Under the pieces are notes generated by a model, which saw only the letters and a list, made by a program, of their open reading frames with translations, searched no databases and was not told the DNA's origin. This document shows positions 1 through 64,000 of a stretch of 64,000 bases of DNA, piece by piece. Every line of letters begins with the position of its first letter. Positions within the stretch are counted from its first letter, which is position 1. This DNA is from Candidatus Zhuqueibacterota bacterium (lineage in GTDB: Bacteria > Zhuqueibacterota > Zhuqueibacteria > Thermofontimicrobiales > Thermofontimicrobiaceae). The stretch is taken from NCBI GenBank assembly GCA_049322915.1, contig JBMOPW010000032.1, forward strand, positions 1-64,000, given 5' to 3'. Position numbers and translations under genes: made by a program.

Positions 1-136
1 AATTTCGTAAATGTCCATAACCGTGATCTCTTTATATCCCATAGCTTTTCTCCATGTTTGGTGAAATTAAACAAACTACTTGGAGAAAAGATAATAAATA
101 AATGCAATTTAATCCAACGATGATCTATCGTTGCAG

Positions 137-257
137 GTGGGGAATATGATTGCCCTGGACTACAAAAAGTGGGGAATTCTATTTGCCCTGAATAAGCAAA
201 AAGTGGGGAATAGTAATTGCCCTGAAGCCATTTTAGTGGGGAATTGTGGTTACCCTC
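137..257. repeat. Four-unit phased direct repeat GTGGGGAA-N5/6-TT(G/A)CCCT(G/C); candidate oriC initiator-binding array
   Basis: Units at 137-157, 169-190, 203-224 and 236-257 (start spacings 32, 34, 33 bp), directly upstream of the dnaN promoter. The minus strand reads TTCCCCAC, a DnaA-box-like variant. AT-rich tracts lie at ~86-112 and ~262-320. Confidence 0.8.
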
Positions 258-322
258 GACAGATAAAAATTTGATAAAAAAATCAATCAATAAATCATTA
301 AAATTCTAAGTGCAAAAAAGTA

Positions 323-351
323 TTGATAATTTTGTTTTTTGTTTTTATATT
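323..351 (+). promoter_or_regulatory. sigma70-type promoter of dnaN operon
   Basis: TTGATA (323-328), 17 bp, TATATT (346-351). Confidence 0.55.
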
Positions 352-402
352 ACTCACCAATATTACGTTGGAAAATCAACAAGAAAGATAAAGGAGTCTA
401 AA

Positions 403-1527
403 ATGCACTTTACAGTATCAAAAGGTGTGCTTCAAAAAGGCCTTCAACGAGTCGTTGGGGTAATTCCCGCAAAGACGACAATTCCTATTTTAGAAAATGT
501 ATTATTGGAACTACAAGGCGATAGACTTCAAATAACCGGTACAGATTTGGAAATATGCATTTCTACTGAAATCACTGTGAATGGCAATGGGGATGGCGCA
601 TATGCTGTTCCGGCAAAATCTCTGAATGAAATTTTACGAGAGCTTCCTGAAATTCCATTAGATTTGCATGTTGAAGATCCAGGCAAAATATCCATTCGCA
701 CGAAAAATGGCTTGTACAAATTAGGTTGCCAATCCAAGGAAGAATTTCCCAGTATCGTTCTTGAAGATAGCGAGGGAAATATCGATGTTGATAGTTATAC
801 CCTGTTAAGGATGATCAATAAAACAATTTTTGCTGTATCAACAGATGAATTGCGGACAACACTGATGGGAGTTTACTTTCAGTTGATGCCTGAAGAATTT
901 CGCTGTGTTGCCACTGACGGGCATCGATTGGTTCGAATTAAAAATAGAAGATTCAAGTCTCCCGAGTTTCAAAAAAATGTCATCGTTCCGACAAAGGCCT
1001 TATCTTTAATCATAAGGAATATTGAAGCATTGGAAGATGAAATATTAATTAATATTTCAGTCGGTGAGAATCATGTGGTTTTTAAAATGGATGAAACCTT
1101 CGTCTATTCAAAAATCATTGAAGGTCAATATCCAAAATATGAAAATGTAATTCCCATAGATAATGATAAAAAACTTACCATTGATAAACTGGCTTTATCT
1201 GCCTCTGTGAAACGTGTTGCAATCTTTTCAAATTCTTACACGCATCAGATAAAATTTGAAATTGAGAGCGACCTAATGAGAATAAGTTCGGAAGATATTG
1301 AATTAGGAGGTGAGGGTAAAGAAGAAATACCAGTGAAATATGATCACTCCAATATTGAAGTTGGTTACAATGGAATTTATATTCTGGATATCATTAGAAA
1401 TATCGACACTGAAGAAGTGAATTTTTTGATAAAGGACTCTGTGAGTGCAGCGATTGTTACGCCGACAAGCCAAAAAAATGATGAAGATCTCATGATGTTG
1501 ATTATGCCAATTCGATTAAATGAATGA
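403..1527 (+). CDS. dnaN: DNA polymerase III beta sliding clamp
   Basis: GTDLE, VATDGHRL and C-terminal LIMPIRL motifs; RBS AAGGAG at 391-396 supports ATG 403 over the ORF-track start 310. Confidence 0.97.
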   Translation: MHFTVSKGVLQKGLQRVVGVIPAKTTIPILENVLLELQGDRLQITGTDLEICISTEITVNGNGDGAYAVPAKSLNEILRELPEIPLDLHVEDPGKISIRTKNGLYKLGCQSKEEFPSIVLEDSEGNIDVDSYTLLRMINKTIFAVSTDELRTTLMGVYFQLMPEEFRCVATDGHRLVRIKNRRFKSPEFQKNVIVPTKALSLIIRNIEALEDEILINISVGENHVVFKMDETFVYSKIIEGQYPKYENVIPIDNDKKLTIDKLALSASVKRVAIFSNSYTHQIKFEIESDLMRISSEDIELGGEGKEEIPVKYDHSNIEVGYNGIYILDIIRNIDTEEVNFLIKDSVSAAIVTPTSQKNDEDLMMLIMPIRLNE

Positions 1528-1543
1528 AGGATAGTTTCTATCG

Positions 1544-2659
1544 ATGATTCTAAATTCAATCGAATTAGCTGATTTCAGAAATTATCAGCATGTTAGTTTA
1601 GAGTTCAGCGCTCATAATAATTTTTTCATTGGAAACAATGCTCAGGGAAAAACAAATTTATTAGAAGCAATTTATCTCTTATGCCTCTCTAAAAGTTTTC
1701 GGACAAAACATGAAAAAGAGGCTATTCTTTTTTCTGCAGAGAAATTTCTCATCAAAGGAGATTTTCTCCTTAATACAAATAATCTGCAAAAGATTTTTTT
1801 TGACTGTTCGATCAAGCAGGGAAAAGATATATACATCAACAGAAAAAGACTGAGTAAAATTTCTGAATTGATTGGTAATTTCCCTGTTGTCATTTCATCT
1901 CCTGAAGAATATGATTTGACATTAGGACCGCCTCCGGAGCGAAGAAAATTTGTCGATATTTTACTTTCACAAATCTATAAAAAATACTTTTCCTTGTTAC
2001 AAGATTATCATCGCATCGTCTTACAGAGAAATTCTGTTTTGTCAAATTGGAAATTTTCTGGGTCAAAAACGCCTGCATTTTTAGAACCCTGGGATGAAAA
2101 ATTAATACAAGTGGGAAGTGACCTCACAACGTATCGAAAAGAATTTTCCTTACAATTTTCCGAGAAAATATCGACGATATATTCCAAGTTAGTGTCCAGC
2201 AACGAGAAACTGTCTTTTGAATATAAGCCAAATATTCCTGCTGAAGATAATGATGAAATTAAGAATCGGTTCAAGGAAAAATTAGCGAAAAATAGAAAAA
2301 ATGAAATCCAGCGGGGAACGTGCCTGATTGGCCCTCATCGGGATGATTTTGTGTTCAAGATAAATGGTCGGGAGTTGAAAAAGTATGGATCAAGAGGGCA
2401 ACACAAAACTGTTCTCATAACATTAGTCATTGCCGAGGCGAATTTAATAGAGGAACGTAAAAACGAAAAACCTGTCATTTTAATTGATGATTTATATTCA
2501 GAATTGGATGTGGAAAGAGAAAAAAAAATACTCCATCTGTTGAATGGAATGGGGCAGATTTTTATTACTTCGACAAGCATTCACCATCATCAAAAGAAAA
2601 ATGAGGAAGATAGATATTTTTTCATTTCCAATGGATGCATAACCACAGAAAATACTTGA
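1544..2659 (+). CDS. recF: DNA replication/repair protein RecF
   Basis: FRNY, GNNAQGKTNLLEAI Walker A, GPHRDD, GSRGQ, DDLYSELD; follows dnaN. Confidence 0.96.
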   Translation: MILNSIELADFRNYQHVSLEFSAHNNFFIGNNAQGKTNLLEAIYLLCLSKSFRTKHEKEAILFSAEKFLIKGDFLLNTNNLQKIFFDCSIKQGKDIYINRKRLSKISELIGNFPVVISSPEEYDLTLGPPPERRKFVDILLSQIYKKYFSLLQDYHRIVLQRNSVLSNWKFSGSKTPAFLEPWDEKLIQVGSDLTTYRKEFSLQFSEKISTIYSKLVSSNEKLSFEYKPNIPAEDNDEIKNRFKEKLAKNRKNEIQRGTCLIGPHRDDFVFKINGRELKKYGSRGQHKTVLITLVIAEANLIEERKNEKPVILIDDLYSELDVEREKKILHLLNGMGQIFITSTSIHHHQKKNEEDRYFFISNGCITTENT

Positions 2660-2681
2660 ATCAGCGAATTGGTTTCATGCC

Positions 2682-2957
2682 ATGAATACTCTTGCCGATG
2701 CATTGAAGAACCTGATCAAAAGTTTGGGTATAGAAGACCAGGTTCAGGTCAATCAAATTTTATTACTCTGGCCAAGCGTTGTAGGCAAAAAAATTGCTGA
2801 GGTTAGTCAGGCTCAAAAAATTGAACACAACATACTTTTTGTCAAAGTGACTAATGATAGCTGGCGACAAGAATTGCTTTTTCTAAAAAAGAACATCATC
2901 GATAAGTTGAATAAAAAAGTCGGTAAGGAAATTATCAGAGATATACGACTGTATTGA
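2682..2957 (+). CDS. dciA: DUF721/DciA family protein
   Basis: WPSVVGKKIA...LFVKV...SWRQELLFLK pattern; typical position between recF and gyrB. Confidence 0.8.
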   Translation: MNTLADALKNLIKSLGIEDQVQVNQILLLWPSVVGKKIAEVSQAQKIEHNILFVKVTNDSWRQELLFLKKNIIDKLNKKVGKEIIRDIRLY

Positions 2958-2958
2958 C

Positions 2959-3088
2959 CTAACCTGAATTATTCATGAACTTGCTCAGAATTTGAGTCAA
3001 CATTCAGATTTTCAATTAGCTAAAAGCTAAGCTATTTTGAAACACAGTTTTTATACGTTTATTCTAAAAAGAGCACCATTCAGGTTAG
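2959..3088. repeat. 130-bp segment bounded by perfect 11-bp inverted repeats (MITE-like)
   Basis: CTAACCTGAAT (2959-2969) / ATTCAGGTTAG (3078-3088) in the dciA-gyrB intergenic region. Confidence 0.45.
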
Positions 3089-3184
3089 CCAGCCTCCTTT
3101 AAAAATACTATGAATAATGCAGGCTAAAAGTGTTTCGATAAAATTCAATTAGAATCCTTAAATTGATTTTATAAAAAAAGGTAA

Positions 3185-5137
<1,953 letters not shown>

Positions 5138-5155
5138 AAATTGTGAGCAGGGAAT

Positions 5156-7588
5156 ATGGATATAAAGCGTGAGAGAATTCTTCCTATATACATCGAAGAG
5201 GAGATGAAAGATTCCTACATCGACTATTCGATGTCTGTCATTGTTTCACGTGCGTTACCTGATGTTCGCGATGGACTCAAACCAGTCCATCGTCGAGTGC
5301 TATTTGGAATGCATGAATTAGGATTACGGCCAAACTCTGCGTTCAAAAAAAGCGCGAGAATCGTTGGAGAGGTTCTGGGTAAATACCATCCACATGGCGA
5401 TTCGGCTGTCTATTTTTCGATGGTTCGAATGGTTCAGGAATTTTCATTGCGTTATCCATTGGTTCGAGGGCAAGGAAATTTTGGATCTATCGATGGCGAC
5501 TCACCCGCTGCAATGAGGTACACAGAGGCAAAACTGGCGCCGATCGCCGAAGAATTTCTGAAAGACCTGGATAAAGAGACAGTAAACTTCACACCCAATT
5601 TTGATGAATCGCTAAACGAACCGAGTGTATTGCCATCGCTTTTGCCAAATCTACTCGTGAATGGCTCATCGGGAATTGCAGTGGGAATGGCAACAAATAT
5701 TCCTCCACACAATTTAACTGAGGTCGTTGAAGCCCTGGTTGCGCAAATTAACAATCCCGAAATTACCATCAACGAGCTCATGAGAATTATAACAGGACCC
5801 GATTTTCCAACAGGGGCGATTATTTATGGAGTGGAAGGTATCGCGGAAGCCTACCGTACAGGTCGGGGAAGAATCATCGTTCGGGCGCGCGCCAATATCG
5901 AAACGTTACGGGGTGGAAAAAACCAAATCGTCATCAGCGAAATTCCGTACATGGTCAACAAGGCAAACTTGATCGAGAAGATTGCGGAACTCGTCAATGA
6001 AAAGAAAATTGAAGGAATCACTGAAATACGCGATGAGTCTGATAAAGATGGTTTGAGAATCGTCATCGAATTGAGGAAGGACGCTCAGCCTCATGTCATC
6101 CTCAATCAGTTGTACAAGCACACACAAATGCAGGAGACGTTTGGTGTCATCATGATTGCGCTGGTTGATGGCGTTCCGCTTGTTTTAAATTTAAAAGAAA
6201 TTTTGTACCACTTTATCGAGTTCCGACATGAAGTTGTTGTTCGGCGGACCAAGTTTGAATTGGATAAAGCAGAAAAGCGAGCGCACATACTGGAAGGTCT
6301 CAAAATTGCATTGGATAATATCGATGCAATTATTGAACTCATCAAACAATCGCGGACGCCGGATACTGCACGACAGGCATTAATGAAGACATTTAAATTG
6401 TCAGAAATTCAGGCGCAGGCTATCCTGGATATGCGATTGCAGCGGTTGACCGGACTTGAGCGAAAGAAAATTGAAGATGAGTACTTGGAGACAATAAAGC
6501 TGATCACCAAATTGAAGGCAATTTTAGATAGTAAATCCATGCGAATGGGCATTATTAAAGATGAACTGATTGAATTAAAAGAAAGATTTGGCGATGCGCG
6601 GCGCACGGAAATTATCGGCAAAATCGAAGAGTTCTCCATTGAAGATATGATTGCCGAAGAGGATATGGTGATTACAATTTCCCACACCGGATTCATTAAA
6701 CGGTTCCCCGTGTCTGGCTACCGCAGACAATCCAGGGGAGGAACGGGCCATTCCGGCGCTTCGACGAATGAAGAGGATTTTATTGAGCATATTTTTATCG
6801 CCTCAACCCACCATTATATGTTGATCTTCACGGATAAAGCGCGCTGCTATTGGTTGAAGGTATATGCCATTCCGCAGGCGGGCAAAGGTTCAAAAGGCCG
6901 CGCCATTGTCAATTTGATCGATATTCAGAAAGATGAGAAGATAGCGGCGATCGTGAATGTCAAGGAATTCGACGACCAGCACTTTGTCATCATGGCAACA
7001 AGAAATGGGTTGGTCAAAAAAACAGTGTTATCAGCATTTAGCAATCCTCGCAAAGGGGGAATAAATGCAGCATCAATTCGAGAGGGGGACGATTTAATTG
7101 AGGCCAGAATAACGGACGGTTCTCAGGAGATCATATTGGGTACCCGCGATGGTAAAGCGATTCGATTTCTTGAATCTGATGTGCGCGAAATGGGAAGACA
7201 GGCGACCGGCGTCAGTGGAATTCATCTCATGAAAAATGATAGCGTCGTCGGAATGGTGACGGTGCGTTCGGATTCAACATTGCTGGTAGTCACAGAAAAA
7301 GGCTATGGCAAGCGGACAAAAATTAGTGAATATCGGATGACGCGAAGGGGCGGGAAAGGAATCGTGACGGTGAACACCAATGACAAGGTCGGGAAAATGG
7401 TGACTATAAAAGAGGTGTTTGATGATGATGATTTAATGATTATTTCAACGAAGGGAAAAGTGATTCGCCAGTCCATCGAAGCGATTCGTAAGATGGGAAG
7501 AGCGACCCAGGGAATACGACTCATCAAACTGGGAGAAGAAGATAAAATTGCAGACATTGCCCGAATTGTAAAAGAAAATGATCAGTGA
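5156..7588 (+). CDS. gyrA: DNA gyrase subunit A
   Basis: [29 protein letters not shown]; GyrA-box QSRGGTG and beta-pinwheel repeats. Confidence 0.99.
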
Positions 7589-7660
7589 TAAAAATCACAC
7601 TCATTAATCCAAATGGCAAGCAAATTATAACAATTACGCCGATACTCAGAAGGGGCAAAC

Positions 7661-8977
7661 ATGGAATCGACAACTGGAGAAAATGAGAAAAGACTACTGG
7701 CAGCAACAGTTCGAGAAAGATTAATCGGAAATAGAAATATCATTCTGTATAAAGAATTGCTTGAGAATAAAATTCCGAAATTCTTGAAAAATTATTTACA
7801 GAACAGTGTTCAGAAATTTGTGCATACAGAAGAACCAGTACAGTTCAATAATTCCAAACGATTTGATTTGGAAGATGAAAAAATAAATCACCTGAAAATC
7901 CTGATTATCAAGGCATTTGAAGAAGCGACCATTTTTTCAAGAGATGAATTAATCGAAATTATCAATAGAACTGTAAGGCTCCAATTCGATCTTCTAGTTC
8001 AACCGGGTGCGACGCTTATTAAAATTTTCTATCGTAATAAATCAGACCGTGTTCAAAATGAAGTTCTACAGATACTCGATGGACTCGAAGATCGTCGCAT
8101 CTTTGTCAAGACACTGATTAAAAACATCAGAGAATTTGACCAATACCATATTGTCGAAGTGGATTTTAAAAATCTACTTCATAAAACTGAAAAAGAAGTA
8201 TACGAGACTAATTTCATTTCTGCTTTTTTAAGCGATGTTTTAGCCTTTGCGGAGTTTCTCAGTTATATTCACGGGCGCAAGGAAAACCAGATGAGCACGG
8301 AGTTGGTGAAATTGCTGCTCACTGAGCGTAACAATAATTCCTATTCGGAGAGAATAAAAGCTTTCAAAGAAGACTCCGTTGAAATTTCAAAAATACCCCA
8401 ACTATTCGGAGATATCAATGACCGGGCTCTGAAGGTAGAAGGTGACAACAACCACAATGAAGATGATTTAGAAAAATTCATCATGAATCCAGATGAAACA
8501 ATTCAACCCATCGAATTGGAAGATAAATCCAAAGTCTATGAATCGGAAATCAGGCTAAGTTTTGGAGAGAACGACAAGACGTTTGACCGCGATGATTCAG
8601 ATGTAAAAATAGCGGATCGTTCTTCGGATTCAAGGCCAGCAAAAGCAAAACACCCCATTATTACCAATGTTGGCAAAGATCCTTTGGACATGATAATTAC
8701 CAGAAGCAAAATTGAAGAGCAACCATCAGGTCCGTTAACTTCGCTAGAATACCTGATCGATGAGAAAAGTAAAAAATTTATTATCAAACGAATTTTCAAA
8801 AATGATGATTTTGCCTATACACAGTTCATCAGGAAATTAGAGATTATTCATAGTTGGAAAAAAGCGAAAATAGTTATTGATAAAGAATTGCTGAATCGAT
8901 CGATTCAGCCATTTTCAAAAGAAGCGTTACGATTGGGTGATCTGGTATTCAATCGTTACTTCCCAAAAAAACATTAA
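7661..8977 (+). CDS. Conserved hypothetical protein (helical N-domain, acidic linker, C-terminal helical domain)
   Basis: 438-aa ORF with RBS-like AGGGG; no catalytic motif recognised. Confidence 0.75.
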   Translation: MESTTGENEKRLLAATVRERLIGNRNIILYKELLENKIPKFLKNYLQNSVQKFVHTEEPVQFNNSKRFDLEDEKINHLKILIIKAFEEATIFSRDELIEIINRTVRLQFDLLVQPGATLIKIFYRNKSDRVQNEVLQILDGLEDRRIFVKTLIKNIREFDQYHIVEVDFKNLLHKTEKEVYETNFISAFLSDVLAFAEFLSYIHGRKENQMSTELVKLLLTERNNNSYSERIKAFKEDSVEISKIPQLFGDINDRALKVEGDNNHNEDDLEKFIMNPDETIQPIELEDKSKVYESEIRLSFGENDKTFDRDDSDVKIADRSSDSRPAKAKHPIITNVGKDPLDMIITRSKIEEQPSGPLTSLEYLIDEKSKKFIIKRIFKNDDFAYTQFIRKLEIIHSWKKAKIVIDKELLNRSIQPFSKEALRLGDLVFNRYFPKKH

Positions 8978-8996
8978 TATTCTAATGAGGATAACC

Positions 8997-9767
8997 ATGC
9001 AAGCGGCGATACGGAATGACTACAAAAAAGTGGGGGGAATTATCATTGGATTTCTCATTATTTCAGTCGTCTTTTCATTTGTTTATGCAGTGGACGAGGA
9101 CTCAAAGAAGGGCTTGATTACCTATACCGATGGAAGAGTAAAGAAAAAAACACTGACGGATGAAGATTGGATGAATGCGATGAAAGATTCAGATATCATA
9201 AGCGGAGATCGGATTCGAACATATCAGCAATCCCGTGCGGAATTAGAGTTGGTCGAATTGGATGTCGTCCGAATGGCGCCTGAGACTATTATTGATGTTG
9301 TAAAGCTTTATGAAGAGACAAAAGAAAAGGTAAAGGAAACGACGCTTAATCTGGAAAAAGGAGATATCTGGGCAACAGTGAAAAAGAAAAATGAAAATGT
9401 AAAATTCAATATTTCCGCTCCGGTCACTGTTGCCGCAATTACCGGCACTATCTTGAGAATAGGAGTAACAACTGATTCGACAACACAGTTGAAGGTTTAT
9501 AATGGTGAAGTAAAAATCACCAATGCACCTGAGAGGCCTGATTTAACCCCGAAAACCATTCAGGTTCACGAAGTGCCGGGGCCCTACGAAATCCCCGGAC
9601 CCCGCGAGGTGTCGCTGGATGAATGGGTGTATATCGTTCGAAATATGCAGAAAATTGTTATCGATAAAAATGGTCAGGTCAAAGAAGTGGGCAAATTTGA
9701 CATGACTGACATAGATGAAAGGACTGATTGGGTCAAGTGGAATCAAATGCGCGATAAAATGAAATAA
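8997..9767 (+). CDS. FecR-domain exported protein
   Basis: N-terminal hydrophobic segment, then GDRIRT...SRAEL...VRMAPET...LEKGDIW...AAITGT...LKVYNGEV; RBS GAGG before ATG 8997. Confidence 0.75.
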   Translation: MQAAIRNDYKKVGGIIIGFLIISVVFSFVYAVDEDSKKGLITYTDGRVKKKTLTDEDWMNAMKDSDIISGDRIRTYQQSRAELELVELDVVRMAPETIIDVVKLYEETKEKVKETTLNLEKGDIWATVKKKNENVKFNISAPVTVAAITGTILRIGVTTDSTTQLKVYNGEVKITNAPERPDLTPKTIQVHEVPGPYEIPGPREVSLDEWVYIVRNMQKIVIDKNGQVKEVGKFDMTDIDERTDWVKWNQMRDKMK

Positions 9768-9799
9768 TTGTTTGTCAAAATTTTCTATCAAATCGAAGG

Positions 9800-9835
9800 A
9801 GCGCTTACAAAGTCATATGTGAGCGCTTTTTTTTT
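9800..9835 (+). terminator. Intrinsic terminator between convergent genes
   Basis: Stem AGCGCTTACA/TGTGAGCGCT followed by a long T run. Confidence 0.75.
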
Positions 9836-12497
9836 AAAAATTAAAGCCAGCCGAGAAGTAGAACACTTTTTGACCTGACCTGATTTTACCAATAGCAATA
9901 CTAAAAGGACCCACAGGCGTGCTTATGTCTAACGATGTTCCGAAGCCGGCGTTGAAGTCTGTTGGGTTGATGTCAACGCTATTCTCCCAGGTTGCGCCAA
10001 GATCGTATCGCATGCTCCAATAGACATCCACTGGAAAAGCAAATGGAAATAAATAGCGGTATTCGAGGCTACCCACAATGATATGTCTTCCAATTTTTTC
10101 ATTCTCATACAATCCATAAAAAGTGTTTTGTCCGCCCAAACGATATTGCTCAAAGAATGGTGTGGTTAAGTCGGAAGTGCCCCAGATAATTTTCGGATGC
10201 AGGGTATTTCGTTTTAGAAATGTGTGGTAAAGATCGAGAGACGTAAAAAGTTTGATGAACGAAATCTCGCTGTTCAAAAATGTTGCTGATGACATCTTAT
10301 AAAAGAATCTATAGTATTTACCATTCTGAGGAAATGGATATCTGTCCTGAGTATCCACGATGGATTGAATTGTCAATGTTTTGAGCGCATATTTTCCGGT
10401 GGGATAGCCAAAGCCATTCAATGGGGATAATCGAATTTCATTCAATGAAGCGATTGCTGAAAAGACGCCGAGCCGCTTGATTTGTTGTCCCAGGGAAAAT
10501 GAAAATCCGTAGTCCTGCTGTTGGTACTCGCCGGTTCGATTCCCTTCATGATAAACATAGTTATTTTCCCGAGAGTGGAATGCATTAAAATCGTTGGTGA
10601 TGAAAGACCGAAAGAGTCGATCCGCGCGAAAAGTCAGGCTATATCTTTGCTCTTTGGGTCCGTACACCGAATGCATCATGAGTTGATTGCCCGAGCCAAA
10701 AATATTTTCATCAGCCAATTCAATAAGCGCCTTGTTTTTCCTGTCCAGATCGTGATGGTAACTAAATCTGAGGAGACTGAACGCGCGCTCACGAACTTTG
10801 ATGACGATATGAGCCAGTTGATTTTTGCGGTCAACTTCGAGGGAGACCGTTTCAAATAAATTGGTGCTGTGAATATTGTTGATGCCATCGTCGGCTTTGT
10901 TCAGATTAAAAATATCGCCTGGCTTGAGCGGAAACTCTCGCAGGATGACAAAGTCCTTTGATCGCTCATTTCCTTCAATGCTAATGGATGAAATTTGCCC
11001 TTCGTTTATATCGATGAAAAGGGTGTCGTTTTTAATATGAATGTCATCAATCTGCACCAGAGCATAGCCGTTACTTTTATACAATCGAATGATGTTGGCA
11101 ATATCCTCTTTTGACTGCAAATAGTTAATCGGCAAATTTTTTCGGCATCCCAGTTGCCTCTTCAATATTGAATCCGGAAAAACGGTATTGCCTTTGAAAA
11201 TTGCGCTGCAAAAATGGGGATTGGGAAAAAAGATGAAGTTTATCGATAGGCTGTCGTGGCTGGTTCTGCATATAGCCAATGCATTCTCGAAATAACCGGT
11301 TTCATAGGTGTCCTTGAGTATGTTTGCAATGTCAAAGCGCGAAGCCATCTTCCCGAGTTTGATATTCATGATGTTGAGTACAATGTCTTTTAATGAATTG
11401 TCTTCGATACCAGCGATGTGGATGTCCTTCACCTTCAGCGGCGTCTTTGATACAGAATCCGTCTGCGCGTGCTGAATCAATTTCTGGATTTGATAGATAT
11501 TCCGAATCGTTTCATTTCTACCAGCTTCAATTATGTTATCCACCTTTTGAAAGCTATCCGATTTGTAATCGTTCAAATCCACTTTAATCAATACATCTGC
11601 CTTATCTCGCTGTTCATTTAACTTCTCTTTCTGCATGATGGTAGTCACCTGATCAGCGATTTCCCATGGAGCGGCAATTTTGTTTTCCGGTCGCAGCTTG
11701 GATGCAGTATCGACGGCCAAAACAAGATCAGCTCCATTTTCTCTCACATCATCAACCGGGATATTATTAATAAGCCCGCCATCAACCAGTAACATGGAAT
11801 CTCGCGGTACGGGTGCGAACAAAAGAGGCACTGCCGATGACGCTTTCATCGCTTCAGCAAGATTGCCATTTCTCAATAAAATTTTTTGCCCTGAGATGAG
11901 GTCGCAGGCAAGGGCACGGAATGGAATTTTAAGTTTATCAAAATCGGAGTTCGTCTGATAATCAACCTTCAGAGTCAGATTGGTCAAAATGGAGGTCAGT
12001 TTCTGACCGGGGGTAACCGCCTGAGGCAGCGCTAAATGCAATCCTTTGAAACGGATTTGCAGAATAGTACGGCTTCGTTCCTGTTTTTGCCCGATAAAGA
12101 GACTCGACCTGGGGGGAGTATCGACCATGAGATTGCTCCAGTCGATGGACTTCGCAAGCGATTCAATCTGCTGCGGCGAATAACCAGCGGCGTACAATCC
12201 ACCAATTATGCTGCCCATGCTGGTTCCAACGATCACATCGATGGGGATATTATTTTCCTCGAGAACCTGAATCGCTCCGATTTGGGCAAATCCTCGAGCG
12301 CCTCCACCGCTCAATGCCAATCCGATGGTAGGTCTTTCTATAAACTTATGCGGGAAAAAACAGAAGGGCGGGTAATCGATCTTGCCAAATTGCAGTCGAA
12401 CCGTGTCATCGGTAGCAGTTTTTCCAAAGATAATTGGTGTTCCACACACAAGGAATATTAACATCACGAAAAAAGAGAAATGAATTTTTTGCTTCAT
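9834..12497 (-). CDS. Patatin-like phospholipase with POTRA domains and Omp85/BamA barrel (type Vd/PlpD-like)
   Basis: Signal peptide; SGGGARG, GTSMG and DGG patatin motifs; POTRA-like segments; C-terminal barrel ending FYFSAGFNF. Confidence 0.88.
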   Translation of the reverse strand: MKQKIHFSFFVMLIFLVCGTPIIFGKTATDDTVRLQFGKIDYPPFCFFPHKFIERPTIGLALSGGGARGFAQIGAIQVLEENNIPIDVIVGTSMGSIIGGLYAAGYSPQQIESLAKSIDWSNLMVDTPPRSSLFIGQKQERSRTILQIRFKGLHLALPQAVTPGQKLTSILTNLTLKVDYQTNSDFDKLKIPFRALACDLISGQKILLRNGNLAEAMKASSAVPLLFAPVPRDSMLLVDGGLINNIPVDDVRENGADLVLAVDTASKLRPENKIAAPWEIADQVTTIMQKEKLNEQRDKADVLIKVDLNDYKSDSFQKVDNIIEAGRNETIRNIYQIQKLIQHAQTDSVSKTPLKVKDIHIAGIEDNSLKDIVLNIMNIKLGKMASRFDIANILKDTYETGYFENALAICRTSHDSLSINFIFFPNPHFCSAIFKGNTVFPDSILKRQLGCRKNLPINYLQSKEDIANIIRLYKSNGYALVQIDDIHIKNDTLFIDINEGQISSISIEGNERSKDFVILREFPLKPGDIFNLNKADDGINNIHSTNLFETVSLEVDRKNQLAHIVIKVRERAFSLLRFSYHHDLDRKNKALIELADENIFGSGNQLMMHSVYGPKEQRYSLTFRADRLFRSFITNDFNAFHSRENNYVYHEGNRTGEYQQQDYGFSFSLGQQIKRLGVFSAIASLNEIRLSPLNGFGYPTGKYALKTLTIQSIVDTQDRYPFPQNGKYYRFFYKMSSATFLNSEISFIKLFTSLDLYHTFLKRNTLHPKIIWGTSDLTTPFFEQYRLGGQNTFYGLYENEKIGRHIIVGSLEYRYLFPFAFPVDVYWSMRYDLGATWENSVDINPTDFNAGFGTSLDISTPVGPFSIAIGKIRSGQKVFYFSAGFNF

Positions 12498-12596
12498 ATC
12501 CTTGGGCTGTCAAATTAGTAATTTTAATAATTTAACTGGATTAAACGATAATTGAAAAATAAAGTTCAAACGATGTGCAAGGCTGCAAAATTGGAA

Positions 12597-12627
12597 TTGA
12601 CTTTGATGAATTTATTTAGTACATTTG
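12597..12627 (+). promoter_or_regulatory. sigma70-type promoter of bioY operon
   Basis: TTGACT (12597-12602), 17 bp, TACATT(TG). Confidence 0.55.
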
Positions 12628-12656
12628 CAGTAATTTCAACTTAATACGACGAAAAT

Positions 12657-13259
12657 ATGGAAGTTATTTCTAAAAACAGAAATATAATTTTAATAAGTTG
12701 TTTTGCTGCATTAACCGCAGTAGGCGCATTCATAAAAATTCCTTTACCGCATGTACCGGTGACGTTGCAGACTTTTTTCGTTCTGTTGGCGGGGAATCTG
12801 CTGGGCTATAAAAACGGCGCATTTAGCCAGGTTCTGTATTTAGCTTTGGGGTTGATAGGCATTCCAATATTTGCCTATGGCGGAGGTCCTGCCTATATTT
12901 TTCAACCATCCTTTGGTTATCTATTGGGCTATCCGGCCGGGGCTTTTATCATCGGAGCGCTGATCAAATTTTTATCAACAAAGGGAGATGATAATTCCCG
13001 AAGGCTGAATTTGGGCAGTCTCATTTTTTCCGATGTAGTTGGCGTCATCGTCATTTTTATTTTTGGACTGGGGTATTTGTATTTTAATATTGAGTCAGGT
13101 CTCTATCTCCGTCTTGAAAATTTGTCGACACCAATAAATTGGAGCCTCGCGTTGAAGACAGCGGTGTTCATCTTTTTTCCTATTGATTTGGTGAAGGTGA
13201 TTCTGGCGACCGTAGTGACTTTAAAAATGAAACATAGCAGTGTTTTTTCCCAGGTATAA
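12657..13259 (+). CDS. bioY: Biotin transporter BioY
   Basis: VPVTLQTFFV, LGLIGIPIFAYGG, PSFGYLLGY; highly hydrophobic. Confidence 0.92.
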   Translation: MEVISKNRNIILISCFAALTAVGAFIKIPLPHVPVTLQTFFVLLAGNLLGYKNGAFSQVLYLALGLIGIPIFAYGGGPAYIFQPSFGYLLGYPAGAFIIGALIKFLSTKGDDNSRRLNLGSLIFSDVVGVIVIFIFGLGYLYFNIESGLYLRLENLSTPINWSLALKTAVFIFFPIDLVKVILATVVTLKMKHSSVFSQV

Positions 13260-13319
13260 AAAAACGCATTTTCCCGGAGTAAGGAAGTAACTAATTAGTC
13301 ACAAGGAAGGAAGTATAGA

Positions 13320-14291
13320 ATGAATCATTATGTCATTGGCGTGGATGGCGGCGGTACTAAAACTGAATTAGTGCTGATCGACAATTCAGGAAATTACATT
13401 GGGCGAGCCAAAGTGGGGAGTTCGAACTATCAGGCGATTGGCGGAGAAAAATTGAAGGAAATTTTGTTGTCCGGTTTCTCTGACTTACTGAAAAGCACGA
13501 ATGTTCTGTCTCAAAAAGTGGATCACGTATTTCTTGGATTGGCCGGAGCGGGTCGGGAAAGCGATCGGAAAGAGATAAAAGCGTTATTCCAAAATACAGA
13601 ATTTCAGGATAAAATTACAGTGGATAGTGATGCAATTGTAGCCCTGGCTGGCGCATTTGGGACGGCCCCGGGCATCATCATCATTTCAGGGACGGGCGCG
13701 ATCTGTTTCGGAAAAAATTCCGAAGGAAAAGTGATGCGCTCCGGAGGTTGGGGGTATTTGCTGGGCGATGAAGGAAGTGGCTATTATATTGGAAGAAAAG
13801 CGATCATGGCAGCTTTGAAATATTTTGATGGACGCGGTGAAAAGACCAGACTGCGCCAGGTATTGGAACAGCATTTTAATCTCCAATCAATCGAATTGAT
13901 CATTCCGCTCGTCTATCAAAATAAAATTGACCGAGTGGCCATAGCACAGTTGGCCCCCATGGTTTTTGAACAAGCCACGAAGGGCGATGTGGTATCCGAT
14001 GAGATTATACGGGGAACAGGGCGAGAGCTTGGAAAATTGGCGAAAGCTGTTGCTGAGAAACTCAATTTTGCCAACGAAGAAATAAAAGTCGCCTTCATCG
14101 GCAGCATCTTCAAACAGAAGGAAATGCTGATCAATGATATTTCTAAGGAGTTGTATGAATTATCATGGAATGTTCAGATAACGGAGCCCATGTTTGAACC
14201 GCAATTTGGCGCCGCATTGATGGCCATGCAACAATGCAAAATTCCTATCAACGATGAATTGCTTGAAAATTTGAAAAACTCTATTAAGTAA
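13320..14291 (+). CDS. BadF/BadG/BcrA/BcrD-type sugar kinase (GlcNAc/MurNAc kinase-like)
   Basis: GVDGGGTKT, ISGTGA, GGWGYLLGDEGSGY; adjacent to anmK. Confidence 0.88.
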   Translation: MNHYVIGVDGGGTKTELVLIDNSGNYIGRAKVGSSNYQAIGGEKLKEILLSGFSDLLKSTNVLSQKVDHVFLGLAGAGRESDRKEIKALFQNTEFQDKITVDSDAIVALAGAFGTAPGIIIISGTGAICFGKNSEGKVMRSGGWGYLLGDEGSGYYIGRKAIMAALKYFDGRGEKTRLRQVLEQHFNLQSIELIIPLVYQNKIDRVAIAQLAPMVFEQATKGDVVSDEIIRGTGRELGKLAKAVAEKLNFANEEIKVAFIGSIFKQKEMLINDISKELYELSWNVQITEPMFEPQFGAALMAMQQCKIPINDELLENLKNSIK

Positions 14292-14304
14292 ATTCAGGTA
14301 TCAT

Positions 14305-15492
14305 GTGCACCCACTCGTTCGGATTTTAAATAAAGATACGAGACTGGCCATTGGTCTGATGTCGGGCACCTCGATGGATGGGATCGATGCGGCTCTGGTG
14401 CAAATCAAAGGTAGTGGCGAGTCGACGTCCCTCGAACTGATTCATTTTGCGATGCTTCCCTATCCGGATACATTGCGCGAGGCATTACTGACCATGTCAC
14501 AGCCGGGCAACGGGACTGTAGAGCAAATCTGCCAGATGAATTTCATTGTGGGTGAGTACTTTGCAGATGCTGCCCTGGAAATTTGCCGACAAGCCGGGAT
14601 TGATGAACGGCAGGTTGATTTTATCGGATCTCACGGCCAGACGGTACATCACCTCCCCACTCCGCGTCGCGTATTCGATAAATGGAGTCGATCGACGCTT
14701 CAAATCGGTGAATCGGGCATCATTGCTAATCGCACCGGGATCGTTACCGTCGCCAATTTCCGAAGCGCGGATATGGCGGAAAACGGCCAGGGAGCGCCGC
14801 TGATCCCGAATTTCGATTACCTGCTATTTCAGTCGAAAGAAAAAAATCGCGTTTTATTGAACATCGGAGGAATTGCAAATTACACAATCCTGAAAAAAGG
14901 TGGTGAAAAAGCGGATGTGATCGCCTATGACACCGGGCCTGGCAATATGGTGATCAATGCGCTGATGAAAATACTGTTCAATCAGGACTTTGACGAGGAT
15001 GGTGCCGTTGCGCTGCGCGGAATTGTAGCCGAAGAAGTGCTCAATGAATTAAAACAACACGAATATTTTTCAAAAGCGATTCCGAAATCAACAGGTCGGG
15101 AAGAATTTGGAAATACTTTTGTTCTTAAATTGCTCGAACGCACAGAAAAACTCAGGCTATCCTCTGAGGATATCATAGCGACAGCGACTGAATTGACCGC
15201 CTGGGCGATTGCGGACGCATTTAAATTTTCAGCCGTTCATTTGAATGAAGTTGACGAATTAATAGTGAGCGGCGGGGGCGTTTATAATCGCGCCATGATG
15301 GCCTCTTTGAAAAGGAAATTTCGCAATAGCCAGGTCTTGACAACCACTGATTTTGGAATTCCGGCAGATGCGAAAGAAGCGATCTGTTTCGCGGTTCTGG
15401 CCAATGAAACGATCTCTGGAAATCCAGCGAATTTACCGACAGTGACCGGCGCAAGCCGATCTGTCATTTTAGGAACAATCAGTTTTGCTTAA
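14305..15492 (+). CDS. anmK: Anhydro-N-acetylmuramic acid kinase
   Basis: GLMSGTSMDGID, GSHGQT, GQGAPL, NIGGIAN, DTGPGN, KSTGRE, KEAICFA. Confidence 0.96.
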   Translation: MHPLVRILNKDTRLAIGLMSGTSMDGIDAALVQIKGSGESTSLELIHFAMLPYPDTLREALLTMSQPGNGTVEQICQMNFIVGEYFADAALEICRQAGIDERQVDFIGSHGQTVHHLPTPRRVFDKWSRSTLQIGESGIIANRTGIVTVANFRSADMAENGQGAPLIPNFDYLLFQSKEKNRVLLNIGGIANYTILKKGGEKADVIAYDTGPGNMVINALMKILFNQDFDEDGAVALRGIVAEEVLNELKQHEYFSKAIPKSTGREEFGNTFVLKLLERTEKLRLSSEDIIATATELTAWAIADAFKFSAVHLNEVDELIVSGGGVYNRAMMASLKRKFRNSQVLTTTDFGIPADAKEAICFAVLANETISGNPANLPTVTGASRSVILGTISFA

Positions 15493-16498
15493 ATCAAAAA
15501 AGATACCAATCATCGGGATTACCATGGGCGATTATAACGGGATTGGTCCGGAAATCGTCCTGAAGGCGGTCCGTTCATTTTCAAGAGAAGAAAGCGCCAT
15601 CATTATTATTGGTTCCGGCAGGGTGTTCGAAGACATCAATCAAAGGCTTGATCAGCCGATAGCGCTTCAGACAATTGAACAACTCCGGCGTGAAGATATC
15701 CAGCCGGGAAATGTTTATATGCTGGATATTTTTAATAATGAAAAAATTCCCATACGTTTTGGCGCGATATCGAAGCACGCCGGGCAGTGTGCCGGAAAAT
15801 GTATTGAAGAAGCTGTGAAATTCGCCATGGGCGGCGCGATTGATTGCATCGTCACCGCTCCTCTTTCCAAAGAAGCTCTGATATTGGCCGGGTATCATTT
15901 TCCGGGCCAAACGGAGCTGCTGGCTTTTTTGACTCACTCGAATAAATTTTTGATGATGCTTCTTGTGGATGATTTCAGAGTAACATTGGTCACGACGCAT
16001 TGCGCGATTTCTGAAATCTCGGGACAATTATCCCACGAGCGAATTTTTGAAAAAATTCAGATATTGGATAAATGCCTTCGCACAGACTTTGAAATTGAAT
16101 CGCCGTCCATCGCAGTCACCGCGCTGAATCCTCATGCCAGCGACGGAGGTGCCTTTGGAAAGGAAGAGCAGAAATATATTGCTCCGGCAATCGAGAGTGC
16201 AAGACAGGCAGGAATCAATGCCCATGGCCCGTTCCCGGCGGACACATTGTTCGCAGCCATCGGTCGAGATCGCTTCGATGGATACCTGGCGATGTACCAC
16301 GACCAGGGTTTAATTCCGCTGAAAATGAAAGCCGGCGGACGCGGAGTAAATTTTACGGCTGGATTACCAATAATTCGGACATCCCCGGACCACGGCACAG
16401 CGTTTGATATTGCTGGAAAAATGATGGCACAATCTGGCAGTATGTTGGAGGCAATTAAACTTGGCCAACACCTTGCTCAAAAAAGAAATACCGGCTAA
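15485..16498 (+). CDS. pdxA: 4-hydroxythreonine-4-phosphate dehydrogenase
   Basis: ITMGDYNGIGPEI, LNPHA, GPFPADT, AMYHDQGLIPLK, RTSPDHGTAFDIAG. Confidence 0.95.
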   Translation: MLKSKKIPIIGITMGDYNGIGPEIVLKAVRSFSREESAIIIIGSGRVFEDINQRLDQPIALQTIEQLRREDIQPGNVYMLDIFNNEKIPIRFGAISKHAGQCAGKCIEEAVKFAMGGAIDCIVTAPLSKEALILAGYHFPGQTELLAFLTHSNKFLMMLLVDDFRVTLVTTHCAISEISGQLSHERIFEKIQILDKCLRTDFEIESPSIAVTALNPHASDGGAFGKEEQKYIAPAIESARQAGINAHGPFPADTLFAAIGRDRFDGYLAMYHDQGLIPLKMKAGGRGVNFTAGLPIIRTSPDHGTAFDIAGKMMAQSGSMLEAIKLGQHLAQKRNTG

Positions 16499-17231
16499 TC
16501 CCTATTCGCGCCTTGCGGCCATTTATGATGATGTCATGGCCCATGTGGATTACAAGCTATGGGCGAGTTATATCCATCGCGTCATTAAGAAATGGCATTC
16601 ATCCGCGTTCCGTGTCGTGGACATTTCCTGCGGAACAGGCAGTTTGTTGCTCCAGTTGAACAGGTACGGCTACCATACTTGCGGTTTTGATTTTTCCTTC
16701 GAAATGGTGCGTCGCGCGCAGATGAAATTCCAGTCGACTACTCCGGCAAAGCCAGTTTGGCAGGGCGACATGGTTTCGTTTCATCTGAAGAAAAAACCGG
16801 ATGTGCTCATTTGTATTTATGATAGCATCAATTATTTGCAGGAAATCGAAGCCGTCGCACGAGTTCTTCAGATGGTCTGGGAAAATTTATCCATTCAGGG
16901 CCTTTTCATTTTTGATATTTGTACCGCTCGGAATTCACTTGATTATTTTCAAAACTATGTTGAACAAAATAATGGAGCAGGTTATTCCTACACGCGGCAC
17001 AGCACCTACATTAAAAAGCATCGGGTTCAACAAAATCGTTTTGAGATAACGTTTGATTCTGATCCGAATATTTATACTGAAGTGCATAAACAGAGAATAT
17101 TTTCAGTCGATGAAATAGTCTCACTCATCGGCGATTCGAATTTTAGTCTCGTTGGTTTCTTTGATGGATTTTCATTTCGGCAGGGAAGCGAACGATCGTA
17201 CCGAATTCATTTTGTTTTAAAAAAAGAATAA
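16461..17231 (+). CDS. Class I SAM-dependent methyltransferase
   Basis: VVDISCGTG, DFSFEM, DSINYL, GLFIFD; start position uncertain (overlaps pdxA). Confidence 0.85.
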   Translation: MANTLLKKEIPANPYSRLAAIYDDVMAHVDYKLWASYIHRVIKKWHSSAFRVVDISCGTGSLLLQLNRYGYHTCGFDFSFEMVRRAQMKFQSTTPAKPVWQGDMVSFHLKKKPDVLICIYDSINYLQEIEAVARVLQMVWENLSIQGLFIFDICTARNSLDYFQNYVEQNNGAGYSYTRHSTYIKKHRVQQNRFEITFDSDPNIYTEVHKQRIFSVDEIVSLIGDSNFSLVGFFDGFSFRQGSERSYRIHFVLKKE

Positions 17232-17234
17232 ACT

Positions 17235-17882
17235 ATGATTCAAATTTCTAACGTGGTTGCAAAATATCCCGGCGGCGATGGATTGGAATTAGTCAGTTTA
17301 TCCGTTGACCCCGGAGAATTCGTATATTTGGTCGGTCCCAGTGGCGCCGGGAAAAGCAGTGTGCTTAAAGTCATCTACATGGATATCGTACCTGAATTTG
17401 GCTTAGTCCGAGTCAATGGTTACAGTTCATTGACTATGAAAAAGAAACATATTCCATATCTGCGACGAAAAATTGGGATCATTTTTCAGGATTTCAAATT
17501 GCTGACCGATCGCACGGTATTTGAAAACGTCGCCTTTACCTTGCACGTCACCAATACCCGGAAGCGGGATGTAAAGAAGAAGGTGCTGCGCGTTCTGGCT
17601 GATGTTGGATTGAATCACAAACGGGACAAATTGCCCTTGCAATTATCCGGCGGCGAGCAGCAGCGCGTGGCAATCGCCCGGGCGCTGGTGAACGAGCCAA
17701 TTGTGCTTTTGGCTGACGAACCAACCGGTAATCTGGATCCGGAATCTTCGCACGATATCATGGATCTATTAGAGAAGATCAACGCTAGGGGGACTGCCGT
17801 TTTAATGGCGACCCTTGATTTTCGGCTTGTCCGGGGTGCGAACAGAAAGATCATAAAAATCGAGAAGGGAAGAACAAAATAG
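17235..17882 (+). CDS. ftsE: Cell division ATP-binding protein FtsE
   Basis: GPSGAGKS, IFQDFKLL, LSGGEQQRVAIARA, ADEPTGNLD; upstream of ftsX. Confidence 0.92.
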   Translation: MIQISNVVAKYPGGDGLELVSLSVDPGEFVYLVGPSGAGKSSVLKVIYMDIVPEFGLVRVNGYSSLTMKKKHIPYLRRKIGIIFQDFKLLTDRTVFENVAFTLHVTNTRKRDVKKKVLRVLADVGLNHKRDKLPLQLSGGEQQRVAIARALVNEPIVLLADEPTGNLDPESSHDIMDLLEKINARGTAVLMATLDFRLVRGANRKIIKIEKGRTK

Positions 17883-18742
17883 TGAGTAGTGGATATTTCT
17901 ATTCTTTGGCAGAGGGCTTTCGTGGATTGCGCAGAGCCAAATTCTCCACGTTCGTTTCCATCTCGACGATTTTTCTTTCGCTGGTGTTGATTGGCATCTT
18001 CATCATTTTTATTTTCAATGTCCAGCGGCTAATTCAACAGATCCAGTCTCGTGTGGAGCTGGAAGTCTTCATTGATAATTCTTACACCATCGAACAAATT
18101 GATGAACTGCGTCAGGAAATTTTCAGAATAAAGGGAGTGGAGAGCGTACTATATATTTCCAAAGAGGATGCGGCAGAAATTTTCAAAAACCAATTTGGTC
18201 AGGATGTATTCCAAATCCTCAATGAAAATCCTCTACCGGCTTCCTTTCAGATAAAGCTCAGTCAGCAGCACCGATCCGCGGAAAAAGCGCAACAGATTTT
18301 CAACCAGATCAATCGCCTGAACGGTGTGGATGAGGTGCTGTATCGACACGATCTGACGTTGATGTTAGAACGCTATATTCGTTTGTTCATCATTGTCATT
18401 TTCACGATGGGAGTTTTATTGGGAATAGGCTCAATCTTTCTGGTTTCCAACACGATTAAATTGATCATTTTTTCCAGACGTACCATCATTGAAATCATGA
18501 AACTGGTCGGAGCCACCCAGCGTTTCATACGGCGGCCATTCATTGTTGAAGGGGTTGTTCAGGGGACTATCGGCGGCATTTTAGCAGCATTATTTTTTTA
18601 TTTAGTTTTCCGATTCATCAATGTGGAAATACCAGGCCTGATTCTGATTGATGAGAGCAGTTACCCCATTTTAATTGTTGTTGGTTTGTTGTGGGGATAC
18701 ATTGGCAGTAAAATTGCTCTGCGCAAATTCCTCAAATATTAA
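17882..18742 (+). CDS. ftsX: Cell division permease FtsX
   Basis: YISKEDA, ENPLPAS, SNTIKL, EIMKLVGAT, PFIVEG. Confidence 0.93.
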   Translation: MSSGYFYSLAEGFRGLRRAKFSTFVSISTIFLSLVLIGIFIIFIFNVQRLIQQIQSRVELEVFIDNSYTIEQIDELRQEIFRIKGVESVLYISKEDAAEIFKNQFGQDVFQILNENPLPASFQIKLSQQHRSAEKAQQIFNQINRLNGVDEVLYRHDLTLMLERYIRLFIIVIFTMGVLLGIGSIFLVSNTIKLIIFSRRTIIEIMKLVGATQRFIRRPFIVEGVVQGTIGGILAALFFYLVFRFINVEIPGLILIDESSYPILIVVGLLWGYIGSKIALRKFLKY

Positions 18743-18874
18743 TTCAGAGAATATCCATTGGATGTACTGTTAAAAAATGTTAATCAGGATCGCAGGTCAG
18801 AGTGTGCTCAAAATGGTAAAAATGTAATTAGAAATTAGTAGTTTTACGCGGCGTATTCGAGTCGGAAATTTTAC

Positions 18875-18903
18875 TTGACAAAAGAATTAAAAATTAGTAT
18901 CTT
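18875..18903 (+). promoter_or_regulatory. sigma70-type promoter of hrcA operon
   Basis: TTGACA (18875-18880), 17 bp, TATCTT (18898-18903). Confidence 0.65.
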
Positions 18904-18966
18904 CAAATTGCTTCAAAATAACATCTTGATTCAGTTACAAAAAATTTATATTCATCCAATAGGCTG

Positions 18967-20004
18967 ATGAAAATGAAGGACTCAGTTCTGACAAATCGTG
19001 AAAGTCTGATTTTAAAGTCATTGATAATGACCTTTGTGGAAAGCGCATCTCCAGTTGGTTCCAGATATTTATCGAAAGTCCACAACAATCAATTGAGTTC
19101 CGCCACAATCAGAAACGTCATGATGGATCTGGAGGAAAAGGGCATGGTGGTGCAACCTCATACATCTGCCGGCAGAATTCCAACGGATCTGGGGTATCGG
19201 TATTATGTCGATGATTTAATGATGATTGAGTCTCTTTCTCAGGGAGAGCGGCTGGAAATTGAATATGGATTTCATCAGATCAGCAGGGATGATATTGAGG
19301 CCATACTTGAAAAATCGTGTGAGGTGTTATCGAAAATTTCCAATCAGTTGGGAATTGTGCTCACGCCAAAGTTTTATCAGGGTAAGTTCGAAAAGTTAGA
19401 CTTGATTAGCTTGAGCGATACCAAAATACTGGTTGTAATTTCTATCTCTTCGGGCCTGGTGAAAACCGTCATGATGGAAATGAATTCAAAGATTCCGCGC
19501 GACAAGCTGGAGCAAACAAGCCAGGTTTTAAATGAGCGGCTGTCTGGATTGTCGCTGCGACAGATCAGGGAATCCATTAAAAAACGAGTGCACGATATTT
19601 CGTATGGAAACGAAGAGCTAATCTTTCAAATTGCAGAATCGGCCGATAAGATATTTTCCATTCAAAATGATCATCTGCATTTTAAAGGGACACAAAATAT
19701 TCTAGCTCAGCCGGAATTTTCAGATCAGGAGCGGATCAGTAAAATTCTTGAACTGATAGACAATCAAAAGGTATTAATTCATATTATCAACAATACAACG
19801 TCCACAGACGAGAAGATTTCTATTACAATTGGCAATGAAAACAAAGAGCAGATAATCAACAGGTGCAGCCTGGTGACTGCAAATTATAAGATTGGCGACG
19901 TCACCGGAACATTGGGCATAATTGGTCCTACAAGAATGAAATACGAAAAAGTAACCAGCCTTGTTGATTATTTGGCCCGAACACTGGGTAGATTTTTTTC
20001 GTAG
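18967..20004 (+). CDS. hrcA: Heat-inducible transcription repressor HrcA
   Basis: PVGSR, SSATIRNVM, QPHTSAGRIPTDLGYRYYVD, GIIGPTRMKY. Confidence 0.96.
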   Translation: MKMKDSVLTNRESLILKSLIMTFVESASPVGSRYLSKVHNNQLSSATIRNVMMDLEEKGMVVQPHTSAGRIPTDLGYRYYVDDLMMIESLSQGERLEIEYGFHQISRDDIEAILEKSCEVLSKISNQLGIVLTPKFYQGKFEKLDLISLSDTKILVVISISSGLVKTVMMEMNSKIPRDKLEQTSQVLNERLSGLSLRQIRESIKKRVHDISYGNEELIFQIAESADKIFSIQNDHLHFKGTQNILAQPEFSDQERISKILELIDNQKVLIHIINNTTSTDEKISITIGNENKEQIINRCSLVTANYKIGDVTGTLGIIGPTRMKYEKVTSLVDYLARTLGRFFS

Positions 20005-20035
20005 TGGTAACAGATCAATGAAAGCGGTGTTTTCA

Positions 20036-20590
20036 ATGGCGGAAGAAGTAAAGAATAGTAAAGAGAAAACAGACCCCCAATCTAAAAAAAAGCCACGCTC
20101 CAAAAAAGCGATAGAATCATCGAGTGAAACAGCATTAAAAGAAAATGAAGTTTTAAAAACGGAGTTAGAGGAACTCAGGGATAAATACATGAGGCTGAAA
20201 GCTGAATTTGAAAACTATAAAAAAAGAACCGAACGCGACATCGGGACAATTATTGAAAATGCCAATAAAGATTTTTGCCGCGTGTTATTACCTGTTGTAG
20301 ATGATCTGGAAAGATCACTAAATTCAGATGCTGGCGCGAAGAAGAAGAGTTTTTCTACTCTAAAAAAGGGGATTGAATTAGTCCATCAGAAGATGATGGC
20401 TGCGCTGAAAAGCCAGGGTGTTGAATCCGTTGATGCAGTCGGTAAAACTTTTGATCCAGAATTCCATGAAGCAATCATGCAAATGGAGGATAAGGACAAA
20501 CCATCCAATAGTGTTGTCTTTGAGGCGGAAAAAGGATACGTTCTGAAAGGAAAAGTCATCAGATATTCAAAGGTGGTTGTGAACAAGTAA
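20036..20590 (+). CDS. grpE: Nucleotide exchange factor GrpE
   Basis: RLKAEFENYKKR, LLPVVDDLERS, FDPEFHEA; start 20036 or 20018. Confidence 0.95.
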   Translation: MAEEVKNSKEKTDPQSKKKPRSKKAIESSSETALKENEVLKTELEELRDKYMRLKAEFENYKKRTERDIGTIIENANKDFCRVLLPVVDDLERSLNSDAGAKKKSFSTLKKGIELVHQKMMAALKSQGVESVDAVGKTFDPEFHEAIMQMEDKDKPSNSVVFEAEKGYVLKGKVIRYSKVVVNK

Positions 20591-20644
20591 TCGGGTCGAA
20601 GAAATATTGTATGTGATAAATAGTCAGGGAATGAGTGTAAAGTT

Positions 20645-21784
20645 ATGGCGCGTGATTTTTATGAGGTACTGGGAATACCACGAAGTGCAGATGCAAATGA
20701 TATAAAGAAAGCGTATCGTAAGTTGGCTATGCAATATCACCCGGATAAAAATCCCGGCGATAAACAATCCGAAGAGAAATTTAAAGAAGTCTCAGAGGCG
20801 TACGAGATCCTCAGGGATCAAGAAAAAAGGCGTCGATACGACCAGTATGGCCAATCAGGTTTGAAAGGCGGCTTTGAAGGGTTCAGTGGTTTTGAGTTTG
20901 ATCTTGCCGATGCATTGAAGACTTTTATGTCTGAGGGGTTTGGATTCGGTGATTTTTTTGGTACGTCATCCCAGGGCCGATCCAGAAAAACCAGAATAAA
21001 GGGCGCTGATCTACAGATAAATTTGAAGCTGACGTATGAAGAAATTGCAAGTGGTGTTACCAAGAAATTAAAGTTGAAGCGTTACGCAGTTTGCAAGACG
21101 TGTGGCGGATCGGGCGCGAAAAAAAGTAGTTCGCCGATTGAATGCCCCTTATGTCACGGCACCGGTGAAATTCGTCAGGCATCAAAAACTATCTTTGGTC
21201 AATTCATCAATGTGACGACCTGCTCCCAGTGCGGCGGCGAGGGAAGAATTATCAAAGATCCCTGTCCGGAATGTTCGGGCGATGGCCGTGTCAAAATGGA
21301 TGCAGAGTTATCTGTAAATATCCCGGCTGGAGTATCGAGCGGAAATTACATTACGTTGCGCGGTGAAGGACACTGTGGTCCACGGGGAGGCCCGGCTGGA
21401 AATGCCATCATCCTTCTGGAAGAATTGGAGCATGAATTCTTCGAACGTCATGGCGACGATATTTTGTACGACCTGTATGTGAGCTTTAGTCAGGTTGCCC
21501 TTGGCGATCAGGTTGAGGTTCCGACGCTTAATGGTCAGGCCAAGCTCCATATCGCTCCGGGCACCCAATCCGGAAAAATTCTTCGGATGAAAGGGAAGGG
21601 CATTCAACATTTGAATCAGCATGGGAAAGGGGATCAACTGGTGCGAGTTTTGGTTTGGACGCCAACAAAAATATCTGAACATGAAAGGAATTTATTCTCT
21701 CAGCTCGCTCAATGCGAATCAATAAATCCTCCGAAAGAAGATAAAGGTTTTTTTAAGAAGGTTAAAGAAGCCCTTTTTGAATGA
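20645..21784 (+). CDS. dnaJ: Chaperone DnaJ
   Basis: HPD J-domain, G/F region, four CxxCxGxG repeats. Confidence 0.98.
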
Positions 21785-22269
21785 AAGATCTTTTTACAAA
21801 ACAAGAGAAAATTTTCATTCTCTTTTTATTAGGTGGAATCCTCTTCGGATCAGGGGTGAAGCTGTATAAAACCTATTTCCCGACGATGCCAAAATATGCG
21901 TATAATGTAGAGAAATTTTCAACGACTAAAAAGCAGATAGAAGAAAAAGCGCAATACATCGATTCGCTTCTGGCTGTCAAAATGGAAAATCCACCCGCCC
22001 TGAAGACTGTCGTTTCGGCAAAGCCTGAGAGTAGAAAACAAGAAAAAGGAGCGGCAACAATCCAGGCGGTTGAAATAAACACTGCTGGAGTGGATGGCTT
22101 TAAACAACTTCCACATATTGGTCCGGTATTAGCCCAGAGAATTGTTGATCATAGAAATCAGCATGGGCCATTTCGAAGCATCGAGGATATTTGCAAAGTA
22201 AAAGGAATTGGCAAAAAGACGTTTGATTTAATAAAGCCGCATATTTTTATTACTCCCCAACAACATTAA
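21781..22269 (+). CDS. comEA: ComEA family helix-hairpin-helix DNA-binding protein
   Basis: N-terminal TM; INTA...[16 protein letters not shown]...GPF...VKGIGKK; ATGA overlap with dnaJ stop. Confidence 0.88.
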
Positions 22270-22314
22270 TTCGATCATTCACTTGCCAGCACATCCGAGG
22301 ACGAAGGAGGGAGA

Positions 22315-23211
22315 ATGGCGCAGCGCAAATCAAATGGGTCGCTGACCCTGGAGATACTTATTGTCATTTTAATTGTCGCACTTGTAGCTACAATTATTTA
22401 TCCAAAAAAAGTCTGGAAAGAAACTGAAGAACACACCTTATCCTGCCAAAGTAATATGGACAATATTATGAAGGCAGAGATAGTGTTTCAGCGATATAAT
22501 AAAACATACACACAGAGTTTAGAAGTTTTAACTACCTATTTCAGGGACGATACGACGAAACGAGCCATCCGCGATTATTGCAAAGCCGACACGGCTCTGG
22601 CAGAAAAGATGCTCAAATATTTGAGCGGGAAAGACAGGGATGCGGATGCTTTTGTGCGAGGTTTTATAGCGGACACGATGATGGCGGTTATTGCTGAGGC
22701 TGTTCAATATGATTCGAATTTAGCGCGCGTTTTACTGAACCGCCTGGTGGACGCCAGGATGGCTAATATCGTTCGTTCGAAACGAAAAGCGGCTGGAGCT
22801 AATGACGTTGCTATTTTCCTGGAATTGGCAAACGAGCAGGTTGCGCGTTCCATATACGAGCCATTGGCAGAAGATGATTCTCTGAAACTTGTTTTCAACA
22901 AAATGAAGCCTGATGTTTCGAACGCTTTGTTGCTTGATTCGCTCTATTCATTGAAGTCGAACTGGGCGGAAAAAATCGATAGCGCGGTGTTCGCGACAAT
23001 GGAACGTTTCAAGCGCTGTCCGACAGTGAATCGGGAGTATAAATTATCCTTTCAGGATTCATCTGCGATCGATATTATCGATATCGAATGTCCGATTGAC
23101 TCGGATGATATCGAAGCGGTCAGGTCCGATTTTTTGAAATATCACCTGGGGCACCGCAGGATAGAAAATCATGGCAGGATCGTAAATTTGGATAAGAGTT
23201 GGGTCCGATGA
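22315..23211 (+). CDS. Type IV pilin-like protein with atypical class III signal
   Basis: RKSNG|SLTLEILIVILIVALVATII (Glu at +5); C-terminal CP..Y...CP...HG; RBS AGGAGG. Confidence 0.65.
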   Translation: MAQRKSNGSLTLEILIVILIVALVATIIYPKKVWKETEEHTLSCQSNMDNIMKAEIVFQRYNKTYTQSLEVLTTYFRDDTTKRAIRDYCKADTALAEKMLKYLSGKDRDADAFVRGFIADTMMAVIAEAVQYDSNLARVLLNRLVDARMANIVRSKRKAAGANDVAIFLELANEQVARSIYEPLAEDDSLKLVFNKMKPDVSNALLLDSLYSLKSNWAEKIDSAVFATMERFKRCPTVNREYKLSFQDSSAIDIIDIECPIDSDDIEAVRSDFLKYHLGHRRIENHGRIVNLDKSWVR

Positions 23212-23343
23212 GTCGTCCCGTTGAAGAGATGCGCCAATTGCTCCAGTTAGGTGATCTGTTTTAATTAAGAATTTAACGTCACACAAGATACATATATTAA
23301 GATGATAGAACACGATAGATCGATGTCAGGTGGGAAAAAAAGG

Positions 23344-24321
23344 ATGAATGAACATCATAATGGAAGTATGACAGGGATTCATTTGAGGAAAAATAGCCTC
23401 AAGCTCATTGAGGTTGAAAATGCAGCCAATCAGCAATATCGCATTAACAAGATTGTTCAGACCAAATTAAATTTTCCCCTCACTGTGGCAACGCTCGGCG
23501 ATGAAAATATCATTGCTAAAATTGGGAATGAATTATCTCAAATATTTATTGACCATAATTTGAGTTCCCAAAAAGTGATTTTTTGTTTAGAAAGCCCCAT
23601 GACCCTGATAAAGAAACTGCCGTACGATGAAACTCTAACAGAAGAGGAGCTCATCAATCAGGTGGATTGGGAGGTGAAGGAGTTTTCTTATTCACCGGAA
23701 GATGAGTACATCGTCGATTTTCATAAATTGATTCGCTCGCATAGGCGCGGGGCGCCGGAGATGGTGGTTGTTTCTGTGCGGGAGAAGCTCATTTCCAGGC
23801 TCAAGCGGCTATTTGCAAATGGACGGATTCAGGTGAAGGTGATCGATCTGGATGTCTTTGCCGCAATGCGTGCCATTGAAGTGAATTACGATTTACGGGA
23901 AGGCGAGATGAACGCCTTGATCGAGGTGAATCCCACCGGGTTGTTGTTTACAATCATTGAGGACAAAGAATTCTATTATTCTCAGGAAGTATCTTTGACA
24001 AAGCTGGGTTTAGAGATTGATTCATTGGAATCATCGGATGAAGAGGAGGTCGCCAAGTTTATCTCCAAAGAATTACGGCGAATTATTTTGGATAATAAAC
24101 TAGGTGAGAATATCGAAAATTTGAATCGCATCTTTTTGTACGGCGACATGGTCAAAGATAATATTCTTGAGAATCTGCAAAATAGTTATAATGTAAGAAT
24201 TGACCGCGCCAATCCGTTCAGAAGATTGTTATTTGCTCCAAATGTCAGCGTTGACGAGAATATCTGGTCACGTCCCGAAACATTTACCGTCTGTGTCGGT
24301 TCCGCATTACGAGGCAAATAG
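23344..24321 (+). CDS. PilM-like actin-fold pilus assembly protein
   Basis: GIHLRKNSLKLIE, DEYIVDF, VKVIDLDVFA, IFLYG, ANPF, VCVGSALRG (PilM pattern). Confidence 0.7.
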   Translation: MNEHHNGSMTGIHLRKNSLKLIEVENAANQQYRINKIVQTKLNFPLTVATLGDENIIAKIGNELSQIFIDHNLSSQKVIFCLESPMTLIKKLPYDETLTEEELINQVDWEVKEFSYSPEDEYIVDFHKLIRSHRRGAPEMVVVSVREKLISRLKRLFANGRIQVKVIDLDVFAAMRAIEVNYDLREGEMNALIEVNPTGLLFTIIEDKEFYYSQEVSLTKLGLEIDSLESSDEEEVAKFISKELRRIILDNKLGENIENLNRIFLYGDMVKDNILENLQNSYNVRIDRANPFRRLLFAPNVSVDENIWSRPETFTVCVGSALRGK

Positions 24322-24428
24322 AGATTAATCACACAAAATCTGATGCAGTTTGATCTGTTCTGAGCGACATAAGAAGGCTGTCGCCTGGAATAATACTAAT
24401 AATATGAAAGACCAGTAAAGAATTTTTT

Positions 24429-24566
24429 GGGCTAAAGCCGTAACCGTTTGGGATTCTGTAGCAAGCTCTCCGCCTTAAATGGCGGAGCTATTCATTAACT
24501 TTGACTAGCTCCGTTCTTTCAAAGGGAGTTCTTGATAATTCACCCAGAGATTTTAAACTTTGCCCA
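24429..24566. repeat. REP/REPIN-like nested palindromic element
   Basis: GGGCTAAAGCC (24429-24439); hairpin CTCCGCC-TTAAAT-GGCGGAG (24468-24487); degenerate inverted copy TAGCTCCGTTCTTTCAAAGGGAG (~24506-24528); degenerate AACTTTGCCCA at the right end. Confidence 0.55.
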
Positions 24567-24638
24567 GATGATATTTCAAAGTTATTCAACTGGTCCTTCA
24601 TATTAATAAATATTTCATTAATTCTAACAGGAGGGGTC

Positions 24639-25619
24639 ATGGTAGATATTAATCTCATTGGAGATGACCAGACTCAGTTTGATCCGGAAGAGAACGAAAA
24701 AAGTTATCGCAGCGGCTTTGAGTCAGATGCCAACGAGCCGGAAAGAAGCAGTTATATGAGTGACAGCAGCATGGAGGGATCAGATTATCCCAATTATGCG
24801 AATCGGGGCGGATCAAAGAAAATGACCTACTTTTTGGTTGGCGGCGGTTTCATTTTATTGGCAATCGTAGCGTACTTCCTCTTCTTTGGAAATAAAGACA
24901 AAGATGGATCGGAATATCTTGAGATGCAAACGACGGCTGAAGAGACGTTAGCCGATTCGACTGCTGCGATGCAAACTCCGCCTGCAATATCAACACTCCC
25001 GCCAGCACTACAGGAGAAATTACTGAAGTCGCAAAAGAGTATTCGGACTGTCAGTAATATCATTATGAATGTTCCTGAAACTGTGAATTTCACGATGATC
25101 TCCTATAATGATGGCAAGTTTCTGGGCGAGTTTTTAGCCAGTTCCGAAAGCGCGATTGACAATCTGAATAGCGACTTAAAGCAGAAACTTTACTCCGTAG
25201 ATATGAAAATACTCTCGCGAAACAACCGAAATATTCAGGGACGGTCTTTTCGCCAGGCATTGATGAACGGAAATGTGGATTTGAGCGAGAGCGCCTCTGG
25301 AGCGGATGCATTACGGGAACCGCGCTATTTGAGTGTTGCTGAAATGAAAAACCAGTTGACATCACTTTGCACTCAATCTGGAATTAAAATGCGCCAATTT
25401 GATGCCGGTAAAAATAAAATCGTGGGGTCGTTTCAAGTGGTGCCCATCAAATTCAGAGCTGTCGGCAGCAAAAGTGGTATTCTGACTTTTCTGCAGCAGG
25501 TCAGAGATGAGAACGTGAATCTCGATTTCTCGAAAATATCGCTCATAGCAAATGATGTTGATTTGAATGATTCCAGCCTCACTCTTGTTCTTAACATTGA
25601 GTTGTACCATGCGATTTAA
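24639..25619 (+). CDS. Bitopic PilN/PilO-like pilus assembly protein
   Basis: RBS AGGAGG; MVDINLIG (PilN INL motif), acidic cytoplasmic part, single TM, periplasmic region ending PIKFRAVG...ILTFL...LVLNIELY; follows pilM-like gene. Confidence 0.6.
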   Translation: MVDINLIGDDQTQFDPEENEKSYRSGFESDANEPERSSYMSDSSMEGSDYPNYANRGGSKKMTYFLVGGGFILLAIVAYFLFFGNKDKDGSEYLEMQTTAEETLADSTAAMQTPPAISTLPPALQEKLLKSQKSIRTVSNIIMNVPETVNFTMISYNDGKFLGEFLASSESAIDNLNSDLKQKLYSVDMKILSRNNRNIQGRSFRQALMNGNVDLSESASGADALREPRYLSVAEMKNQLTSLCTQSGIKMRQFDAGKNKIVGSFQVVPIKFRAVGSKSGILTFLQQVRDENVNLDFSKISLIANDVDLNDSSLTLVLNIELYHAI

Positions 25620-25637
25620 TGGATATATGGTCGTCTC

Positions 25638-26195
25638 ATGCGGGTGATATCTGGATTTTATAAGGGTCGGGTACTTTTTAGTCCCAGGGGAAATTCGATC
25701 CGGCCTACATCCGATAGAATAAAAGAATCCATCTTTAATTATATTGGGACAGGCATTCAGGACGCGAAAATTTGTGACCTGTTCAGCGGCAGCGGCAATT
25801 TATCCATAGAAGCACTAAGTCGCGGCGCGAAAAATGCTGTCATGGTCGATCATTCGCAGCAGGCCATTGATCTGATGAAACGAAATATCAGCCACATCGG
25901 TGTGGTTGAAAAGTGCCGAATTGTGAAGATGGATACTCTTCAATATCTCAAACTGGCAGCAAAAAATGGAGAGGAGTTCAATTTTATCTTTGCGGATCCA
26001 CCCTATCTTAGCAGGCTGAATGAACCCATGATGCAACGCATTGTTGAAGGCAATCTGCTGACTGAAGGTGGATTATTCGTTTTGGAACAAAGCTCCCGCA
26101 ATGCCATTCCAATGGCGATTTTAGGCTTAATGAATATTGCTGAGAAAAATTTCGGAGACACGACAGTCATGTACTTTAGACAGGAGGGGACCTGA
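25638..26195 (+). CDS. rsmD: 16S rRNA m2G966 methyltransferase RsmD
   Basis: MRVISG, RPTSDRIKESIFN, DLFSGSG, EALSRGA, DPPY; adjacent to coaD. Confidence 0.94.
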   Translation: MRVISGFYKGRVLFSPRGNSIRPTSDRIKESIFNYIGTGIQDAKICDLFSGSGNLSIEALSRGAKNAVMVDHSQQAIDLMKRNISHIGVVEKCRIVKMDTLQYLKLAAKNGEEFNFIFADPPYLSRLNEPMMQRIVEGNLLTEGGLFVLEQSSRNAIPMAILGLMNIAEKNFGDTTVMYFRQEGT

Positions 26196-26196
26196 A

Positions 26197-26706
26197 ATGC
26201 GAACTGGGATATACCCCGGGACATTCGATCCGGTTACAAACGGACATTTAGATATTATCCATAGAGCTGTGCTACTTTTCGATGAAGTGATTGTGGCCGT
26301 GACGACCAATCCAGCCAAGTCGCCGCTGTTCACAATTCATGAGCGCATCGGCATGATTCAAGAATCGATTCCAAACCTGAAGGGTGTTCGTATCGAGAGT
26401 TTCGATGATTTGTTGGTCAACTACGCGTTGAAAAAAAAGGCGACTGCCATCATTCGCGGGCTGAGGGCCACATCCGATTTTGAAATTGAATTTCAAATGG
26501 CACTGGTGAATAGAAAACTGTCCGACGAACTGGTCACTGTATTTCTCATGCCTCATGAGAAATTCACGTATTTGAATTCGACAATCGTCAAAGAACTGGC
26601 CAGTTTCGATGGGGATGTCAGTTGTTTCGTGAGCCCGGAAGTGAACAGTCGGCTAAAACAAAAATTTCAAAATAGACGGCAGAGCTCTACGCATTCGTTA
26701 AAGTGA
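26197..26706 (+). CDS. coaD: Pantetheine-phosphate adenylyltransferase
   Basis: IYPGTFDPVTNGHLDII, IIRGLRA, STIVKE; RBS GGAGG before ATG 26197. Confidence 0.97.
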   Translation: MRTGIYPGTFDPVTNGHLDIIHRAVLLFDEVIVAVTTNPAKSPLFTIHERIGMIQESIPNLKGVRIESFDDLLVNYALKKKATAIIRGLRATSDFEIEFQMALVNRKLSDELVTVFLMPHEKFTYLNSTIVKELASFDGDVSCFVSPEVNSRLKQKFQNRRQSSTHSLK

Positions 26707-26762
26707 GAGTTTTAATTTTCCGATAATTTAAATGAATAACGTGCTAATTGTCTCGAGGATTT

Positions 26763-27896
26763 ATGATGGAAAACATTGGATTGAACAGCGAAGTTTTTGC
26801 AGGTGGAAAAAAATTCCATATTCAAACTCAGTACCTGGAACCAAATGAAAAAGTAGTGTCAACAATTTTTGATGATGGAAAGGTGACATTAACAAAATCG
26901 ATTGAATTAGCCACGAACGCTGGCACTGCCGAAATTAAACTTCAGGTCAACAAATTGCATCAGGATATGATTTCGGATATCGAGTTGTTGTTCTATATTT
27001 CTGATAAAGTCAAAATGATTGAGCACGCGATTTCGAACAACAAACTGGGATTAGTCTTTCTGAGCAAGAATTTAATCGATGAGGCGATGGGGGAATTCAA
27101 ACGGGCCATTGAAATAGATCCAGAATTTGTGGAAGCGTACAACAATCTTGGCCGTGCATACTTGAAACAAAAACAGTATCAGGACGCGATTGACATTTTA
27201 AATGCTGGTATTAAAACCAACCCGGATTACGCAGATGTGCATAATAATCTGGGCTATGTCTATTTCAGGCTGAATTATTACTCTGACGCTATCGCTGAAC
27301 TGCAGCGAGCGATCGAATTGAATTCTGACTATGTGGTTGCCATGTTCAACCTTTGCCTGGTCTATTTAAAAACCATTGTGGATGAGATCGGGGAGGATGA
27401 AAATTTACCGTCGATGGCAAAACGGATGGAAAAAATCAAATCACTTTTGATCGAAATAAAGGACAAGCGCCATTTCTTCAAACCGGAAAATATTGAAACA
27501 GTTCTCACCTATCTTGAAAATGAAAACATCGAGGAAGCGGTGAATGCTCTGGAGTTGGCGGAGTCCGAGCGCGCCGAGATCGTAGATTATGATTTTGAAA
27601 ATGAATTTTATTTGAAATTTATGTTTGGCGGTAAAGGCAAAGACGATGATTTTATTTTGGAGTACACGAACCAGTTGAAAGAAATAGTCAGAAAATATCC
27701 TCACTTTGCCGATTTGAGAAATAGCCTGGGCGTCGTCTATCTCATTCAGTGTCGAAATTTATTTTTAAATGCATTGGAAGAATTCCGTCAAGCGCTGAAA
27801 ATTAATCCAACATTTAAAAAGGCGGAAAAGAATCTCAAGCTGGCTGAGAATGATGGCAAAGGCTTTTTGATCTTACTTCGCGCCATTTTAAAATAG
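26763..27896 (+). CDS. TPR-repeat protein with N-terminal domain of unknown function
   Basis: Multiple TPRs (EAYNNLGRAY, ADVHNNLGYVY, ADLRNSLGVVY); N-terminal GLNSEV..GGKKFHIQT domain; no signal peptide. Confidence 0.8.
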   Translation: MMENIGLNSEVFAGGKKFHIQTQYLEPNEKVVSTIFDDGKVTLTKSIELATNAGTAEIKLQVNKLHQDMISDIELLFYISDKVKMIEHAISNNKLGLVFLSKNLIDEAMGEFKRAIEIDPEFVEAYNNLGRAYLKQKQYQDAIDILNAGIKTNPDYADVHNNLGYVYFRLNYYSDAIAELQRAIELNSDYVVAMFNLCLVYLKTIVDEIGEDENLPSMAKRMEKIKSLLIEIKDKRHFFKPENIETVLTYLENENIEEAVNALELAESERAEIVDYDFENEFYLKFMFGGKGKDDDFILEYTNQLKEIVRKYPHFADLRNSLGVVYLIQCRNLFLNALEEFRQALKINPTFKKAEKNLKLAENDGKGFLILLRAILK

Positions 27897-28222
27897 TGAT
27901 GCAGATATTTGATCATTCAGAAGTTGAAGACTGAATAAATCATGCGTAATTCTAAAATCGATAGAAGTTATCTGCCTGCAAACCTTCATGATATCCTCTT
28001 AACGCGATTGTGGCTATTGGAACACCGGTATAATTTTTGCAAATCAGAAATTTAAATAATAAATTTTTTCTATTTTTTTTGAAGTTAGAAAGAATAGCCA
28101 GTAACTTATTATTTATTTTTTTGATGAAAATCACCCACGCACTGAAAATAATCCATTATAATTAGTTAGTTCAATTTAAAAATAAATATTATAACTTTTT
28201 CTATTGTGATGGAGAACGAGCG

Positions 28223-28729
28223 ATGTATCCTTCTGAAACATATCAAAGGTGTGAGACAGGGAACTGGCGGTTTCTACCTGTATTGTTTTTTATTATCTCG
28301 ATTTTTATATTGATCAGCGCGGCTCAGGCGTCTCCAGCGGACACGGTGAATGTGGTGGCCAGGCATGCGGAATCCAATGCAAAATCGATTTATAAAATTG
28401 AATTCAGATTAGCAATCGCCATTTCACCGAAAGCAATTTTGAAAGTCACCTTTCCGGATGGCTTTGATTTATCTGAACTCAAAATTGCCAGTTCAAAGAC
28501 GATGAACGGCGGATTCGATGCAGAGGTAAATGGTCAGGTTTTATTGCTGAAGCGGTCAGGCCTGGGAAGAGAAATAAAGCCCGGTGAAAAGGTGGATGTC
28601 AACTTTGCAATTGTAAAAAATCCCCTGAAACCTGCCGATGATTATAGAATAATCGTTGAGATAATGGAAAAAGAAACCAGTATCTTGAAGCAAGAAAAAT
28701 TGCACAAAATTCTGCCCGAGCGAGAATGA
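28223..28729 (+). CDS. Small secreted beta-sandwich protein, paralogue of the N-terminal domain of the downstream giant protein
   Basis: Signal peptide ending AQA-S; visible alignment to residues ~28-170 of 28797..36905. Confidence 0.75.
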   Translation: MYPSETYQRCETGNWRFLPVLFFIISIFILISAAQASPADTVNVVARHAESNAKSIYKIEFRLAIAISPKAILKVTFPDGFDLSELKIASSKTMNGGFDAEVNGQVLLLKRSGLGREIKPGEKVDVNFAIVKNPLKPADDYRIIVEIMEKETSILKQEKLHKILPERE

Positions 28730-28796
28730 TTCGGTGGCTTCGAGGGCCAGCGAAAATGAGTGTGAATAGCTGAACTAAAACTTTGGAAGAGCATCA

Positions 28797-31700
28797 ATGA
28801 GGATACGACATCTAAGCGCAGGGATCATTTTGGTATTGATTTTCATCCTGTCAGGGAACGCATCGTCTTTATTGGCACAGGGAGCATTGTCAAATATCAC
28901 CACGACAATAAGCGATAATATCGTTGGCGCCACGGCAATCTATACCTTCACGTTCACGACGTCAGACACCGGCAATGGTGACGATCTTGGAAATGATGAA
29001 GGAATTCCGAGCGACGGAAAAATCAGACTCACTTTTGACAGCGGATTTGATTTTTCCGATCTCATTGTTGTCAATTCACAAAATAGCAATATGACCGGCG
29101 GATTGTCAATTTCGAGTATCATCGGAAATGTTGTTACCATTTCGCGGGATGGCACAGGAAATAATGTTCCTGTCTCCACGCCTGTGAGCTTAAGTCTGGG
29201 CACAATTGGAAACAGCTCGACAGCCGGAAATTATAATGTTGATATTATCACCATGACCAGTGGTGGCACCTATATTGATGCTGGTCCAACGCCAAATTTC
29301 TCGATAGTTGCTGGGACTATAGATCATTTCATTGTCAGTACAAGCGGAAATGCAACGGCTGGTTCTTCATTTGCGGTCATCATTACTGCGAAGGATGCAA
29401 ACAACAACACGGTGACATCGCATTCTGCAGCGGTTGCTTTGACTGATTTAACCGATACAATCACGCCGATCACATCAGGGAATTTTTCGGGTGGCGTGTG
29501 GAATGGTAATGTCATGTTCACGAAAAGCCGAACCGATAATAAAATCACAGCGACCTGGAGTGGGATTACAGGCATGTCATCGGAATTTGATGTGCTTCCG
29601 GCGGCGCTCCATCATTTTACTTTTACGACGATTACCAGCCCCAAAACTGCCAATGCTCCATTCAGTATTACTGTTACTGCTCGGGATGTGTACGAGAATC
29701 TTGTGACAAGTTATGTCAGTACGGTGACGCTGACAGACCTGTCCGGTTCTCTCAATATGACATCGAATAGTTTCAGCGCAGGAAGTTTGACGCAAAACGT
29801 GACTATCACAAAAAGTCAAACGGATGATTATATAACGGCGACCGGGAGTACAAAAACGGGCACGTCCAATTTGTTCAACGTGAATCCAGGCAGCCTGTCT
29901 AAATTTTCAATTGGAACCATTTCATCGCCTCAGACTGCCGAGGAGTATTTTTCCATTGCGTTAACCGCCCAGGATGCCAGCAATAATACAGTGACAAGCT
30001 TCAGCGGGACAGTGAATATCACGGACAAGAGCGGGACAATAACGCCCGGCGTAAGTCCAGGTTTCAGCGGCGGCAAGTGGAACGGGCAGGTCAAAATTTC
30101 CGATGACTATACGAACGATCAAATTACGGTAACGCGTTCTGGCGGGTCGGAAACAGGCACGTCGAATTCTTTCAATGTCTTGGTTGGCTCACTGGATCAT
30201 TTCACAATTTCAACGATTGCGACGCCGCAGATGGCCGGAGATGATTTTACAATTACGGTGACTGCCAAAGACAAGTCAGAAAATACAGTCACTTCGTACG
30301 CCGGGACGGCGACGCTCATAGACATCACCGGTACAATCTCGCCTCAGGTTTCAGGCAACTTCGGCAGCGGCGTATGGACAGGGGCTGTAACGATTTATGC
30401 CTCCGGCTCCGGCAATAAAATTATCGTCACTGGCAGTGATAAAACCGGAACATCCAACAGTTTCAATGTAAGCCCGGCCGGACTCGATCATTTTTCATTT
30501 TCTGAAATTGCCAGTCCGCAGATTGCCGGTGCCCCAATCTCCATGACCATTGAGGCGAATGATGCTTATGAAAATATTATAACAGGATTTTCCAGTACAG
30601 TCACCCTGTCGGATGAATCAGGGACATTGACGCCAACAACGAGCGGAAATTTCAGTTCCGGCGTCTGGACAGGAAGTGTCACGATTACCAAAGCTTATGT
30701 GGATAATAAAATCACGGCGATATCCACCGGTAAAAATGGCGTTTCAAATAATTTTAATGTGAATGCGGATGGGCTTGATTATATACTCATTCGGGATAAC
30801 CCGGGCGGCCTGGGAGCTGAAGTGGGCGATCTCACATTAAATTTCAACGATCAGGTGGTTTTGTACGCTGCCGGGTATGATCAATATGATAATTATATCA
30901 ATGATGTGACAGCGAATTGGGATACGGCCGGAACGTTGCTGGATATGCCGTCTCCATTGGTCGGGACAAGCACGACCTATCGGGTCGAAACGGTCAACAC
31001 AAGCAGCCAGGTGGGTAAAATCTGGGCCGTGAGCGGCGGCGAAGTCGATAGCACAGGAACGATCACTGTCGCTGAAATCGATCATGTTCTCATCCGCGAT
31101 GCGGACAATGGCGAGGGTAATGTCGTTGCATCCCGCACCATTTCCGCGGACGAGACGCTGACGCTTTATGCGGCAGCCTATGATGCCGGAAATAATTATT
31201 TAGGCCCGGCCGTGGTGAATTGGACCAATGATGGCACATTGACGCCGGCAATTTCATCCACGAATGCCACACTTGTTTTTCAACCGACCTCTGCGCCTGC
31301 GTCAGGAAAGATAATCGCCACCCATGCGACAGCGAACGATGACACGACCGGAATGGTAACTGTCGTTCCCGGAGTCCCGGTCGGCGAGATTGTATTGCAT
31401 CCAAATCCGAAAGTCGTCCCGGCGGATCCTGACACAGTTACGACTGTTTCGTCTGACCCAATTTCAGATAGCGATGGAAATGCAATTTCGAGCGGCGAAT
31501 ACTTCACAGTCAGTACGACGCTGGGGACTATCACTTCCGCCGACGCGAACCCGGGCATTGGGGGGACTCAGGTTGTGTCCAATGCATCCGGTCAGATTGC
31601 CTTCACGGTAAAAACAGGAGTGACTGGTGGAACGGCTTTGATCCAGGCGAATAGCGTCGTCCGGGGAACGGCTGCTGGCGATACGAGTGTTGTCATTACC

Positions 31701-34700
31701 GGAATCGAAATTCTATCCCTGTCGGTTGATTTCACAAAAGTGAGCCGAAGCCAGCAAGATATACCCGTGGATATGACCGTTCAAAATTGGGGAGCGACAG
31801 GGGCGACAATAATGACCGGAGGCGCTGGATTGAAGTTTACAGGCCCTGCTCCCGGCTATTCGAATCGCTCCGGGGATTATGTTGTCGTTCGCACAGATAC
31901 TTTTTCGGTGATTCCGGGGAATGGCATCAAAACGTTGAGTTTCCTTGTTGATGTGAATGCGAATGCATTGACGGATTCCATCGAGATCGACGGTTTTATT
32001 AATTGTAATGTGAATGGCTTCACTGTGGGGGATGAGTTCGCAAATGAAACGGATAAGTGGTTGGTTCAAACGCCGCCAGCGTTCAGATTCCTGCGCGTCA
32101 CTGCCGGGGAGGATACCGTCATTCAGGGGACAAATACGATAGTGAAGGCCACAATCAAAAATGACGGAGATGCAACGGCGCTCATTGATTCGGTGAGATT
32201 CATGTATTCAAACCTGACGCCGCCCATCCTGGATGTGACAGATGACTATGCGCTCGCGCCCTATCCAACGAATCCCGCTTCGATTGAGGGGCACAGCCTT
32301 GATAGCCTCTTTTTTACGGTCACCGTGGGTTCCAATGCGGCCGTCGACGACATTGGCATCGATGGCAAAATATTTGGAAGAGATCAAAATTCCGGTTTAG
32401 CTTATTCGGATATAAATGCAGATACCACGGATAGCTGGCATGTGAAACAAGCGTCGGATTTGGAGATCGTCGCTTTCAATCCCAGCCAGCGGACCGTAAC
32501 CAGCGGGCAGGTAGAGAATTGGTTTTTGGACATGGTGATTGACAACAATGGCGGGGCCAACTTGCGGCTGGATAGCGTCAGAGTTGATTTTACCTATGGC
32601 GGCGCTGATATTTCCAGTGAATACGCAACCGTATATCCTGATATATTTCAGACCAGTGGTGATAACTTGTTGAGAGCCGGGGCGATCGATACGCTCCGAA
32701 TTACCATTGATAAGACAGGGACCACAATCGGGGCGGTTACTGTCGGCGGGACAGTTTATCTGAATGACATGATCAGCGGACAGTTAATTAAAAGCAAACT
32801 CACCGGCGTCACGGTACAGGCGCCCGGCGCATTGACTATAAAATATATCAGATCGTCGCAGCCTGAAGTGACCACCGGCCAGACGCAGGACTGGAGCGTC
32901 AGTCTGGCGCTCACGAACAATGGCGGCGGGGACATTGCGATTGACACAACGCGTCTGGCTGATTTCTTCAATTTTGGCGCAGACCCGAACTACACAGTTC
33001 AACCGCCAGCATCGTTTGCCCATAGTGGAAATTTCGTGCTCGTGGCCGGGGCAACGGATAGTCTGATTTTTACCATTGATTCCACGGGTACCATAGCCGG
33101 TATGCGGTCGGTGAATGTTTCGGTCTTTGCAGAGGAAATAAACAGCCATGATCCAATCTCCATTGCCGGCGTCATGACGATTGAAGTTGAAATCCCGGCC
33201 AATATCCGAATTCTGAAGACAGTCAGTCTGGCGCCAAATGCGCCGTATGTGGATAACAATCAACTGTTCCAGATTGCGGTGCTGGTGCAGAACCAGGGTG
33301 GTGATGCCGCCAAAAATATTGAAATGTCGCTCGTACGGGATAGCACATCGACGATCTTGAATCCACAGGACACGCTCCCCATTGTTCAGGGAATGAGCAT
33401 CGATACGTTGAAATTCAATGTGCAGGCTTCCTCCAACTGGATCTGGGATGAAATTTTCACAGCGACGATCGATACTGCCACAGCAGAAAATACACTCGAA
33501 TCTGATAAAATAATCTTCAGTTCGCCAGTGGATTCTGTGGATACAACTGTGGTTCAGCGCCCGGCAAAATTTAAAATTGTTACTATTTCACCATCGCAGG
33601 ACACGGTGCGGGCATTGAGTCCTTACGAATGGCAAATCACTGTGGCGGTGGAAGACAGCGGCGCCGGTTACCTTCGGCTGAATCCGCCGGACGAGGAAGA
33701 TGTTACCATTTCCATCAATGGCCAAGCGCAGGACGATTACACGATTGTTCCGCCCAATGCTTTCGAGGTTCATCCTGATTTAATGTTATCGTGGCATGAA
33801 ACGGATGCGCTGGTTTATCGCGTGACAAGCACCGGCGTTTTAGGCGGATCGGCGCGAATAAAAATCAATTTGAGTGGACGTTATCTGAATTCGGATACTC
33901 CATTTCAGGTGATGGATTCCACGTGGATTTATATCCGACCATCGGCTGATGTATTTATCGACAAAACCGAGCCAGTCTGCCGAAACATCAATCAATATGG
34001 CATTGGTCAGGTGAACACCAGCCAGAGTTTTTCAGTGAAATCGAAAATCCGAAATACCGGCGGCGAGCAGGTGGACGATGTCGTCGTCAGTCTCACCGCG
34101 CCGGGCTACTCCATTCCGCCGGCGACGATAGATTACATTTTACCGTCCGGCGAGGCGCTAGCAACTTTCACTTTCAATGCGCAGGCAGTGGCTTCAGAAC
34201 AGGTGAAATTCACTGCGACAATTCTTTCCGCTGTTTCGCACGGCAGCGGTCTATCGGCCATTATTGGAGCCGCTTCAGATTCCACCGCGCTAGTCAGGGT
34301 GCATACGCCGGCGCTCATGCGGCTTTCCATTCTGACTGAAAACACAATTTTTTCGGTTGGACAGAGCGCCCCGTTCCAGGTCGAAGTCGAAAACTTAGGG
34401 ACTGCAGAAGCGGATGCCAGTGGCGAACTGGCGGTATTTATGCCTCAGGATTATTTCGTCTTAGCGAATGAAGTGCAGAAAGTATCCGATACCACATCGT
34501 TTGAAATTAATGAAACGATCACCTGGGAGGTTTTGCCTCCTTCGACCGAATCCATCGGTGACACGATTATAGTTAAAATTACGAAGCCGCCAGTGGATAA
34601 AAACACCGGCCTATTCGCATTAATAGAAAATACGGATCCGTTCGACTCCCTGGTCGTGAGAACGGTTCCCCTGGAACTCAGTCTGAATTCATTTGAAATT

Positions 34701-36905
34701 ACCTCGCCGGCCGGAGCGACGGATGATACATTATCGACGCTTCAAAATTTCTATGCCCAGGTCAATTTCACAAAGTCTGAAAATATCAGCAGCGTCACAG
34801 CGCGGCTGAAGGTGCCGAATGGATACACATTCGCTACTGGAACGGATTCCGTGAAGGCAAATATTACAGACTACGCCACATGGCGGCTCATTGCGCCTGA
34901 GGATGCTCGTTCGAATGAGGAGTTGATACGCGTGGAGGTGTCTGGCTATGTCGGAGCGGACTATGTCACTGCGAAGGATAGCATCTCGGTGGTCGTGGAA
35001 AACCGGGCTACATTACTGATTGATCGCCTGTGGATTTCCTGGCCGTCAACGGATAGCACGCTATCAATGAGCCAGGAATTTGATTTGAGCGCTATTGTCA
35101 TCAATTCCGGCGATGCGAAAATTGATGGTCAGACCAATTTGAAAATTGATTTTGGCGCAACCGGAGTCACAACCAGCGATGATGCCATAAAGGCTGCAAC
35201 TCCTGATATGCCTGTGACGTGGCGATTGCGCGCTCCGGCAGAGGAAAAATTGAAAGCGCCGATTGTTGTTTCCATTGAAACAATTCCCAGAGACGTGAAC
35301 ACAAATGAAAAAGCAGTGGTGACGACCCGCTCCAAATATTTCTATGTTCAGACACAGCAATCGGCGACGGCATCGATTGAAAACCTGAGAATAATTTCGC
35401 CGTCAGGAGCGATCGATAAAGTGTTCTCCACCTATCAAACCTTCCAGATTGAAGCGGATGTGAACTGGTACAACTGCACAACAGCGCCGTCTGTGCAGCT
35501 TCAGTTGGAAGGCGGCTTCACGACGCCTGAATCGTATCCAAAAGTTCCGAATGGTGTCGATGGCCAGGGAACCGTCAATTGGACAATCACAGCGCCGGGC
35601 AACTCCATTACAGACCAGAACATCTGGCTGAAGTTGACGGCTCAGGATGCTAACAGTCGCATTACATTTACGCGCACTTCGGACTCACTCGAAGTGGACG
35701 TGCTTCGGCGCGCGACGATTCAATTGAACGGAAAAATTAATTCACCAAAAAGCGCGCTGGATGGAATTGTCTCGACCAACCAAAATTTCGTGGTCTGCGC
35801 GAATTTATCCCGGTTCGGCGACGCTAATATTTTGGGCAATTTCAGCGCGACTCTGAAATTACCCAGTGGCCTGGGTTATTCAACGGCTCAGAATTTGACA
35901 CTATCAACAACGCACAGCGATTCTCTGTTCTGGACAATTACAGCGCCGGCCTCCGAACGTGTTCCCGACAATATTACTGTCACGCTCATTAGCTGGCCTG
36001 AAGATGAAAACACAAATCTCTCCATTGCAGCCGAAGCGGTGCTGTTAAAAAATGTCTATATTCCGGTTTCGACGGAAGAGAAAAGCGTGACAGTAGAGAT
36101 GCTGCCTCCGCCTTTGAAAAATACAATAGCCAGGGGAGACACCATGGTGTCTATGCTGGGGCTTGAATTGCTGGCCTCAGGCGATTCTTTTTCGAACAAT
36201 ATTCTGTTTACGGGCGTTAAAATTAGGCTGAAAGATCGCACGGGCGCCCTTATTTCAAATCCGGCGAAGGTGATTTCGCGGATACGAGTCGTGAATAATC
36301 AACAGAACTCTCAGATTTACGGACAGGTCACTTCGATCCCGACGAGCAATCCAGTTGAAATTCTGTTCACGCAGGTGGATACGCTGAAACCAGAAATTGA
36401 AAACCAGGTTCAGTTCAAAGTCGATATTGCTGCAAATTCGGAAATAAGCGATTTCCGGATGGCGATTGATTCTGTGACTTCACTCTATCTTTTTGATGAG
36501 GAATCCGGCCAGACACCGAAGCTGAAAAATGCGAGTGGCCAATCCCTGGAACTTCTCAATTTTGAATCTGAGCCGTCCGTGATCATTGAATCGAATTTCG
36601 ATAAAGCATTCAGCAATTACCCAAACCCCTTTGGCGAAATAAACCGGCCGGTGACAAACTTTGTTTATTATCTGGATGAAGATACTGATGTAAAAATCCA
36701 GATTTACACATTGATCGGAGAATTGGTGTGGGAGCGAACTTACACAGAGGCTGAATCCCAGGGTCGCGAGGGACTGCATGATTCGGATATAATCTGGGAT
36801 GGAAGAAATGGGCAGGGACATAAAGTTTTAAACGGTGTGTATGTCGCCAGAATTTCTACGGGCTATGGCAAAGCCGCTCTTAGAAAAATAGCAGTGATAA
36901 AATAG
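28797..36905 (+). CDS. 2702-aa multi-Ig-domain surface protein with T9SS type A/FlgD-Ig C-terminal sorting domain
   Basis: Signal peptide ending LLA-Q; Thr/Ser-rich tandem beta repeats; C-terminus FSNYPNPF...IQIYTLIGELV...WDGRNGQG..VLNGVYVARI...KIAVIK. Confidence 0.85.
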   Translation: MRIRHLSAGIILVLIFILSGNASSLLAQGALSNITTTISDNIVGATAIYTFTFTTSDTGNGDDLGNDEGIPSDGKIRLTFDSGFDFSDLIVVNSQNSNMTGGLSISSIIGNVVTISRDGTGNNVPVSTPVSLSLGTIGNSSTAGNYNVDIITMTSGGTYIDAGPTPNFSIVAGTIDHFIVSTSGNATAGSSFAVIITAKDANNNTVTSHSAAVALTDLTDTITPITSGNFSGGVWNGNVMFTKSRTDNKITATWSGITGMSSEFDVLPAALHHFTFTTITSPKTANAPFSITVTARDVYENLVTSYVSTVTLTDLSGSLNMTSNSFSAGSLTQNVTITKSQTDDYITATGSTKTGTSNLFNVNPGSLSKFSIGTISSPQTAEEYFSIALTAQDASNNTVTSFSGTVNITDKSGTITPGVSPGFSGGKWNGQVKISDDYTNDQITVTRSGGSETGTSNSFNVLVGSLDHFTISTIATPQMAGDDFTITVTAKDKSENTVTSYAGTATLIDITGTISPQVSGNFGSGVWTGAVTIYASGSGNKIIVTGSDKTGTSNSFNVSPAGLDHFSFSEIASPQIAGAPISMTIEANDAYENIITGFSSTVTLSDESGTLTPTTSGNFSSGVWTGSVTITKAYVDNKITAISTGKNGVSNNFNVNADGLDYILIRDNPGGLGAEVGDLTLNFNDQVVLYAAGYDQYDNYINDVTANWDTAGTLLDMPSPLVGTSTTYRVETVNTSSQVGKIWAVSGGEVDSTGTITVAEIDHVLIRDADNGEGNVVASRTISADETLTLYAAAYDAGNNYLGPAVVNWTNDGTLTPAISSTNATLVFQPTSAPASGKIIATHATANDDTTGMVTVVPGVPVGEIVLHPNPKVVPADPDTVTTVSSDPISDSDGNAISSGEYFTVSTTLGTITSADANPGIGGTQVVSNASGQIAFTVKTGVTGGTALIQANSVVRGTAAGDTSVVITGIEILSLSVDFTKVSRSQQDIPVDMTVQNWGATGATIMTGGAGLKFTGPAPGYSNRSGDYVVVRTDTFSVIPGNGIKTLSFLVDVNANALTDSIEIDGFINCNVNGFTVGDEFANETDKWLVQTPPAFRFLRVTAGEDTVIQGTNTIVKATIKNDGDATALIDSVRFMYSNLTPPILDVTDDYALAPYPTNPASIEGHSLDSLFFTVTVGSNAAVDDIGIDGKIFGRDQNSGLAYSDINADTTDSWHVKQASDLEIVAFNPSQRTVTSGQVENWFLDMVIDNNGGANLRLDSVRVDFTYGGADISSEYATVYPDIFQTSGDNLLRAGAIDTLRITIDKTGTTIGAVTVGGTVYLNDMISGQLIKSKLTGVTVQAPGALTIKYIRSSQPEVTTGQTQDWSVSLALTNNGGGDIAIDTTRLADFFNFGADPNYTVQPPASFAHSGNFVLVAGATDSLIFTIDSTGTIAGMRSVNVSVFAEEINSHDPISIAGVMTIEVEIPANIRILKTVSLAPNAPYVDNNQLFQIAVLVQNQGGDAAKNIEMSLVRDSTSTILNPQDTLPIVQGMSIDTLKFNVQASSNWIWDEIFTATIDTATAENTLESDKIIFSSPVDSVDTTVVQRPAKFKIVTISPSQDTVRALSPYEWQITVAVEDSGAGYLRLNPPDEEDVTISINGQAQDDYTIVPPNAFEVHPDLMLSWHETDALVYRVTSTGVLGGSARIKINLSGRYLNSDTPFQVMDSTWIYIRPSADVFIDKTEPVCRNINQYGIGQVNTSQSFSVKSKIRNTGGEQVDDVVVSLTAPGYSIPPATIDYILPSGEALATFTFNAQAVASEQVKFTATILSAVSHGSGLSAIIGAASDSTALVRVHTPALMRLSILTENTIFSVGQSAPFQVEVENLGTAEADASGELAVFMPQDYFVLANEVQKVSDTTSFEINETITWEVLPPSTESIGDTIIVKITKPPVDKNTGLFALIENTDPFDSLVVRTVPLELSLNSFEITSPAGATDDTLSTLQNFYAQVNFTKSENISSVTARLKVPNGYTFATGTDSVKANITDYATWRLIAPEDARSNEELIRVEVSGYVGADYVTAKDSISVVVENRATLLIDRLWISWPSTDSTLSMSQEFDLSAIVINSGDAKIDGQTNLKIDFGATGVTTSDDAIKAATPDMPVTWRLRAPAEEKLKAPIVVSIETIPRDVNTNEKAVVTTRSKYFYVQTQQSATASIENLRIISPSGAIDKVFSTYQTFQIEADVNWYNCTTAPSVQLQLEGGFTTPESYPKVPNGVDGQGTVNWTITAPGNSITDQNIWLKLTAQDANSRITFTRTSDSLEVDVLRRATIQLNGKINSPKSALDGIVSTNQNFVVCANLSRFGDANILGNFSATLKLPSGLGYSTAQNLTLSTTHSDSLFWTITAPASERVPDNITVTLISWPEDENTNLSIAAEAVLLKNVYIPVSTEEKSVTVEMLPPPLKNTIARGDTMVSMLGLELLASGDSFSNNILFTGVKIRLKDRTGALISNPAKVISRIRVVNNQQNSQIYGQVTSIPTSNPVEILFTQVDTLKPEIENQVQFKVDIAANSEISDFRMAIDSVTSLYLFDEESGQTPKLKNASGQSLELLNFESEPSVIIESNFDKAFSNYPNPFGEINRPVTNFVYYLDEDTDVKIQIYTLIGELVWERTYTEAESQGREGLHDSDIIWDGRNGQGHKVLNGVYVARISTGYGKAALRKIAVIK
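29319..30773 (+). repeat. Five diverged ~97-aa Ig-like intragenic repeats
   Basis: Units begin IDHF/LHHF/LSKF/LDHF/LDHF about every 290 bp and share F.I.ITA.D...N.VT.....V.LTD..G and G.SN.F.V. Confidence 0.8.
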
Positions 36906-36922
36906 CAAATAGGATTTGAGAG

Positions 36923-38845
36923 ATGAGAATATCAAATTTCTTCATTGGAGTCTTCAGTTTTTTTCTGACATTTGGTTTGTTTGTCGGTATAGCTAATGGA
37001 GATGAAGGTTTTGCAGGGACGCAAAGCAATTTCAATCTCGGGGTCGGTGCCAGGGCTCTCGCATTGGGAAATGCCTATGTTGCTATGCCGTTCGATGCAA
37101 CCGCCGTTTATTGGAATCCTGCCGGACTGGATTACATTCAGAGAAAAAATGTGAGTCTGTTTTATACCAATTTATTAGCAGGCGCCAAATACTTTTATTT
37201 CGGCTATGCGCATCCAACAATAAATTTTGGTTCTTTTGGATTCGGCGTAATTAGTAGTGGCGTTGGTGATATTCAAGAAACGGATAGCTCCGCTCCCATT
37301 GAATTGGGGACATTTTCTTACTCTCAGCAGGAGTTTCTTCTGTCTTATGGAAAGCAGCTTCCCTGGAATATTGCGTTAGGCGTCAATTTAAAAATTGATC
37401 ATCAAAGTATACATGGACTTACAGATACAGGCGTCGGAGCAGATTTTGGATTTTTGTATCGGCCGAATTTTACAAATTTTCTTTTGAGCGGAGTGTCCGT
37501 AGGGTTGACTGCGCAAAATTTATTCGGACCGAGACTTAAACAGATTTCTGAAACTGACATTAGTCCAATAAATATCAGGATGGGATTTGCGAAACCAATT
37601 TTAACAAATGAATGGGGAAATCAATTCACGATTTTTATGGATTTTGAACAAAGTGAGTACGAGCCATTCAAGTTCCACACCGGCACCGAATATGTTTTCA
37701 ATAATTTTGCCATGCTTCGGGTTGGGTTGAATAACAATCAAATCGCGTTTGGGGCGGGTGCAGCGATCAGCATGTTCCAGATCGATTATATGTATGGCAA
37801 ATTTTCTGATAATCCATTTGACACAAATCATCGCATTTCCTTTAGCGTAACGTTCGGGAAGTCCAAAGATGAGCTGGTGAAAATTGCTGAGCAGCGCCGA
37901 CTGGAAGAGATTCAGCGAAAAGTCGAACAGCAAAGGATTTGGGAGCGCGATGAGAAAATTTCCGAGAGCATGGATCGAGGTAAGCAATATCTCGAAATTG
38001 AAGATTATGAACGGGCATTGCGCGAGTTTAATTTCATAACAAATTATGAAAGTGAAATGCCGAATTCAACGGTGATTGCTGAAGCTCGTAAATTGTCGGA
38101 GGAGACAACTCAAAGGAGAGACGATAAGCTTAAAAAGTCTTTCGATGAAATTCGAAGCCGGAATGAAGCGGAGAAAGAGCGGAAGGAATTAGACATCTTC
38201 CTCGACCGGCAATTCGATTTAGGGCTGTCTCATTATGAAGTCGAAGAATATGAAAAAGCCATTGCCGAATGGCAAAAAATGTTGGATCGCGATCCGAATA
38301 ATGTGCTGGCCAAAGAGTGGATTCCCAAGGCTCAGGCGGATTACGAAAAGAAAATATTGTCATTGATTAACCAGGCTGATAATTTCGCACGTAAGGGCCG
38401 GTACCTGGAAGCGATCAGCGTTTTGAATAATGCCCGGATGTTGAATCCGGACGAAAAGCAGATCAATGTCATCGACTCCCGCAGTAATTCCTACAAACAG
38501 CAAATGCAATTCGATGAGCTGTTTCAGCAGGGATATCGATATTACATCACCAAAGATTATGTCAATGCTATGAATTCGTTCCAGGAAGCGCTCAAGCACC
38601 GTCCTAACAATGAACAGGTGAAAAAGTTATATACCGATGCCGAGGCACGTGCCAATGCGAAGAAAATGCGTATGACGCCGGAGATGGCTAAAAAATATGA
38701 TCGGGGGATTAATTTGTACACGGCGGGAAAATATGAGGAGGCCATTCAGATTTGGGAAGAATTGTTATTGATTCAACCCTACAACAAAGAGATTTTAGAT
38801 ACCATCGACGGGGCCAAAGAACGAAGCCGACAGCAGAAGAAATAG
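36923..38845 (+). CDS. PorV/PorQ (UPF0164)-like outer-membrane beta-barrel fused to coiled-coil and TPR tail
   Basis: Signal peptide; GVGARALALGNAYVA..DATAVYWNPAGL; barrel ends at HRISFSVTFG, followed by ~330 aa of helical/TPR sequence. Confidence 0.8.
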   Translation: MRISNFFIGVFSFFLTFGLFVGIANGDEGFAGTQSNFNLGVGARALALGNAYVAMPFDATAVYWNPAGLDYIQRKNVSLFYTNLLAGAKYFYFGYAHPTINFGSFGFGVISSGVGDIQETDSSAPIELGTFSYSQQEFLLSYGKQLPWNIALGVNLKIDHQSIHGLTDTGVGADFGFLYRPNFTNFLLSGVSVGLTAQNLFGPRLKQISETDISPINIRMGFAKPILTNEWGNQFTIFMDFEQSEYEPFKFHTGTEYVFNNFAMLRVGLNNNQIAFGAGAAISMFQIDYMYGKFSDNPFDTNHRISFSVTFGKSKDELVKIAEQRRLEEIQRKVEQQRIWERDEKISESMDRGKQYLEIEDYERALREFNFITNYESEMPNSTVIAEARKLSEETTQRRDDKLKKSFDEIRSRNEAEKERKELDIFLDRQFDLGLSHYEVEEYEKAIAEWQKMLDRDPNNVLAKEWIPKAQADYEKKILSLINQADNFARKGRYLEAISVLNNARMLNPDEKQINVIDSRSNSYKQQMQFDELFQQGYRYYITKDYVNAMNSFQEALKHRPNNEQVKKLYTDAEARANAKKMRMTPEMAKKYDRGINLYTAGKYEEAIQIWEELLLIQPYNKEILDTIDGAKERSRQQKK

Positions 38846-41800
38846 GTGATTTTCGGAAGAGAGGATTTGTACGCTTTGAAAGCAGCAATTAAAGAAGAAA
38901 TAAAAGTTCCCGCGCACATAGATTACCTGGGCGAGTTACGTAACTTTGTAACAAAGACAGGTCGCAAACACAGTTTTCCGGATACGGTTGTAAATGCATT
39001 CAAACTGTGTATCGATGAGGCGGCGACAAACATCATCAAACATGCGTATCGCGACCATGATGGCATGATTACTATGCGCGTCATCGTTAAAAAAAACAGC
39101 ATGACAGTGGTGTTGGTTGACCAGGGAAAATATTTCGATCCGTCTCGTGTCGCAGATCCCGATTTGAAGCGATATATCGATATCGGCAAAAAAGGCGGCC
39201 TCGGTATTTTTATCATGCGCAAGCTGCTTGATGAAATTGAATATCATCATACCGAAGAGGGCAATGAACTCCGGCTGACGAAATACCGCGACAGTTCGTT
39301 TCGTAAGAAAAAAGAAATTCAGGCGCCATCGCTTGCTGTTAGCCTGAAGATGAGATATTCAATTATTTCAGCGGTTATTCTTTTTGTTGCCATCGCCATA
39401 GGTTACTTCTTCTATTTCTTCAAGCATGGAAATCAGGTATTGGATGAATTTGTCGCCATTGAAAGCCCGTACTGCCAGAACATCGCGCGAGCTATCATTG
39501 ACGATAATGATGAAGATCTGAAACGATTTTACGTGGCCCTGAAAGTCAATGAATTCAAGGAATCGCGCAGCGATATTTTCAGAATTTCTGTGACTGATAC
39601 AACCAATTACATCATTCATTCAACGGATGAAGTTTTATCCGGCCAGGAATTTAAAATACCCGCTGACCATTCAAAACCACGTCCCAATCTATATCAGTAT
39701 AAAACCTCCAAGGGAATTGAAGTATACAGTTTCAAGAGCAATGTGAATAACACTGCCGATCAAAAAGTTGGAAATATCTATTTAGAATTTCAAACCGATC
39801 TAGTGAGTCGAAAAGTCGCAGCGGTGCGAATCCGCGACCTTCTCACTGCGATCATGATTTTGCTCCTGAGCTATATGGGCGTGGCCGTTCTGATTTACCT
39901 CATCATGAATCCGTTTCGTAAGCTTTCGACCTGGGTGCGCGAATTGGGACACGGCGGCGACGTTAAAGATGAGATTGATTTTGACTCTGGTGATGAAGTC
40001 GGAGAGATCGCAAAGGCGTTCAGCGACATCACCGATAAATTTCGTCAGTCGCAGAAAAACCTGGCTGAACAGGAACGTATTCAAAAAGAGATGCAACTGG
40101 CTCAGGATATTCAGCAGACACTGCTTCCGTCGGAAACGCCAGTCCTGGAGGGGTATGAAATTGCATCCCACTATGAATCTGCCAAAGAGGTTGGCGGGGA
40201 TTATTTTGATTTCATTGAAGTGGATAAAGATACGCTTGGCATAGTAGTGGCGGACGTTTCCGGGAAAGGCGTCCCCGGCTCACTCATTATGACAATGATC
40301 AGAACGGCTTTGCGTACCGAGGCGCGTTCGATTCGGTCGGCTTCGGAGGTGTTGGCGCGGGTCAATGAGTTTGTCGTGAACGATATGAAAAAGGGCATGT
40401 TTGTCACTTTGTTTTATGTCATTATCGACTCAAAAAAGAGGCGGATCAACTACGCCAGCGCCGGTCACAACCCCATGATTCTGTACCGTCAGGGATCGAA
40501 AAAGACATATTACCTGAATCCGCGTGGATTTCCTGTGGGCATTTCCTTGCCGGATACTGAATTATTCAAACGATCAATTGAATCAGATACAATTCAATTG
40601 GCCGAAGATGACATCCTGATAATTTACACAGATGGCATTACCGAGGCGATGAATGGCCGGCGAGAGATGTTCAGCGAGGAGCGGCTGCAGGACGTGATTC
40701 GTAAGTCTGGTCACCTGCGGGCCAATGCATTTATTGATAAGCTCCGCGATGAAATACACTCGTTTACTGAGGGGTACGAACAGAGCGACGACATCACGGT
40801 TGTTGCAATTAAGGAGCAGAGCACGCCGGAAAAAATTGAATTGAATCGGGCTCAAAATGCTCATAAAGCAATTCTGGCCGGGAAAAATATCCGTGAAGCA
40901 TGCGAAGAATCGGGCATCACCACGTACGCTTATTACAATAAATATAAAAAAATCTTTGAAGAGGAAGGCATCGATGCCTATTCCATTGATGAAACAATTT
41001 CTGTTGAAGCAAAGCATCTGAGCATCGAAGAAAAGACCAAGATTTACGACATTATAAAAAAGCATCCTGAATTCGGCGCAAAAAGAATCAGCGAAGAATT
41101 AAATATTGAACTCTATGGTTTTACAGAAATAAACGAAAGCAGGATTTATGATGAGCTGGTCCGAAGTCGGTTAAATACGCGACAATTGCGGGAGGCCTAT
41201 ATTTCCCGTTCAGGAAAGAAGAAGAGGTTGAAGCCGCCCGGTACACCAATGTTAACATTGGATGGAAAAATTATTCTCAATCGCAATTATGAAGAGCCAT
41301 CTGCACCGACGCAACAGGAGGTGCCAAAACGAGTTCAATCCGAAGAAAAGAAAGAACCGTCGGCGGACCAGGTGCAAAAGGTCAGGAAGGTCAAGCAGGT
41401 TCGAGTACCCCGAGACCCGGATGACAATTTCTACCTCGAGAGTCTCATGACCATGCCAATCGAAGACCTGCTTAAAAAGGAACGGGATATGGAAGAGGTC
41501 GAGGAATCTGATACGGGATTGCAGGCCTCAGCCTTTACAGAAAAGAAGGGGGGTGTTGCGACAGAAAGCAAAATGCGGGAAGAATCAGCTGAAGAGACAC
41601 ACAACGACCTCTTTTTTGATGATGAAAAATCAGAGGAATCTTCCGATGATATAGATGTTGATTTCGATGATGAAACAGTGGAATATCAGCGGAAAGAACC
41701 TGCGCAACATGATGATGAAGGGCTGGAACATGATTTCAGCTTCAAAGATATCTGGGATGAACAGGGCGATGAGATTGAAGAACAAAGCCTTGATTCCGGC

Positions 41801-42772
41801 GACACGAAAAGACCGGCGGAGCAGGGAGCAGACTCCGATCTCAGTCCTGACAAAATAGAACTACCGGAGATGTCAATAGAGGACAATCGTGTTTCCAGAC
41901 GCGGGATCGATATCGAGGATTTGCTCGAAGAGCCGGACGATGCAAAGGCTCCCGATGAGTTAGGATTTGAAACGCTGATTGAGGAAGCGAGTTTTAAAAA
42001 CGATATTTTTCAGGTGGAACACACCGAGGAAAATGGCAATGGAAAATTAGAACTAAATGAACATACTTCCGGCGCCGAAGACGATGCTCTGCATGAGTTG
42101 GAAGCGCCAAGTTTTTTGAATGAGATTGAAGAAATTTCAATGGCCGATGAGGATGATATCCTTTCCGAGACTGAAATCGCAAGTGATGATTTCTCCTTCA
42201 ATGACCTGTTGGATGCAATTGAATCGGATATTTCTTTCTTTGAAAAAGGCGAAGCTCATGAGGACGAAGCCGAACTGGTTCTTGAAGGAAAACCGAAAAA
42301 TGCAGAGGCAAAACGAGCGTCTGAAGAAAAAGATTTTGGCGATTTTGTAGATCATGTGGCCGTTAAAAATACGGAGGACGTCAGACCCTTTCCTACGAAG
42401 CAGGATCCATTGCGCGAAAAGCATCTCATTCTGGGACTGAAATTCTATAACGAAAGAAATTATACCCAGGCGGTTGAGCAGTTCCTTCAGGTCACGAAAA
42501 TGTATCCTGATTTTAAGGAAGCGTTCAGTATTTTAGGCAATTCTTACTATCGCTCTAATCAATATGAGCATGCTGTAACAGCCTACAAACGCGTAAAGGA
42601 ACTGGATCCGAACGATACGGATGCCTACGAAAACACCGGGGTGATTTATGCAAACAATGGTAAATTCCGAGAAGCAATCAGAGAGTGGAAGCGGCTGATT
42701 GAAATCGATCCGGGTCGGGAAGATATTTTAAATCATATTACGAAGGCAGAAGAATTAATGAAAAAACTATAG
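38846..42772 (+). CDS. Membrane sensor: RsbW-type HATPase + 2 TM/periplasmic domain + HAMP + SpoIIE/PP2C phosphatase + HTH + acidic linker + TPR
   Basis: DEAATNIIKHAY, DQGKYFDP and GGLGIFIM (kinase); two TMs; DEVGEIAKAF (HAMP); VGGDYFD, ADVSGKG, SAGHNP, YTDGITEA and SDDIT (PP2C); C-terminal TPRs; true start may be TTG 38867 or 38876. Confidence 0.88.
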   Translation: MIFGREDLYALKAAIKEEIKVPAHIDYLGELRNFVTKTGRKHSFPDTVVNAFKLCIDEAATNIIKHAYRDHDGMITMRVIVKKNSMTVVLVDQGKYFDPSRVADPDLKRYIDIGKKGGLGIFIMRKLLDEIEYHHTEEGNELRLTKYRDSSFRKKKEIQAPSLAVSLKMRYSIISAVILFVAIAIGYFFYFFKHGNQVLDEFVAIESPYCQNIARAIIDDNDEDLKRFYVALKVNEFKESRSDIFRISVTDTTNYIIHSTDEVLSGQEFKIPADHSKPRPNLYQYKTSKGIEVYSFKSNVNNTADQKVGNIYLEFQTDLVSRKVAAVRIRDLLTAIMILLLSYMGVAVLIYLIMNPFRKLSTWVRELGHGGDVKDEIDFDSGDEVGEIAKAFSDITDKFRQSQKNLAEQERIQKEMQLAQDIQQTLLPSETPVLEGYEIASHYESAKEVGGDYFDFIEVDKDTLGIVVADVSGKGVPGSLIMTMIRTALRTEARSIRSASEVLARVNEFVVNDMKKGMFVTLFYVIIDSKKRRINYASAGHNPMILYRQGSKKTYYLNPRGFPVGISLPDTELFKRSIESDTIQLAEDDILIIYTDGITEAMNGRREMFSEERLQDVIRKSGHLRANAFIDKLRDEIHSFTEGYEQSDDITVVAIKEQSTPEKIELNRAQNAHKAILAGKNIREACEESGITTYAYYNKYKKIFEEEGIDAYSIDETISVEAKHLSIEEKTKIYDIIKKHPEFGAKRISEELNIELYGFTEINESRIYDELVRSRLNTRQLREAYISRSGKKKRLKPPGTPMLTLDGKIILNRNYEEPSAPTQQEVPKRVQSEEKKEPSADQVQKVRKVKQVRVPRDPDDNFYLESLMTMPIEDLLKKERDMEEVEESDTGLQASAFTEKKGGVATESKMREESAEETHNDLFFDDEKSEESSDDIDVDFDDETVEYQRKEPAQHDDEGLEHDFSFKDIWDEQGDEIEEQSLDSGDTKRPAEQGADSDLSPDKIELPEMSIEDNRVSRRGIDIEDLLEEPDDAKAPDELGFETLIEEASFKNDIFQVEHTEENGNGKLELNEHTSGAEDDALHELEAPSFLNEIEEISMADEDDILSETEIASDDFSFNDLLDAIESDISFFEKGEAHEDEAELVLEGKPKNAEAKRASEEKDFGDFVDHVAVKNTEDVRPFPTKQDPLREKHLILGLKFYNERNYTQAVEQFLQVTKMYPDFKEAFSILGNSYYRSNQYEHAVTAYKRVKELDPNDTDAYENTGVIYANNGKFREAIREWKRLIEIDPGREDILNHITKAEELMKKL

Positions 42773-42836
42773 GAAAAAAGTTGTAGAAATACTTCAGATT
42801 ATTAAAAAAACGAAAGATGTGATTCATATTTTTTTA

Positions 42837-42865
42837 TTGACTTTTAGTTATTTTTCAATTATATT
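42837..42865 (+). promoter_or_regulatory. Internal sigma70-type promoter for STAS gene
   Basis: TTGACT (42837-42842), 17 bp, TATATT (42860-42865). Confidence 0.55.
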
Positions 42866-42909
42866 TCGACTTAAGAAAATTTTGCGAATAATACATCTTG
42901 GAGTATTCG

Positions 42910-43623
42910 ATGGAAGGAATTCAATTGTCTGTTAAACAAACAGGAGTTGACAATAATATTTCTGTGATTAAAGTGGGTGGGTACATTGATACGACGACTT
43001 CCGCAGAACTGGAGCACTCGCTTGAAGCATTATTGGAAGCTAATAATTATAACATCATTATTGATTTGTCCAATGTTGATTATATTAGCAGCGCCGGCTG
43101 GGGGATTTTTATAAGTGAGATAAAAGGGATTCGGGAAAAAGGCGGTGATCTGAAACTAATCGGTATGATCCCTGATGTGTATGAAGTTTTTGAATTGCTG
43201 GAATTTCATTACATATTAAAAGCGTTTGATACGATCGAAGAGGCGGTCGCCGATTTTGATAAAACAAGACCGCGGGGCGAATATCGTCCTGTCGCTCAAA
43301 TGAATCGTGAAATGGAATCTCAGAAGCCAGAACCACCTCACATTTTGCGCCGCGGCGATGATAATCGGGAGAGTGAAGAATATCTGGAAAAGATGATGAA
43401 GCCGGATGCGAGCGACAAGAGTGTCGAGGCCAAAATCAAAAAGCTGGTCATCGAAAATCCTGAAAATGGCAGTATTAAAATAATGCGGGAATTGAACTCG
43501 CCGGCGTACGGAAATCTCAAGCTGAGCTGGTTTCAGGTAGTGCGGTATTTGAAACAGATGAATTTGAATTCAAAGAAGAAACGGGTTGAATTCTTCCAGA
43601 GAGAAACATTTAAACGTAGCTAA
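42910..43623 (+). CDS. STAS (anti-sigma-factor antagonist) protein with C-terminal HTH-like domain
   Basis: IKVGGYIDTTTS, IIIDLSNVDYISSAGWG, GGDLKL, VYEVFELL; extra ~120-aa C-terminus. Confidence 0.88.
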   Translation: MEGIQLSVKQTGVDNNISVIKVGGYIDTTTSAELEHSLEALLEANNYNIIIDLSNVDYISSAGWGIFISEIKGIREKGGDLKLIGMIPDVYEVFELLEFHYILKAFDTIEEAVADFDKTRPRGEYRPVAQMNREMESQKPEPPHILRRGDDNRESEEYLEKMMKPDASDKSVEAKIKKLVIENPENGSIKIMRELNSPAYGNLKLSWFQVVRYLKQMNLNSKKKRVEFFQRETFKRS

Positions 43624-43657
43624 TAAAAATTAAATTTGAATAACATATAGAGAATTC

Positions 43658-43690
43658 AGGAGTTTGTTATTATCTACAAACTCCTTTTTT
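43658..43690 (+). terminator. Intrinsic terminator closing the accessory locus
   Basis: AGGAGTTTGT/ACAAACTCCT 10-bp stem plus T run. Confidence 0.8.
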
Positions 43691-43777
43691 ATTATTGGAT
43701 GAAACTTCAAAGTATACTGATGATTGAAAAGATGTAAAGTGGATGTGTTGACAGGTGATATGGAAGAGGAGTGGACG

Positions 43778-46700
43778 ATGGATATTCGGGAAATGTTCGG
43801 AGACAGAATTGTGTTATTCGATGGCGCGATGGGCACTCAAATTCAGTTGCTCCAGCCATCGCTGGCTGAGTGGGATGGAAAAGTTGGATGCAGTGAGGTT
43901 TTGAATTTAACAGCTCCATCAAAGATACGAAAGATACATGAAAATTATTTGGAAGCCGGCGCGGAGGTAGTTGAGACCAATACATTCGGGGCCAATGAAA
44001 TTGTACTGGCTGAATATGGACTGCAACATCGCGTCGTGGAGATCAATCGTGAGGCGGCACAGATTGCACGCCAGGCCGTAGCTGAGTTCTCCGGGTCGAA
44101 AAAAAGGTACGTCGCTGGTTCAATTGGCCCGGGCACTAAATTGGTCACACTCGGCCAAACGGACTTTGATACCATGTATCGATCCTATCGTCAGCAGGCA
44201 AAAGGGCTGCTTGAGGGAGGAATCGATCTGGTCATCATTGAGACCTGTCAGGATTTATTGCAGATAAAAATAGCGCTTCTATCTGTGACGGACGAGATGG
44301 AAAAACAAGGGCGAAAAGCTCCGATCATTGTGTCCGTGACCGTAGAAGCGACGGGTACCCTGTTGTTGGGGAGTGAAATCGGCGCCGTCATGGCAGCGCT
44401 GGAACCTTTCGATATTGATGTCTTTGGCATGAACTGCGCGACTGGCCCGGAACAGATGCATCCCTACATAAAAAGGATTTGCCAGTATTTTGATGGACCG
44501 GTGATCTGTCAACCCAATGCAGGATTGCCTCAAAATATCGATGGCCAGATGGTTTACACATTGCCGATTGTGGATTTTGTGCATACGCTCTCTGGATTCA
44601 TCACGGAAGAGGGAGTCCGGTTCGTTGGTGGCTGCTGCGGAACAACGCCGGAATTTATCAAAGCCCTGTCGGATCGAATCGCTCATTTGAAAATTGGCGA
44701 GCGGACAATCGAGAAAGCGCCTTCGCTTTCTTCTTTGTTCAGCGAAAAAAAATTGCGCCAGGATCCGGCGCCATTCTTTGTAGGTGAGCGTACCAACACG
44801 AATGGCAGTAAAAAATTTCGGGAGTTTGTTCTGGAGGATGACTGGAGTGGCGTTGTCTCCGTCGCGCAGCAGCAGCAGGGTACAGGCGCTCATGGCCTGG
44901 ATTTGTGCATTGCTTTCACCGGCAGGAACGAATCATCGGACATGAAAGAAGCCATATCGCGGATTGTCAGGCAGGTGGACCTGCCTATATTCATCGATTC
45001 CACTGATAGCAACGTCATTGAAACTGCGCTGAAATTTATTGGTGGCAGAGCGGTTATTAATTCGATTAATCTGGAGGACGGGGAAGCTCGCACAGAGAAA
45101 ATCTGTAGTCTGGCCAAACGATTCGGCGCAGCGGTTATTGCGCTGACAATTGATGAAAGTGGGATGGCGCATGATGTCGATAAAAAGATCGCGATTGCCA
45201 GGCGAATTTTCGACATCGCAACAAAACGATTCGGACTCCGTTCCCAGGATCTGATATTCGATGCATTGACGTTCACGCTTGCCAGCGGCGAAAAGAGCTT
45301 AGCCGATTCGGCCCTGAATACCTTGGAAGGCATTCGTCGAATTAAGCGGGAATTGCCAGGCGTATATACAATTCTGGGCGTGAGCAATATTTCATTCGGA
45401 TTAAATCCCGAGACGCGTGAAGTGTTGAATTCAGTTTTTTTGGCGGAGGCAGTGAAAGCCGGGCTGGATCTTGCTATTGTGAACGTGAAGAAAATAATGC
45501 CGCTGTACCAGATGGACTCAGCCGATCGGGAACATTGCCTGAATTTGATCTATAATCAGGGCGGCCCGAATTCGTTATTTAGTTTCATAAAACATTTTGA
45601 TAAAAAATCTTCGTCGCTGAAAAAGAAAAGCATTGTCGAAGAGGATATTTCTCTTGAAGAGAAAATCAAACGTTACGTCATTGATGGTAAAAGTACAGGT
45701 CTCGATAAACTGCTGAAGCTGGCGCTGGAAAAAATGAAGCCACTGGAAATTGTCAACGAGTTGCTCATTCCGGCGATGAAAAAAGTCGGCGAATTGTTCG
45801 GCGCCGGGGAAATGCAGCTTCCTTTTGTGCTGCAATCGGCAGAGGTCATGAAATTTGCTGTCGATAAACTTCAGCCGTATATGGAAAAAACAGCGGATCA
45901 GTCGCAGAGGAGCATTGTGTTAGCCACCGTCCGCGGTGACGTTCATGATATTGGCAAAAATTTAGTGGACATCATTTTGACCAATAACGGCTATAAGGTG
46001 TACAATCTTGGCATTAAATGCGAAGTGGAAACCATCATTCAGAAGGCGCTCGAAGTGCGCGCTGATGCGATTGGCATGAGCGGTCTGCTGGTTAAATCCA
46101 CAGTGGTGATGAAGGAAAATCTGGATGAAATGAAACGGAGAAATGTCCAGATACCTGTGCTTTTGGGAGGCGCGGCGCTCACTCGGAGCTATGTTGAGGA
46201 TGTGTGTCAGCCTGTGATTGAAAAACCTGTTGTGTATTGTCCAGATGCTTTTTCAGGGCTGGCTGCCATGGAAAAAATTAAACTGGGAACGCTGACGATA
46301 ATGTCAGCATCCCCCAAGCGAGGCGATACGCACAAGGCCTTTGAACAAACCAGAACAGCACTCCCTGAAACTCAGATAAAAATTAATCGGGACATTGCCA
46401 TCCCAACTCCGCCCTTTTGGGGAGAGAAAATCATCAGAGATATCGAATTGGCCAGGGTCTTTGTTTACCTCAATGAGACGGTTTTATTTCGCGGACGATG
46501 GGGCTATCGCCGGGGGAAGCTGAGCGCTGAAGAGTTTGATAGCATGATCAAAAGAGAAGCGTTGCCGGCGCTGGAGGAATTCAAAATGCGCTGCATCAAT
46601 GAAAAACTCCTGGTCGCGGATCTGGTCTATGGGTATTACCCATGCAATAGCGAAGGCGAGCAGGTGGTTATTTATTCCCCGGAGACAAACAGGGAATGGG

Positions 46701-47194
46701 TGCGACTCACATTTCCCCGGCAGAAAAAATCGCCGTTTCAGAATATAGCGGATTTTTTCCTGCCCATTGAATCGGGCAAACGCGATATCATCGCGCTGCA
46801 AGTAGTCACCGTGGGCAGCCGGGCATCTGAGGAGTCCAGGCGCCTTTTTGAAACGAATCAGTACAAAAAGTACCTGCTATTTCATGGCCTCAGCGTGGAA
46901 TCGGCGGAGGCGCTGGCCGAATACTGGCATCAGCGCATTCGGGAGGAGTTACAAATAACCGAAGAAGACAGCCGCGATATCAACGACTTTGTAGTCCAGA
47001 AATATCGAGGCGCACGCTATTCATTCGGTTATCCGGCCTGCCCTGATCTGGCTCAAAACAGGAAAATTTTTGAGCTGCTCCGGCCTGAGCGAATTGGAGT
47101 GACTTTGACTGAGGAGGATCAAATGATACCGGAACAAACGACCTCAGCCTTTGTTGTGCATCATCCACAGGCCAAGTATTTCACAATTGAATGA
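43778..47194 (+). CDS. metH: Cobalamin-dependent methionine synthase
   Basis: DGAMGT, ETNTFGA, MNCATGP, GGCCGTTP, GERTN, GDVHDIGKN, SGLL, RYSFGYPACPD; RBS GAGGAG before ATG 43778. Confidence 0.97.
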   Translation: MDIREMFGDRIVLFDGAMGTQIQLLQPSLAEWDGKVGCSEVLNLTAPSKIRKIHENYLEAGAEVVETNTFGANEIVLAEYGLQHRVVEINREAAQIARQAVAEFSGSKKRYVAGSIGPGTKLVTLGQTDFDTMYRSYRQQAKGLLEGGIDLVIIETCQDLLQIKIALLSVTDEMEKQGRKAPIIVSVTVEATGTLLLGSEIGAVMAALEPFDIDVFGMNCATGPEQMHPYIKRICQYFDGPVICQPNAGLPQNIDGQMVYTLPIVDFVHTLSGFITEEGVRFVGGCCGTTPEFIKALSDRIAHLKIGERTIEKAPSLSSLFSEKKLRQDPAPFFVGERTNTNGSKKFREFVLEDDWSGVVSVAQQQQGTGAHGLDLCIAFTGRNESSDMKEAISRIVRQVDLPIFIDSTDSNVIETALKFIGGRAVINSINLEDGEARTEKICSLAKRFGAAVIALTIDESGMAHDVDKKIAIARRIFDIATKRFGLRSQDLIFDALTFTLASGEKSLADSALNTLEGIRRIKRELPGVYTILGVSNISFGLNPETREVLNSVFLAEAVKAGLDLAIVNVKKIMPLYQMDSADREHCLNLIYNQGGPNSLFSFIKHFDKKSSSLKKKSIVEEDISLEEKIKRYVIDGKSTGLDKLLKLALEKMKPLEIVNELLIPAMKKVGELFGAGEMQLPFVLQSAEVMKFAVDKLQPYMEKTADQSQRSIVLATVRGDVHDIGKNLVDIILTNNGYKVYNLGIKCEVETIIQKALEVRADAIGMSGLLVKSTVVMKENLDEMKRRNVQIPVLLGGAALTRSYVEDVCQPVIEKPVVYCPDAFSGLAAMEKIKLGTLTIMSASPKRGDTHKAFEQTRTALPETQIKINRDIAIPTPPFWGEKIIRDIELARVFVYLNETVLFRGRWGYRRGKLSAEEFDSMIKREALPALEEFKMRCINEKLLVADLVYGYYPCNSEGEQVVIYSPETNREWVRLTFPRQKKSPFQNIADFFLPIESGKRDIIALQVVTVGSRASEESRRLFETNQYKKYLLFHGLSVESAEALAEYWHQRIREELQITEEDSRDINDFVVQKYRGARYSFGYPACPDLAQNRKIFELLRPERIGVTLTEEDQMIPEQTTSAFVVHHPQAKYFTIE

Positions 47195-47212
47195 AATGGA
47201 AAAGGAGAGATG

Positions 47213-47371
47213 ATGGAAAAGTACATTTGTACCAACTGCGGATATATCTATAATCCGTGGGAAGGCGATCCTAACAATGGAATCAGTCCTGGAACACCCT
47301 TTGATGCGTTACCCGATTCCTGGGTCTGTCCCGTCTGTTATGTTTCGAAGGACATGTTTGATCCATTTTAA
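47213..47371 (+). CDS. Rubredoxin (not in ORF track, <60 aa)
   Basis: [61 protein letters not shown]; alternative ATG 47210. Confidence 0.93.
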
Positions 47372-47430
47372 CCAGGATGGCAATTTCACCAGCCTCGCTG
47401 AGAGGGTGAAAATTTGATTGAACGGAGCTT

Positions 47431-48630
47431 ATGAACAATTCTGAGAAAATAATTTTACTGATTCACTACAGCGAAATCGGCTTGAAAAAGGGAAATCGTG
47501 GCTATTTCGAAGCGAAGCTGAAAACTAATATTTTAGAAGCACTCCACGACATTCCTGAAAAGGAATTCAAGAATGATTACGGGAGGTTCATTCTCAAACT
47601 ACCCGGCACCGCCGTTCTGAAGCATGTGATTGAGCGATTGAAAGATGTCATCGGAATTGCCTATTTCTGCGTGGGTTATTCGGGTGATTCAAACGTGGAT
47701 GCGCTAAAGGAACAAATCTTCGAAAGATTGAAGAAGGAGGACTTTTCGACTTTCCGTATTCAGACGCGCCGCGCAGACAAGAGATATCCACTCACTTCGG
47801 TTGATGTGAATAAAATCGTTGGCGCGAAGATACACACGGATCTCAATAAACCGGTGAATCTAGAAAATCCTGATTTGACGTGCAATATTGAAATATTCAA
47901 TAAACAAATATTTTTCTATTTCGATCGGTACGACGGCATTCGCGGTCTGCCTGTTGGAAGCAGCGGTCGGGTTGTCAGCCTGCTATCCTCAGGAATCGAT
48001 TCTCCGGTCGCATCGTACCGCATGATGACCCGGGGATGTCGCATCATATTTGTGCATTTTCATAGTTTCCCGTTCACGGATAAAGCATCCTATCACAACG
48101 CGATTAAACTGACCACCCAATTGATGCGCTACCAGTCATCGATTCGCCTGTACCTCGTGCCGCTGGTGAAGGTGCAGGAAGCCATTATTATGCAGGCGCC
48201 GGCAAAACTCAGGCTGATTCTCTACCGGCGAATGATGTTTCGAATTGCAGAAATCATCGCAAAAAAGGAGAAAGCCAGTGCGCTGGTGACTGGCGAGAGC
48301 GTCGGTCAGGTGGCGTCCCAGACTCTGGAGAACATATTGGCGATAAATGAAGTTGTAACGCTGCCGGTGCTGCGACCATTGATTGGGCTGGATAAGGAAT
48401 CCATTATCGCACAGGCAAAAGAAATTGATACATTTAATATTTCGATTGAACCATACGATGATTGCTGCAGTTATCTTGTGCCCAAAAATCCCGAAACAAA
48501 AGCCAGGCTCGTTGAAGTTCATGCTGCTGAAAACGGGATAGAAAACTGGAGCCGACTGATCTCCGATGCGCTTCGGGAGGCAGAGATAAAACAGCTTCAA
48601 CGTGACGAACAAATCGTGCGCGAAGAGTGA
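47431..48630 (+). CDS. thiI: tRNA 4-thiouridine synthase ThiI
   Basis: YSEIGLKKGNR, THUMP domain, LLSSGIDSPVA, TGESVGQVASQT, DDCC. Confidence 0.95.
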   Translation: MNNSEKIILLIHYSEIGLKKGNRGYFEAKLKTNILEALHDIPEKEFKNDYGRFILKLPGTAVLKHVIERLKDVIGIAYFCVGYSGDSNVDALKEQIFERLKKEDFSTFRIQTRRADKRYPLTSVDVNKIVGAKIHTDLNKPVNLENPDLTCNIEIFNKQIFFYFDRYDGIRGLPVGSSGRVVSLLSSGIDSPVASYRMMTRGCRIIFVHFHSFPFTDKASYHNAIKLTTQLMRYQSSIRLYLVPLVKVQEAIIMQAPAKLRLILYRRMMFRIAEIIAKKEKASALVTGESVGQVASQTLENILAINEVVTLPVLRPLIGLDKESIIAQAKEIDTFNISIEPYDDCCSYLVPKNPETKARLVEVHAAENGIENWSRLISDALREAEIKQLQRDEQIVREE

Positions 48631-48786
48631 TTAGAGAATCATCCTCCGGCATGTGCTGAACTGTAGAACTCTGTTCCACTTAGCAGCAATTAGCGCATCA
48701 TTAATCTTGCATTCCGGTCAGTCGTCGCGAGGCTGAAGATTATCGACACTATGTTCGAATCGATCTGTCATTACAGATTTTTGATA

Positions 48787-50202
48787 TTAAAGACCTTCCA
48801 TGGCGATAAAATAACCAAGCAATGCCATCGCAACAGCGCCCAATTCCAGTTCCCGCTCATTGACTGCTTCCAAAACATCGTTTGCAGAATGATGATAATC
48901 AAAATAGCGATGAAAATCCACCAGCAGCCCGATGGTGGTTGTTCCCAAGGGACGCAGGGGAGAGATGTCCGGTCCATCACCGCCTATCGTGAAATAATCA
49001 GCGCTGATATTTTCAAAAAGTGGCGCCAATTTTTTTACTTTCATATAGGTAGCAGAGTCGGCATTCATGGTGAAGCCCAGAGGTGTGAATCCGCCGCGAT
49101 CCGATTCAATGGCTGCAATATGACGGGGACCATGAAGTTTTACGCTATCAGCGTAGGCCGGCCCACCGCGCAGTCCAAATTCTTCGCACATAAAAAGCAC
49201 AGCCCGCAGCGTTCGTCTGGGTTTTAAATCCAGGGCTTTGATCAGCCGCAGCGCTTCGATAGCCTGAACGCAACCAGCGCCGTCATCGTGCGCGCCATGA
49301 CCAACGTCCCAGCTATCGAGATGTCCACCGACTGCAATGATTTCGTCGGGCAGTTCGCTTCCTTTAATTTCACCAATGACATTGTAGGAAATAACATCCG
49401 GTTTCGGTTCGCAGTCCAGAGCTATTCTCACAGTCACCTTTTTATCGGCACCAAGCGTTTGGCTCAATAAATTGGCATCCACAGTGCTGATAGCGGCAGC
49501 GGGAATTTTGGGAACGTGCTCGTCGTACTGCATCACCCCTGTGTGCGGAACCCTATCCAGCCGGGTTGTGACGGAACGCACCAATACTGCGACGGCCCCA
49601 ACCCTCGCTGCTTCGATGGCGCCTTGAGTTCTCTGGTCGACTGCTCCGCCGTATCCGCCGAATGTATTCATCAATCTGGGATCCATGGGGCGATTGTAAA
49701 ATACAATTTTACCCAGCGCATTTTTTCCAAGTTTTTTTACTTCTGCCAAACTCTTCACTTCCACGACCTCGGCAACGATTCCCGTTTTCGGAGTCCCCAC
49801 GCTATTGCCGAGGGCTTTTATGACAAGCGGGACCGTCCCAATGGAAGGCGAATTGATGATAGCTGCTTCCTCAACATGGCCGCGAATCCAGCGAGGCACC
49901 AGCACCGGCTGCAAATGCACATTATCAAAACCATAGTCGAGCATGACCTGTCTCGCCCATTCGACAGCCGCGGCAGCCTGGGGGGAGCCGCTCAATCGTG
50001 GACCGATCCGGGTGCATAATTCGGCCAGCATCGAATAAGCGTGACCATCCATCATGGCTGTATCGGTGATGGCCGCGGCGGTTTTCTGGTAACGATTCAT
50101 CAATCTGGCTTTAGAATATTCCTGGCAGGGAGAATGAGTCACAAACGTCATGAGGTAAAGAACTACAATGATTCCTGTAATGATGCTCTTGTGCGATTTC
50201 AT
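48787..50202 (-). CDS. M28 family metallopeptidase (carboxypeptidase Q-like), exported
   Basis: IGPRLSGS, GGHLDSWD, GAHDDGAG, EEFGL, YFDYHHS; RBS GGAG before ATG 50202, then a signal peptide. Confidence 0.9.
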   Translation of the reverse strand: MKSHKSIITGIIVVLYLMTFVTHSPCQEYSKARLMNRYQKTAAAITDTAMMDGHAYSMLAELCTRIGPRLSGSPQAAAAVEWARQVMLDYGFDNVHLQPVLVPRWIRGHVEEAAIINSPSIGTVPLVIKALGNSVGTPKTGIVAEVVEVKSLAEVKKLGKNALGKIVFYNRPMDPRLMNTFGGYGGAVDQRTQGAIEAARVGAVAVLVRSVTTRLDRVPHTGVMQYDEHVPKIPAAAISTVDANLLSQTLGADKKVTVRIALDCEPKPDVISYNVIGEIKGSELPDEIIAVGGHLDSWDVGHGAHDDGAGCVQAIEALRLIKALDLKPRRTLRAVLFMCEEFGLRGGPAYADSVKLHGPRHIAAIESDRGGFTPLGFTMNADSATYMKVKKLAPLFENISADYFTIGGDGPDISPLRPLGTTTIGLLVDFHRYFDYHHSANDVLEAVNERELELGAVAMALLGYFIAMEGL

Positions 50203-50787
50203 ATCGACTCCTTTGGTGTGAAGTATCGAACAGATTTCATGCAACCATGTGGGCCAGCGGCGCTGGAAATATAGCGAAAAACGTCTATGAAAGCAAGTCA
50301 ATTATGGTAAGCGGAGTGAGCATCAAGACCTCCGGCAACAGACCGAAGAAATGCCTTCCATATCGAAAAAATTCTTGCATTACATTATTATTTTTTTCTA
50401 TAGTCCGAAACGTTAACTCATCTTCGACAGTGGTAGTGCAAATAAAATAGAGACAACTCTCTATAATATAATTAACTAAATCAGGTTGATGAAATGCAAA
50501 CGTGTTACTACAGAATCACTCAAGCTGTATTCCTACAACAGTGGATGGTTTTTTTACATCCAGTGCGGCAAAGATCGATTGTTGGGTTTTGGTCAATTCA
50601 GTCATGAGGCTGATCGTTTTCCCTGGTGGCGAAATTCACCGAAATAGATACGATTCATTTCGTCTCGTATTCTGGACCAACTTAAATTCGTTTTGCTTTC
50701 ACAAATTATGGTAAACCCTAACGCTAGAAAACACAGGAAAATGTGGCAGCGGATCCGATCATCGCGAATATGATAATTCGGTCATAA

Positions 50788-51000
50788 TTCCAGGATGGTG
50801 TCGGCACGGCCGGCTCTGCTAATATCGGCAAGCGATATGCCATGTTCGAGGCGATTCATGGAAGCGCGCCACGAATGATTCGCGAAGGCCGTGGTCAGTA
50901 CGCTGATGCCAGCAGCCTGGTTCGCGCCGGCGAAGGAATTCGGGGATTACCTGATGGAAACAACCAAGGATCCGAAGATAAAAAACAGATGGGAAAAATC
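50788..51000 (+). pseudogene. Isocitrate/isopropylmalate dehydrogenase family remnant (C-terminal fragments)
   Basis: FQDGVGTAGSANIGKRYAMFEAIHGSAPRMIREGRGQYADASSLVRA preceded by in-frame TAA; frame change near 50930 into KEFGDYLMETTKDPKIKNRWEK. Confidence 0.8.
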
Positions 51001-51036
51001 TATTTTAATAGATGGACAAAGACTTTGCTTAATGAG

Positions 51037-51075
51037 AACGCAGATTAGAGACTTATTTTAATCTGCGTTTTTTTT
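51037..51075 (+). terminator. Intrinsic terminator
   Basis: AACGCAGATTA/TAATCTGCGTT stem plus T run. Confidence 0.8.
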
Positions 51076-51189
51076 GAACCAAAGCTGCTATATTCGATTG
51101 GATGTACCTTTATTAAAAACAACGTGATTGACTTCCAGCGAAATGCATTGAAATCACACTTTAAAATTAAAATGGCACAAGAAAAACAT

Positions 51190-51218
51190 TTGCATTTTTC
51201 AAAATAATGTAGTATAAT
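51190..51218 (+). promoter_or_regulatory. sigma70-type promoter of PFOR gene
   Basis: TTGCAT, 17 bp, TATAAT. Confidence 0.6.
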
Positions 51219-51387
51219 AAGGACTTTAATTTGAAAATCTGGGGGAAAATAAATTACATATTTATCACAGATGTTGACTCAATAGATGTTACAATGAACA
51301 TCCTTTGAATGCTATACATGTAAGTGCATTGGATGAATGATCAATTTCAGAGGAATGTTTTGTGAATTAAACAAAAGGATGGATTTT

Positions 51388-54300
51388 ATGAAAAAGTTTG
51401 CAAAAGTGACAATGGATGGAAATACTGCTGCGACCCATGTTGCCTACGCGTTCAGTGAAGTTGCAGCGATTTATCCTATTACTCCTTCGTCTGTTATGGG
51501 TGAATTGGCCGACGCCTGGGCGGCTAACAAGCGTAAAAATATTTTTGGCCAGGTTGTGGATGTGATCGAAATGCAGTCAGAAGCCGGGGCGGCTGGTGCA
51601 GTCCACGGGTCGCTTTCTGCCGGCGCGCTGACCACAACATTCACGGCGTCTCAGGGCTTGATGCTCATGCTACCCAATATGCATAAAATCGCCGGCGAAA
51701 TGCTGCCCACTGTTTTTCACGTCTCGGCTCGCTCCCTTGCCTGCCAATCGTTATCGATTTTCGGCGATCATTCGGATGTGATGTCGGCTCGAAATACAGG
51801 GTACGCGCTGGTTGCCGCCAGTTCCGTGCAGGAAGTGATGGACCTGGCGGTCGTTTCACATTTAGCTACGTTAAAAACAAAAGTGCCTTTTCTCAATTTC
51901 TTCGATGGGTTCAGAACGTCGAGTGAAGTTCAGAAAATTGAGGAAATAGATTATGACACATTAGCTGAAATGCTGGACATGCAGTATGTTTTGGATTTCA
52001 GAGGCCGCGCATTGAATCCGGAAAATCCCAGGGTGAAAGTGGGCGCCCAAAATCCGGATGTCTATTTTCAAGGAAGAGAAACCGTGAATTCCTATTATAC
52101 CGCAACGCCGGGAATTGTCCAGGAATATATGGATTTGCTGGCGACAAAAATCGATCGGAAATATCATCTGTTCGATTATGTCGGTCATCCGGAGGCCGAC
52201 AGAATTATTATTGCCATGGGAAGCGGCTGCGATACGATTGAAGAGACAATAAATTACCTCAATAAAAACGGGCAGAAATTGGGGTTGATAAAAATTCGTT
52301 TGTTCCGTCCGTTCTCGATTGAACATTTCATCCAGGCCATTCCGGCTTCTGTGAAGAAAATCGCGGTGTTGGACCGAACAAAAGAGCCTGGTTCAATCGG
52401 AGAGCCGCTCTACATGGATGTGGTCACTGCACTGAAAGATAAAAAGAACATCTCCATCATCGGCGGTCGGTATGGGCTTTCTTCCAAAGAATTTACGCCA
52501 TCCATGGTGAAAGCAGTCTATGATCACCTGAACGGTAAAAATACTCATGGCTTCACCGTGGGAATTACAGATGATGTCACCCACACATCTCTGGAAATTA
52601 AGGAAAAGATCAACACCATTCCTGATGGAACCATTAGCTGTAAATTTTGGGGATTGGGTTCTGATGGTACGGTCGGTGCGAATAAAAACTCGATCAAAAT
52701 CATCGGCGATAACACCGAAATGTATGCGCAGGGTTATTTCCAATACGACTCCAAAAAATCGGGCGGCATCACGCGGAGCCATTTACGATTCGGGAAATCA
52801 CCAATTCAGTCACCGTACCTGGTTGAACACGCCGATTTTATCGCTTGCCACAATCCGGCGTTTGTCGGACGGTATGATTTATTAGAGGGGATTAAAGATA
52901 ATGGCATCTTCCTTCTGAACTCGTCCTGGTTGAAAGAGGAAGTCTTTGAAAATCTGACCAAAGACATGCAAGCAACCATTATCGAAAAGAAAATACGAGT
53001 GTATAATATCAATGCGCTGGAGATTGCCGAAAGCGTTGGGCTGGGCAATAGAATAAACTCGGTGATGCAGACAGCGTTCTTTTTAATTTCCGGCGTGCTG
53101 GAGCGAAAGCAGGCGATCCAAATGATCAAGGAAGCAATTAAAAAGACGTATGGAAAGCGCGGCGAAGAAATAGTAAAAATGAACTGGGACGCTGTTGATA
53201 AAACCGATGAAGCATTGGTGGAAGTGAATATCCCGGCCAAATTACCCGAGAAAAGTATGGTCGCCAAGAAGCTGGTTCCGGAAGATTCCGATGTCTTCAC
53301 GAAAAATGTCATCGAAAAAATCATGCGGGAAAAAGGAGACGAAATACCGGTCTCGCACATGCCGCTTGATGGGTATGTTCCAACAGGCACGGCTGCGCTG
53401 GAGAAGCGAGGTGTATCTCCAATTATTCCGCACTGGATATCTGAAAATTGTATTCAATGCAATCAATGTTCGTTTGTCTGTCCTCATGCAGCAATCCGCT
53501 CCAAGTTGATTGACAGAGACTTGCTGAAATCAGCCCCGAAATCCTTCACCACATTAAAGGCGCTGGGTAGAGATGGCGATAAATATAACTATAAAATTCA
53601 GGTCTACCCGGATGATTGTCAGGGATGCCAGGTATGCGTGAACGAATGTCCAAAGGGCGCTTTGGTAATGAAAAATGCCGAAGATGAAAAAGCTGCCGGT
53701 GAGGCGGATAACCAGAGATTCTTCGAATCCCTGCCCTACGATGTTCTCAGCGATATGGTGAAAGAAGCTTCGGTGAAGGGGAGCCAGTTCAAACAACCGC
53801 TGCTTGAGTTTTCAGGCGCATGCGCTGGTTGCGGTGAAACGCCTTATGTAAAGCTGATCACGCAGCTTTACGGTGATCGAATGATTATCGCCAATGCTAC
53901 TGGCTGTTCATCGATCTGGGGCGCGACTTTCCCGACGATTCCCTATACCAAAAATAAGGATGGACACGGACCGGCCTGGGCCAATTCATTGTTCGAAGAC
54001 AATGCCGAATACGGTTTCGGAATGCGTTTGGCCGTTGATTCAAATAGAAAACAGCTATTGATCAATGTGGATAAGGCGTTGGAATTGGGCGTGACTGGCG
54101 ATTTGAAAAGCGCTCTTGAAAAAGCGAAAACACTCTGGAAAGAAACGACTGGCGAAGCCAAAGCCAATTCTAAAAAGGTGAAAGAGCTGTTGCCTGGAGC
54201 AATTAAAAACGCGAATGCTGAGTTATTGAAGGCATTGAAAAACATCGAATCCCTGAGCAGCTATTTTATTGATAAAAGCGTCTGGTCTTTTGGCGGCGAT

Positions 54301-54915
54301 GGCTGGGCTTACGATATTGGCTACGGTGGTCTGGATCATGTGTTGGCGACTGGCCGCAATGTCAATATACTGGTGTTGGACACAGAGGTTTACTCCAATA
54401 CCGGCGGCCAGGCTTCGAAAGCAACGCCGTTGGGTTCTGTGGCGAAATTTGCTGAATCTGGTAAAAAGACCGGGAAAAAGGACCTTGGCTTGATGATGAT
54501 GAGCTATGGCTATATTTATGTTGCCTCCGTTTCTATGGGCGCTAATAAAAATCAGTTTGTGAAAGCGGTTGTCGAAGCGGAACAATACGAAGGCCCGTCG
54601 ATTATCATTGCGTACGCACCGTGTATCAATCATGGAATAAATATGGCGCACGCCGGGCTGGAGGAAAAGAAAGCGGTCGACAGCGGCTACTGGATGCTGT
54701 ACCGATATAATCCGCAGTTGAAAAAAGAAGGCAAGAATCCATTTACACTGGATTCCAAAGAACCTTCTGTCGCTGTCAAAGAATTCCTGAAGGGTGAAAA
54801 ACGATATACATCGTTGTATCAAACATTCCCTGAGATGGTCGATGGCTACTGGGAAGAGTTCGCTGCGATGGTGAAAAGTCGTTATGAATTCTATAAAAAA
54901 ATGGCTGAAAAGTAA
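51388..54915 (+). CDS. nifJ: Pyruvate:ferredoxin/flavodoxin oxidoreductase
   Basis: AIYPITPSS, EMQSEAGAAG, GLGSDGTVGANK, two 4Fe-4S motifs, FSGACAGCGE, GGDGWAYDIG. Confidence 0.97.
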   Translation: MKKFAKVTMDGNTAATHVAYAFSEVAAIYPITPSSVMGELADAWAANKRKNIFGQVVDVIEMQSEAGAAGAVHGSLSAGALTTTFTASQGLMLMLPNMHKIAGEMLPTVFHVSARSLACQSLSIFGDHSDVMSARNTGYALVAASSVQEVMDLAVVSHLATLKTKVPFLNFFDGFRTSSEVQKIEEIDYDTLAEMLDMQYVLDFRGRALNPENPRVKVGAQNPDVYFQGRETVNSYYTATPGIVQEYMDLLATKIDRKYHLFDYVGHPEADRIIIAMGSGCDTIEETINYLNKNGQKLGLIKIRLFRPFSIEHFIQAIPASVKKIAVLDRTKEPGSIGEPLYMDVVTALKDKKNISIIGGRYGLSSKEFTPSMVKAVYDHLNGKNTHGFTVGITDDVTHTSLEIKEKINTIPDGTISCKFWGLGSDGTVGANKNSIKIIGDNTEMYAQGYFQYDSKKSGGITRSHLRFGKSPIQSPYLVEHADFIACHNPAFVGRYDLLEGIKDNGIFLLNSSWLKEEVFENLTKDMQATIIEKKIRVYNINALEIAESVGLGNRINSVMQTAFFLISGVLERKQAIQMIKEAIKKTYGKRGEEIVKMNWDAVDKTDEALVEVNIPAKLPEKSMVAKKLVPEDSDVFTKNVIEKIMREKGDEIPVSHMPLDGYVPTGTAALEKRGVSPIIPHWISENCIQCNQCSFVCPHAAIRSKLIDRDLLKSAPKSFTTLKALGRDGDKYNYKIQVYPDDCQGCQVCVNECPKGALVMKNAEDEKAAGEADNQRFFESLPYDVLSDMVKEASVKGSQFKQPLLEFSGACAGCGETPYVKLITQLYGDRMIIANATGCSSIWGATFPTIPYTKNKDGHGPAWANSLFEDNAEYGFGMRLAVDSNRKQLLINVDKALELGVTGDLKSALEKAKTLWKETTGEAKANSKKVKELLPGAIKNANAELLKALKNIESLSSYFIDKSVWSFGGDGWAYDIGYGGLDHVLATGRNVNILVLDTEVYSNTGGQASKATPLGSVAKFAESGKKTGKKDLGLMMMSYGYIYVASVSMGANKNQFVKAVVEAEQYEGPSIIIAYAPCINHGINMAHAGLEEKKAVDSGYWMLYRYNPQLKKEGKNPFTLDSKEPSVAVKEFLKGEKRYTSLYQTFPEMVDGYWEEFAAMVKSRYEFYKKMAEK

Positions 54916-54943
54916 ATCATGTTCGAAAAAGTAATTTGCAGTG

Positions 54944-54975
54944 AAAAAAAGGCAGAATATCTTTCTGCCTTTTTT
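54944..54975. terminator. Intrinsic terminator (A and T flanks, possibly bidirectional)
   Basis: AAAAAAGGCAGAA-TATCT-TTCTGCCTTTTTT. Confidence 0.85.
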
Positions 54976-54976
54976 C

Positions 54977-55005
54977 TTGCTTAATTTGAAATTTTATTGT
55001 ATAAT
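54977..55005 (+). promoter_or_regulatory. sigma70-type promoter of obgE operon
   Basis: TTGCTT, 17 bp, TATAAT. Confidence 0.6.
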
Positions 55006-55051
55006 ACCAGCCACTGTAATTTACGAACTGCGTCATGAATTGCTGAGGTGA

Positions 55052-56050
<999 letters not shown>

Positions 56051-56092
56051 CTCAGTCACTGTTGATATAAAAAAAATCGGAATGATTGAAGC

Positions 56093-57193
56093 ATGTTTAT
56101 TGATCTGGAATATTTGCTCAATTTATCTGCGGTGCCGGGAGTGGGCCCGACGCGAATTCGCGCGTTGGTGGCTCATTTTAAAAACGTGGAAGATATTTTT
56201 AAATCGTCCTCCAAAGTTTTGTGCGAAGTGGACGGCATTGATATCAAAACCGCGCATCATATTCGCGAGTATTCCGATTTTCAGTTCGGCGAGCAGCAGG
56301 TAAAAAAAGCAAGCCAGATCGACGTCGAAATCATCACCTTCTGGGACAGTCGCTTTCCAGAAAATTTGAAAAAGATTTATGACCCGCCTGCCTTTATTTT
56401 CGTAAAAGGCGAATTGACCGCCAACGACCGATTTGCCATCGGCATGGTAGGGACTCGGCTTCCCAGTTCATACGGGAAAATTATTGCGGAAAAATTTTCA
56501 AAGGAACTTGCGCAGAAAGGTCTGACCATTGTGAGCGGATTGGCCCGGGGAATTGATACGACCTGCCACTGGGCTGCGCTTCAATCAGGAGGAAGGACGT
56601 TTGCAGTGCTCGGTTCAGGTATTGATATGCTTTACCCTGCAGAAAATTCCAGATTGGCTGAAAAGATACCGTCGCAGGGTGCGTTGATTTCCGAGTTCTG
56701 TCTGGGCACAGGGCCGGATGCAGTGAATTTTCCAAGAAGGAATCGAATCATCGCCGGGCTGTCATTGGGGACTGTGGTGATTGAAGCCGGCATCCGAAGC
56801 GGCGCGTTGCTCACGGCAAATTACGCGCTGGAACAGAATCGTGAAATTTTTGCGGTGCCGGGTAATATCAATAGTCCCAAAAGTTACGGCGCGAATCAGC
56901 TCATCAAAGAGGGAGCAAAACTGGTCACGTCGATTGAGGATATCCTTGACGAGCTTGCGCCTCAACTGAAGCATTTGCTCAATAGAGGGGATGAGGATAG
57001 CCGGGAAAAATTAATCGATCTGTCTGAACCTGAAAGAACATTGTTAGGGTTATTGTCTCATGAGCCGATTCATATCGATAAATTATCGCAGCTCATGGGA
57101 AAGTCCACAGCAGAGACGTTATCGCTTTTGCTCCCCCTCGAATTCAAGGATTTGGTCAAGCAACTCCCAGGCAAAATGTTCGTCAAAGCGTGA
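56093..57193 (+). CDS. dprA: DNA-processing protein DprA
   Basis: VGTR, IVSGLARGID, NFPRRNRIIAG, SGALLTA, FAVPGNI, LIKEGAKLV. Confidence 0.96.
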   Translation: MFIDLEYLLNLSAVPGVGPTRIRALVAHFKNVEDIFKSSSKVLCEVDGIDIKTAHHIREYSDFQFGEQQVKKASQIDVEIITFWDSRFPENLKKIYDPPAFIFVKGELTANDRFAIGMVGTRLPSSYGKIIAEKFSKELAQKGLTIVSGLARGIDTTCHWAALQSGGRTFAVLGSGIDMLYPAENSRLAEKIPSQGALISEFCLGTGPDAVNFPRRNRIIAGLSLGTVVIEAGIRSGALLTANYALEQNREIFAVPGNINSPKSYGANQLIKEGAKLVTSIEDILDELAPQLKHLLNRGDEDSREKLIDLSEPERTLLGLLSHEPIHIDKLSQLMGKSTAETLSLLLPLEFKDLVKQLPGKMFVKA

Positions 57194-57205
57194 AAGCATG
57201 AAAAA

Positions 57206-58387
57206 TTGAAAAGCCCTTCGAATAATTCTGTCCAGAGGAATCCGAAAAAATCATCGCCGTCTCCGCATCCAGGCGTTGTTTCGTTGGTTGCATGCGACAC
57301 CTACGATGAGAAGACTATCGATGCCGCGGTGCAGGCTTCCCTGAAATATATTACCGTGCTGGAGCAATTGGTCGCGCCGGGGACTCGTGTCCATATTAAA
57401 CCGAATCTGCTCACAGCGAAAACGCCGGATAAAGCAGCGACAACGCATCCGACAATTGTCCGATCGATAGTGAATATCCTTCATTCATTGGGTGCAACGG
57501 TGACAATCGGAGATAGCCCGGCAGGCAAGTCGCGCCCAATTCAGGAATACTGGGAAAAGACAGGGATGGCTGAGATTGCAGAGCAGACCGGGGCAACGCT
57601 GATTCAGTTCGAAAAAAATGGGGTTCAGCAATTCGATGTAAATCGGCGTATGTATTTCATTGCAAAAGCGGTGGCAGATGCAGATGTGGTCGTCAATGTA
57701 AGCAAAATGAAAACGCACAATCTGACGCTCTTCACAGGTGCGATAAAAAATATGTTCGGTTCGATTCCGGGATTTCGAAAGAGCGAGTATCACAAACAGG
57801 CGCACAAAGCGCGGGATTTCTCCCGCATTATTGTTGATATCTTTAGTGCGATACGACCCCAAATAAATATTATGGACGCTGTCGATATTATGGAGGGAGC
57901 AGGTCCATCTGCGGGGACAGTCAATCACCTCGGTCTTATTTTAGCGAGCACGGATGCAGTTGCGCTGGACGCGGTCGCTGCCCATCTGATGGGATTTGAG
58001 GATGGCGAAATTTTTACAACACAATACGCCTATGAAGCAGGCCTGGGAGAGAAGAATCTCGAAAAGATAACCATCCAGGGCGAATCGTTGCAGAAATATT
58101 CTGGCCGGGTATTTGCTCTCCCTACCAATCGGTACACGAATTACGTGCCTTCGGTAGTAGTGAAGGTATTGGGAAAGTTGATCTGGGTGCGTCCCCGGCC
58201 GGATGAAAATAAATGTCAGCGTTGCGGCGCTTGTATTGCCATTTGTCCGACGCGAGCCATGTCATCTGACAGTGGGTTTCCAATCATCGATTACAAAAAA
58301 TGCATCAGTTGCTTTTGCTGTGATGAAGCCTGTCCCCACAATGCAATTGAACAGAGAGCGAGCTGGCTGGTTAGAAAAATCCAGTAG
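57206..58387 (+). CDS. DUF362 protein with C-terminal 2x[4Fe-4S] domain
   Basis: IKPNLL, TTHP, KMKTH, GAIKNMFG, MEGAGP; two CxxCxxCxxxCP motifs; start uncertain. Confidence 0.85.
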   Translation: MKSPSNNSVQRNPKKSSPSPHPGVVSLVACDTYDEKTIDAAVQASLKYITVLEQLVAPGTRVHIKPNLLTAKTPDKAATTHPTIVRSIVNILHSLGATVTIGDSPAGKSRPIQEYWEKTGMAEIAEQTGATLIQFEKNGVQQFDVNRRMYFIAKAVADADVVVNVSKMKTHNLTLFTGAIKNMFGSIPGFRKSEYHKQAHKARDFSRIIVDIFSAIRPQINIMDAVDIMEGAGPSAGTVNHLGLILASTDAVALDAVAAHLMGFEDGEIFTTQYAYEAGLGEKNLEKITIQGESLQKYSGRVFALPTNRYTNYVPSVVVKVLGKLIWVRPRPDENKCQRCGACIAICPTRAMSSDSGFPIIDYKKCISCFCCDEACPHNAIEQRASWLVRKIQ

Positions 58388-58413
58388 ATAGAAAAAATTA
58401 GGCAAAAAAAATA

Positions 58414-58444
58414 TTGACTAAGATAGTAAAAATTTGTATATTTG
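58414..58444 (+). promoter_or_regulatory. sigma70-type promoter of tRNA-Ser/gltX operon
   Basis: TTGACT (58414-58419), 17 bp, TATATT(TG), just upstream of tRNA-Ser. Confidence 0.65.
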
Positions 58445-58451
58445 CATTCCC

Positions 58452-58535
58452 GGAGGACTAGACCTAATTGGCAAGGCAGCGGTCTTGAAAACCGCCGCGC
58501 GCAAGCGCATGGGGGTTCGAGTCCCTCGTCCTCCG
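58452..58535 (+). tRNA. tRNA-Ser(TGA)
   Basis: Acceptor GGAGGAC/GTCCTCC, loop CTTGAAA, long variable arm, GTTCGAGTC. Confidence 0.93.
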
Positions 58536-58544
58536 CATGCAAAA

Positions 58545-58637
<93 letters not shown>

Positions 58638-58681
58638 GTGTCATACTGGCAATAACAGACTGCCATGAGAATTGTGAAAGT

Positions 58682-60115
58682 ATGTTAATTGAAAAGAATG
58701 ACGAAGTTCGGGTTCGATTTGCTCCAAGTCCGACCGGGTATCTTCACATTGGCGGCGCCAGGACTGCAATTTTTAACTGGCTGTATGCAAGACAGCGTCA
58801 CGGAAAATTCCTGCTTCGAATAGAAGATACTGATGCTGTTCGATCGAATAAAATAATGGTCACGGCCATTTTTGACGGATTGAAGTGGTTGGGAATTGAT
58901 TGGGACGAAGAACCTGTTTTTCAATCGCATCGATTCGAAAATTATCAGAAAATTTGCCGTGATCTGGTGGCGAGTGGGAAGGCTTACCACTGTTATTGTA
59001 CGCGGGAGGAGTTAGCAGCCCGACATCGGGATGCGTTTAAGTACGATGGTTTCTGCAGAAATCTCACAGCGGAAGAAATCGAGAAACATGAGCGCGAAAA
59101 CAGACCATATGTTGTTCGCTTCAAGGTTCAGGCAGGAAAAACATTTTTCAACGATATAGTACGCGGTTCTTTGACATTTGATAACGATGAAATTGATGAT
59201 TTTATCATTCTTCGATCCGATCTCAAACCGACTTATCATTTGGCCGTTGTTGCCGATGATTTTGATATGCGCATCAGCCATGTCATCCGTGGGGATGATC
59301 ATTTGACGAATACGCCAAAGCAGGTGCTATTATATCAGGCGCTTGGCTGGCCATTGCCAAAATTCGCACATGTCCCTTTGATTCTGGGGGCCGATAGAAA
59401 ACGGCTGAGCAAACGGCACGGTGCAACCGCAATTTCCGAGTACAGAACCGCGGGATACCTGTCCGAAGTGATGGTCAATTTTTTAGCGTTGCTGGGGTGG
59501 TCTCCCAAAGCAAATCAGGAAATTCTGCCGCGACAGAAATTGATCGAAAAATTTTCACTCAAAGCGATTTCCAGGAATAGCGCGATCTTTGACGAAGCGA
59601 AATTGAACTGGATGAATGGTCAGTATATCGGTCAAATGACTGATGAGGCGATTTTCCAGGCGCTGACGCCGGTGATAGAGAAAGTTGATTTTCTTGGATT
59701 AAAAAGAGATGATAAAAATTATATTCTGAAAATCATCTCGCTGTTAAAATCTCGGGTAAAGAATCTCAATGAATTTTTTACACTGGGTTACTATTTTTTT
59801 AAAGACCCGGAGATGTACGAGGACGCCGCTGTCCAAAAATATTGGAACGGCGCAGCGAGTGCGGCGAATTTAGTATCTGCAAAATCGGCCTTGTCAATGC
59901 TGGATAGCTTTGACGAGAAGCAAATCGAGAACGCGATCCGATCTCTTGCAGAGAACCAGCAAAAACAATCCGGTGAGTTCATCCATCCAATTCGTCTGGC
60001 GATAACGGGATTCGGAGTGAGTCCAGGATTATTTGAACTCATGGCATGTTTGGGCAAAGACGTTGTATTGCGAAGAATTCAGCGCGCGATAGCATGGCTG
60101 AATAATAAATCATGA
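58682..60115 (+). CDS. gltX: Glutamate--tRNA ligase
   Basis: RFAPSPTGYLHIGG, LRIEDTD, HVIRGDDH, LSKR; the ORF-track N-terminus (58442) is read-through of tRNA genes. Confidence 0.96.
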   Translation: MLIEKNDEVRVRFAPSPTGYLHIGGARTAIFNWLYARQRHGKFLLRIEDTDAVRSNKIMVTAIFDGLKWLGIDWDEEPVFQSHRFENYQKICRDLVASGKAYHCYCTREELAARHRDAFKYDGFCRNLTAEEIEKHERENRPYVVRFKVQAGKTFFNDIVRGSLTFDNDEIDDFIILRSDLKPTYHLAVVADDFDMRISHVIRGDDHLTNTPKQVLLYQALGWPLPKFAHVPLILGADRKRLSKRHGATAISEYRTAGYLSEVMVNFLALLGWSPKANQEILPRQKLIEKFSLKAISRNSAIFDEAKLNWMNGQYIGQMTDEAIFQALTPVIEKVDFLGLKRDDKNYILKIISLLKSRVKNLNEFFTLGYYFFKDPEMYEDAAVQKYWNGAASAANLVSAKSALSMLDSFDEKQIENAIRSLAENQQKQSGEFIHPIRLAITGFGVSPGLFELMACLGKDVVLRRIQRAIAWLNNKS

Positions 60116-60119
60116 TGAT

Positions 60120-60190
60120 TGGGGAGTCGTCCAGCGGCAGGACACGCGGCTCTGGACCGTGTAACCGGGGTTCGAATCCCTGCTCCCCAG
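60120..60190 (+). tRNA. tRNA-Gln(CTG)
   Basis: TGGGGAG/CTCCCCA (U1-A72), loop CTCTGGA. Confidence 0.95.
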
Positions 60191-60275
60191 CTATCTGGTG
60201 AAAAGTGAACGTACGAGCGATCGAGGGCATTCAACGAGATGCAATCTGCTCACTGAAACTCACGAATCACCAACT

Positions 60276-60349
60276 GCGCCCGTAGCTCAATTGGATAGAG
60301 CATCTGACTTCGGATCAGACGGTTGGGGGTTCAAGTCCCTCCGGGCGTA
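60276..60349 (+). tRNA. tRNA-Arg(TCG)
   Basis: GCGCCCG/CGGGCGT, stem TCTGA/TCAGA, loop CTTCGGA. Confidence 0.94.
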
Positions 60350-60368
60350 CTGCATCACCAAAGATAAT

Positions 60369-60441
60369 GGCGCGTTCGTCTAGTGGTCCAGGACGCTGGC
60401 CTCTCACGTCGGTAACACGGGTTCGACTCCCGTACGCGCTA
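60369..60441 (+). tRNA. tRNA-Glu(CTC)
   Basis: GGCGCGT/ACGCGCT, loop CTCTCAC. Confidence 0.94.
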
Positions 60442-60489
60442 CTACCTCGAGATCACAGAATACAACTTTCAAGGCCCAAACAGCACGAT

Positions 60490-60566
60490 GCGCCCGTAGC
60501 TCAATTGGATAGAGCGTTTGGCTACGGACCAAAAGGTTGGGGGTTCAATTCCCTCCGGGCGTACCA
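60490..60566 (+). tRNA. tRNA-Arg(ACG)
   Basis: GCGCCCG/CGGGCGT, loop CTACGGA, encoded CCA. Confidence 0.96.
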
Positions 60567-60594
60567 ACAAACTGCAAAACAATCGCTGAAGATT

Positions 60595-61071
60595 ATGGTT
60601 GATGTTGAAAAATGGATGGAGCAGGCGCTTCTCGAGGCAGAAAAAGCATACCGAAAAAATGAAGTGCCTGTCGGTGCGGTGGTTGTTTACGAAAATAAAG
60701 TGATTGGGAGAGGGCATAATTTAATCGAGACGCTTCAGGACCCGACTGCCCATGCAGAAATTTTAGCGATCACTGCAGCGGCGAATTTTTTAGCTTCCTG
60801 GCGGTTAGATTCCGCCTCTCTTTATGTCACTCTCGAACCCTGTCCAATGTGCGCTGGCGCCATTGTGATTTCACGAATATCAGAAGTTGTTTTTGGCGCG
60901 TTTGATCCCAGGCTGGGGGCGTGTGGTTCCAGAATCAACATAGTGCAGGAAGCGAAATTGAATACCGGGGTTCACATTGTGCCCGGCATATTGCAGTTAA
61001 AATGTGAATCGATTTTAAAAGATTTCTTTAAAAGTCTGAGAACACGAAACGAAACGAATATAGCGATTTAA
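60595..61071 (+). CDS. tadA: tRNA adenosine(34) deaminase TadA
   Basis: EVPVGAVVV, DPTAHAE, VTLEPCPMCAGA; true start 60595 (upstream part of the ORF is tRNA). Confidence 0.95.
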   Translation: MVDVEKWMEQALLEAEKAYRKNEVPVGAVVVYENKVIGRGHNLIETLQDPTAHAEILAITAAANFLASWRLDSASLYVTLEPCPMCAGAIVISRISEVVFGAFDPRLGACGSRINIVQEAKLNTGVHIVPGILQLKCESILKDFFKSLRTRNETNIAI

Positions 61072-61075
61072 ACCA

Positions 61076-61162
<87 letters not shown>

Positions 61163-61211
61163 AGTGTTTTTTTTATTAACAATTGTCAATAGAAAATTGT
61201 TAATTAATAGA

Positions 61212-61302
61212 GGAGAGATGCCGGAGCTGGTCGAACGGGCACGATTGGAAATCGTGTGAGGGGTTTATAGCCCCTCCGAGGGTTCGAATCCCTCTCTCTC
61301 CG
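61212..61302 (+). tRNA. tRNA-Ser(GGA)
   Basis: GGAGAGA/TCTCTCC, loop TTGGAAA, long variable arm. Confidence 0.95.
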
Positions 61303-61324
61303 CTTTTCATTTACAGACAAATAT

Positions 61325-61397
61325 GGGGCAGTAGCTCAGTTGGGAGAGCGCCAGAATCGCACTCTGGAGGCCGTGGGTTCGACCCCCATCTGCTCCA
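61325..61397 (+). tRNA. tRNA-Ala(CGC)
   Basis: GGGGCAG/CTGCTCC with G3:U70, loop ATCGCAC. Confidence 0.94.
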
Positions 61398-61400
61398 CTT

Positions 61401-61671
61401 GGCTGTGCTAGACGGGGAGCTAGCGGTGCCCTGTAACCTGCAATCCGCTATAGCAGGGTTGAAGTCCTCTTTGCGGTTTACTCGCTGGATAATATGGGTT
61501 AGTAAGCGGTGTTGATAGTTAAGTCCTGCGCAATGCAGTACTGCCGAACCCCGTCAGGACCGGAAGGTAGCAGCGGCAAGCAGGATCTTCATGTGCCGTA
61601 GGGTTGCTTGGCTGGAGCTGGCTGCTAAAACATACTACCCGGAAAGAGGAATCAAGGGGAGGTGCACAGCC
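61401..61671 (+). ncRNA. ffs: Large (Alu-domain) signal recognition particle RNA
   Basis: Terminal pairing GGCTGTGC/GCACAGCC; Alu motif GGGGAGCTAGCGGTGCCCTGTAACCTGCAATCCGCT; helix 8 GTCAGGACCGGAAGGTAGCAGC; upstream of dnaX. Confidence 0.93.
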
Positions 61672-61694
61672 TTATTTTTTGGGGATGATGAATT

Positions 61695-61727
61695 GGGGAC
61701 AATTCGATTAAATTGTCCCTTCATTTT
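61695..61727 (+). terminator. Hairpin after SRP RNA, probable terminator
   Basis: GGGACAATT/AATTGTCCC followed by TTCATTTT. Confidence 0.55.
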
Positions 61728-61799
61728 ATAAAGCAGTCACTGGTCACACCGTTTCAGTTTGTTCGTGTTGGCATTACTTGTCCATAGCAGAAGGCTCTC

Positions 61800-63551
61800 A
61801 TGGCTTACCTTGTCTTAGCCAGAAAATGGCGACCTCAAAAATTTGAAGATGTGGTCAATCAAAAACACGTTGTCACCACACTCCAAAACGCTTTGAAGAC
61901 GATGCGGCTGGCCAATGCCTATTTGTTTGCCGGCCCCAGAGGAATCGGTAAGACGACCATTGCGCGGATTCTGGCTAAGGCGATAAATTGTGAACAGGGG
62001 CCTGCACAGAATCCATGCAATACATGCAGTAGTTGCACCGATATTACCGAAGGTCGAAGCCTTGATGTGCTGGAAATCGATGGCGCCTCCAATCGTGGAA
62101 TTGACGAAGTCCGCAATTTAAGAGAAAGCCTCAAATACGCTCCCAATCCCGGCAAATATAAAATCTATATCATCGACGAAGTGCACATGCTCACCACAGA
62201 GGCATTCAACGCGCTGCTGAAAACGTTGGAAGAACCTCCCTCCCGTGTCATGTTTGTCTTCGCCACAACAGAACCGCACAAAGTGCCTGCTACCATTATT
62301 TCCCGCTGTCAACGCTTTGATTTCAAACGAATCACACTGGGCGAAATCATTGAACAACTGAAAAGCGTTTGCTCTCAGGAGAATATCTCGATTGATGATG
62401 ATTCGCTCCAGCTCATTGCTCGTAAGGCAGAGGGCAGTATGCGCGACAGTCAGAGCTTGCTGGATCAGGCGATTTCTTTTTGCGGCGACACCATCCATGC
62501 CAACGAAATCATGGATCTATTGGGAGTGATCAACTGGGAAATTTATTTCGATTTCACAAACCACATTGCAGCGCACGATTTGAAGGCTGGTTTCCAGTTA
62601 GTCGATAAAATATTTTACAATGGCTATGATCTGGTCGAATTCCTTTTGGGCGTCAATGAGCATTTACGTAATATACTCATCACAAAATCGGTTGGGTCCG
62701 TCGAACTCATTGAAGCTTCCGATTTATTCCGACAGCGATATCAGAAGATAGCCCCGCAATTTCAGGAGCAGGATCTCCTCCGCCTCATTCAAATGTCCTC
62801 GGATGCGCAGTACTCAATTAAACGAAGCGCCAATCCCAGAATCTTTTTAGAAATGGTCGTCATGAAAATGATTCAAATGGATAAGACCGAGAAGATTGAG
62901 GCGTTGATTAAAGGGATTGATAGACTCCGTGCGGATATACAAACCGGTGGGCGAACGATTCCTGCAACTGGATATTCCCAGGCGCAACGTCCGGCAAATC
63001 AGGCCAGGGCGTCCGAAAACACTGCGCCCGTTTCCCAGAGCGTTCAAGAAAGCAGCCCTCAGGCTGCTCCAGTGGTGAAAGACAATCCGGTCGAGAAAGC
63101 AAAAGCAGTTCCGGAGGAAGGGGCCGCTGAAGAAGCAGAAACCGATAGCGGTTCGGAGGCCTCCTCTCAACAAGCCAACGCCCAGCTAGAACAAATCAAG
63201 CAACAATGGCCGCAAATCATTGATGAAATCAAGAAACGGAAAATTGCACTGGGTTCATTTTTAGGCGAAGGTCACCCGGAAAAAATTACCGAAGACAATG
63301 TATTGATTATCGGATTCAATGCGGACAATGCATTCCACATGAATTCTGTCAATAAAAACAAGAAGAATATTGAGGAGATTTTTCAGGAAGTACTGGGACT
63401 CTCTCTTCGGATAAAATGTATACAGACAAAAATTCTGTCAGAAGCCACCGCGTCCACGCCGAATGGCAATACCTATATGGACAGGTTGACACAGAAAATA
63501 CCGCTGATCAAGACAATCGTCGATGAATTTGATGGAGAGTTGATTAAATAA
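61800..63551 (+). CDS. dnaX: DNA polymerase III subunit gamma/tau
   Basis: LARKWRPQ, GPRGIGKTT, EIDGASNRG, IIDEVHML, SRCQRF. Confidence 0.97.
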   Translation: MAYLVLARKWRPQKFEDVVNQKHVVTTLQNALKTMRLANAYLFAGPRGIGKTTIARILAKAINCEQGPAQNPCNTCSSCTDITEGRSLDVLEIDGASNRGIDEVRNLRESLKYAPNPGKYKIYIIDEVHMLTTEAFNALLKTLEEPPSRVMFVFATTEPHKVPATIISRCQRFDFKRITLGEIIEQLKSVCSQENISIDDDSLQLIARKAEGSMRDSQSLLDQAISFCGDTIHANEIMDLLGVINWEIYFDFTNHIAAHDLKAGFQLVDKIFYNGYDLVEFLLGVNEHLRNILITKSVGSVELIEASDLFRQRYQKIAPQFQEQDLLRLIQMSSDAQYSIKRSANPRIFLEMVVMKMIQMDKTEKIEALIKGIDRLRADIQTGGRTIPATGYSQAQRPANQARASENTAPVSQSVQESSPQAAPVVKDNPVEKAKAVPEEGAAEEAETDSGSEASSQQANAQLEQIKQQWPQIIDEIKKRKIALGSFLGEGHPEKITEDNVLIIGFNADNAFHMNSVNKNKKNIEEIFQEVLGLSLRIKCIQTKILSEATASTPNGNTYMDRLTQKIPLIKTIVDEFDGELIK

Positions 63552-63671
63552 CGTTGGAACTTTATCATAAGGATAAAGTAACAGATTTTGTGTCCGAGCG
63601 AGGAGTAGTCTTTTATTTTAGCCAGAACTCGTGGAACCGAATTGAGTTGTGGGGGCAAAGGAGAAATTAAC

Positions 63672-64000
63672 ATGAAAAATCTGGGCATTGCAGGTATTTT
63701 GAAACAGGCCCAAAAAATACAGGATGAGATTTCAAGGATTAAGCAGGAATTGGTGGGCATGAAGGTGGTCGGTTCCGCTGGCGGAGGCATGGTGGAAGTG
63801 ACTGCTAACGGCAGGCAGCAAATCATCGAAATTAAGATAGAGCAGGGTCTGGTCAATTCCGAAGATGTGGAAATGCTGGAAGATCTGGTTGTCGCTGCCG
63901 TGAATCAGGCGCTGGAGAAGTCACAGGAATTGGCAACTGAGCATTTGAACAAAGCGACAGGAGGGATGTTGGGCAACCTGCCTGAAGGCCTGAAAATTCC
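63672..64000 (+). CDS. ybaB: YbaB/EbfC nucleoid-associated protein (runs off window end)
   Basis: MKNLGIAGILKQAQKIQ...GSAGGGMVEVTANG...EDVEMLEDLVVAAVNQA; RBS AAGGAG; follows dnaX. Confidence 0.92.
   Translation, partial: MKNLGIAGILKQAQKIQDEISRIKQELVGMKVVGSAGGGMVEVTANGRQQIIEIKIEQGLVNSEDVEMLEDLVVAAVNQALEKSQELATEHLNKATGGMLGNLPEGLKI

Follow-up and report, generated by a model that had tools for sequence, protein, structure and literature searches.

Reporting from the outer membrane to a signalling protein of the inner membrane is known from systems such as FecA-FecR-FecI and RcsF-IgaA. SiaA (of SiaABCD) and RsbU of Chlamydia are transmembrane (TM)-HAMP-PP2C sensors with a STAS-like protein as their target, and HsbR-HsbA is another membrane PP2C switch. 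To our knowledge, none of these (FecA, RcsF, SiaABCD, HsbR-HsbA or RsbU) relies on a PorV-family barrel, a TPR arm or a type IX secretion system (T9SS) cargo, and none has kinase and phosphatase fused to the two sides of its sensor. In Flavobacterium johnsoniae, the gene of a giant repetitive surface protein can lie next to that of its own outer-membrane partner, as in SprB-SprF; the partners in such pairs are of the PorP/SprF family and serve type B C-terminal domains (CTDs). The closest known system to the locus described here is SypE/SypA of Vibrio fischeri: in the cited part of the source, SypE runs from kinase to PP2C, and SypA is its downstream partner in a polysaccharide locus (PMC10120452).

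We analyzed a 64,000-nucleotide stretch of a Candidatus Zhuqueibacterota genome (GCA_049322915.1, contig JBMOPW010000032.1, positions 1 to 64,000; here called the window), where genes that stand side by side in several uncultured phyla suggest that the cell envelope is spanned by a signalling link as yet undescribed and unproven. A preliminary description of this DNA had put forward that no described system with this architecture was known. The claim stands for the whole architecture, for which our literature search found no paper, but not for the kinase-phosphatase design, since SypE has the same domain order as far as the cited part of the source goes (PMC10120452).

Organization of the locus

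Five open reading frames (ORFs), g1 to g5, all on the forward strand, make up the block, and the first four are separated by only 67, 17 and 0 bp. They are g1 (28223 to 28729; 168 aa), a small protein with an N-terminal hydrophobic segment; g2 (28797 to 36905; 2702 aa), a secreted giant surface protein; g3 (36923 to 38845; 640 aa), a PorV/PorQ-family barrel with a TPR arm; g4 (38846 to 42772; 1308 aa), an inner-membrane bifunctional kinase/phosphatase sensor; and g5 (ORF 42898 to 43623, 241 aa; likely coding sequence 42910 to 43623), with a STAS and an HTH_32-like domain. An intrinsic-terminator-like hairpin downstream (43658 to 43685, forward strand; 10 pairs, 4 of them G-C, with a T run after it; tail TTTTTTATTAT) was the top-listed of 18 terminator-like sites in a scan of 26500 to 44500. 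The start of g4 may be TTG 38867, with the Shine-Dalgarno-like stretch GGAAGAGAGG before it (orthologues align from about residue 10), and the g3-g4 gap is therefore either 0 or 21 bp. For g5, ATG 42910 is the most likely start, leaving a gap of 137 bp after g4 that contains a promoter-like site (42837 to 42865, forward strand; TTGACT, 17 nt, TATATT).

The orientation, the gaps and the terminator given in the preliminary description were thus all found again by ORF, site and domain analysis. Its treatment of the five genes as one unit holds for their orientation and spacing but not in the sense of a single simple operon: 43 out of 50 loci have a near-consensus promoter-like site between g4 and g5 (shuffled gaps, mean 0.51 and maximum 4), so the STAS gene has its own conserved promoter and the block is not one simple transcription unit. 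Downstream of the block are metH and thiI, and upstream a TPR protein, coaD and rsmD. No sigma factor domain was detected in the ORFs from 23302 to 48630 and none adjoins the block, in agreement with the preliminary description; a sigma-factor partner-switching module of the RsbU-RsbV-RsbW-SigB type, which calls for a cognate sigma gene, was rejected over the same ORFs.

The upstream TPR protein, g0 (26748 to 27896, forward strand; 382 aa, TPR family matches), is a possible sixth component. In KSB1 loci its gene is located 5' of the block, and full-length homologues with 27 to 35% identity occur within or beside the cassette at five loci (L101, L109, L112, L114 and L115). No signal peptide was seen in g0, and its N terminus matched RomY_Nterm weakly (20.9 bits; cut-off, 50).

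The giant surface protein and its barrel

The single hydrophobic segment of g1 (aa 12 to 40) is a putative signal peptide. The protein had no match in Pfam or NCBIfam, and by profile comparison (20 orthologues) with aa 39 to 156 of the giant (hhalign probability 97.8%, E value 1.2e-12) it is a free-standing copy of the N-terminal domain of g2. As a lead only, an Atlas feature of g1 matched BslA/BslB (0.93).

In g2, a signal peptide is followed by the g1-like domain (28911 to 29264), CARDB-type repeats and a T9SS type A-like CTD (36618 to 36890). The preliminary description had seen immunoglobulin (Ig) repeats and a type A/FlgD-Ig CTD; the former label has CARDB matches (34.6 bits) as its sole basis, and the CTD falls under the curated cut-offs of both TIGR04183 (18.8 bits versus 23, E value 1.2e-3, aa 2608 to 2698) and FlgD_ig (19.2 bits versus 27). 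The CTD region is kept at 27 to 83% identity in 49 of 52 KSB1 loci, all three misses being contig ends. The source genome encodes SprA and at least 150 CTD proteins.

The barrel of g3 (37034 to 37855) belongs to the PorV/PorQ family NF033709 (135.8 bits; cut-off, 90; aa 38 to 311), and TPR matches cover aa 430 to 617, bearing out the PorV-like barrel with a TPR tail of the preliminary description. Its AF2 model (pLDDT 87.3) has about 14 strands between aa 75 and 311 and helices from aa 315 to 639, the latter forming an all-helical TPR arm of 325 aa (37865 to 38839). The best PDB matches were chain F of 8gl6 and of 6h3i (F. johnsoniae T9SS translocon; TMt 0.64/0.68), which we take to be PorV, followed by FadL. 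Identity with the housekeeping PorV (equivalog NF033710) was rejected at 46.3 bits against a cut-off of 250; the true equivalog of the genome is encoded at C44:52873-53883 (258.3 bits). The other tailed PorV paralogues of the genome (4/4) carry OmpA peptidoglycan-binding tails, and each comes after a large protein of the FlgD_ig/CTD kind. Tethering in the periplasm is thus what the barrel tail is designed for, and cassettes that combine a cargo with a dedicated PorV-like barrel and its periplasmic tail recur in the genome.

A kinase-phosphatase sensor with a WalK-like Cache domain

All the features of g4 lie on the forward strand. It starts with an RsbW-like serine kinase (38909 to 39283; HATPase_c_2, PF13581, 96 bits against a cut-off of 27.4, aa 22 to 146), in which E58, N62, H66, D92, G94 and G117-G120 are invariant among 42 sequences and which we read as having intact N and G boxes. 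Two predicted TM segments (39353 to 39421, approximately aa 170 to 192, and 39839 to 39907, approximately aa 332 to 354) enclose a periplasmic single-Cache domain (39422 to 39838), and a HAMP domain follows (39890 to 40021; 28.5 bits). The phosphatase (40226 to 40813; SpoIIE/PP2C, 175 bits, aa 461 to 656) belongs to PF07228, and D452, D470, D596, D648 and D649, presumably the metal ligands, are invariant among 42 orthologues. The remainder comprises a bipartite transposase-type HTH (40847 to 41194; HTH_28/HTH_32, from orthologue matches), an acidic linker of 385 aa (41243 to 42400) and a TPR region (42428 to 42745; aa 1195 to 1300). Domain order and compartments agree with the preliminary description. 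The HTH matches of the window's copy were below cut-off (20.4 and 17.6 bits; HTH_28 E value, 5e-4), and those of the orthologues (HTH_32 in 31/42, best E value 1.4e-7; HTH_28 in 27/42, 1e-9; HTH_23 in 20/42, 2e-11) indicate that the domain calls are real.

Among whole-protein families, a SiaA model stayed below cut-off (58.8 bits) and HK_WalK of NCBIfam matched aa 166 to 411 (E value, 2.3e-9). A response regulator of the SypE type was rejected: there was no Response_reg match in g4, which has TM-Cache-TM-HAMP in place of the central REC domain. By analogy, g4 would resemble SypE in its working without being a member.

No Pfam Cache family matched the periplasmic domain by sequence. Its model (pLDDT 94.5) has the long N-terminal helix, the central sheet of five to six strands and the C-terminal helix running into TM2 that define a single Cache/PDC domain. 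Foldseek matched it to the sensor domains of WalK, KinD and CitA (TM score up to 0.71), the best being WalK extracellular domains at 0.71, with a WalK-YycH model on top. Protein partners, rather than any known small ligand, control the WalK sensor domain. Since small molecules are what Cache domains usually bind, the sensor of g4 might take no notice of the barrel: its Cache domain would then sense a small molecule or an envelope cue alone, the kinase/phosphatase would set the STAS-HTH protein, which would control transcription of the surface-protein and polysaccharide genes, and the PorV-TPR protein would serve only to export and anchor the giant. We consider this rather unlikely. Ligand-binding Cache/PDC folds (CitA, KinD and chemoreceptors) do appear among the structural matches; against them, the domain has no invariant and only one nearly invariant column in 42 sequences, so conserved pocket residues are missing, which argues against one conserved small ligand.

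The preliminary description had put the pairing of arm and sensor forward for modelling. When the TPR arm (aa 312 to 640) was folded together with the Cache domain (aa 193 to 331), the predicted complex scored 0.54 (runs of 0.57, 0.54 and 0.48), with 0.00 for the best of three controls, a partner pLDDT of 85 and contacts agreeing by at least 94% between runs. Of 157 solved complexes, 116 had reached the mark of the method, as had 2 of 215 mismatches; here it was passed, but only weakly: scores at the mark but not above 0.60 came from just 18 of the 157 solved complexes and from both mismatches, and such a score is by the calibration of the tool more often wrong than right unless the pairing is likely beforehand. 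The prediction weakly supports a TPR arm-Cache contact; the low score suits a sensor indifferent to the barrel, and the null controls speak against it.

The STAS-HTH protein and its genomic link to polysaccharide export

The STAS domain of g5 (42946 to 43245, forward strand; PF01740, 66.3 bits, cut-off 22.6) also places the protein among the anti-sigma factor antagonists of TIGR00377 (64.5 bits; cut-off, 53.45). Its VDYISSAGWGIFISE contains S60 and S61 (43087 to 43092, forward strand), invariant in 41 sequences, and we read this pair as holding the putative phosphorylatable serine of the conserved loop. On the evidence of BLASTP (E value, 8e-7) and hhalign (probability 98.5%, E value 2.8e-15), the HTH_32-like C-terminal domain (43387 to 43620, forward strand) is a copy of the second HTH of g4. 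Together with the Pfam matches of the orthologues, this supports the HTH modules of both proteins that had been named in the preliminary description. Regulators often adjoin the genes they regulate, and genuine HTH modules and a STAS gene with its own promoter would also be expected if the block were simply a regulator beside its targets.

A second STAS-HTH paralogue is present in 60 of 61 sampled KSB1 genomes, and in 20/20 loci it heads a polysaccharide-export operon, before wza-wzc-type genes. At two loci (L112 and L115), genes for a GGDEF cyclase and Wzz/Wza come after the STAS-HTH gene of the cassette itself.

Conservation across phyla

The sensor gene g4 belongs to the core of the phylum: 155 of its 167 genomes have it, including 102 of the 105 high-quality ones. 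The PorV-barrel/TPR gene is immediately 5' of it at 52/52 KSB1/Zhuqueibacterota loci, a STAS gene lies downstream at 49/52 (two misses are contig ends), and the g2-g3 and g3-g4 gaps are mostly 0 to 35 bp. Paralogues of g4 in the same phylum were without barrel, giant or STAS in 4/4 loci. The genes that flank the cassette vary among KSB1 loci, yet rsmD and coaD are syntenic as well, and metH or thiI is nearby in some; part of the KSB1 conservation is therefore plain inheritance. These housekeeping genes, unrelated to the cassette, would fit the idea that it is merely an inherited order in related uncultured lineages, with surface genes and phospho-switch independent of each other. The genes are tightly packed, however, and their core order persists among records that carry the labels of several different phyla and whose flanks are entirely different; both observations make that idea very improbable.

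In those other phyla, a PorV-family barrel with a helical tail is immediately 5' of g4 at 12/12 loci that have a full-length g4 homologue and upstream DNA. A STAS gene was found in 12 of 14 loci having downstream DNA, and a large protein with a T9SS-CTD-like end precedes the barrel in 8. Over all the loci examined, KSB1 included, no STAS was adjacent in L062, L104 and L110, despite DNA downstream of g4. The labels of the core-bearing records include Calditrichota, Latescibacterota, Eisenbacteria, "Ignavibacteria," "Omnitrophota" and "Spirochaetia," and the flanks differ among them (DUF4159/DUF4175 in Calditrichota, GGDEF and exopolysaccharide export in L112 and L115, ParA-like in L109). Among sampled genomes, 76 of the 81 from the phylum of G167 (record labelled Calditrichaceae) had a g4 homologue, and 24 of the 41 from that of G171 (labelled Zixibacteria) matched at an E value of 1e-100, 15 of the 24 without the HTH part. 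In split variants, the gene of a secreted TPR protein immediately precedes a Cache-HAMP-PP2C gene, with a separate barrel gene in L139 and no barrel found in L119.

The synteny of surface protein and PorV with the kinase-phosphatase and STAS genes, on which the preliminary description had made its proposal depend, is thus conserved: it holds at 52/52 KSB1 loci and, going by record labels, recurs in at least five further phyla. Such constant adjacency of the barrel-TPR gene and g4 is hard to square with a sensor that ignores the barrel, and so are the split variants, which retain the TPR protein beside the sensor without a barrel.

Proposed mechanism

We give an even chance to a conserved and ancient envelope-spanning module leading from the giant through the barrel and its TPR arm to g4 and the STAS-HTH protein. 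In it, g2 would be exported by the T9SS and held at the surface by its own barrel g3, whose TPR arm would hang in the periplasm and contact the WalK-like Cache domain of g4. The sensor would in turn use its HAMP domain to balance the RsbW-like serine kinase against the PP2C phosphatase, both acting on the conserved serine of g5, which would be produced from its own strong promoter. As g5 carries a DNA-binding-type HTH that duplicates one in g4, we propose that it is the output itself, with no sigma factor needed; the likeliest downstream target would be the production of cell-surface polymers (exopolysaccharide, biofilm). We infer these contacts, their direction and this target from the features described above. 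As for what is sensed, it is possible, if doubtful, that g3 is a load or occupancy sensor: a giant that is present, pulled or lost would change the TPR grip on the Cache domain and flip the DNA-binding STAS protein, and with it a polysaccharide/biofilm switch.

The identical physical layout could also work from the inside out, g4 using the TPR arm to gate whether the giant is loaded onto, released from or anchored on its barrel while STAS phosphorylation reports the cytoplasmic state. The large cytoplasmic additions of g4 (HTH, 385-aa acidic linker and TPR) could take internal inputs, and g1, as a stand-alone version of the N-terminal domain of g2, could act as a competitor or cap. However, HAMP domains normally relay from the outside to a cytoplasmic output, both enzyme domains face the cytoplasm, where their substrate is, and no result of the analysis favours outward signalling; we regard this direction as improbable.

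If g3 is indeed a load or occupancy sensor, signalling from a T9SS cargo anchor to a serine phospho-switch would be described here for the first time. The route would also be a sigma-free "partner switch" with a STAS-HTH transcription factor as its output, and an ancient one, common to KSB1, Calditrichota, Latescibacterota and neighbours.

Comparison with known systems

The proposal shares with FecA-FecR-FecI and RcsF-IgaA the idea of outer-to-inner-membrane reporting. WalK (4YWZ and 7DUD; integrative model 9A5D) offers the most similar single-Cache fold, likewise with a HAMP domain after TM2, but it is a histidine kinase of Firmicutes, whereas the input module of g4 has a serine kinase on one side and a PP2C phosphatase on the other, and its proposed partner is the TPR arm of an outer-membrane protein.

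With SypE/SypA, the locus has in common an N-terminal RsbW-like serine kinase and a C-terminal PP2C in one polypeptide, both directed at a STAS protein, according to the cited parts of two sources (PMC10120452 and PMC4517449). In the same parts, SypA is the downstream, sigma-independent output, with a target that is unknown, and we propose a like role for g5 (PMC10120452 and PMC4517449). Both systems are tied genomically to a polysaccharide locus, in our case by the STAS paralogue and by loci L112 and L115; SypA is a STAS domain alone, unlike g5 with its added HTH, and for SypE the cited part of the source describes no counterpart of the giant T9SS protein or of the PorV-TPR barrel (PMC10120452).

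The barrel g3 is of the same family and fold as PorV (6H3I and 8GL6, F. johnsoniae) and PorQ, and its gene adjoins that of a type A-like CTD protein. It differs in its 325-aa periplasmic TPR arm, the matched chains having only 367 and 345 residues, and in appearing dedicated to a single cargo. As in SprB-SprF, the giant adjoins its own outer-membrane partner, but here that partner is of the PorV/PorQ family, its cargo has a type A-like CTD, and a signalling module comes after the pair.

Layout of the gene block

The locus at 28223-43690 had been put forward as an undescribed trans-envelope signalling system, and the layout proposed for it was recovered. Five co-oriented ORFs lie at 28223-28729, 28797-36905, 36923-38845, 38846-42772 and 42898-43623 (genes 1 to 5), the first four spaced by 67, 17 and 0 bp, and the hairpin at 43658-43685, taken as the closing terminator, is the top-listed terminator-like site within 26500-44500. 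Gene 4 may start at TTG 38867, and for the STAS gene ATG 42910 is the more likely start. The domains named in the preliminary description were likewise found in gene 3 (PorV-like barrel with TPRs at its C terminus; NF033709, 135.8 bits versus a cut-off of 90), gene 4 (RsbW-like HATPase_c_2, 96 bits; HAMP, 28.5; SpoIIE/PP2C, 175; C-terminal TPRs) and gene 5 (STAS/anti-sigma antagonist, 66.3 bits), and domain searches showed no sigma factor gene between 23302 and 48630. The description of the giant gene 2 product stood in part: the profiles for its type A/FlgD-Ig CTD scored below their cut-offs (TIGR04183, 18.8 versus 23; FlgD_ig, 19.2 versus 27), and its "Ig repeats" correspond solely to CARDB matches.

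By profile comparison, gene 1 is a free copy of the N-terminal domain of the giant (hhalign probability 97.8%); its profile had no match among PDB sequences at E values up to 10. Atlas language-model features place gene 1 (28223-28729) by the BslA/BslB biofilm hydrophobin cluster (0.93, 193/256 shared), a placement that no other tool confirmed. Upstream, gene 0 encodes a 382-aa TPR protein with full-length homologues inside or beside the gene cassette in five loci of other phyla, and its N terminus (26748-27050) is weakly like the N-terminal domain of RomY from the Myxococcus polarity system (20.9 bits versus a cut-off of 50). Farther out, upstream of rsmD and coaD, 23302-25619 holds a 372-aa ORF of no known family next to a PilM-like gene (PF11104, 72.5 bits). 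A second giant paralogue (contig C14 of the source genome, 27538-40842, and locus L080) shares the CTD at 42% identity; behind it lie genes for a BatA/VWA/CARDB protein, hflX and a sigma-54 activator, and no PorV-like gene.

A specialised PorV paralogue with a TPR arm

The gene 3 model (pLDDT 87.3) has about 14 strands at aa 75-311, followed at aa 315-639 by an unbroken run of helices, among them helices of 44 and 57 residues. Its best solved structural matches were chain F of 8gl6 and of 6h3i, which we take to be PorV, and then FadL. Because barrels with an even number of strands begin and end in the periplasm, the model places the TPR arm in the periplasm.

SprA is encoded in the genome, as are at least 150 T9SS CTD proteins, and about 30 paralogues of the PorV/PorQ family exceed the cut-off. 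The housekeeping PorV equivalog is encoded elsewhere (C44:52873-53883, 258.3 bits versus a cut-off of 250), and gene 3 is therefore a specialised paralogue. Four other tailed paralogues (L181 to L184) all carry OmpA peptidoglycan-binding tails, one of them also an AMIN domain, and each directly follows a large surface protein of the FlgD_ig/CTD type that contains FG-GAP, NHL or DUF11/VWA domains, so that the combination of a cargo with its own periplasmically tethered barrel recurs as a cassette. Unlike these OmpA tails, the tether in the window locus is a TPR arm, followed by a sensor.

The sensor protein

By hydrophobicity, the gene 4 product crosses the membrane twice, at about aa 170-192 and aa 332-354; the kinase and PP2C domains are therefore cytoplasmic and aa 193-331 periplasmic. 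Pfam searches by sequence gave nothing usable on the periplasmic domain, which was modelled as a single Cache/PDC fold (pLDDT 94.5) with the WalK extracellular domain as its nearest fold (TM 0.71; the top match was a WalK-YycH model). This Cache domain is the fastest-evolving part of the protein, with a mean column identity of 26%, no invariant column and one nearly invariant. The columns taken for the kinase N and G boxes and for the PP2C aspartates show no variation among 42 orthologues.

From its family matches, the region at aa 660-806 is read as a transposase-type bipartite HTH (HTH_32 in 31 of the 42 members, HTH_28 in 27 and HTH_23 in 20); its profile gave only chance-level matches among PDB sequences (best E 0.002, an acetyltransferase). 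The linker that follows (window 41243-42400) comprises 385 aa, with 17% Glu and 13% Asp, and is highly variable in length among orthologues, which range from 1111 to 1474 aa overall. Near-identical proteins come from sources named "candidate division KSB1 bacterium" and are annotated simply as "SpoIIE family protein phosphatase"; in all, 2648 homologues were counted among the scored candidates.

The STAS-HTH protein and its transcription

In gene 5, the VDYISSAGWGIFISE loop is invariant. The HTH-like tail claimed for this protein proved to be a homologue of the second gene 4 HTH (BLASTP E 8e-7; hhalign probability 98.5%). Pfam by sequence found nothing usable there. The gap between genes 4 and 5 contains a near-consensus promoter in 43 of 50 loci (TTGAC[T/A], 16-18 nt, then TATATT or TAAATT), mostly 33-58 nt ahead of the ATG, with the -10 box at 42860-42865 in the window; shuffled gaps gave a mean of 0.51 and a maximum of 4. 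Given this conserved site, the STAS protein is predicted to be made from its own conserved promoter, and it may additionally be made by read-through.

A second STAS-HTH paralogue was present in 60 of 61 sampled KSB1 genomes and lay between a glgA-like gene and wza-wzc-epimerase genes in all 20 loci examined. The source genome also encodes an orphan 167-aa RsbW-like kinase (C26:96375-96785; 6301-6804 in L078) that adjoins uvrA and is 55% identical to the gene 4 kinase domain; it might serve this second paralogue.

Conservation of the cassette within KSB1

Searched with its first 660 aa, gene 4 had a full-length orthologue in 40 of 40 relatives, up to class level, and was present in 155 of 167 genomes of the phylum (153 of 165 without G158 and G162, two genomes flagged as unpublished), including 102 of 105 high-quality ones. 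Synteny was evaluated by searching the flanks of 52 orthologue loci, covering 26 families' worth of diversity, with the proteins of the window. The barrel-TPR gene lay directly upstream of gene 4 in 52/52 (two copies cut by contig ends), the CTD of the giant preceded the barrel in 49, all three misses being contig ends, and STAS followed gene 4 in 49. Two of these last misses were contig ends; in the third, L062, STAS was absent from the continuing DNA, and a STAS-type match was found on a separate contig of that genome (G054:C58). The association on which the preliminary description had staked its proposal is thus conserved. Gaps between genes 2 and 3 and between 3 and 4 are mostly 0-35 bp, and that between 4 and 5 mostly 60-250 bp. 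The outer flanks vary (metH in 3 loci, thiI in 4, neither in the remainder).

Four gene 4 paralogues (L053 to L056) were considered as second copies of the system and rejected, as none has a barrel, giant or STAS gene beside it. At another locus (L075, G041:C19, 28-7100), barrel-TPR and kinase/PP2C share a single 1786-aa frame with no intervening stop, either a true, topologically odd fusion or a sequencing or assembly slip.

The cassette beyond the phylum

Among 1.84 billion representatives searched were full-length gene 4 relatives at 30-43% identity, some of them named Zixibacteria, and an alignment of these relatives, scanned against one genome per species, returned 80 loci. The record labels of full-length homologues are Calditrichota/Calditrichia, Latescibacterota, Eisenbacteria, FCPU426, Zixibacteria, "Ignavibacteria," "Omnitrophota" and "Spirochaetia." Synteny extended to these groups: profiles placed a helically tailed PorV-family barrel immediately upstream in all 12 non-KSB1 loci with upstream DNA, STAS in 12 of the 14 with downstream DNA (exceptions, L104 and L110), and a large protein with a T9SS-CTD-like end ahead of the barrel in 8. 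The flanks are wholly different among phyla and comprise DUF4159/DUF4175, GGDEF together with export genes, or a ParA-like gene. The gene was present in 76 of 81 genomes sampled from the phylum to which G167 (labelled Calditrichaceae) belongs; for the phylum of G171 (labelled Zixibacteria), 24 of 41 sampled genomes gave a match at E 1e-100, with the HTH part missing in 15 of the 24.

Several of these loci show other arrangements. L113 (1-5136, labelled Eisenbacteria) has a 1711-aa ORF that runs from the contig start, ends in the PorV-like barrel and TPR arm and may be a large surface protein fused to its barrel. The sensors of L101 (9947-17062, 1420 aa) and L109 (9980-17422, 1468 aa) have three STAS domains fused behind the HTH, with a gene 0-like TPR protein and two further STAS genes downstream; at L109, a ParA-like ATPase follows the sensor. 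The other 64 scan loci (L117 to L180) were rejected as members: their matches are confined to PP2C (about model positions 390-650), some have STAS and others lack it, and none has a fused barrel-TPR gene. The exceptions are L129, a truncated true KSB1 copy, and three split relatives (L119, L121 and L139). At L119, where the search found no barrel, a Cache-HAMP-PP2C gene and STAS come immediately after the gene for a secreted all-TPR protein; L139 has the same arrangement, but there the barrel is a separate gene (weak match) with an OmpA tail.

A predicted arm-sensor contact and the proposed module

CTD-barrel and kinase-STAS pairs resemble solved complexes. To evaluate the contact proposed between barrel TPR and sensor, the gene 3 arm (aa 312-640) was folded with the gene 4 Cache domain (aa 193-331), each with its own alignment. 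The score was 0.54 (runs of 0.57, 0.54 and 0.48; best of three controls, 0.00), partner pLDDT was 85, and contacts agreed by at least 94% between runs. Of 157 solved complexes, 116 reached the mark for such folds, as did 2 of 215 mismatches, and scores at the mark but no higher than 0.60 comprised 18 of the 157 and both mismatches. The proposed contact thus received weak support from the models: its odds are raised, and it is not established.

We consider the chances about even that the block is an envelope-spanning module, in which a PorV-like anchor of the giant is coupled via the TPR arm to the sensor and on to a STAS-HTH output. The dedicated barrel would anchor the giant T9SS surface protein, its arm would couple to the WalK-like Cache sensor, and the sensor would set the balance of kinase and phosphatase acting on the STAS-HTH protein, which would in turn probably govern surface polymers. 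The main rival, which keeps the phospho-switch and denies a physical relay through the barrel, seems to us rather unlikely; an inside-out version of the module appears improbable, and mere inherited gene order very improbable. As an envelope-spanning module, the locus offers a testable model of an outer-membrane protein signalling to an inner-membrane sensor by a TPR arm. Sediments, hot springs and biofilms commonly harbour KSB1 and Calditrichaceae-labelled bacteria; this core cassette of whole uncultured phyla likely governs their dealings with surfaces.

Comparison with known systems

Type IX secretion and partner-switching relays are each well studied, and we know of no described link between the two. 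In the literature searched, no published link of T9SS or PorV to partner-switching or STAS modules was found, and the Zhuqueibacterota paper mentions neither secretion nor motility. Within that literature, the claim of novelty stands for the coupling to T9SS cargo and barrel; it has to be narrowed for the signalling core, which resembles SypE/SypA. SypA, a STAS protein, belongs to a polysaccharide locus and acts after SypE, a fused kinase/phosphatase, with its target given as unknown (PMC10120452). As SypA is presented there, the likeness extends to genomic setting, since the STAS-HTH genes found here also adjoin polysaccharide-export genes; at L112 and L115, the genes after the cassette's own STAS-HTH encode a GGDEF cyclase, a Wzc-like ATPase, a gene 0-like TPR protein, Wzz and Wza. 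In the same account, the input of SypE is a REC domain, whereas that of gene 4 is a transmembrane Cache-HAMP unit, and HTH modules on both enzyme and substrate are features of genes 4 and 5. The signalling core represents a new form of the SypE/SypA design, and it provides a testable model for the role of STAS proteins without a sigma factor, a question shared with SypA.

Follow-up and report, generated by a model that had tools for sequence, protein, structure and literature searches.

Partner-switching is a textbook mode of bacterial signalling, which is usually described as ending on a sigma factor and as employing single-domain STAS proteins. In SypE, a soluble response regulator, a receiver (REC) domain separates the kinase from the phosphatase. 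Two published accounts describe SypE of Vibrio fischeri as an RsbW-type kinase and a PP2C phosphatase in one polypeptide acting on a STAS protein (PMC10120452, PMC8256260), and SypA as the STAS protein that forms the downstream component under SypE (PMC10120452). In HenR/All4160 of Anabaena, the STAS domain is part of the same protein as its output domain and answers to a phosphatase and kinases, no sigma factor taking part (PMC13555669).

A second group of known proteins is the IS481-family DDE transposases (NCBIfam NF033577), in which HTH_28/HTH_23 is followed by HTH_32/HTH_21, giving two three-helix HTH subdomains and a linker. In eukaryotes, the DNA-binding heads of transposases have been domesticated, for example in CENP-B from pogo, the Pax paired domain and SETMAR. 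Here we describe a bacterial locus in which a module with the same colinear layout as the IS481 head resides within a membrane signalling enzyme.

The window, that is, the whole 64,000-nucleotide stretch of DNA that we analysed, contains a host gene that public records name only "SpoIIE family protein phosphatase" or "tetratricopeptide repeat protein". The gene and the other features discussed below are listed in the table. Translation may actually begin 7 codons further downstream, since a public protein of identical sequence has 1301 aa. The encoded protein consists, in this order, of an RsbW-like Ser kinase, a TM segment, a variable periplasmic region, a second TM segment, HAMP, a PP2C phosphatase, the two-part HTH module, an acidic disordered tract and TPR repeats. 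The preliminary description had taken it for a sensor phosphatase; a membrane signalling enzyme with PP2C it is, but judged from its domain matches it is a fused kinase and phosphatase rather than a phosphatase alone. Among 56 sequences, E58, N62 and the GGLG box of the kinase (N and G boxes) and the metal-binding aspartates D452, D470, D596, D648 and D649 of PP2C are all invariant (56/56). The tract following the module has a mean net charge of -76 over 55 orthologues (range -42 to -133) at an identity of only 0.14, and its dN/dS is 0.18-0.32.

Features of the locus within the window, in order of position
Feature	Position	Strand	Evidence or remark
Giant 2702-aa surface-type protein, upstream neighbour	28797..36905	+	only CARDB detected
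PorV/PorQ-family outer-membrane protein with TPR repeats, upstream neighbour	36923..38845	+	NCBIfam NF033709, 135.8 bits (cut-off 90)
Host gene	38846..42772	+	1308-aa ORF, uninterrupted; NCBIfam RsbW E 1.6e-20 plus Pfam domains
HATPase_c_2 (RsbW/SpoIIAB-type serine kinase), residues 22-146	38909..39283	+	Pfam E 2.2e-27
SpoIIE/PP2C phosphatase domain, residues 461-656	40226..40813	+	Pfam E 2.1e-51
H1, HTH_28-like first HTH of three helices, residues 668-714	40847..40987	+	Pfam HTH_28 E 4.1e-4; hhalign to transposase H1
H2, second HTH (HTH_32/HTH_21-like), residues 723-790	41012..41215	+	AF2 pLDDT 93-97; part common to STAS proteins
Basic tail after H2, residues 791-810	41216..41275	+	identity 0.72 in 781-810 window
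Acidic disordered tract, residues about 870-1180	41453..42385	+	net charge -77 in window copy
C-terminal TPR repeats, residues about 1190-1300	42413..42745	+	Pfam TPR families
Sigma-70-like promoter TTGACT-17-TATATT before STAS gene	42837..42865	+	10 of 12 matches
STAS (anti-sigma-antagonist type) protein, 237 aa from conserved ATG	42910..43623	+	Pfam STAS E 2.4e-18
H2-type domain of STAS protein, C-terminal	43414..43614	+	BLASTP to enzyme module E 1e-5
Terminator-like hairpin with T run, cluster end	43658..43695	+	

The module comprises residues 668-795 (nt 40847-41230), and a conserved basic stretch continues to about 41275. An IS481-like tandem HTH directly after the PP2C domain had been proposed for 40880..41200. 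The peptides on which this proposal was based lie at residues 679-711, 725-752 and 762-782 (nt about 40880-41191), and both the identification and the location were borne out, although the limits are slightly wider. The 127-aa module segment matched the IS481 family transposase profile NF033577 with an E-value of 9e-7 and 28.7 bits, over profile positions 11-113 of 284 and with an overall extent of 2-114. The cut-off of 224 bits was reached neither by the segment nor by the whole protein (24.6 bits). The Pfam matches of the module were also sub-threshold (HTH_28, E 4.1e-4, 20.8 bits against a cut-off of 25; HTH_32, 5.5e-3, 17.7 bits against 33.7; HTH_21, 5.7e-3). More distant versions of the enzyme exceed the Pfam gathering threshold, for example with 36.2 bits for HTH_28 in P0163 and 41.1 bits for HTH_32 in P0236. 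When a profile of 61 orthologous modules (A1) was aligned by hhalign with the N-termini of 18 IS481-like transposases from the same phylum, the two matched with a probability of 97.2 % and E 4.1e-11. Both methods thus gave the significant hit to the N-terminal part of IS481 transposases that the preliminary description had called for.

Unlike an IS481 transposase, the module has no DDE/rve core, no inverted repeats, a single copy at a fixed position, a less positive H1 and a score far under the family cut-off. No rve/DDE family was found anywhere in the host protein (Pfam, E <= 1), and neither of the two weak inverted-repeat pairs in 40300-41800, the only ones there, flanks the module. The ORF runs on intact for 1308 aa, as had also been noted from the first inspection. 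The module is present in 63/63 fetched loci at the same position and in the same frame (residue about 660-750, in an ORF of 1180-1488 aa where complete). It occurs in 157/167 genomes of the phylum, mostly as a single copy, and in 103/105 good-quality genomes, with the unpublished G088 and G164 among those counted. The dN/dS of the module was 0.028-0.116 in 6 unsaturated pairs, and this purifying selection equals that on the PP2C domain. Over 55 orthologues, the mean identity to the window copy was 0.60 for H1 and 0.75 for H2, compared with 0.76 for PP2C and 0.73 for the kinase, so that conservation is on par with the catalytic domains. The IS481 profile match, the presence in orthologues and the purifying selection together indicate a long-fixed functional domain. 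Sequence resemblance alone would also fit a recent IS insertion scar or a mis-assembled, chimeric ORF. This explanation is practically out of the question and is refuted by the conservation in position, frame and genomes, by dN/dS of 0.03-0.12, by the lack of flanking inverted repeats and by the GC content, which is 0.41-0.44 at the module and 0.42-0.50 elsewhere in the gene and shows no break. We conclude that the module is very probably an anciently co-opted two-part HTH, homologous to the N-terminal head of IS481 transposases, which became fixed in a bifunctional partner-switching enzyme that spans the membrane and joins an RsbW-type kinase to a PP2C phosphatase throughout this KSB1/Calditrichota-type phylum.

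The co-option of a transposase DNA-binding module into a membrane-tethered signalling enzyme, as first suggested, is therefore supported by homology and conservation, while the direction of transfer, from transposase to host gene, is one that we infer from the colinear two-part layout. It is improbable, but conceivable, that no domestication took place and that the module stems from an old cellular pool of HTH_28/HTH_32 domains also tapped by transposases, in which case the IS481 likeness would be family-level kinship. In a search of 1.84 billion proteins, the best non-orthologous relatives were not transposases but small tandem HTH proteins and HTH-glycosyltransferase fusions of Patescibacteria, and a DDE (rve) domain occurred in 0 of the 50 scanned, of 150 listed. 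A word-based search for shorter relatives gave 8 fragments of the same enzyme and 0 transposases, and none of the 6 genomes of the window's own family has an IS481-like transposase at E <= 1e-20. These results fit a cellular origin. They contrast with the 105 columns, spanning both HTH halves, over which H1, linker and H2 align colinearly with genuine DDE transposases, with IS481 being the sole transposase family among the 3 NCBIfam families listed at E <= 1 for the segment, and with the occurrence of IS481-like elements in 48/121 genomes of the phylum. Moreover, the ESM Atlas structural neighbours of the STAS copy described below include HTH_28+rve_3 and rve transposase clusters. The window's own genome gave 7 weak matches to the IS481 family, 0 over the cut-off; it holds no full IS481 transposase and hence no local donor. 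JGI labels two fragments of distant enzyme versions "transposase". As close functional kin, the Patescibacteria HTH-glycosyltransferase fusions were ruled out; they belong to another phylum and carry tandem full modules without STAS or PP2C.

The preliminary description had not mentioned the STAS partner with its copy of the second HTH, and this copy alters the likely function of the module. A gene for a STAS protein with an H2-type domain lies directly downstream of the enzyme gene in 59/63 loci; of the remaining four, three are contig ends and one has no ORF within 500 nt. The AF2 model of the STAS protein shows a core (1-118), a disordered segment (121-167) and a helical domain (169-235). 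Its phosphorylation motif Ser-Ser (Ser60, Ser61) is invariant in 61 sequences (alignment A3), in which the start is also conserved. The enzyme module (A1) and the STAS C-termini (A2) matched in hhalign at 96.9 % and E 2e-10, and enzyme H2 and STAS H2 group together against the sampled transposases in the H2 tree with support of 93/96. The C-terminal STAS domain was found in 165/167 genomes, usually with 2-3 matches each, and in 105/105 of good quality. A profile search of the window genome returned exactly three proteins with H2, the enzyme and two STAS proteins. The second STAS-H2 paralogue is conserved at a polysaccharide-export locus, where it precedes the Poly_export and Wzz genes in 12/12 genomes sampled. 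Kinase boxes, PP2C aspartates and a single linked STAS protein with a conserved serine, the sequence hallmarks of partner-switching, are all present, and from these motifs both the enzyme and its presumed substrate look competent. Both carry an added HTH-type domain of probable transposase ancestry. A literature search found no paper on an HTH module shared by an enzyme and a STAS protein.

As the most likely mechanism, we tentatively propose that H2 is an address or docking tag common to the enzyme and its STAS substrates. The module could bring enzyme and substrates together by pairing directly with H2 of the STAS protein; alternatively, both could sit on one and the same nucleic acid or acidic partner. 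Kinase and phosphatase would thereby decide whether the conserved serine of STAS is phosphorylated. The probable output would be the STAS-H2 proteins rather than a sigma factor, comparable to SypA under SypE and All4160 under HenR. For the whole statement, identity plus address-tag mechanism together, we estimate a probability of about 0.45. Three points speak against a docking tag. The mirror-tree residual correlation with STAS-H2 was lower for enzyme H2 (0.30) than for H1 (0.53) and TPR (0.57), values that are confounded by relatedness and by saturation of conserved domains. A generic DNA-binding three-helix fold and a basic STAS copy equally fit plain DNA binding. Finally, in published PPM-STAS pairs, docking, which decides their specificity and in this respect is a precedent for the proposal, takes place via loops of the phosphatase domain itself, so that an extra tag is unneeded (PMC11418112).

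The same module could instead bind DNA, in which case the tethered enzyme would be site-specific (a ToxR/CadC-like regulator or a chromosomal tether), the STAS-H2 proteins would be phospho-switchable transcription factors on related sites, and the shared H2 would reflect a shared DNA target. We consider this rather unlikely, despite the homology of the module to a transposase DNA-binding head. VIA-align of the module gave Z scores of 5.0-5.7 to three-helix DNA-binding domains, all on H2 with H1 barely covered, but all scores are below 8, which according to the tool may reflect merely a common helical arrangement. The neighbours of H2 (LUX ARRHYTHMO, Z 5.7; Tc3 transposase, Z 5.4; ArgR; the sigma-54 RpoN domain) are nearly all DNA-binding. 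Basic tails are found on both partners, with a mean net charge of +4.0 at module positions 112-127 and +4.7 on the STAS domain, whose H2 itself has +3.1. Conserved surface and polysaccharide clusters begin or end with the two STAS-H2 genes and could be their regulons. On the other hand, H1 is near neutral (mean net charge -0.6 against +3.9 in transposase H1, about 4.5 positive charges fewer) and the core of H2 has -0.1; since transposase H2 is near neutral too (+0.2), this comparison does not discriminate between DNA binding and docking. The tract of about -76 after the module, present in every one of the 55 orthologues measured, would either repel DNA or act as its competitor. The intergenic DNA upstream of the STAS gene, read by eye, showed no conserved palindrome or operator and only a promoter-like motif; the same sigma-70-like pattern recurs upstream of the STAS gene in 48/59 orthologous loci.

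In the AF2 model, the H1 helices lie at module positions 2-9, 14-21 and 25-39, the pTM is 0.56 and the linker is of low confidence. Foldseek of the two-domain model against the PDB returned 0 matches at E <= 0.001, probably owing to the flexible linker, which would prevent superposition of the whole model; the weak rows included TnsB, Pax5/6, the Sleeping Beauty RED subdomain, ISCth4 and SETMAR. A PDB sequence search gave nothing significant (best E 0.39). This pTM and the low linker confidence suggest that the two subdomains are independent and not packed as one unit, which argues against an intramolecular regulatory or dimerisation domain that, like the N-terminal domain of RsbU, would set phosphatase versus kinase activity, with STAS H2 as a separate output domain having ancestry alone in common. 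Such a role would be in keeping with the position directly after PP2C and the equal conservation, with the co-variation of H1 and the TPR repeats in the mirror-tree (partial r 0.68, under the same relatedness confound) and with the more distant giant enzyme versions, which retain only H2. Nevertheless, it leaves unexplained why, besides the enzyme, H2 is found in this genome exclusively on its putative substrates, and we regard it as quite improbable.

The neighbourhood offers candidates for what might be controlled. The PorV/PorQ-family neighbour is found in 57/63 loci and the C-terminal part of the giant surface-type protein in 52/63, and no sigma-factor gene was seen among the neighbours examined. 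The giant protein with its PorV-type partner and the polysaccharide-export operon point to cell-surface control. A more speculative and on the whole unlikely extension is that the STAS-H2 proteins are phospho-switched nucleic-acid-binding regulators with a transposase-derived head. The enzyme head and the -76 tract would then be a docking site or a DNA-mimicking decoy that keeps the basic STAS-H2 membrane-bound as long as no periplasmic signal shifts the balance between kinase and phosphatase, in a sigma-factor-free pathway, near-universal in this one phylum, controlling the giant surface-protein/PorV cluster and a sigma-54-driven polysaccharide-export operon.

The three domain families of this system are those of RsbU/RsbW/RsbV and SpoIIE/SpoIIAB/SpoIIAA, with intact motifs and a phosphorylatable serine. 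In contrast to those systems, kinase and phosphatase are fused here, the cluster has no sigma-factor gene, and an HTH-type domain is found on both partners. The fusion resembles SypE, as does the link to a polysaccharide locus through the second STAS-H2 gene before Poly_export/Wzz. However, the host enzyme has no Response_reg match and carries two TM segments, a periplasmic region and HAMP between kinase and phosphatase, and excerpts of the SypE/SypA accounts mention no HTH module, acidic tract or TPR in SypE and no C-terminal domain in SypA (PMC10120452, PMC8256260). Whereas the output domain of All4160 is a glycosyltransferase (PMC13555669), the corresponding domain here is a transposase-type HTH, which is present on the enzyme too. 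A phylum with almost no cultured members thus keeps a version of partner-switching in which the enzyme and its presumed substrates share a domain of transposase ancestry. If this domain is a docking tag, it would be a new way to wire kinase/phosphatase specificity; if it binds DNA, a membrane sensor would act on genes directly, with no sigma factor in between. As in the eukaryotic domesticated heads, a host protein would have taken over the two-part HTH head from a DDE transposase. The eukaryotic cases are nuclear DNA-binding proteins, whereas the host here is a bacterial membrane kinase/phosphatase with putative DNA binding, which would make it a clear bacterial case of the reuse of a transposase DNA-binding head.

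The preliminary description of this gene placed an IS481-transposase-like tandem helix-turn-helix (HTH) region within a sensor phosphatase. The three peptide stretches that it quoted are present in the translated enzyme (residues 679-711, 725-752, and 762-782), and the resemblance to the head of an IS481 transposase is real. The 127-aa segment matched positions 11-113 of 284 in the NCBIfam IS481 transposase model (E 9e-7), the sole transposase family among the NCBIfam matches at E <= 1, and Pfam returned HTH_28, HTH_32, and HTH_21, all sub-threshold. A profile of 61 orthologous modules was compared by hhalign with N-termini cut from 18 IS481-like transposases encoded by genomes of the same phylum, giving a probability of 97.2 % (E 4.1e-11) across 105 colinear columns that cover both HTH halves. 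Structure searches add little. AlphaFold2 modeled the module as three helices, a poorly defined linker, and four helices (mean pLDDT 85.8), for which Foldseek gave no match at E <= 0.001 and weak rows including TnsB, Pax, Sleeping Beauty, ISCth4, and SETMAR. VIA-align matched the second half with generic three-helix DNA-binding folds only (best Z 5.7), and Tc3 transposase reached Z 5.4 with an r.m.s.d. of 3.0 over 50 residues, both below the specific level of the tool. In line with the preliminary description, the ORF is unbroken, Pfam found no rve/DDE domain in the enzyme, and no inverted repeats bracket the module; there is also no GC break at the module. The genome containing the window holds no full IS481 element, and its only IS481-like remnant lies on contig 4.

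Coordinates of the features (window positions or enzyme residues unless a contig is named)
Feature	Location	Evidence or remark
ORF with weak pseudopilin-like N-terminus	22315-23211	GspG E 7e-4
PilM-like protein	23302-24321	Pfam PilM_2 E 3.9e-20
372-aa ORF	within 22315-27896	family unassigned
Tgl/PilW-like TPR protein	26748-27896	
Giant protein, 2702 aa	28797-36905	CARDB, only domain detected
Enzyme, intact ORF, 1308 aa	38846-42772 (+)	
HATPase_c_2	residues 22-146	Pfam
Two hydrophobic segments flanking variable region	between HATPase_c_2 and HAMP	
HAMP	residues 349-392	Pfam
SpoIIE/PP2C	residues 461-656	Pfam E 2.1e-51
HTH segment (module: H1, first HTH; H2, second HTH)	40850-41230	directly after PP2C domain
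Long acidic tract	41453-42385	between HTH segment and TPR
TPR repeats	residues about 1190-1300	Pfam
Sigma-70-like promoter TTGACT-17-TATATT	42837-42865	A/T-rich upstream stretch; in front of STAS gene
STAS gene, conserved start	42910	Pfam STAS E 2.4e-18
Orphan STAS-H2 paralogue	contig 14, about 218462-219190 (L009 967-1695)	
IS481-like remnant	contig 4, 161541-161986 (L001, L003)	in-frame TAA stop; E 8.1e-10, under family cut-off

A region search yielded 295 proteins with the same architecture as the enzyme, publicly named, where a name is given, as SpoIIE family phosphatase or TPR protein of candidate division KSB1, Calditrichaeota, and similar. The genome-collection scan located the module, at 53-93 % identity, in 63 loci; in every one it lies at residue about 660-750 and, where complete, in an ORF of 1180-1488 aa. 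Its profile matches 157/167 genomes of the phylum, mostly once per genome, and 103/105 of good quality (G088 and G164, both unpublished, are counted in these tallies). Averaged over 55 full-length orthologues, identity to the window copy is 0.75 for H2 and 0.60 for H1, beside 0.76 for the PP2C domain, 0.73 for the kinase domain, 0.25 for the periplasmic region, and 0.14 for the acidic tract. By the Nei-Gojobori method, the module has a dN/dS of 0.028-0.116 in the six pairs whose dS is not saturated, in the purifying range beside 0-0.074 for PP2C, and the acidic tract has one of 0.18-0.32. Both conservation and dN/dS in orthologues, proposed earlier as checks, thus came out in favor of an old, constrained domain. 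We rejected an insertion-sequence scar on account of this fixed position, wide occurrence, and low dN/dS.

The name "sensor phosphatase" suits the PP2C domain but not the whole protein: because its N-terminal domain is RsbW-like (NCBIfam, E 1.6e-20), the host is a fused kinase and phosphatase. The adjoining gene encodes a STAS protein in which the last 70 residues form a homologue of the enzyme's H2 (BLASTP E 1e-5), a point beyond the preliminary description. Since the catalytic motifs of the kinase and PP2C domains are invariant in 56/56 sequences and the Ser-Ser motif of the STAS protein is invariant in its alignment, a working kinase/phosphatase-STAS pair is the natural reading of these sequences.

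This STAS-H2 gene directly follows the enzyme gene in 59/63 loci; the other four comprise three contig ends and L057, a complete locus without a STAS-H2 ORF within 500 nt. By tblastn the STAS protein was found in 60/63 loci, and the enzyme-H2 profile alone matched 33/63 downstream ORFs at E < 0.01. A profile of 61 STAS C-termini aligned with that of the modules at 96.9 % (E 2e-10) in hhalign versus a weak 13 % (E 2e-3) with the transposase N-termini. The STAS copy of H2 occurs in 165/167 genomes of the phylum and 105/105 good-quality ones, usually with 2-3 matches per genome. AlphaFold2 predicts a STAS core (1-118), a disordered linker (121-167), and a four-helix domain (169-235; pLDDT 85-90). 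As leads only, ESM Atlas neighbors of this last domain comprise orthologous STAS and enzyme clusters, one of the latter with Zixiibacteriota as its commonest phylum, as well as HTH_28+rve_3 and rve transposase clusters.

Across the 6.25-Mb genome, the enzyme profile finds exactly three carriers: the enzyme, the adjoining STAS protein, and another STAS protein, encoded on contig 14. Because no other protein of the genome shares H2, we consider it most likely that H2 would bring the enzyme and both STAS proteins together, directly or on a common polyanion. The STAS-H2 proteins would then be the output of the pathway, for which two papers offer precedents: SypA under SypE (PMC10120452) and a STAS domain that forms one protein with its effector domain (PMC13555669). 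That the module and the STAS copies of H2 bind DNA is a serious rival, as H2 has the fold of DNA-binding domains by VIA-align and the STAS copy is basic. However, H1 of the enzyme bears about 4.5 fewer positive charges than its transposase counterparts, and the module is followed in every orthologue measured (n = 55) by the acidic tract, with a mean net charge of -76 (range -42 to -133). As this charge is kept while the sequence is barely conserved, charge and not sequence seems to be the target of selection.

In a maximum-likelihood tree built from 72 H2 domains (67 columns, a short alignment with a tool warning of long branches), the 18 transposase rows stand apart from those of the host proteins (support 93/96), and the H2 domains of the enzymes (95/91) and all those of STAS proteins (92/93) each form a group. 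Such a tree would fit a single capture of the domain and its later duplication between enzyme and substrate. In an exhaustive profile search, 244 of 1.84 billion representatives matched at E <= 0.001. Among 50 of the 150 listed matches, picked as unlike plain orthologues and scanned with Pfam at E <= 1e-5, we found 13 SpoIIE carriers (two also with STAS), three STAS proteins with the C-terminal domain, ten tandem HTH modules fused to family-2 glycosyltransferases, 20 HTH-only proteins, four without an informative match, and no DDE domain. The glycosyltransferase fusions (P0215, P0221, P0228, P0245, P0250, P0259-P0261, P0265, and P0266), each with two tandem HTH_28-HTH_32 modules, are another non-transposon use of the module; by record name, two of the three checked are Patescibacteria and the third is Bathyarchaeia. 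The names given to distant versions of the enzyme are Caldithrix or Calditrichota, and JGI labels two fragments of such versions "transposase". With no DDE domain in the scanned relatives, the module belongs to an HTH_28-HTH_32 branch used mostly outside transposons. Of the proposed co-option of a transposase DNA-binding module, homology stands by the hhalign match and the domain is long fixed, whereas the transposase-to-host direction is, for this reason, one that we only infer.

The enzyme gene cluster is conserved. The giant protein, a PorV/PorQ-family outer-membrane protein with TPR repeats (NF033709, 135.8 bits), the enzyme, and STAS-H2 follow one another in the window; among the 63 loci, the upstream protein occurs in 57, the C-terminal part of the giant protein in 52, and downstream metH in only three. 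The last roughly 90 residues of the giant protein look like a C-terminal sorting domain of type IX secretion, with no such domain detected by Pfam or NCBIfam; it would fit the PorV/PorQ-family neighbor. Four further ORFs precede the giant gene and may point to a pilus-like or secretion apparatus next to the surface-protein cluster. The sigma-70-like pattern is kept across genera at 48/59 operon-linked STAS genes versus 0/13 orphan paralogues, and the conserved bases around it could hide an operator; a terminator-like hairpin lies 3' of the STAS gene. The orphan gene has a GlgA-like gene on one side and Poly_export/Wzz genes on the other, and the order GlgA-like, STAS-H2, Poly_export/SLBB, Wzz is kept in 12/12 other genomes of the phylum sampled (L104-L115). 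About 107 nt upstream of it (L009 position 967) is a sigma-54-type -24/-12 motif, TGGCA[CT]-N5-TTGC, present at 9/13 orphan loci by the strict and 11/13 by the relaxed pattern, and in 0/59 regions upstream of operon-linked STAS genes.

In full-text searches of the literature, we found no paper describing a transposase-type HTH in a PP2C or STAS protein and none on this KSB1/Calditrichota system, and "DNA-binding" and "helix-turn-helix" occur nowhere in the text of a review of STAS-only proteins. Fused kinase/phosphatase partner-switch enzymes and the domestication of transposase DNA-binding heads are already known; new are their combination and a domain common to the enzyme and its substrates.
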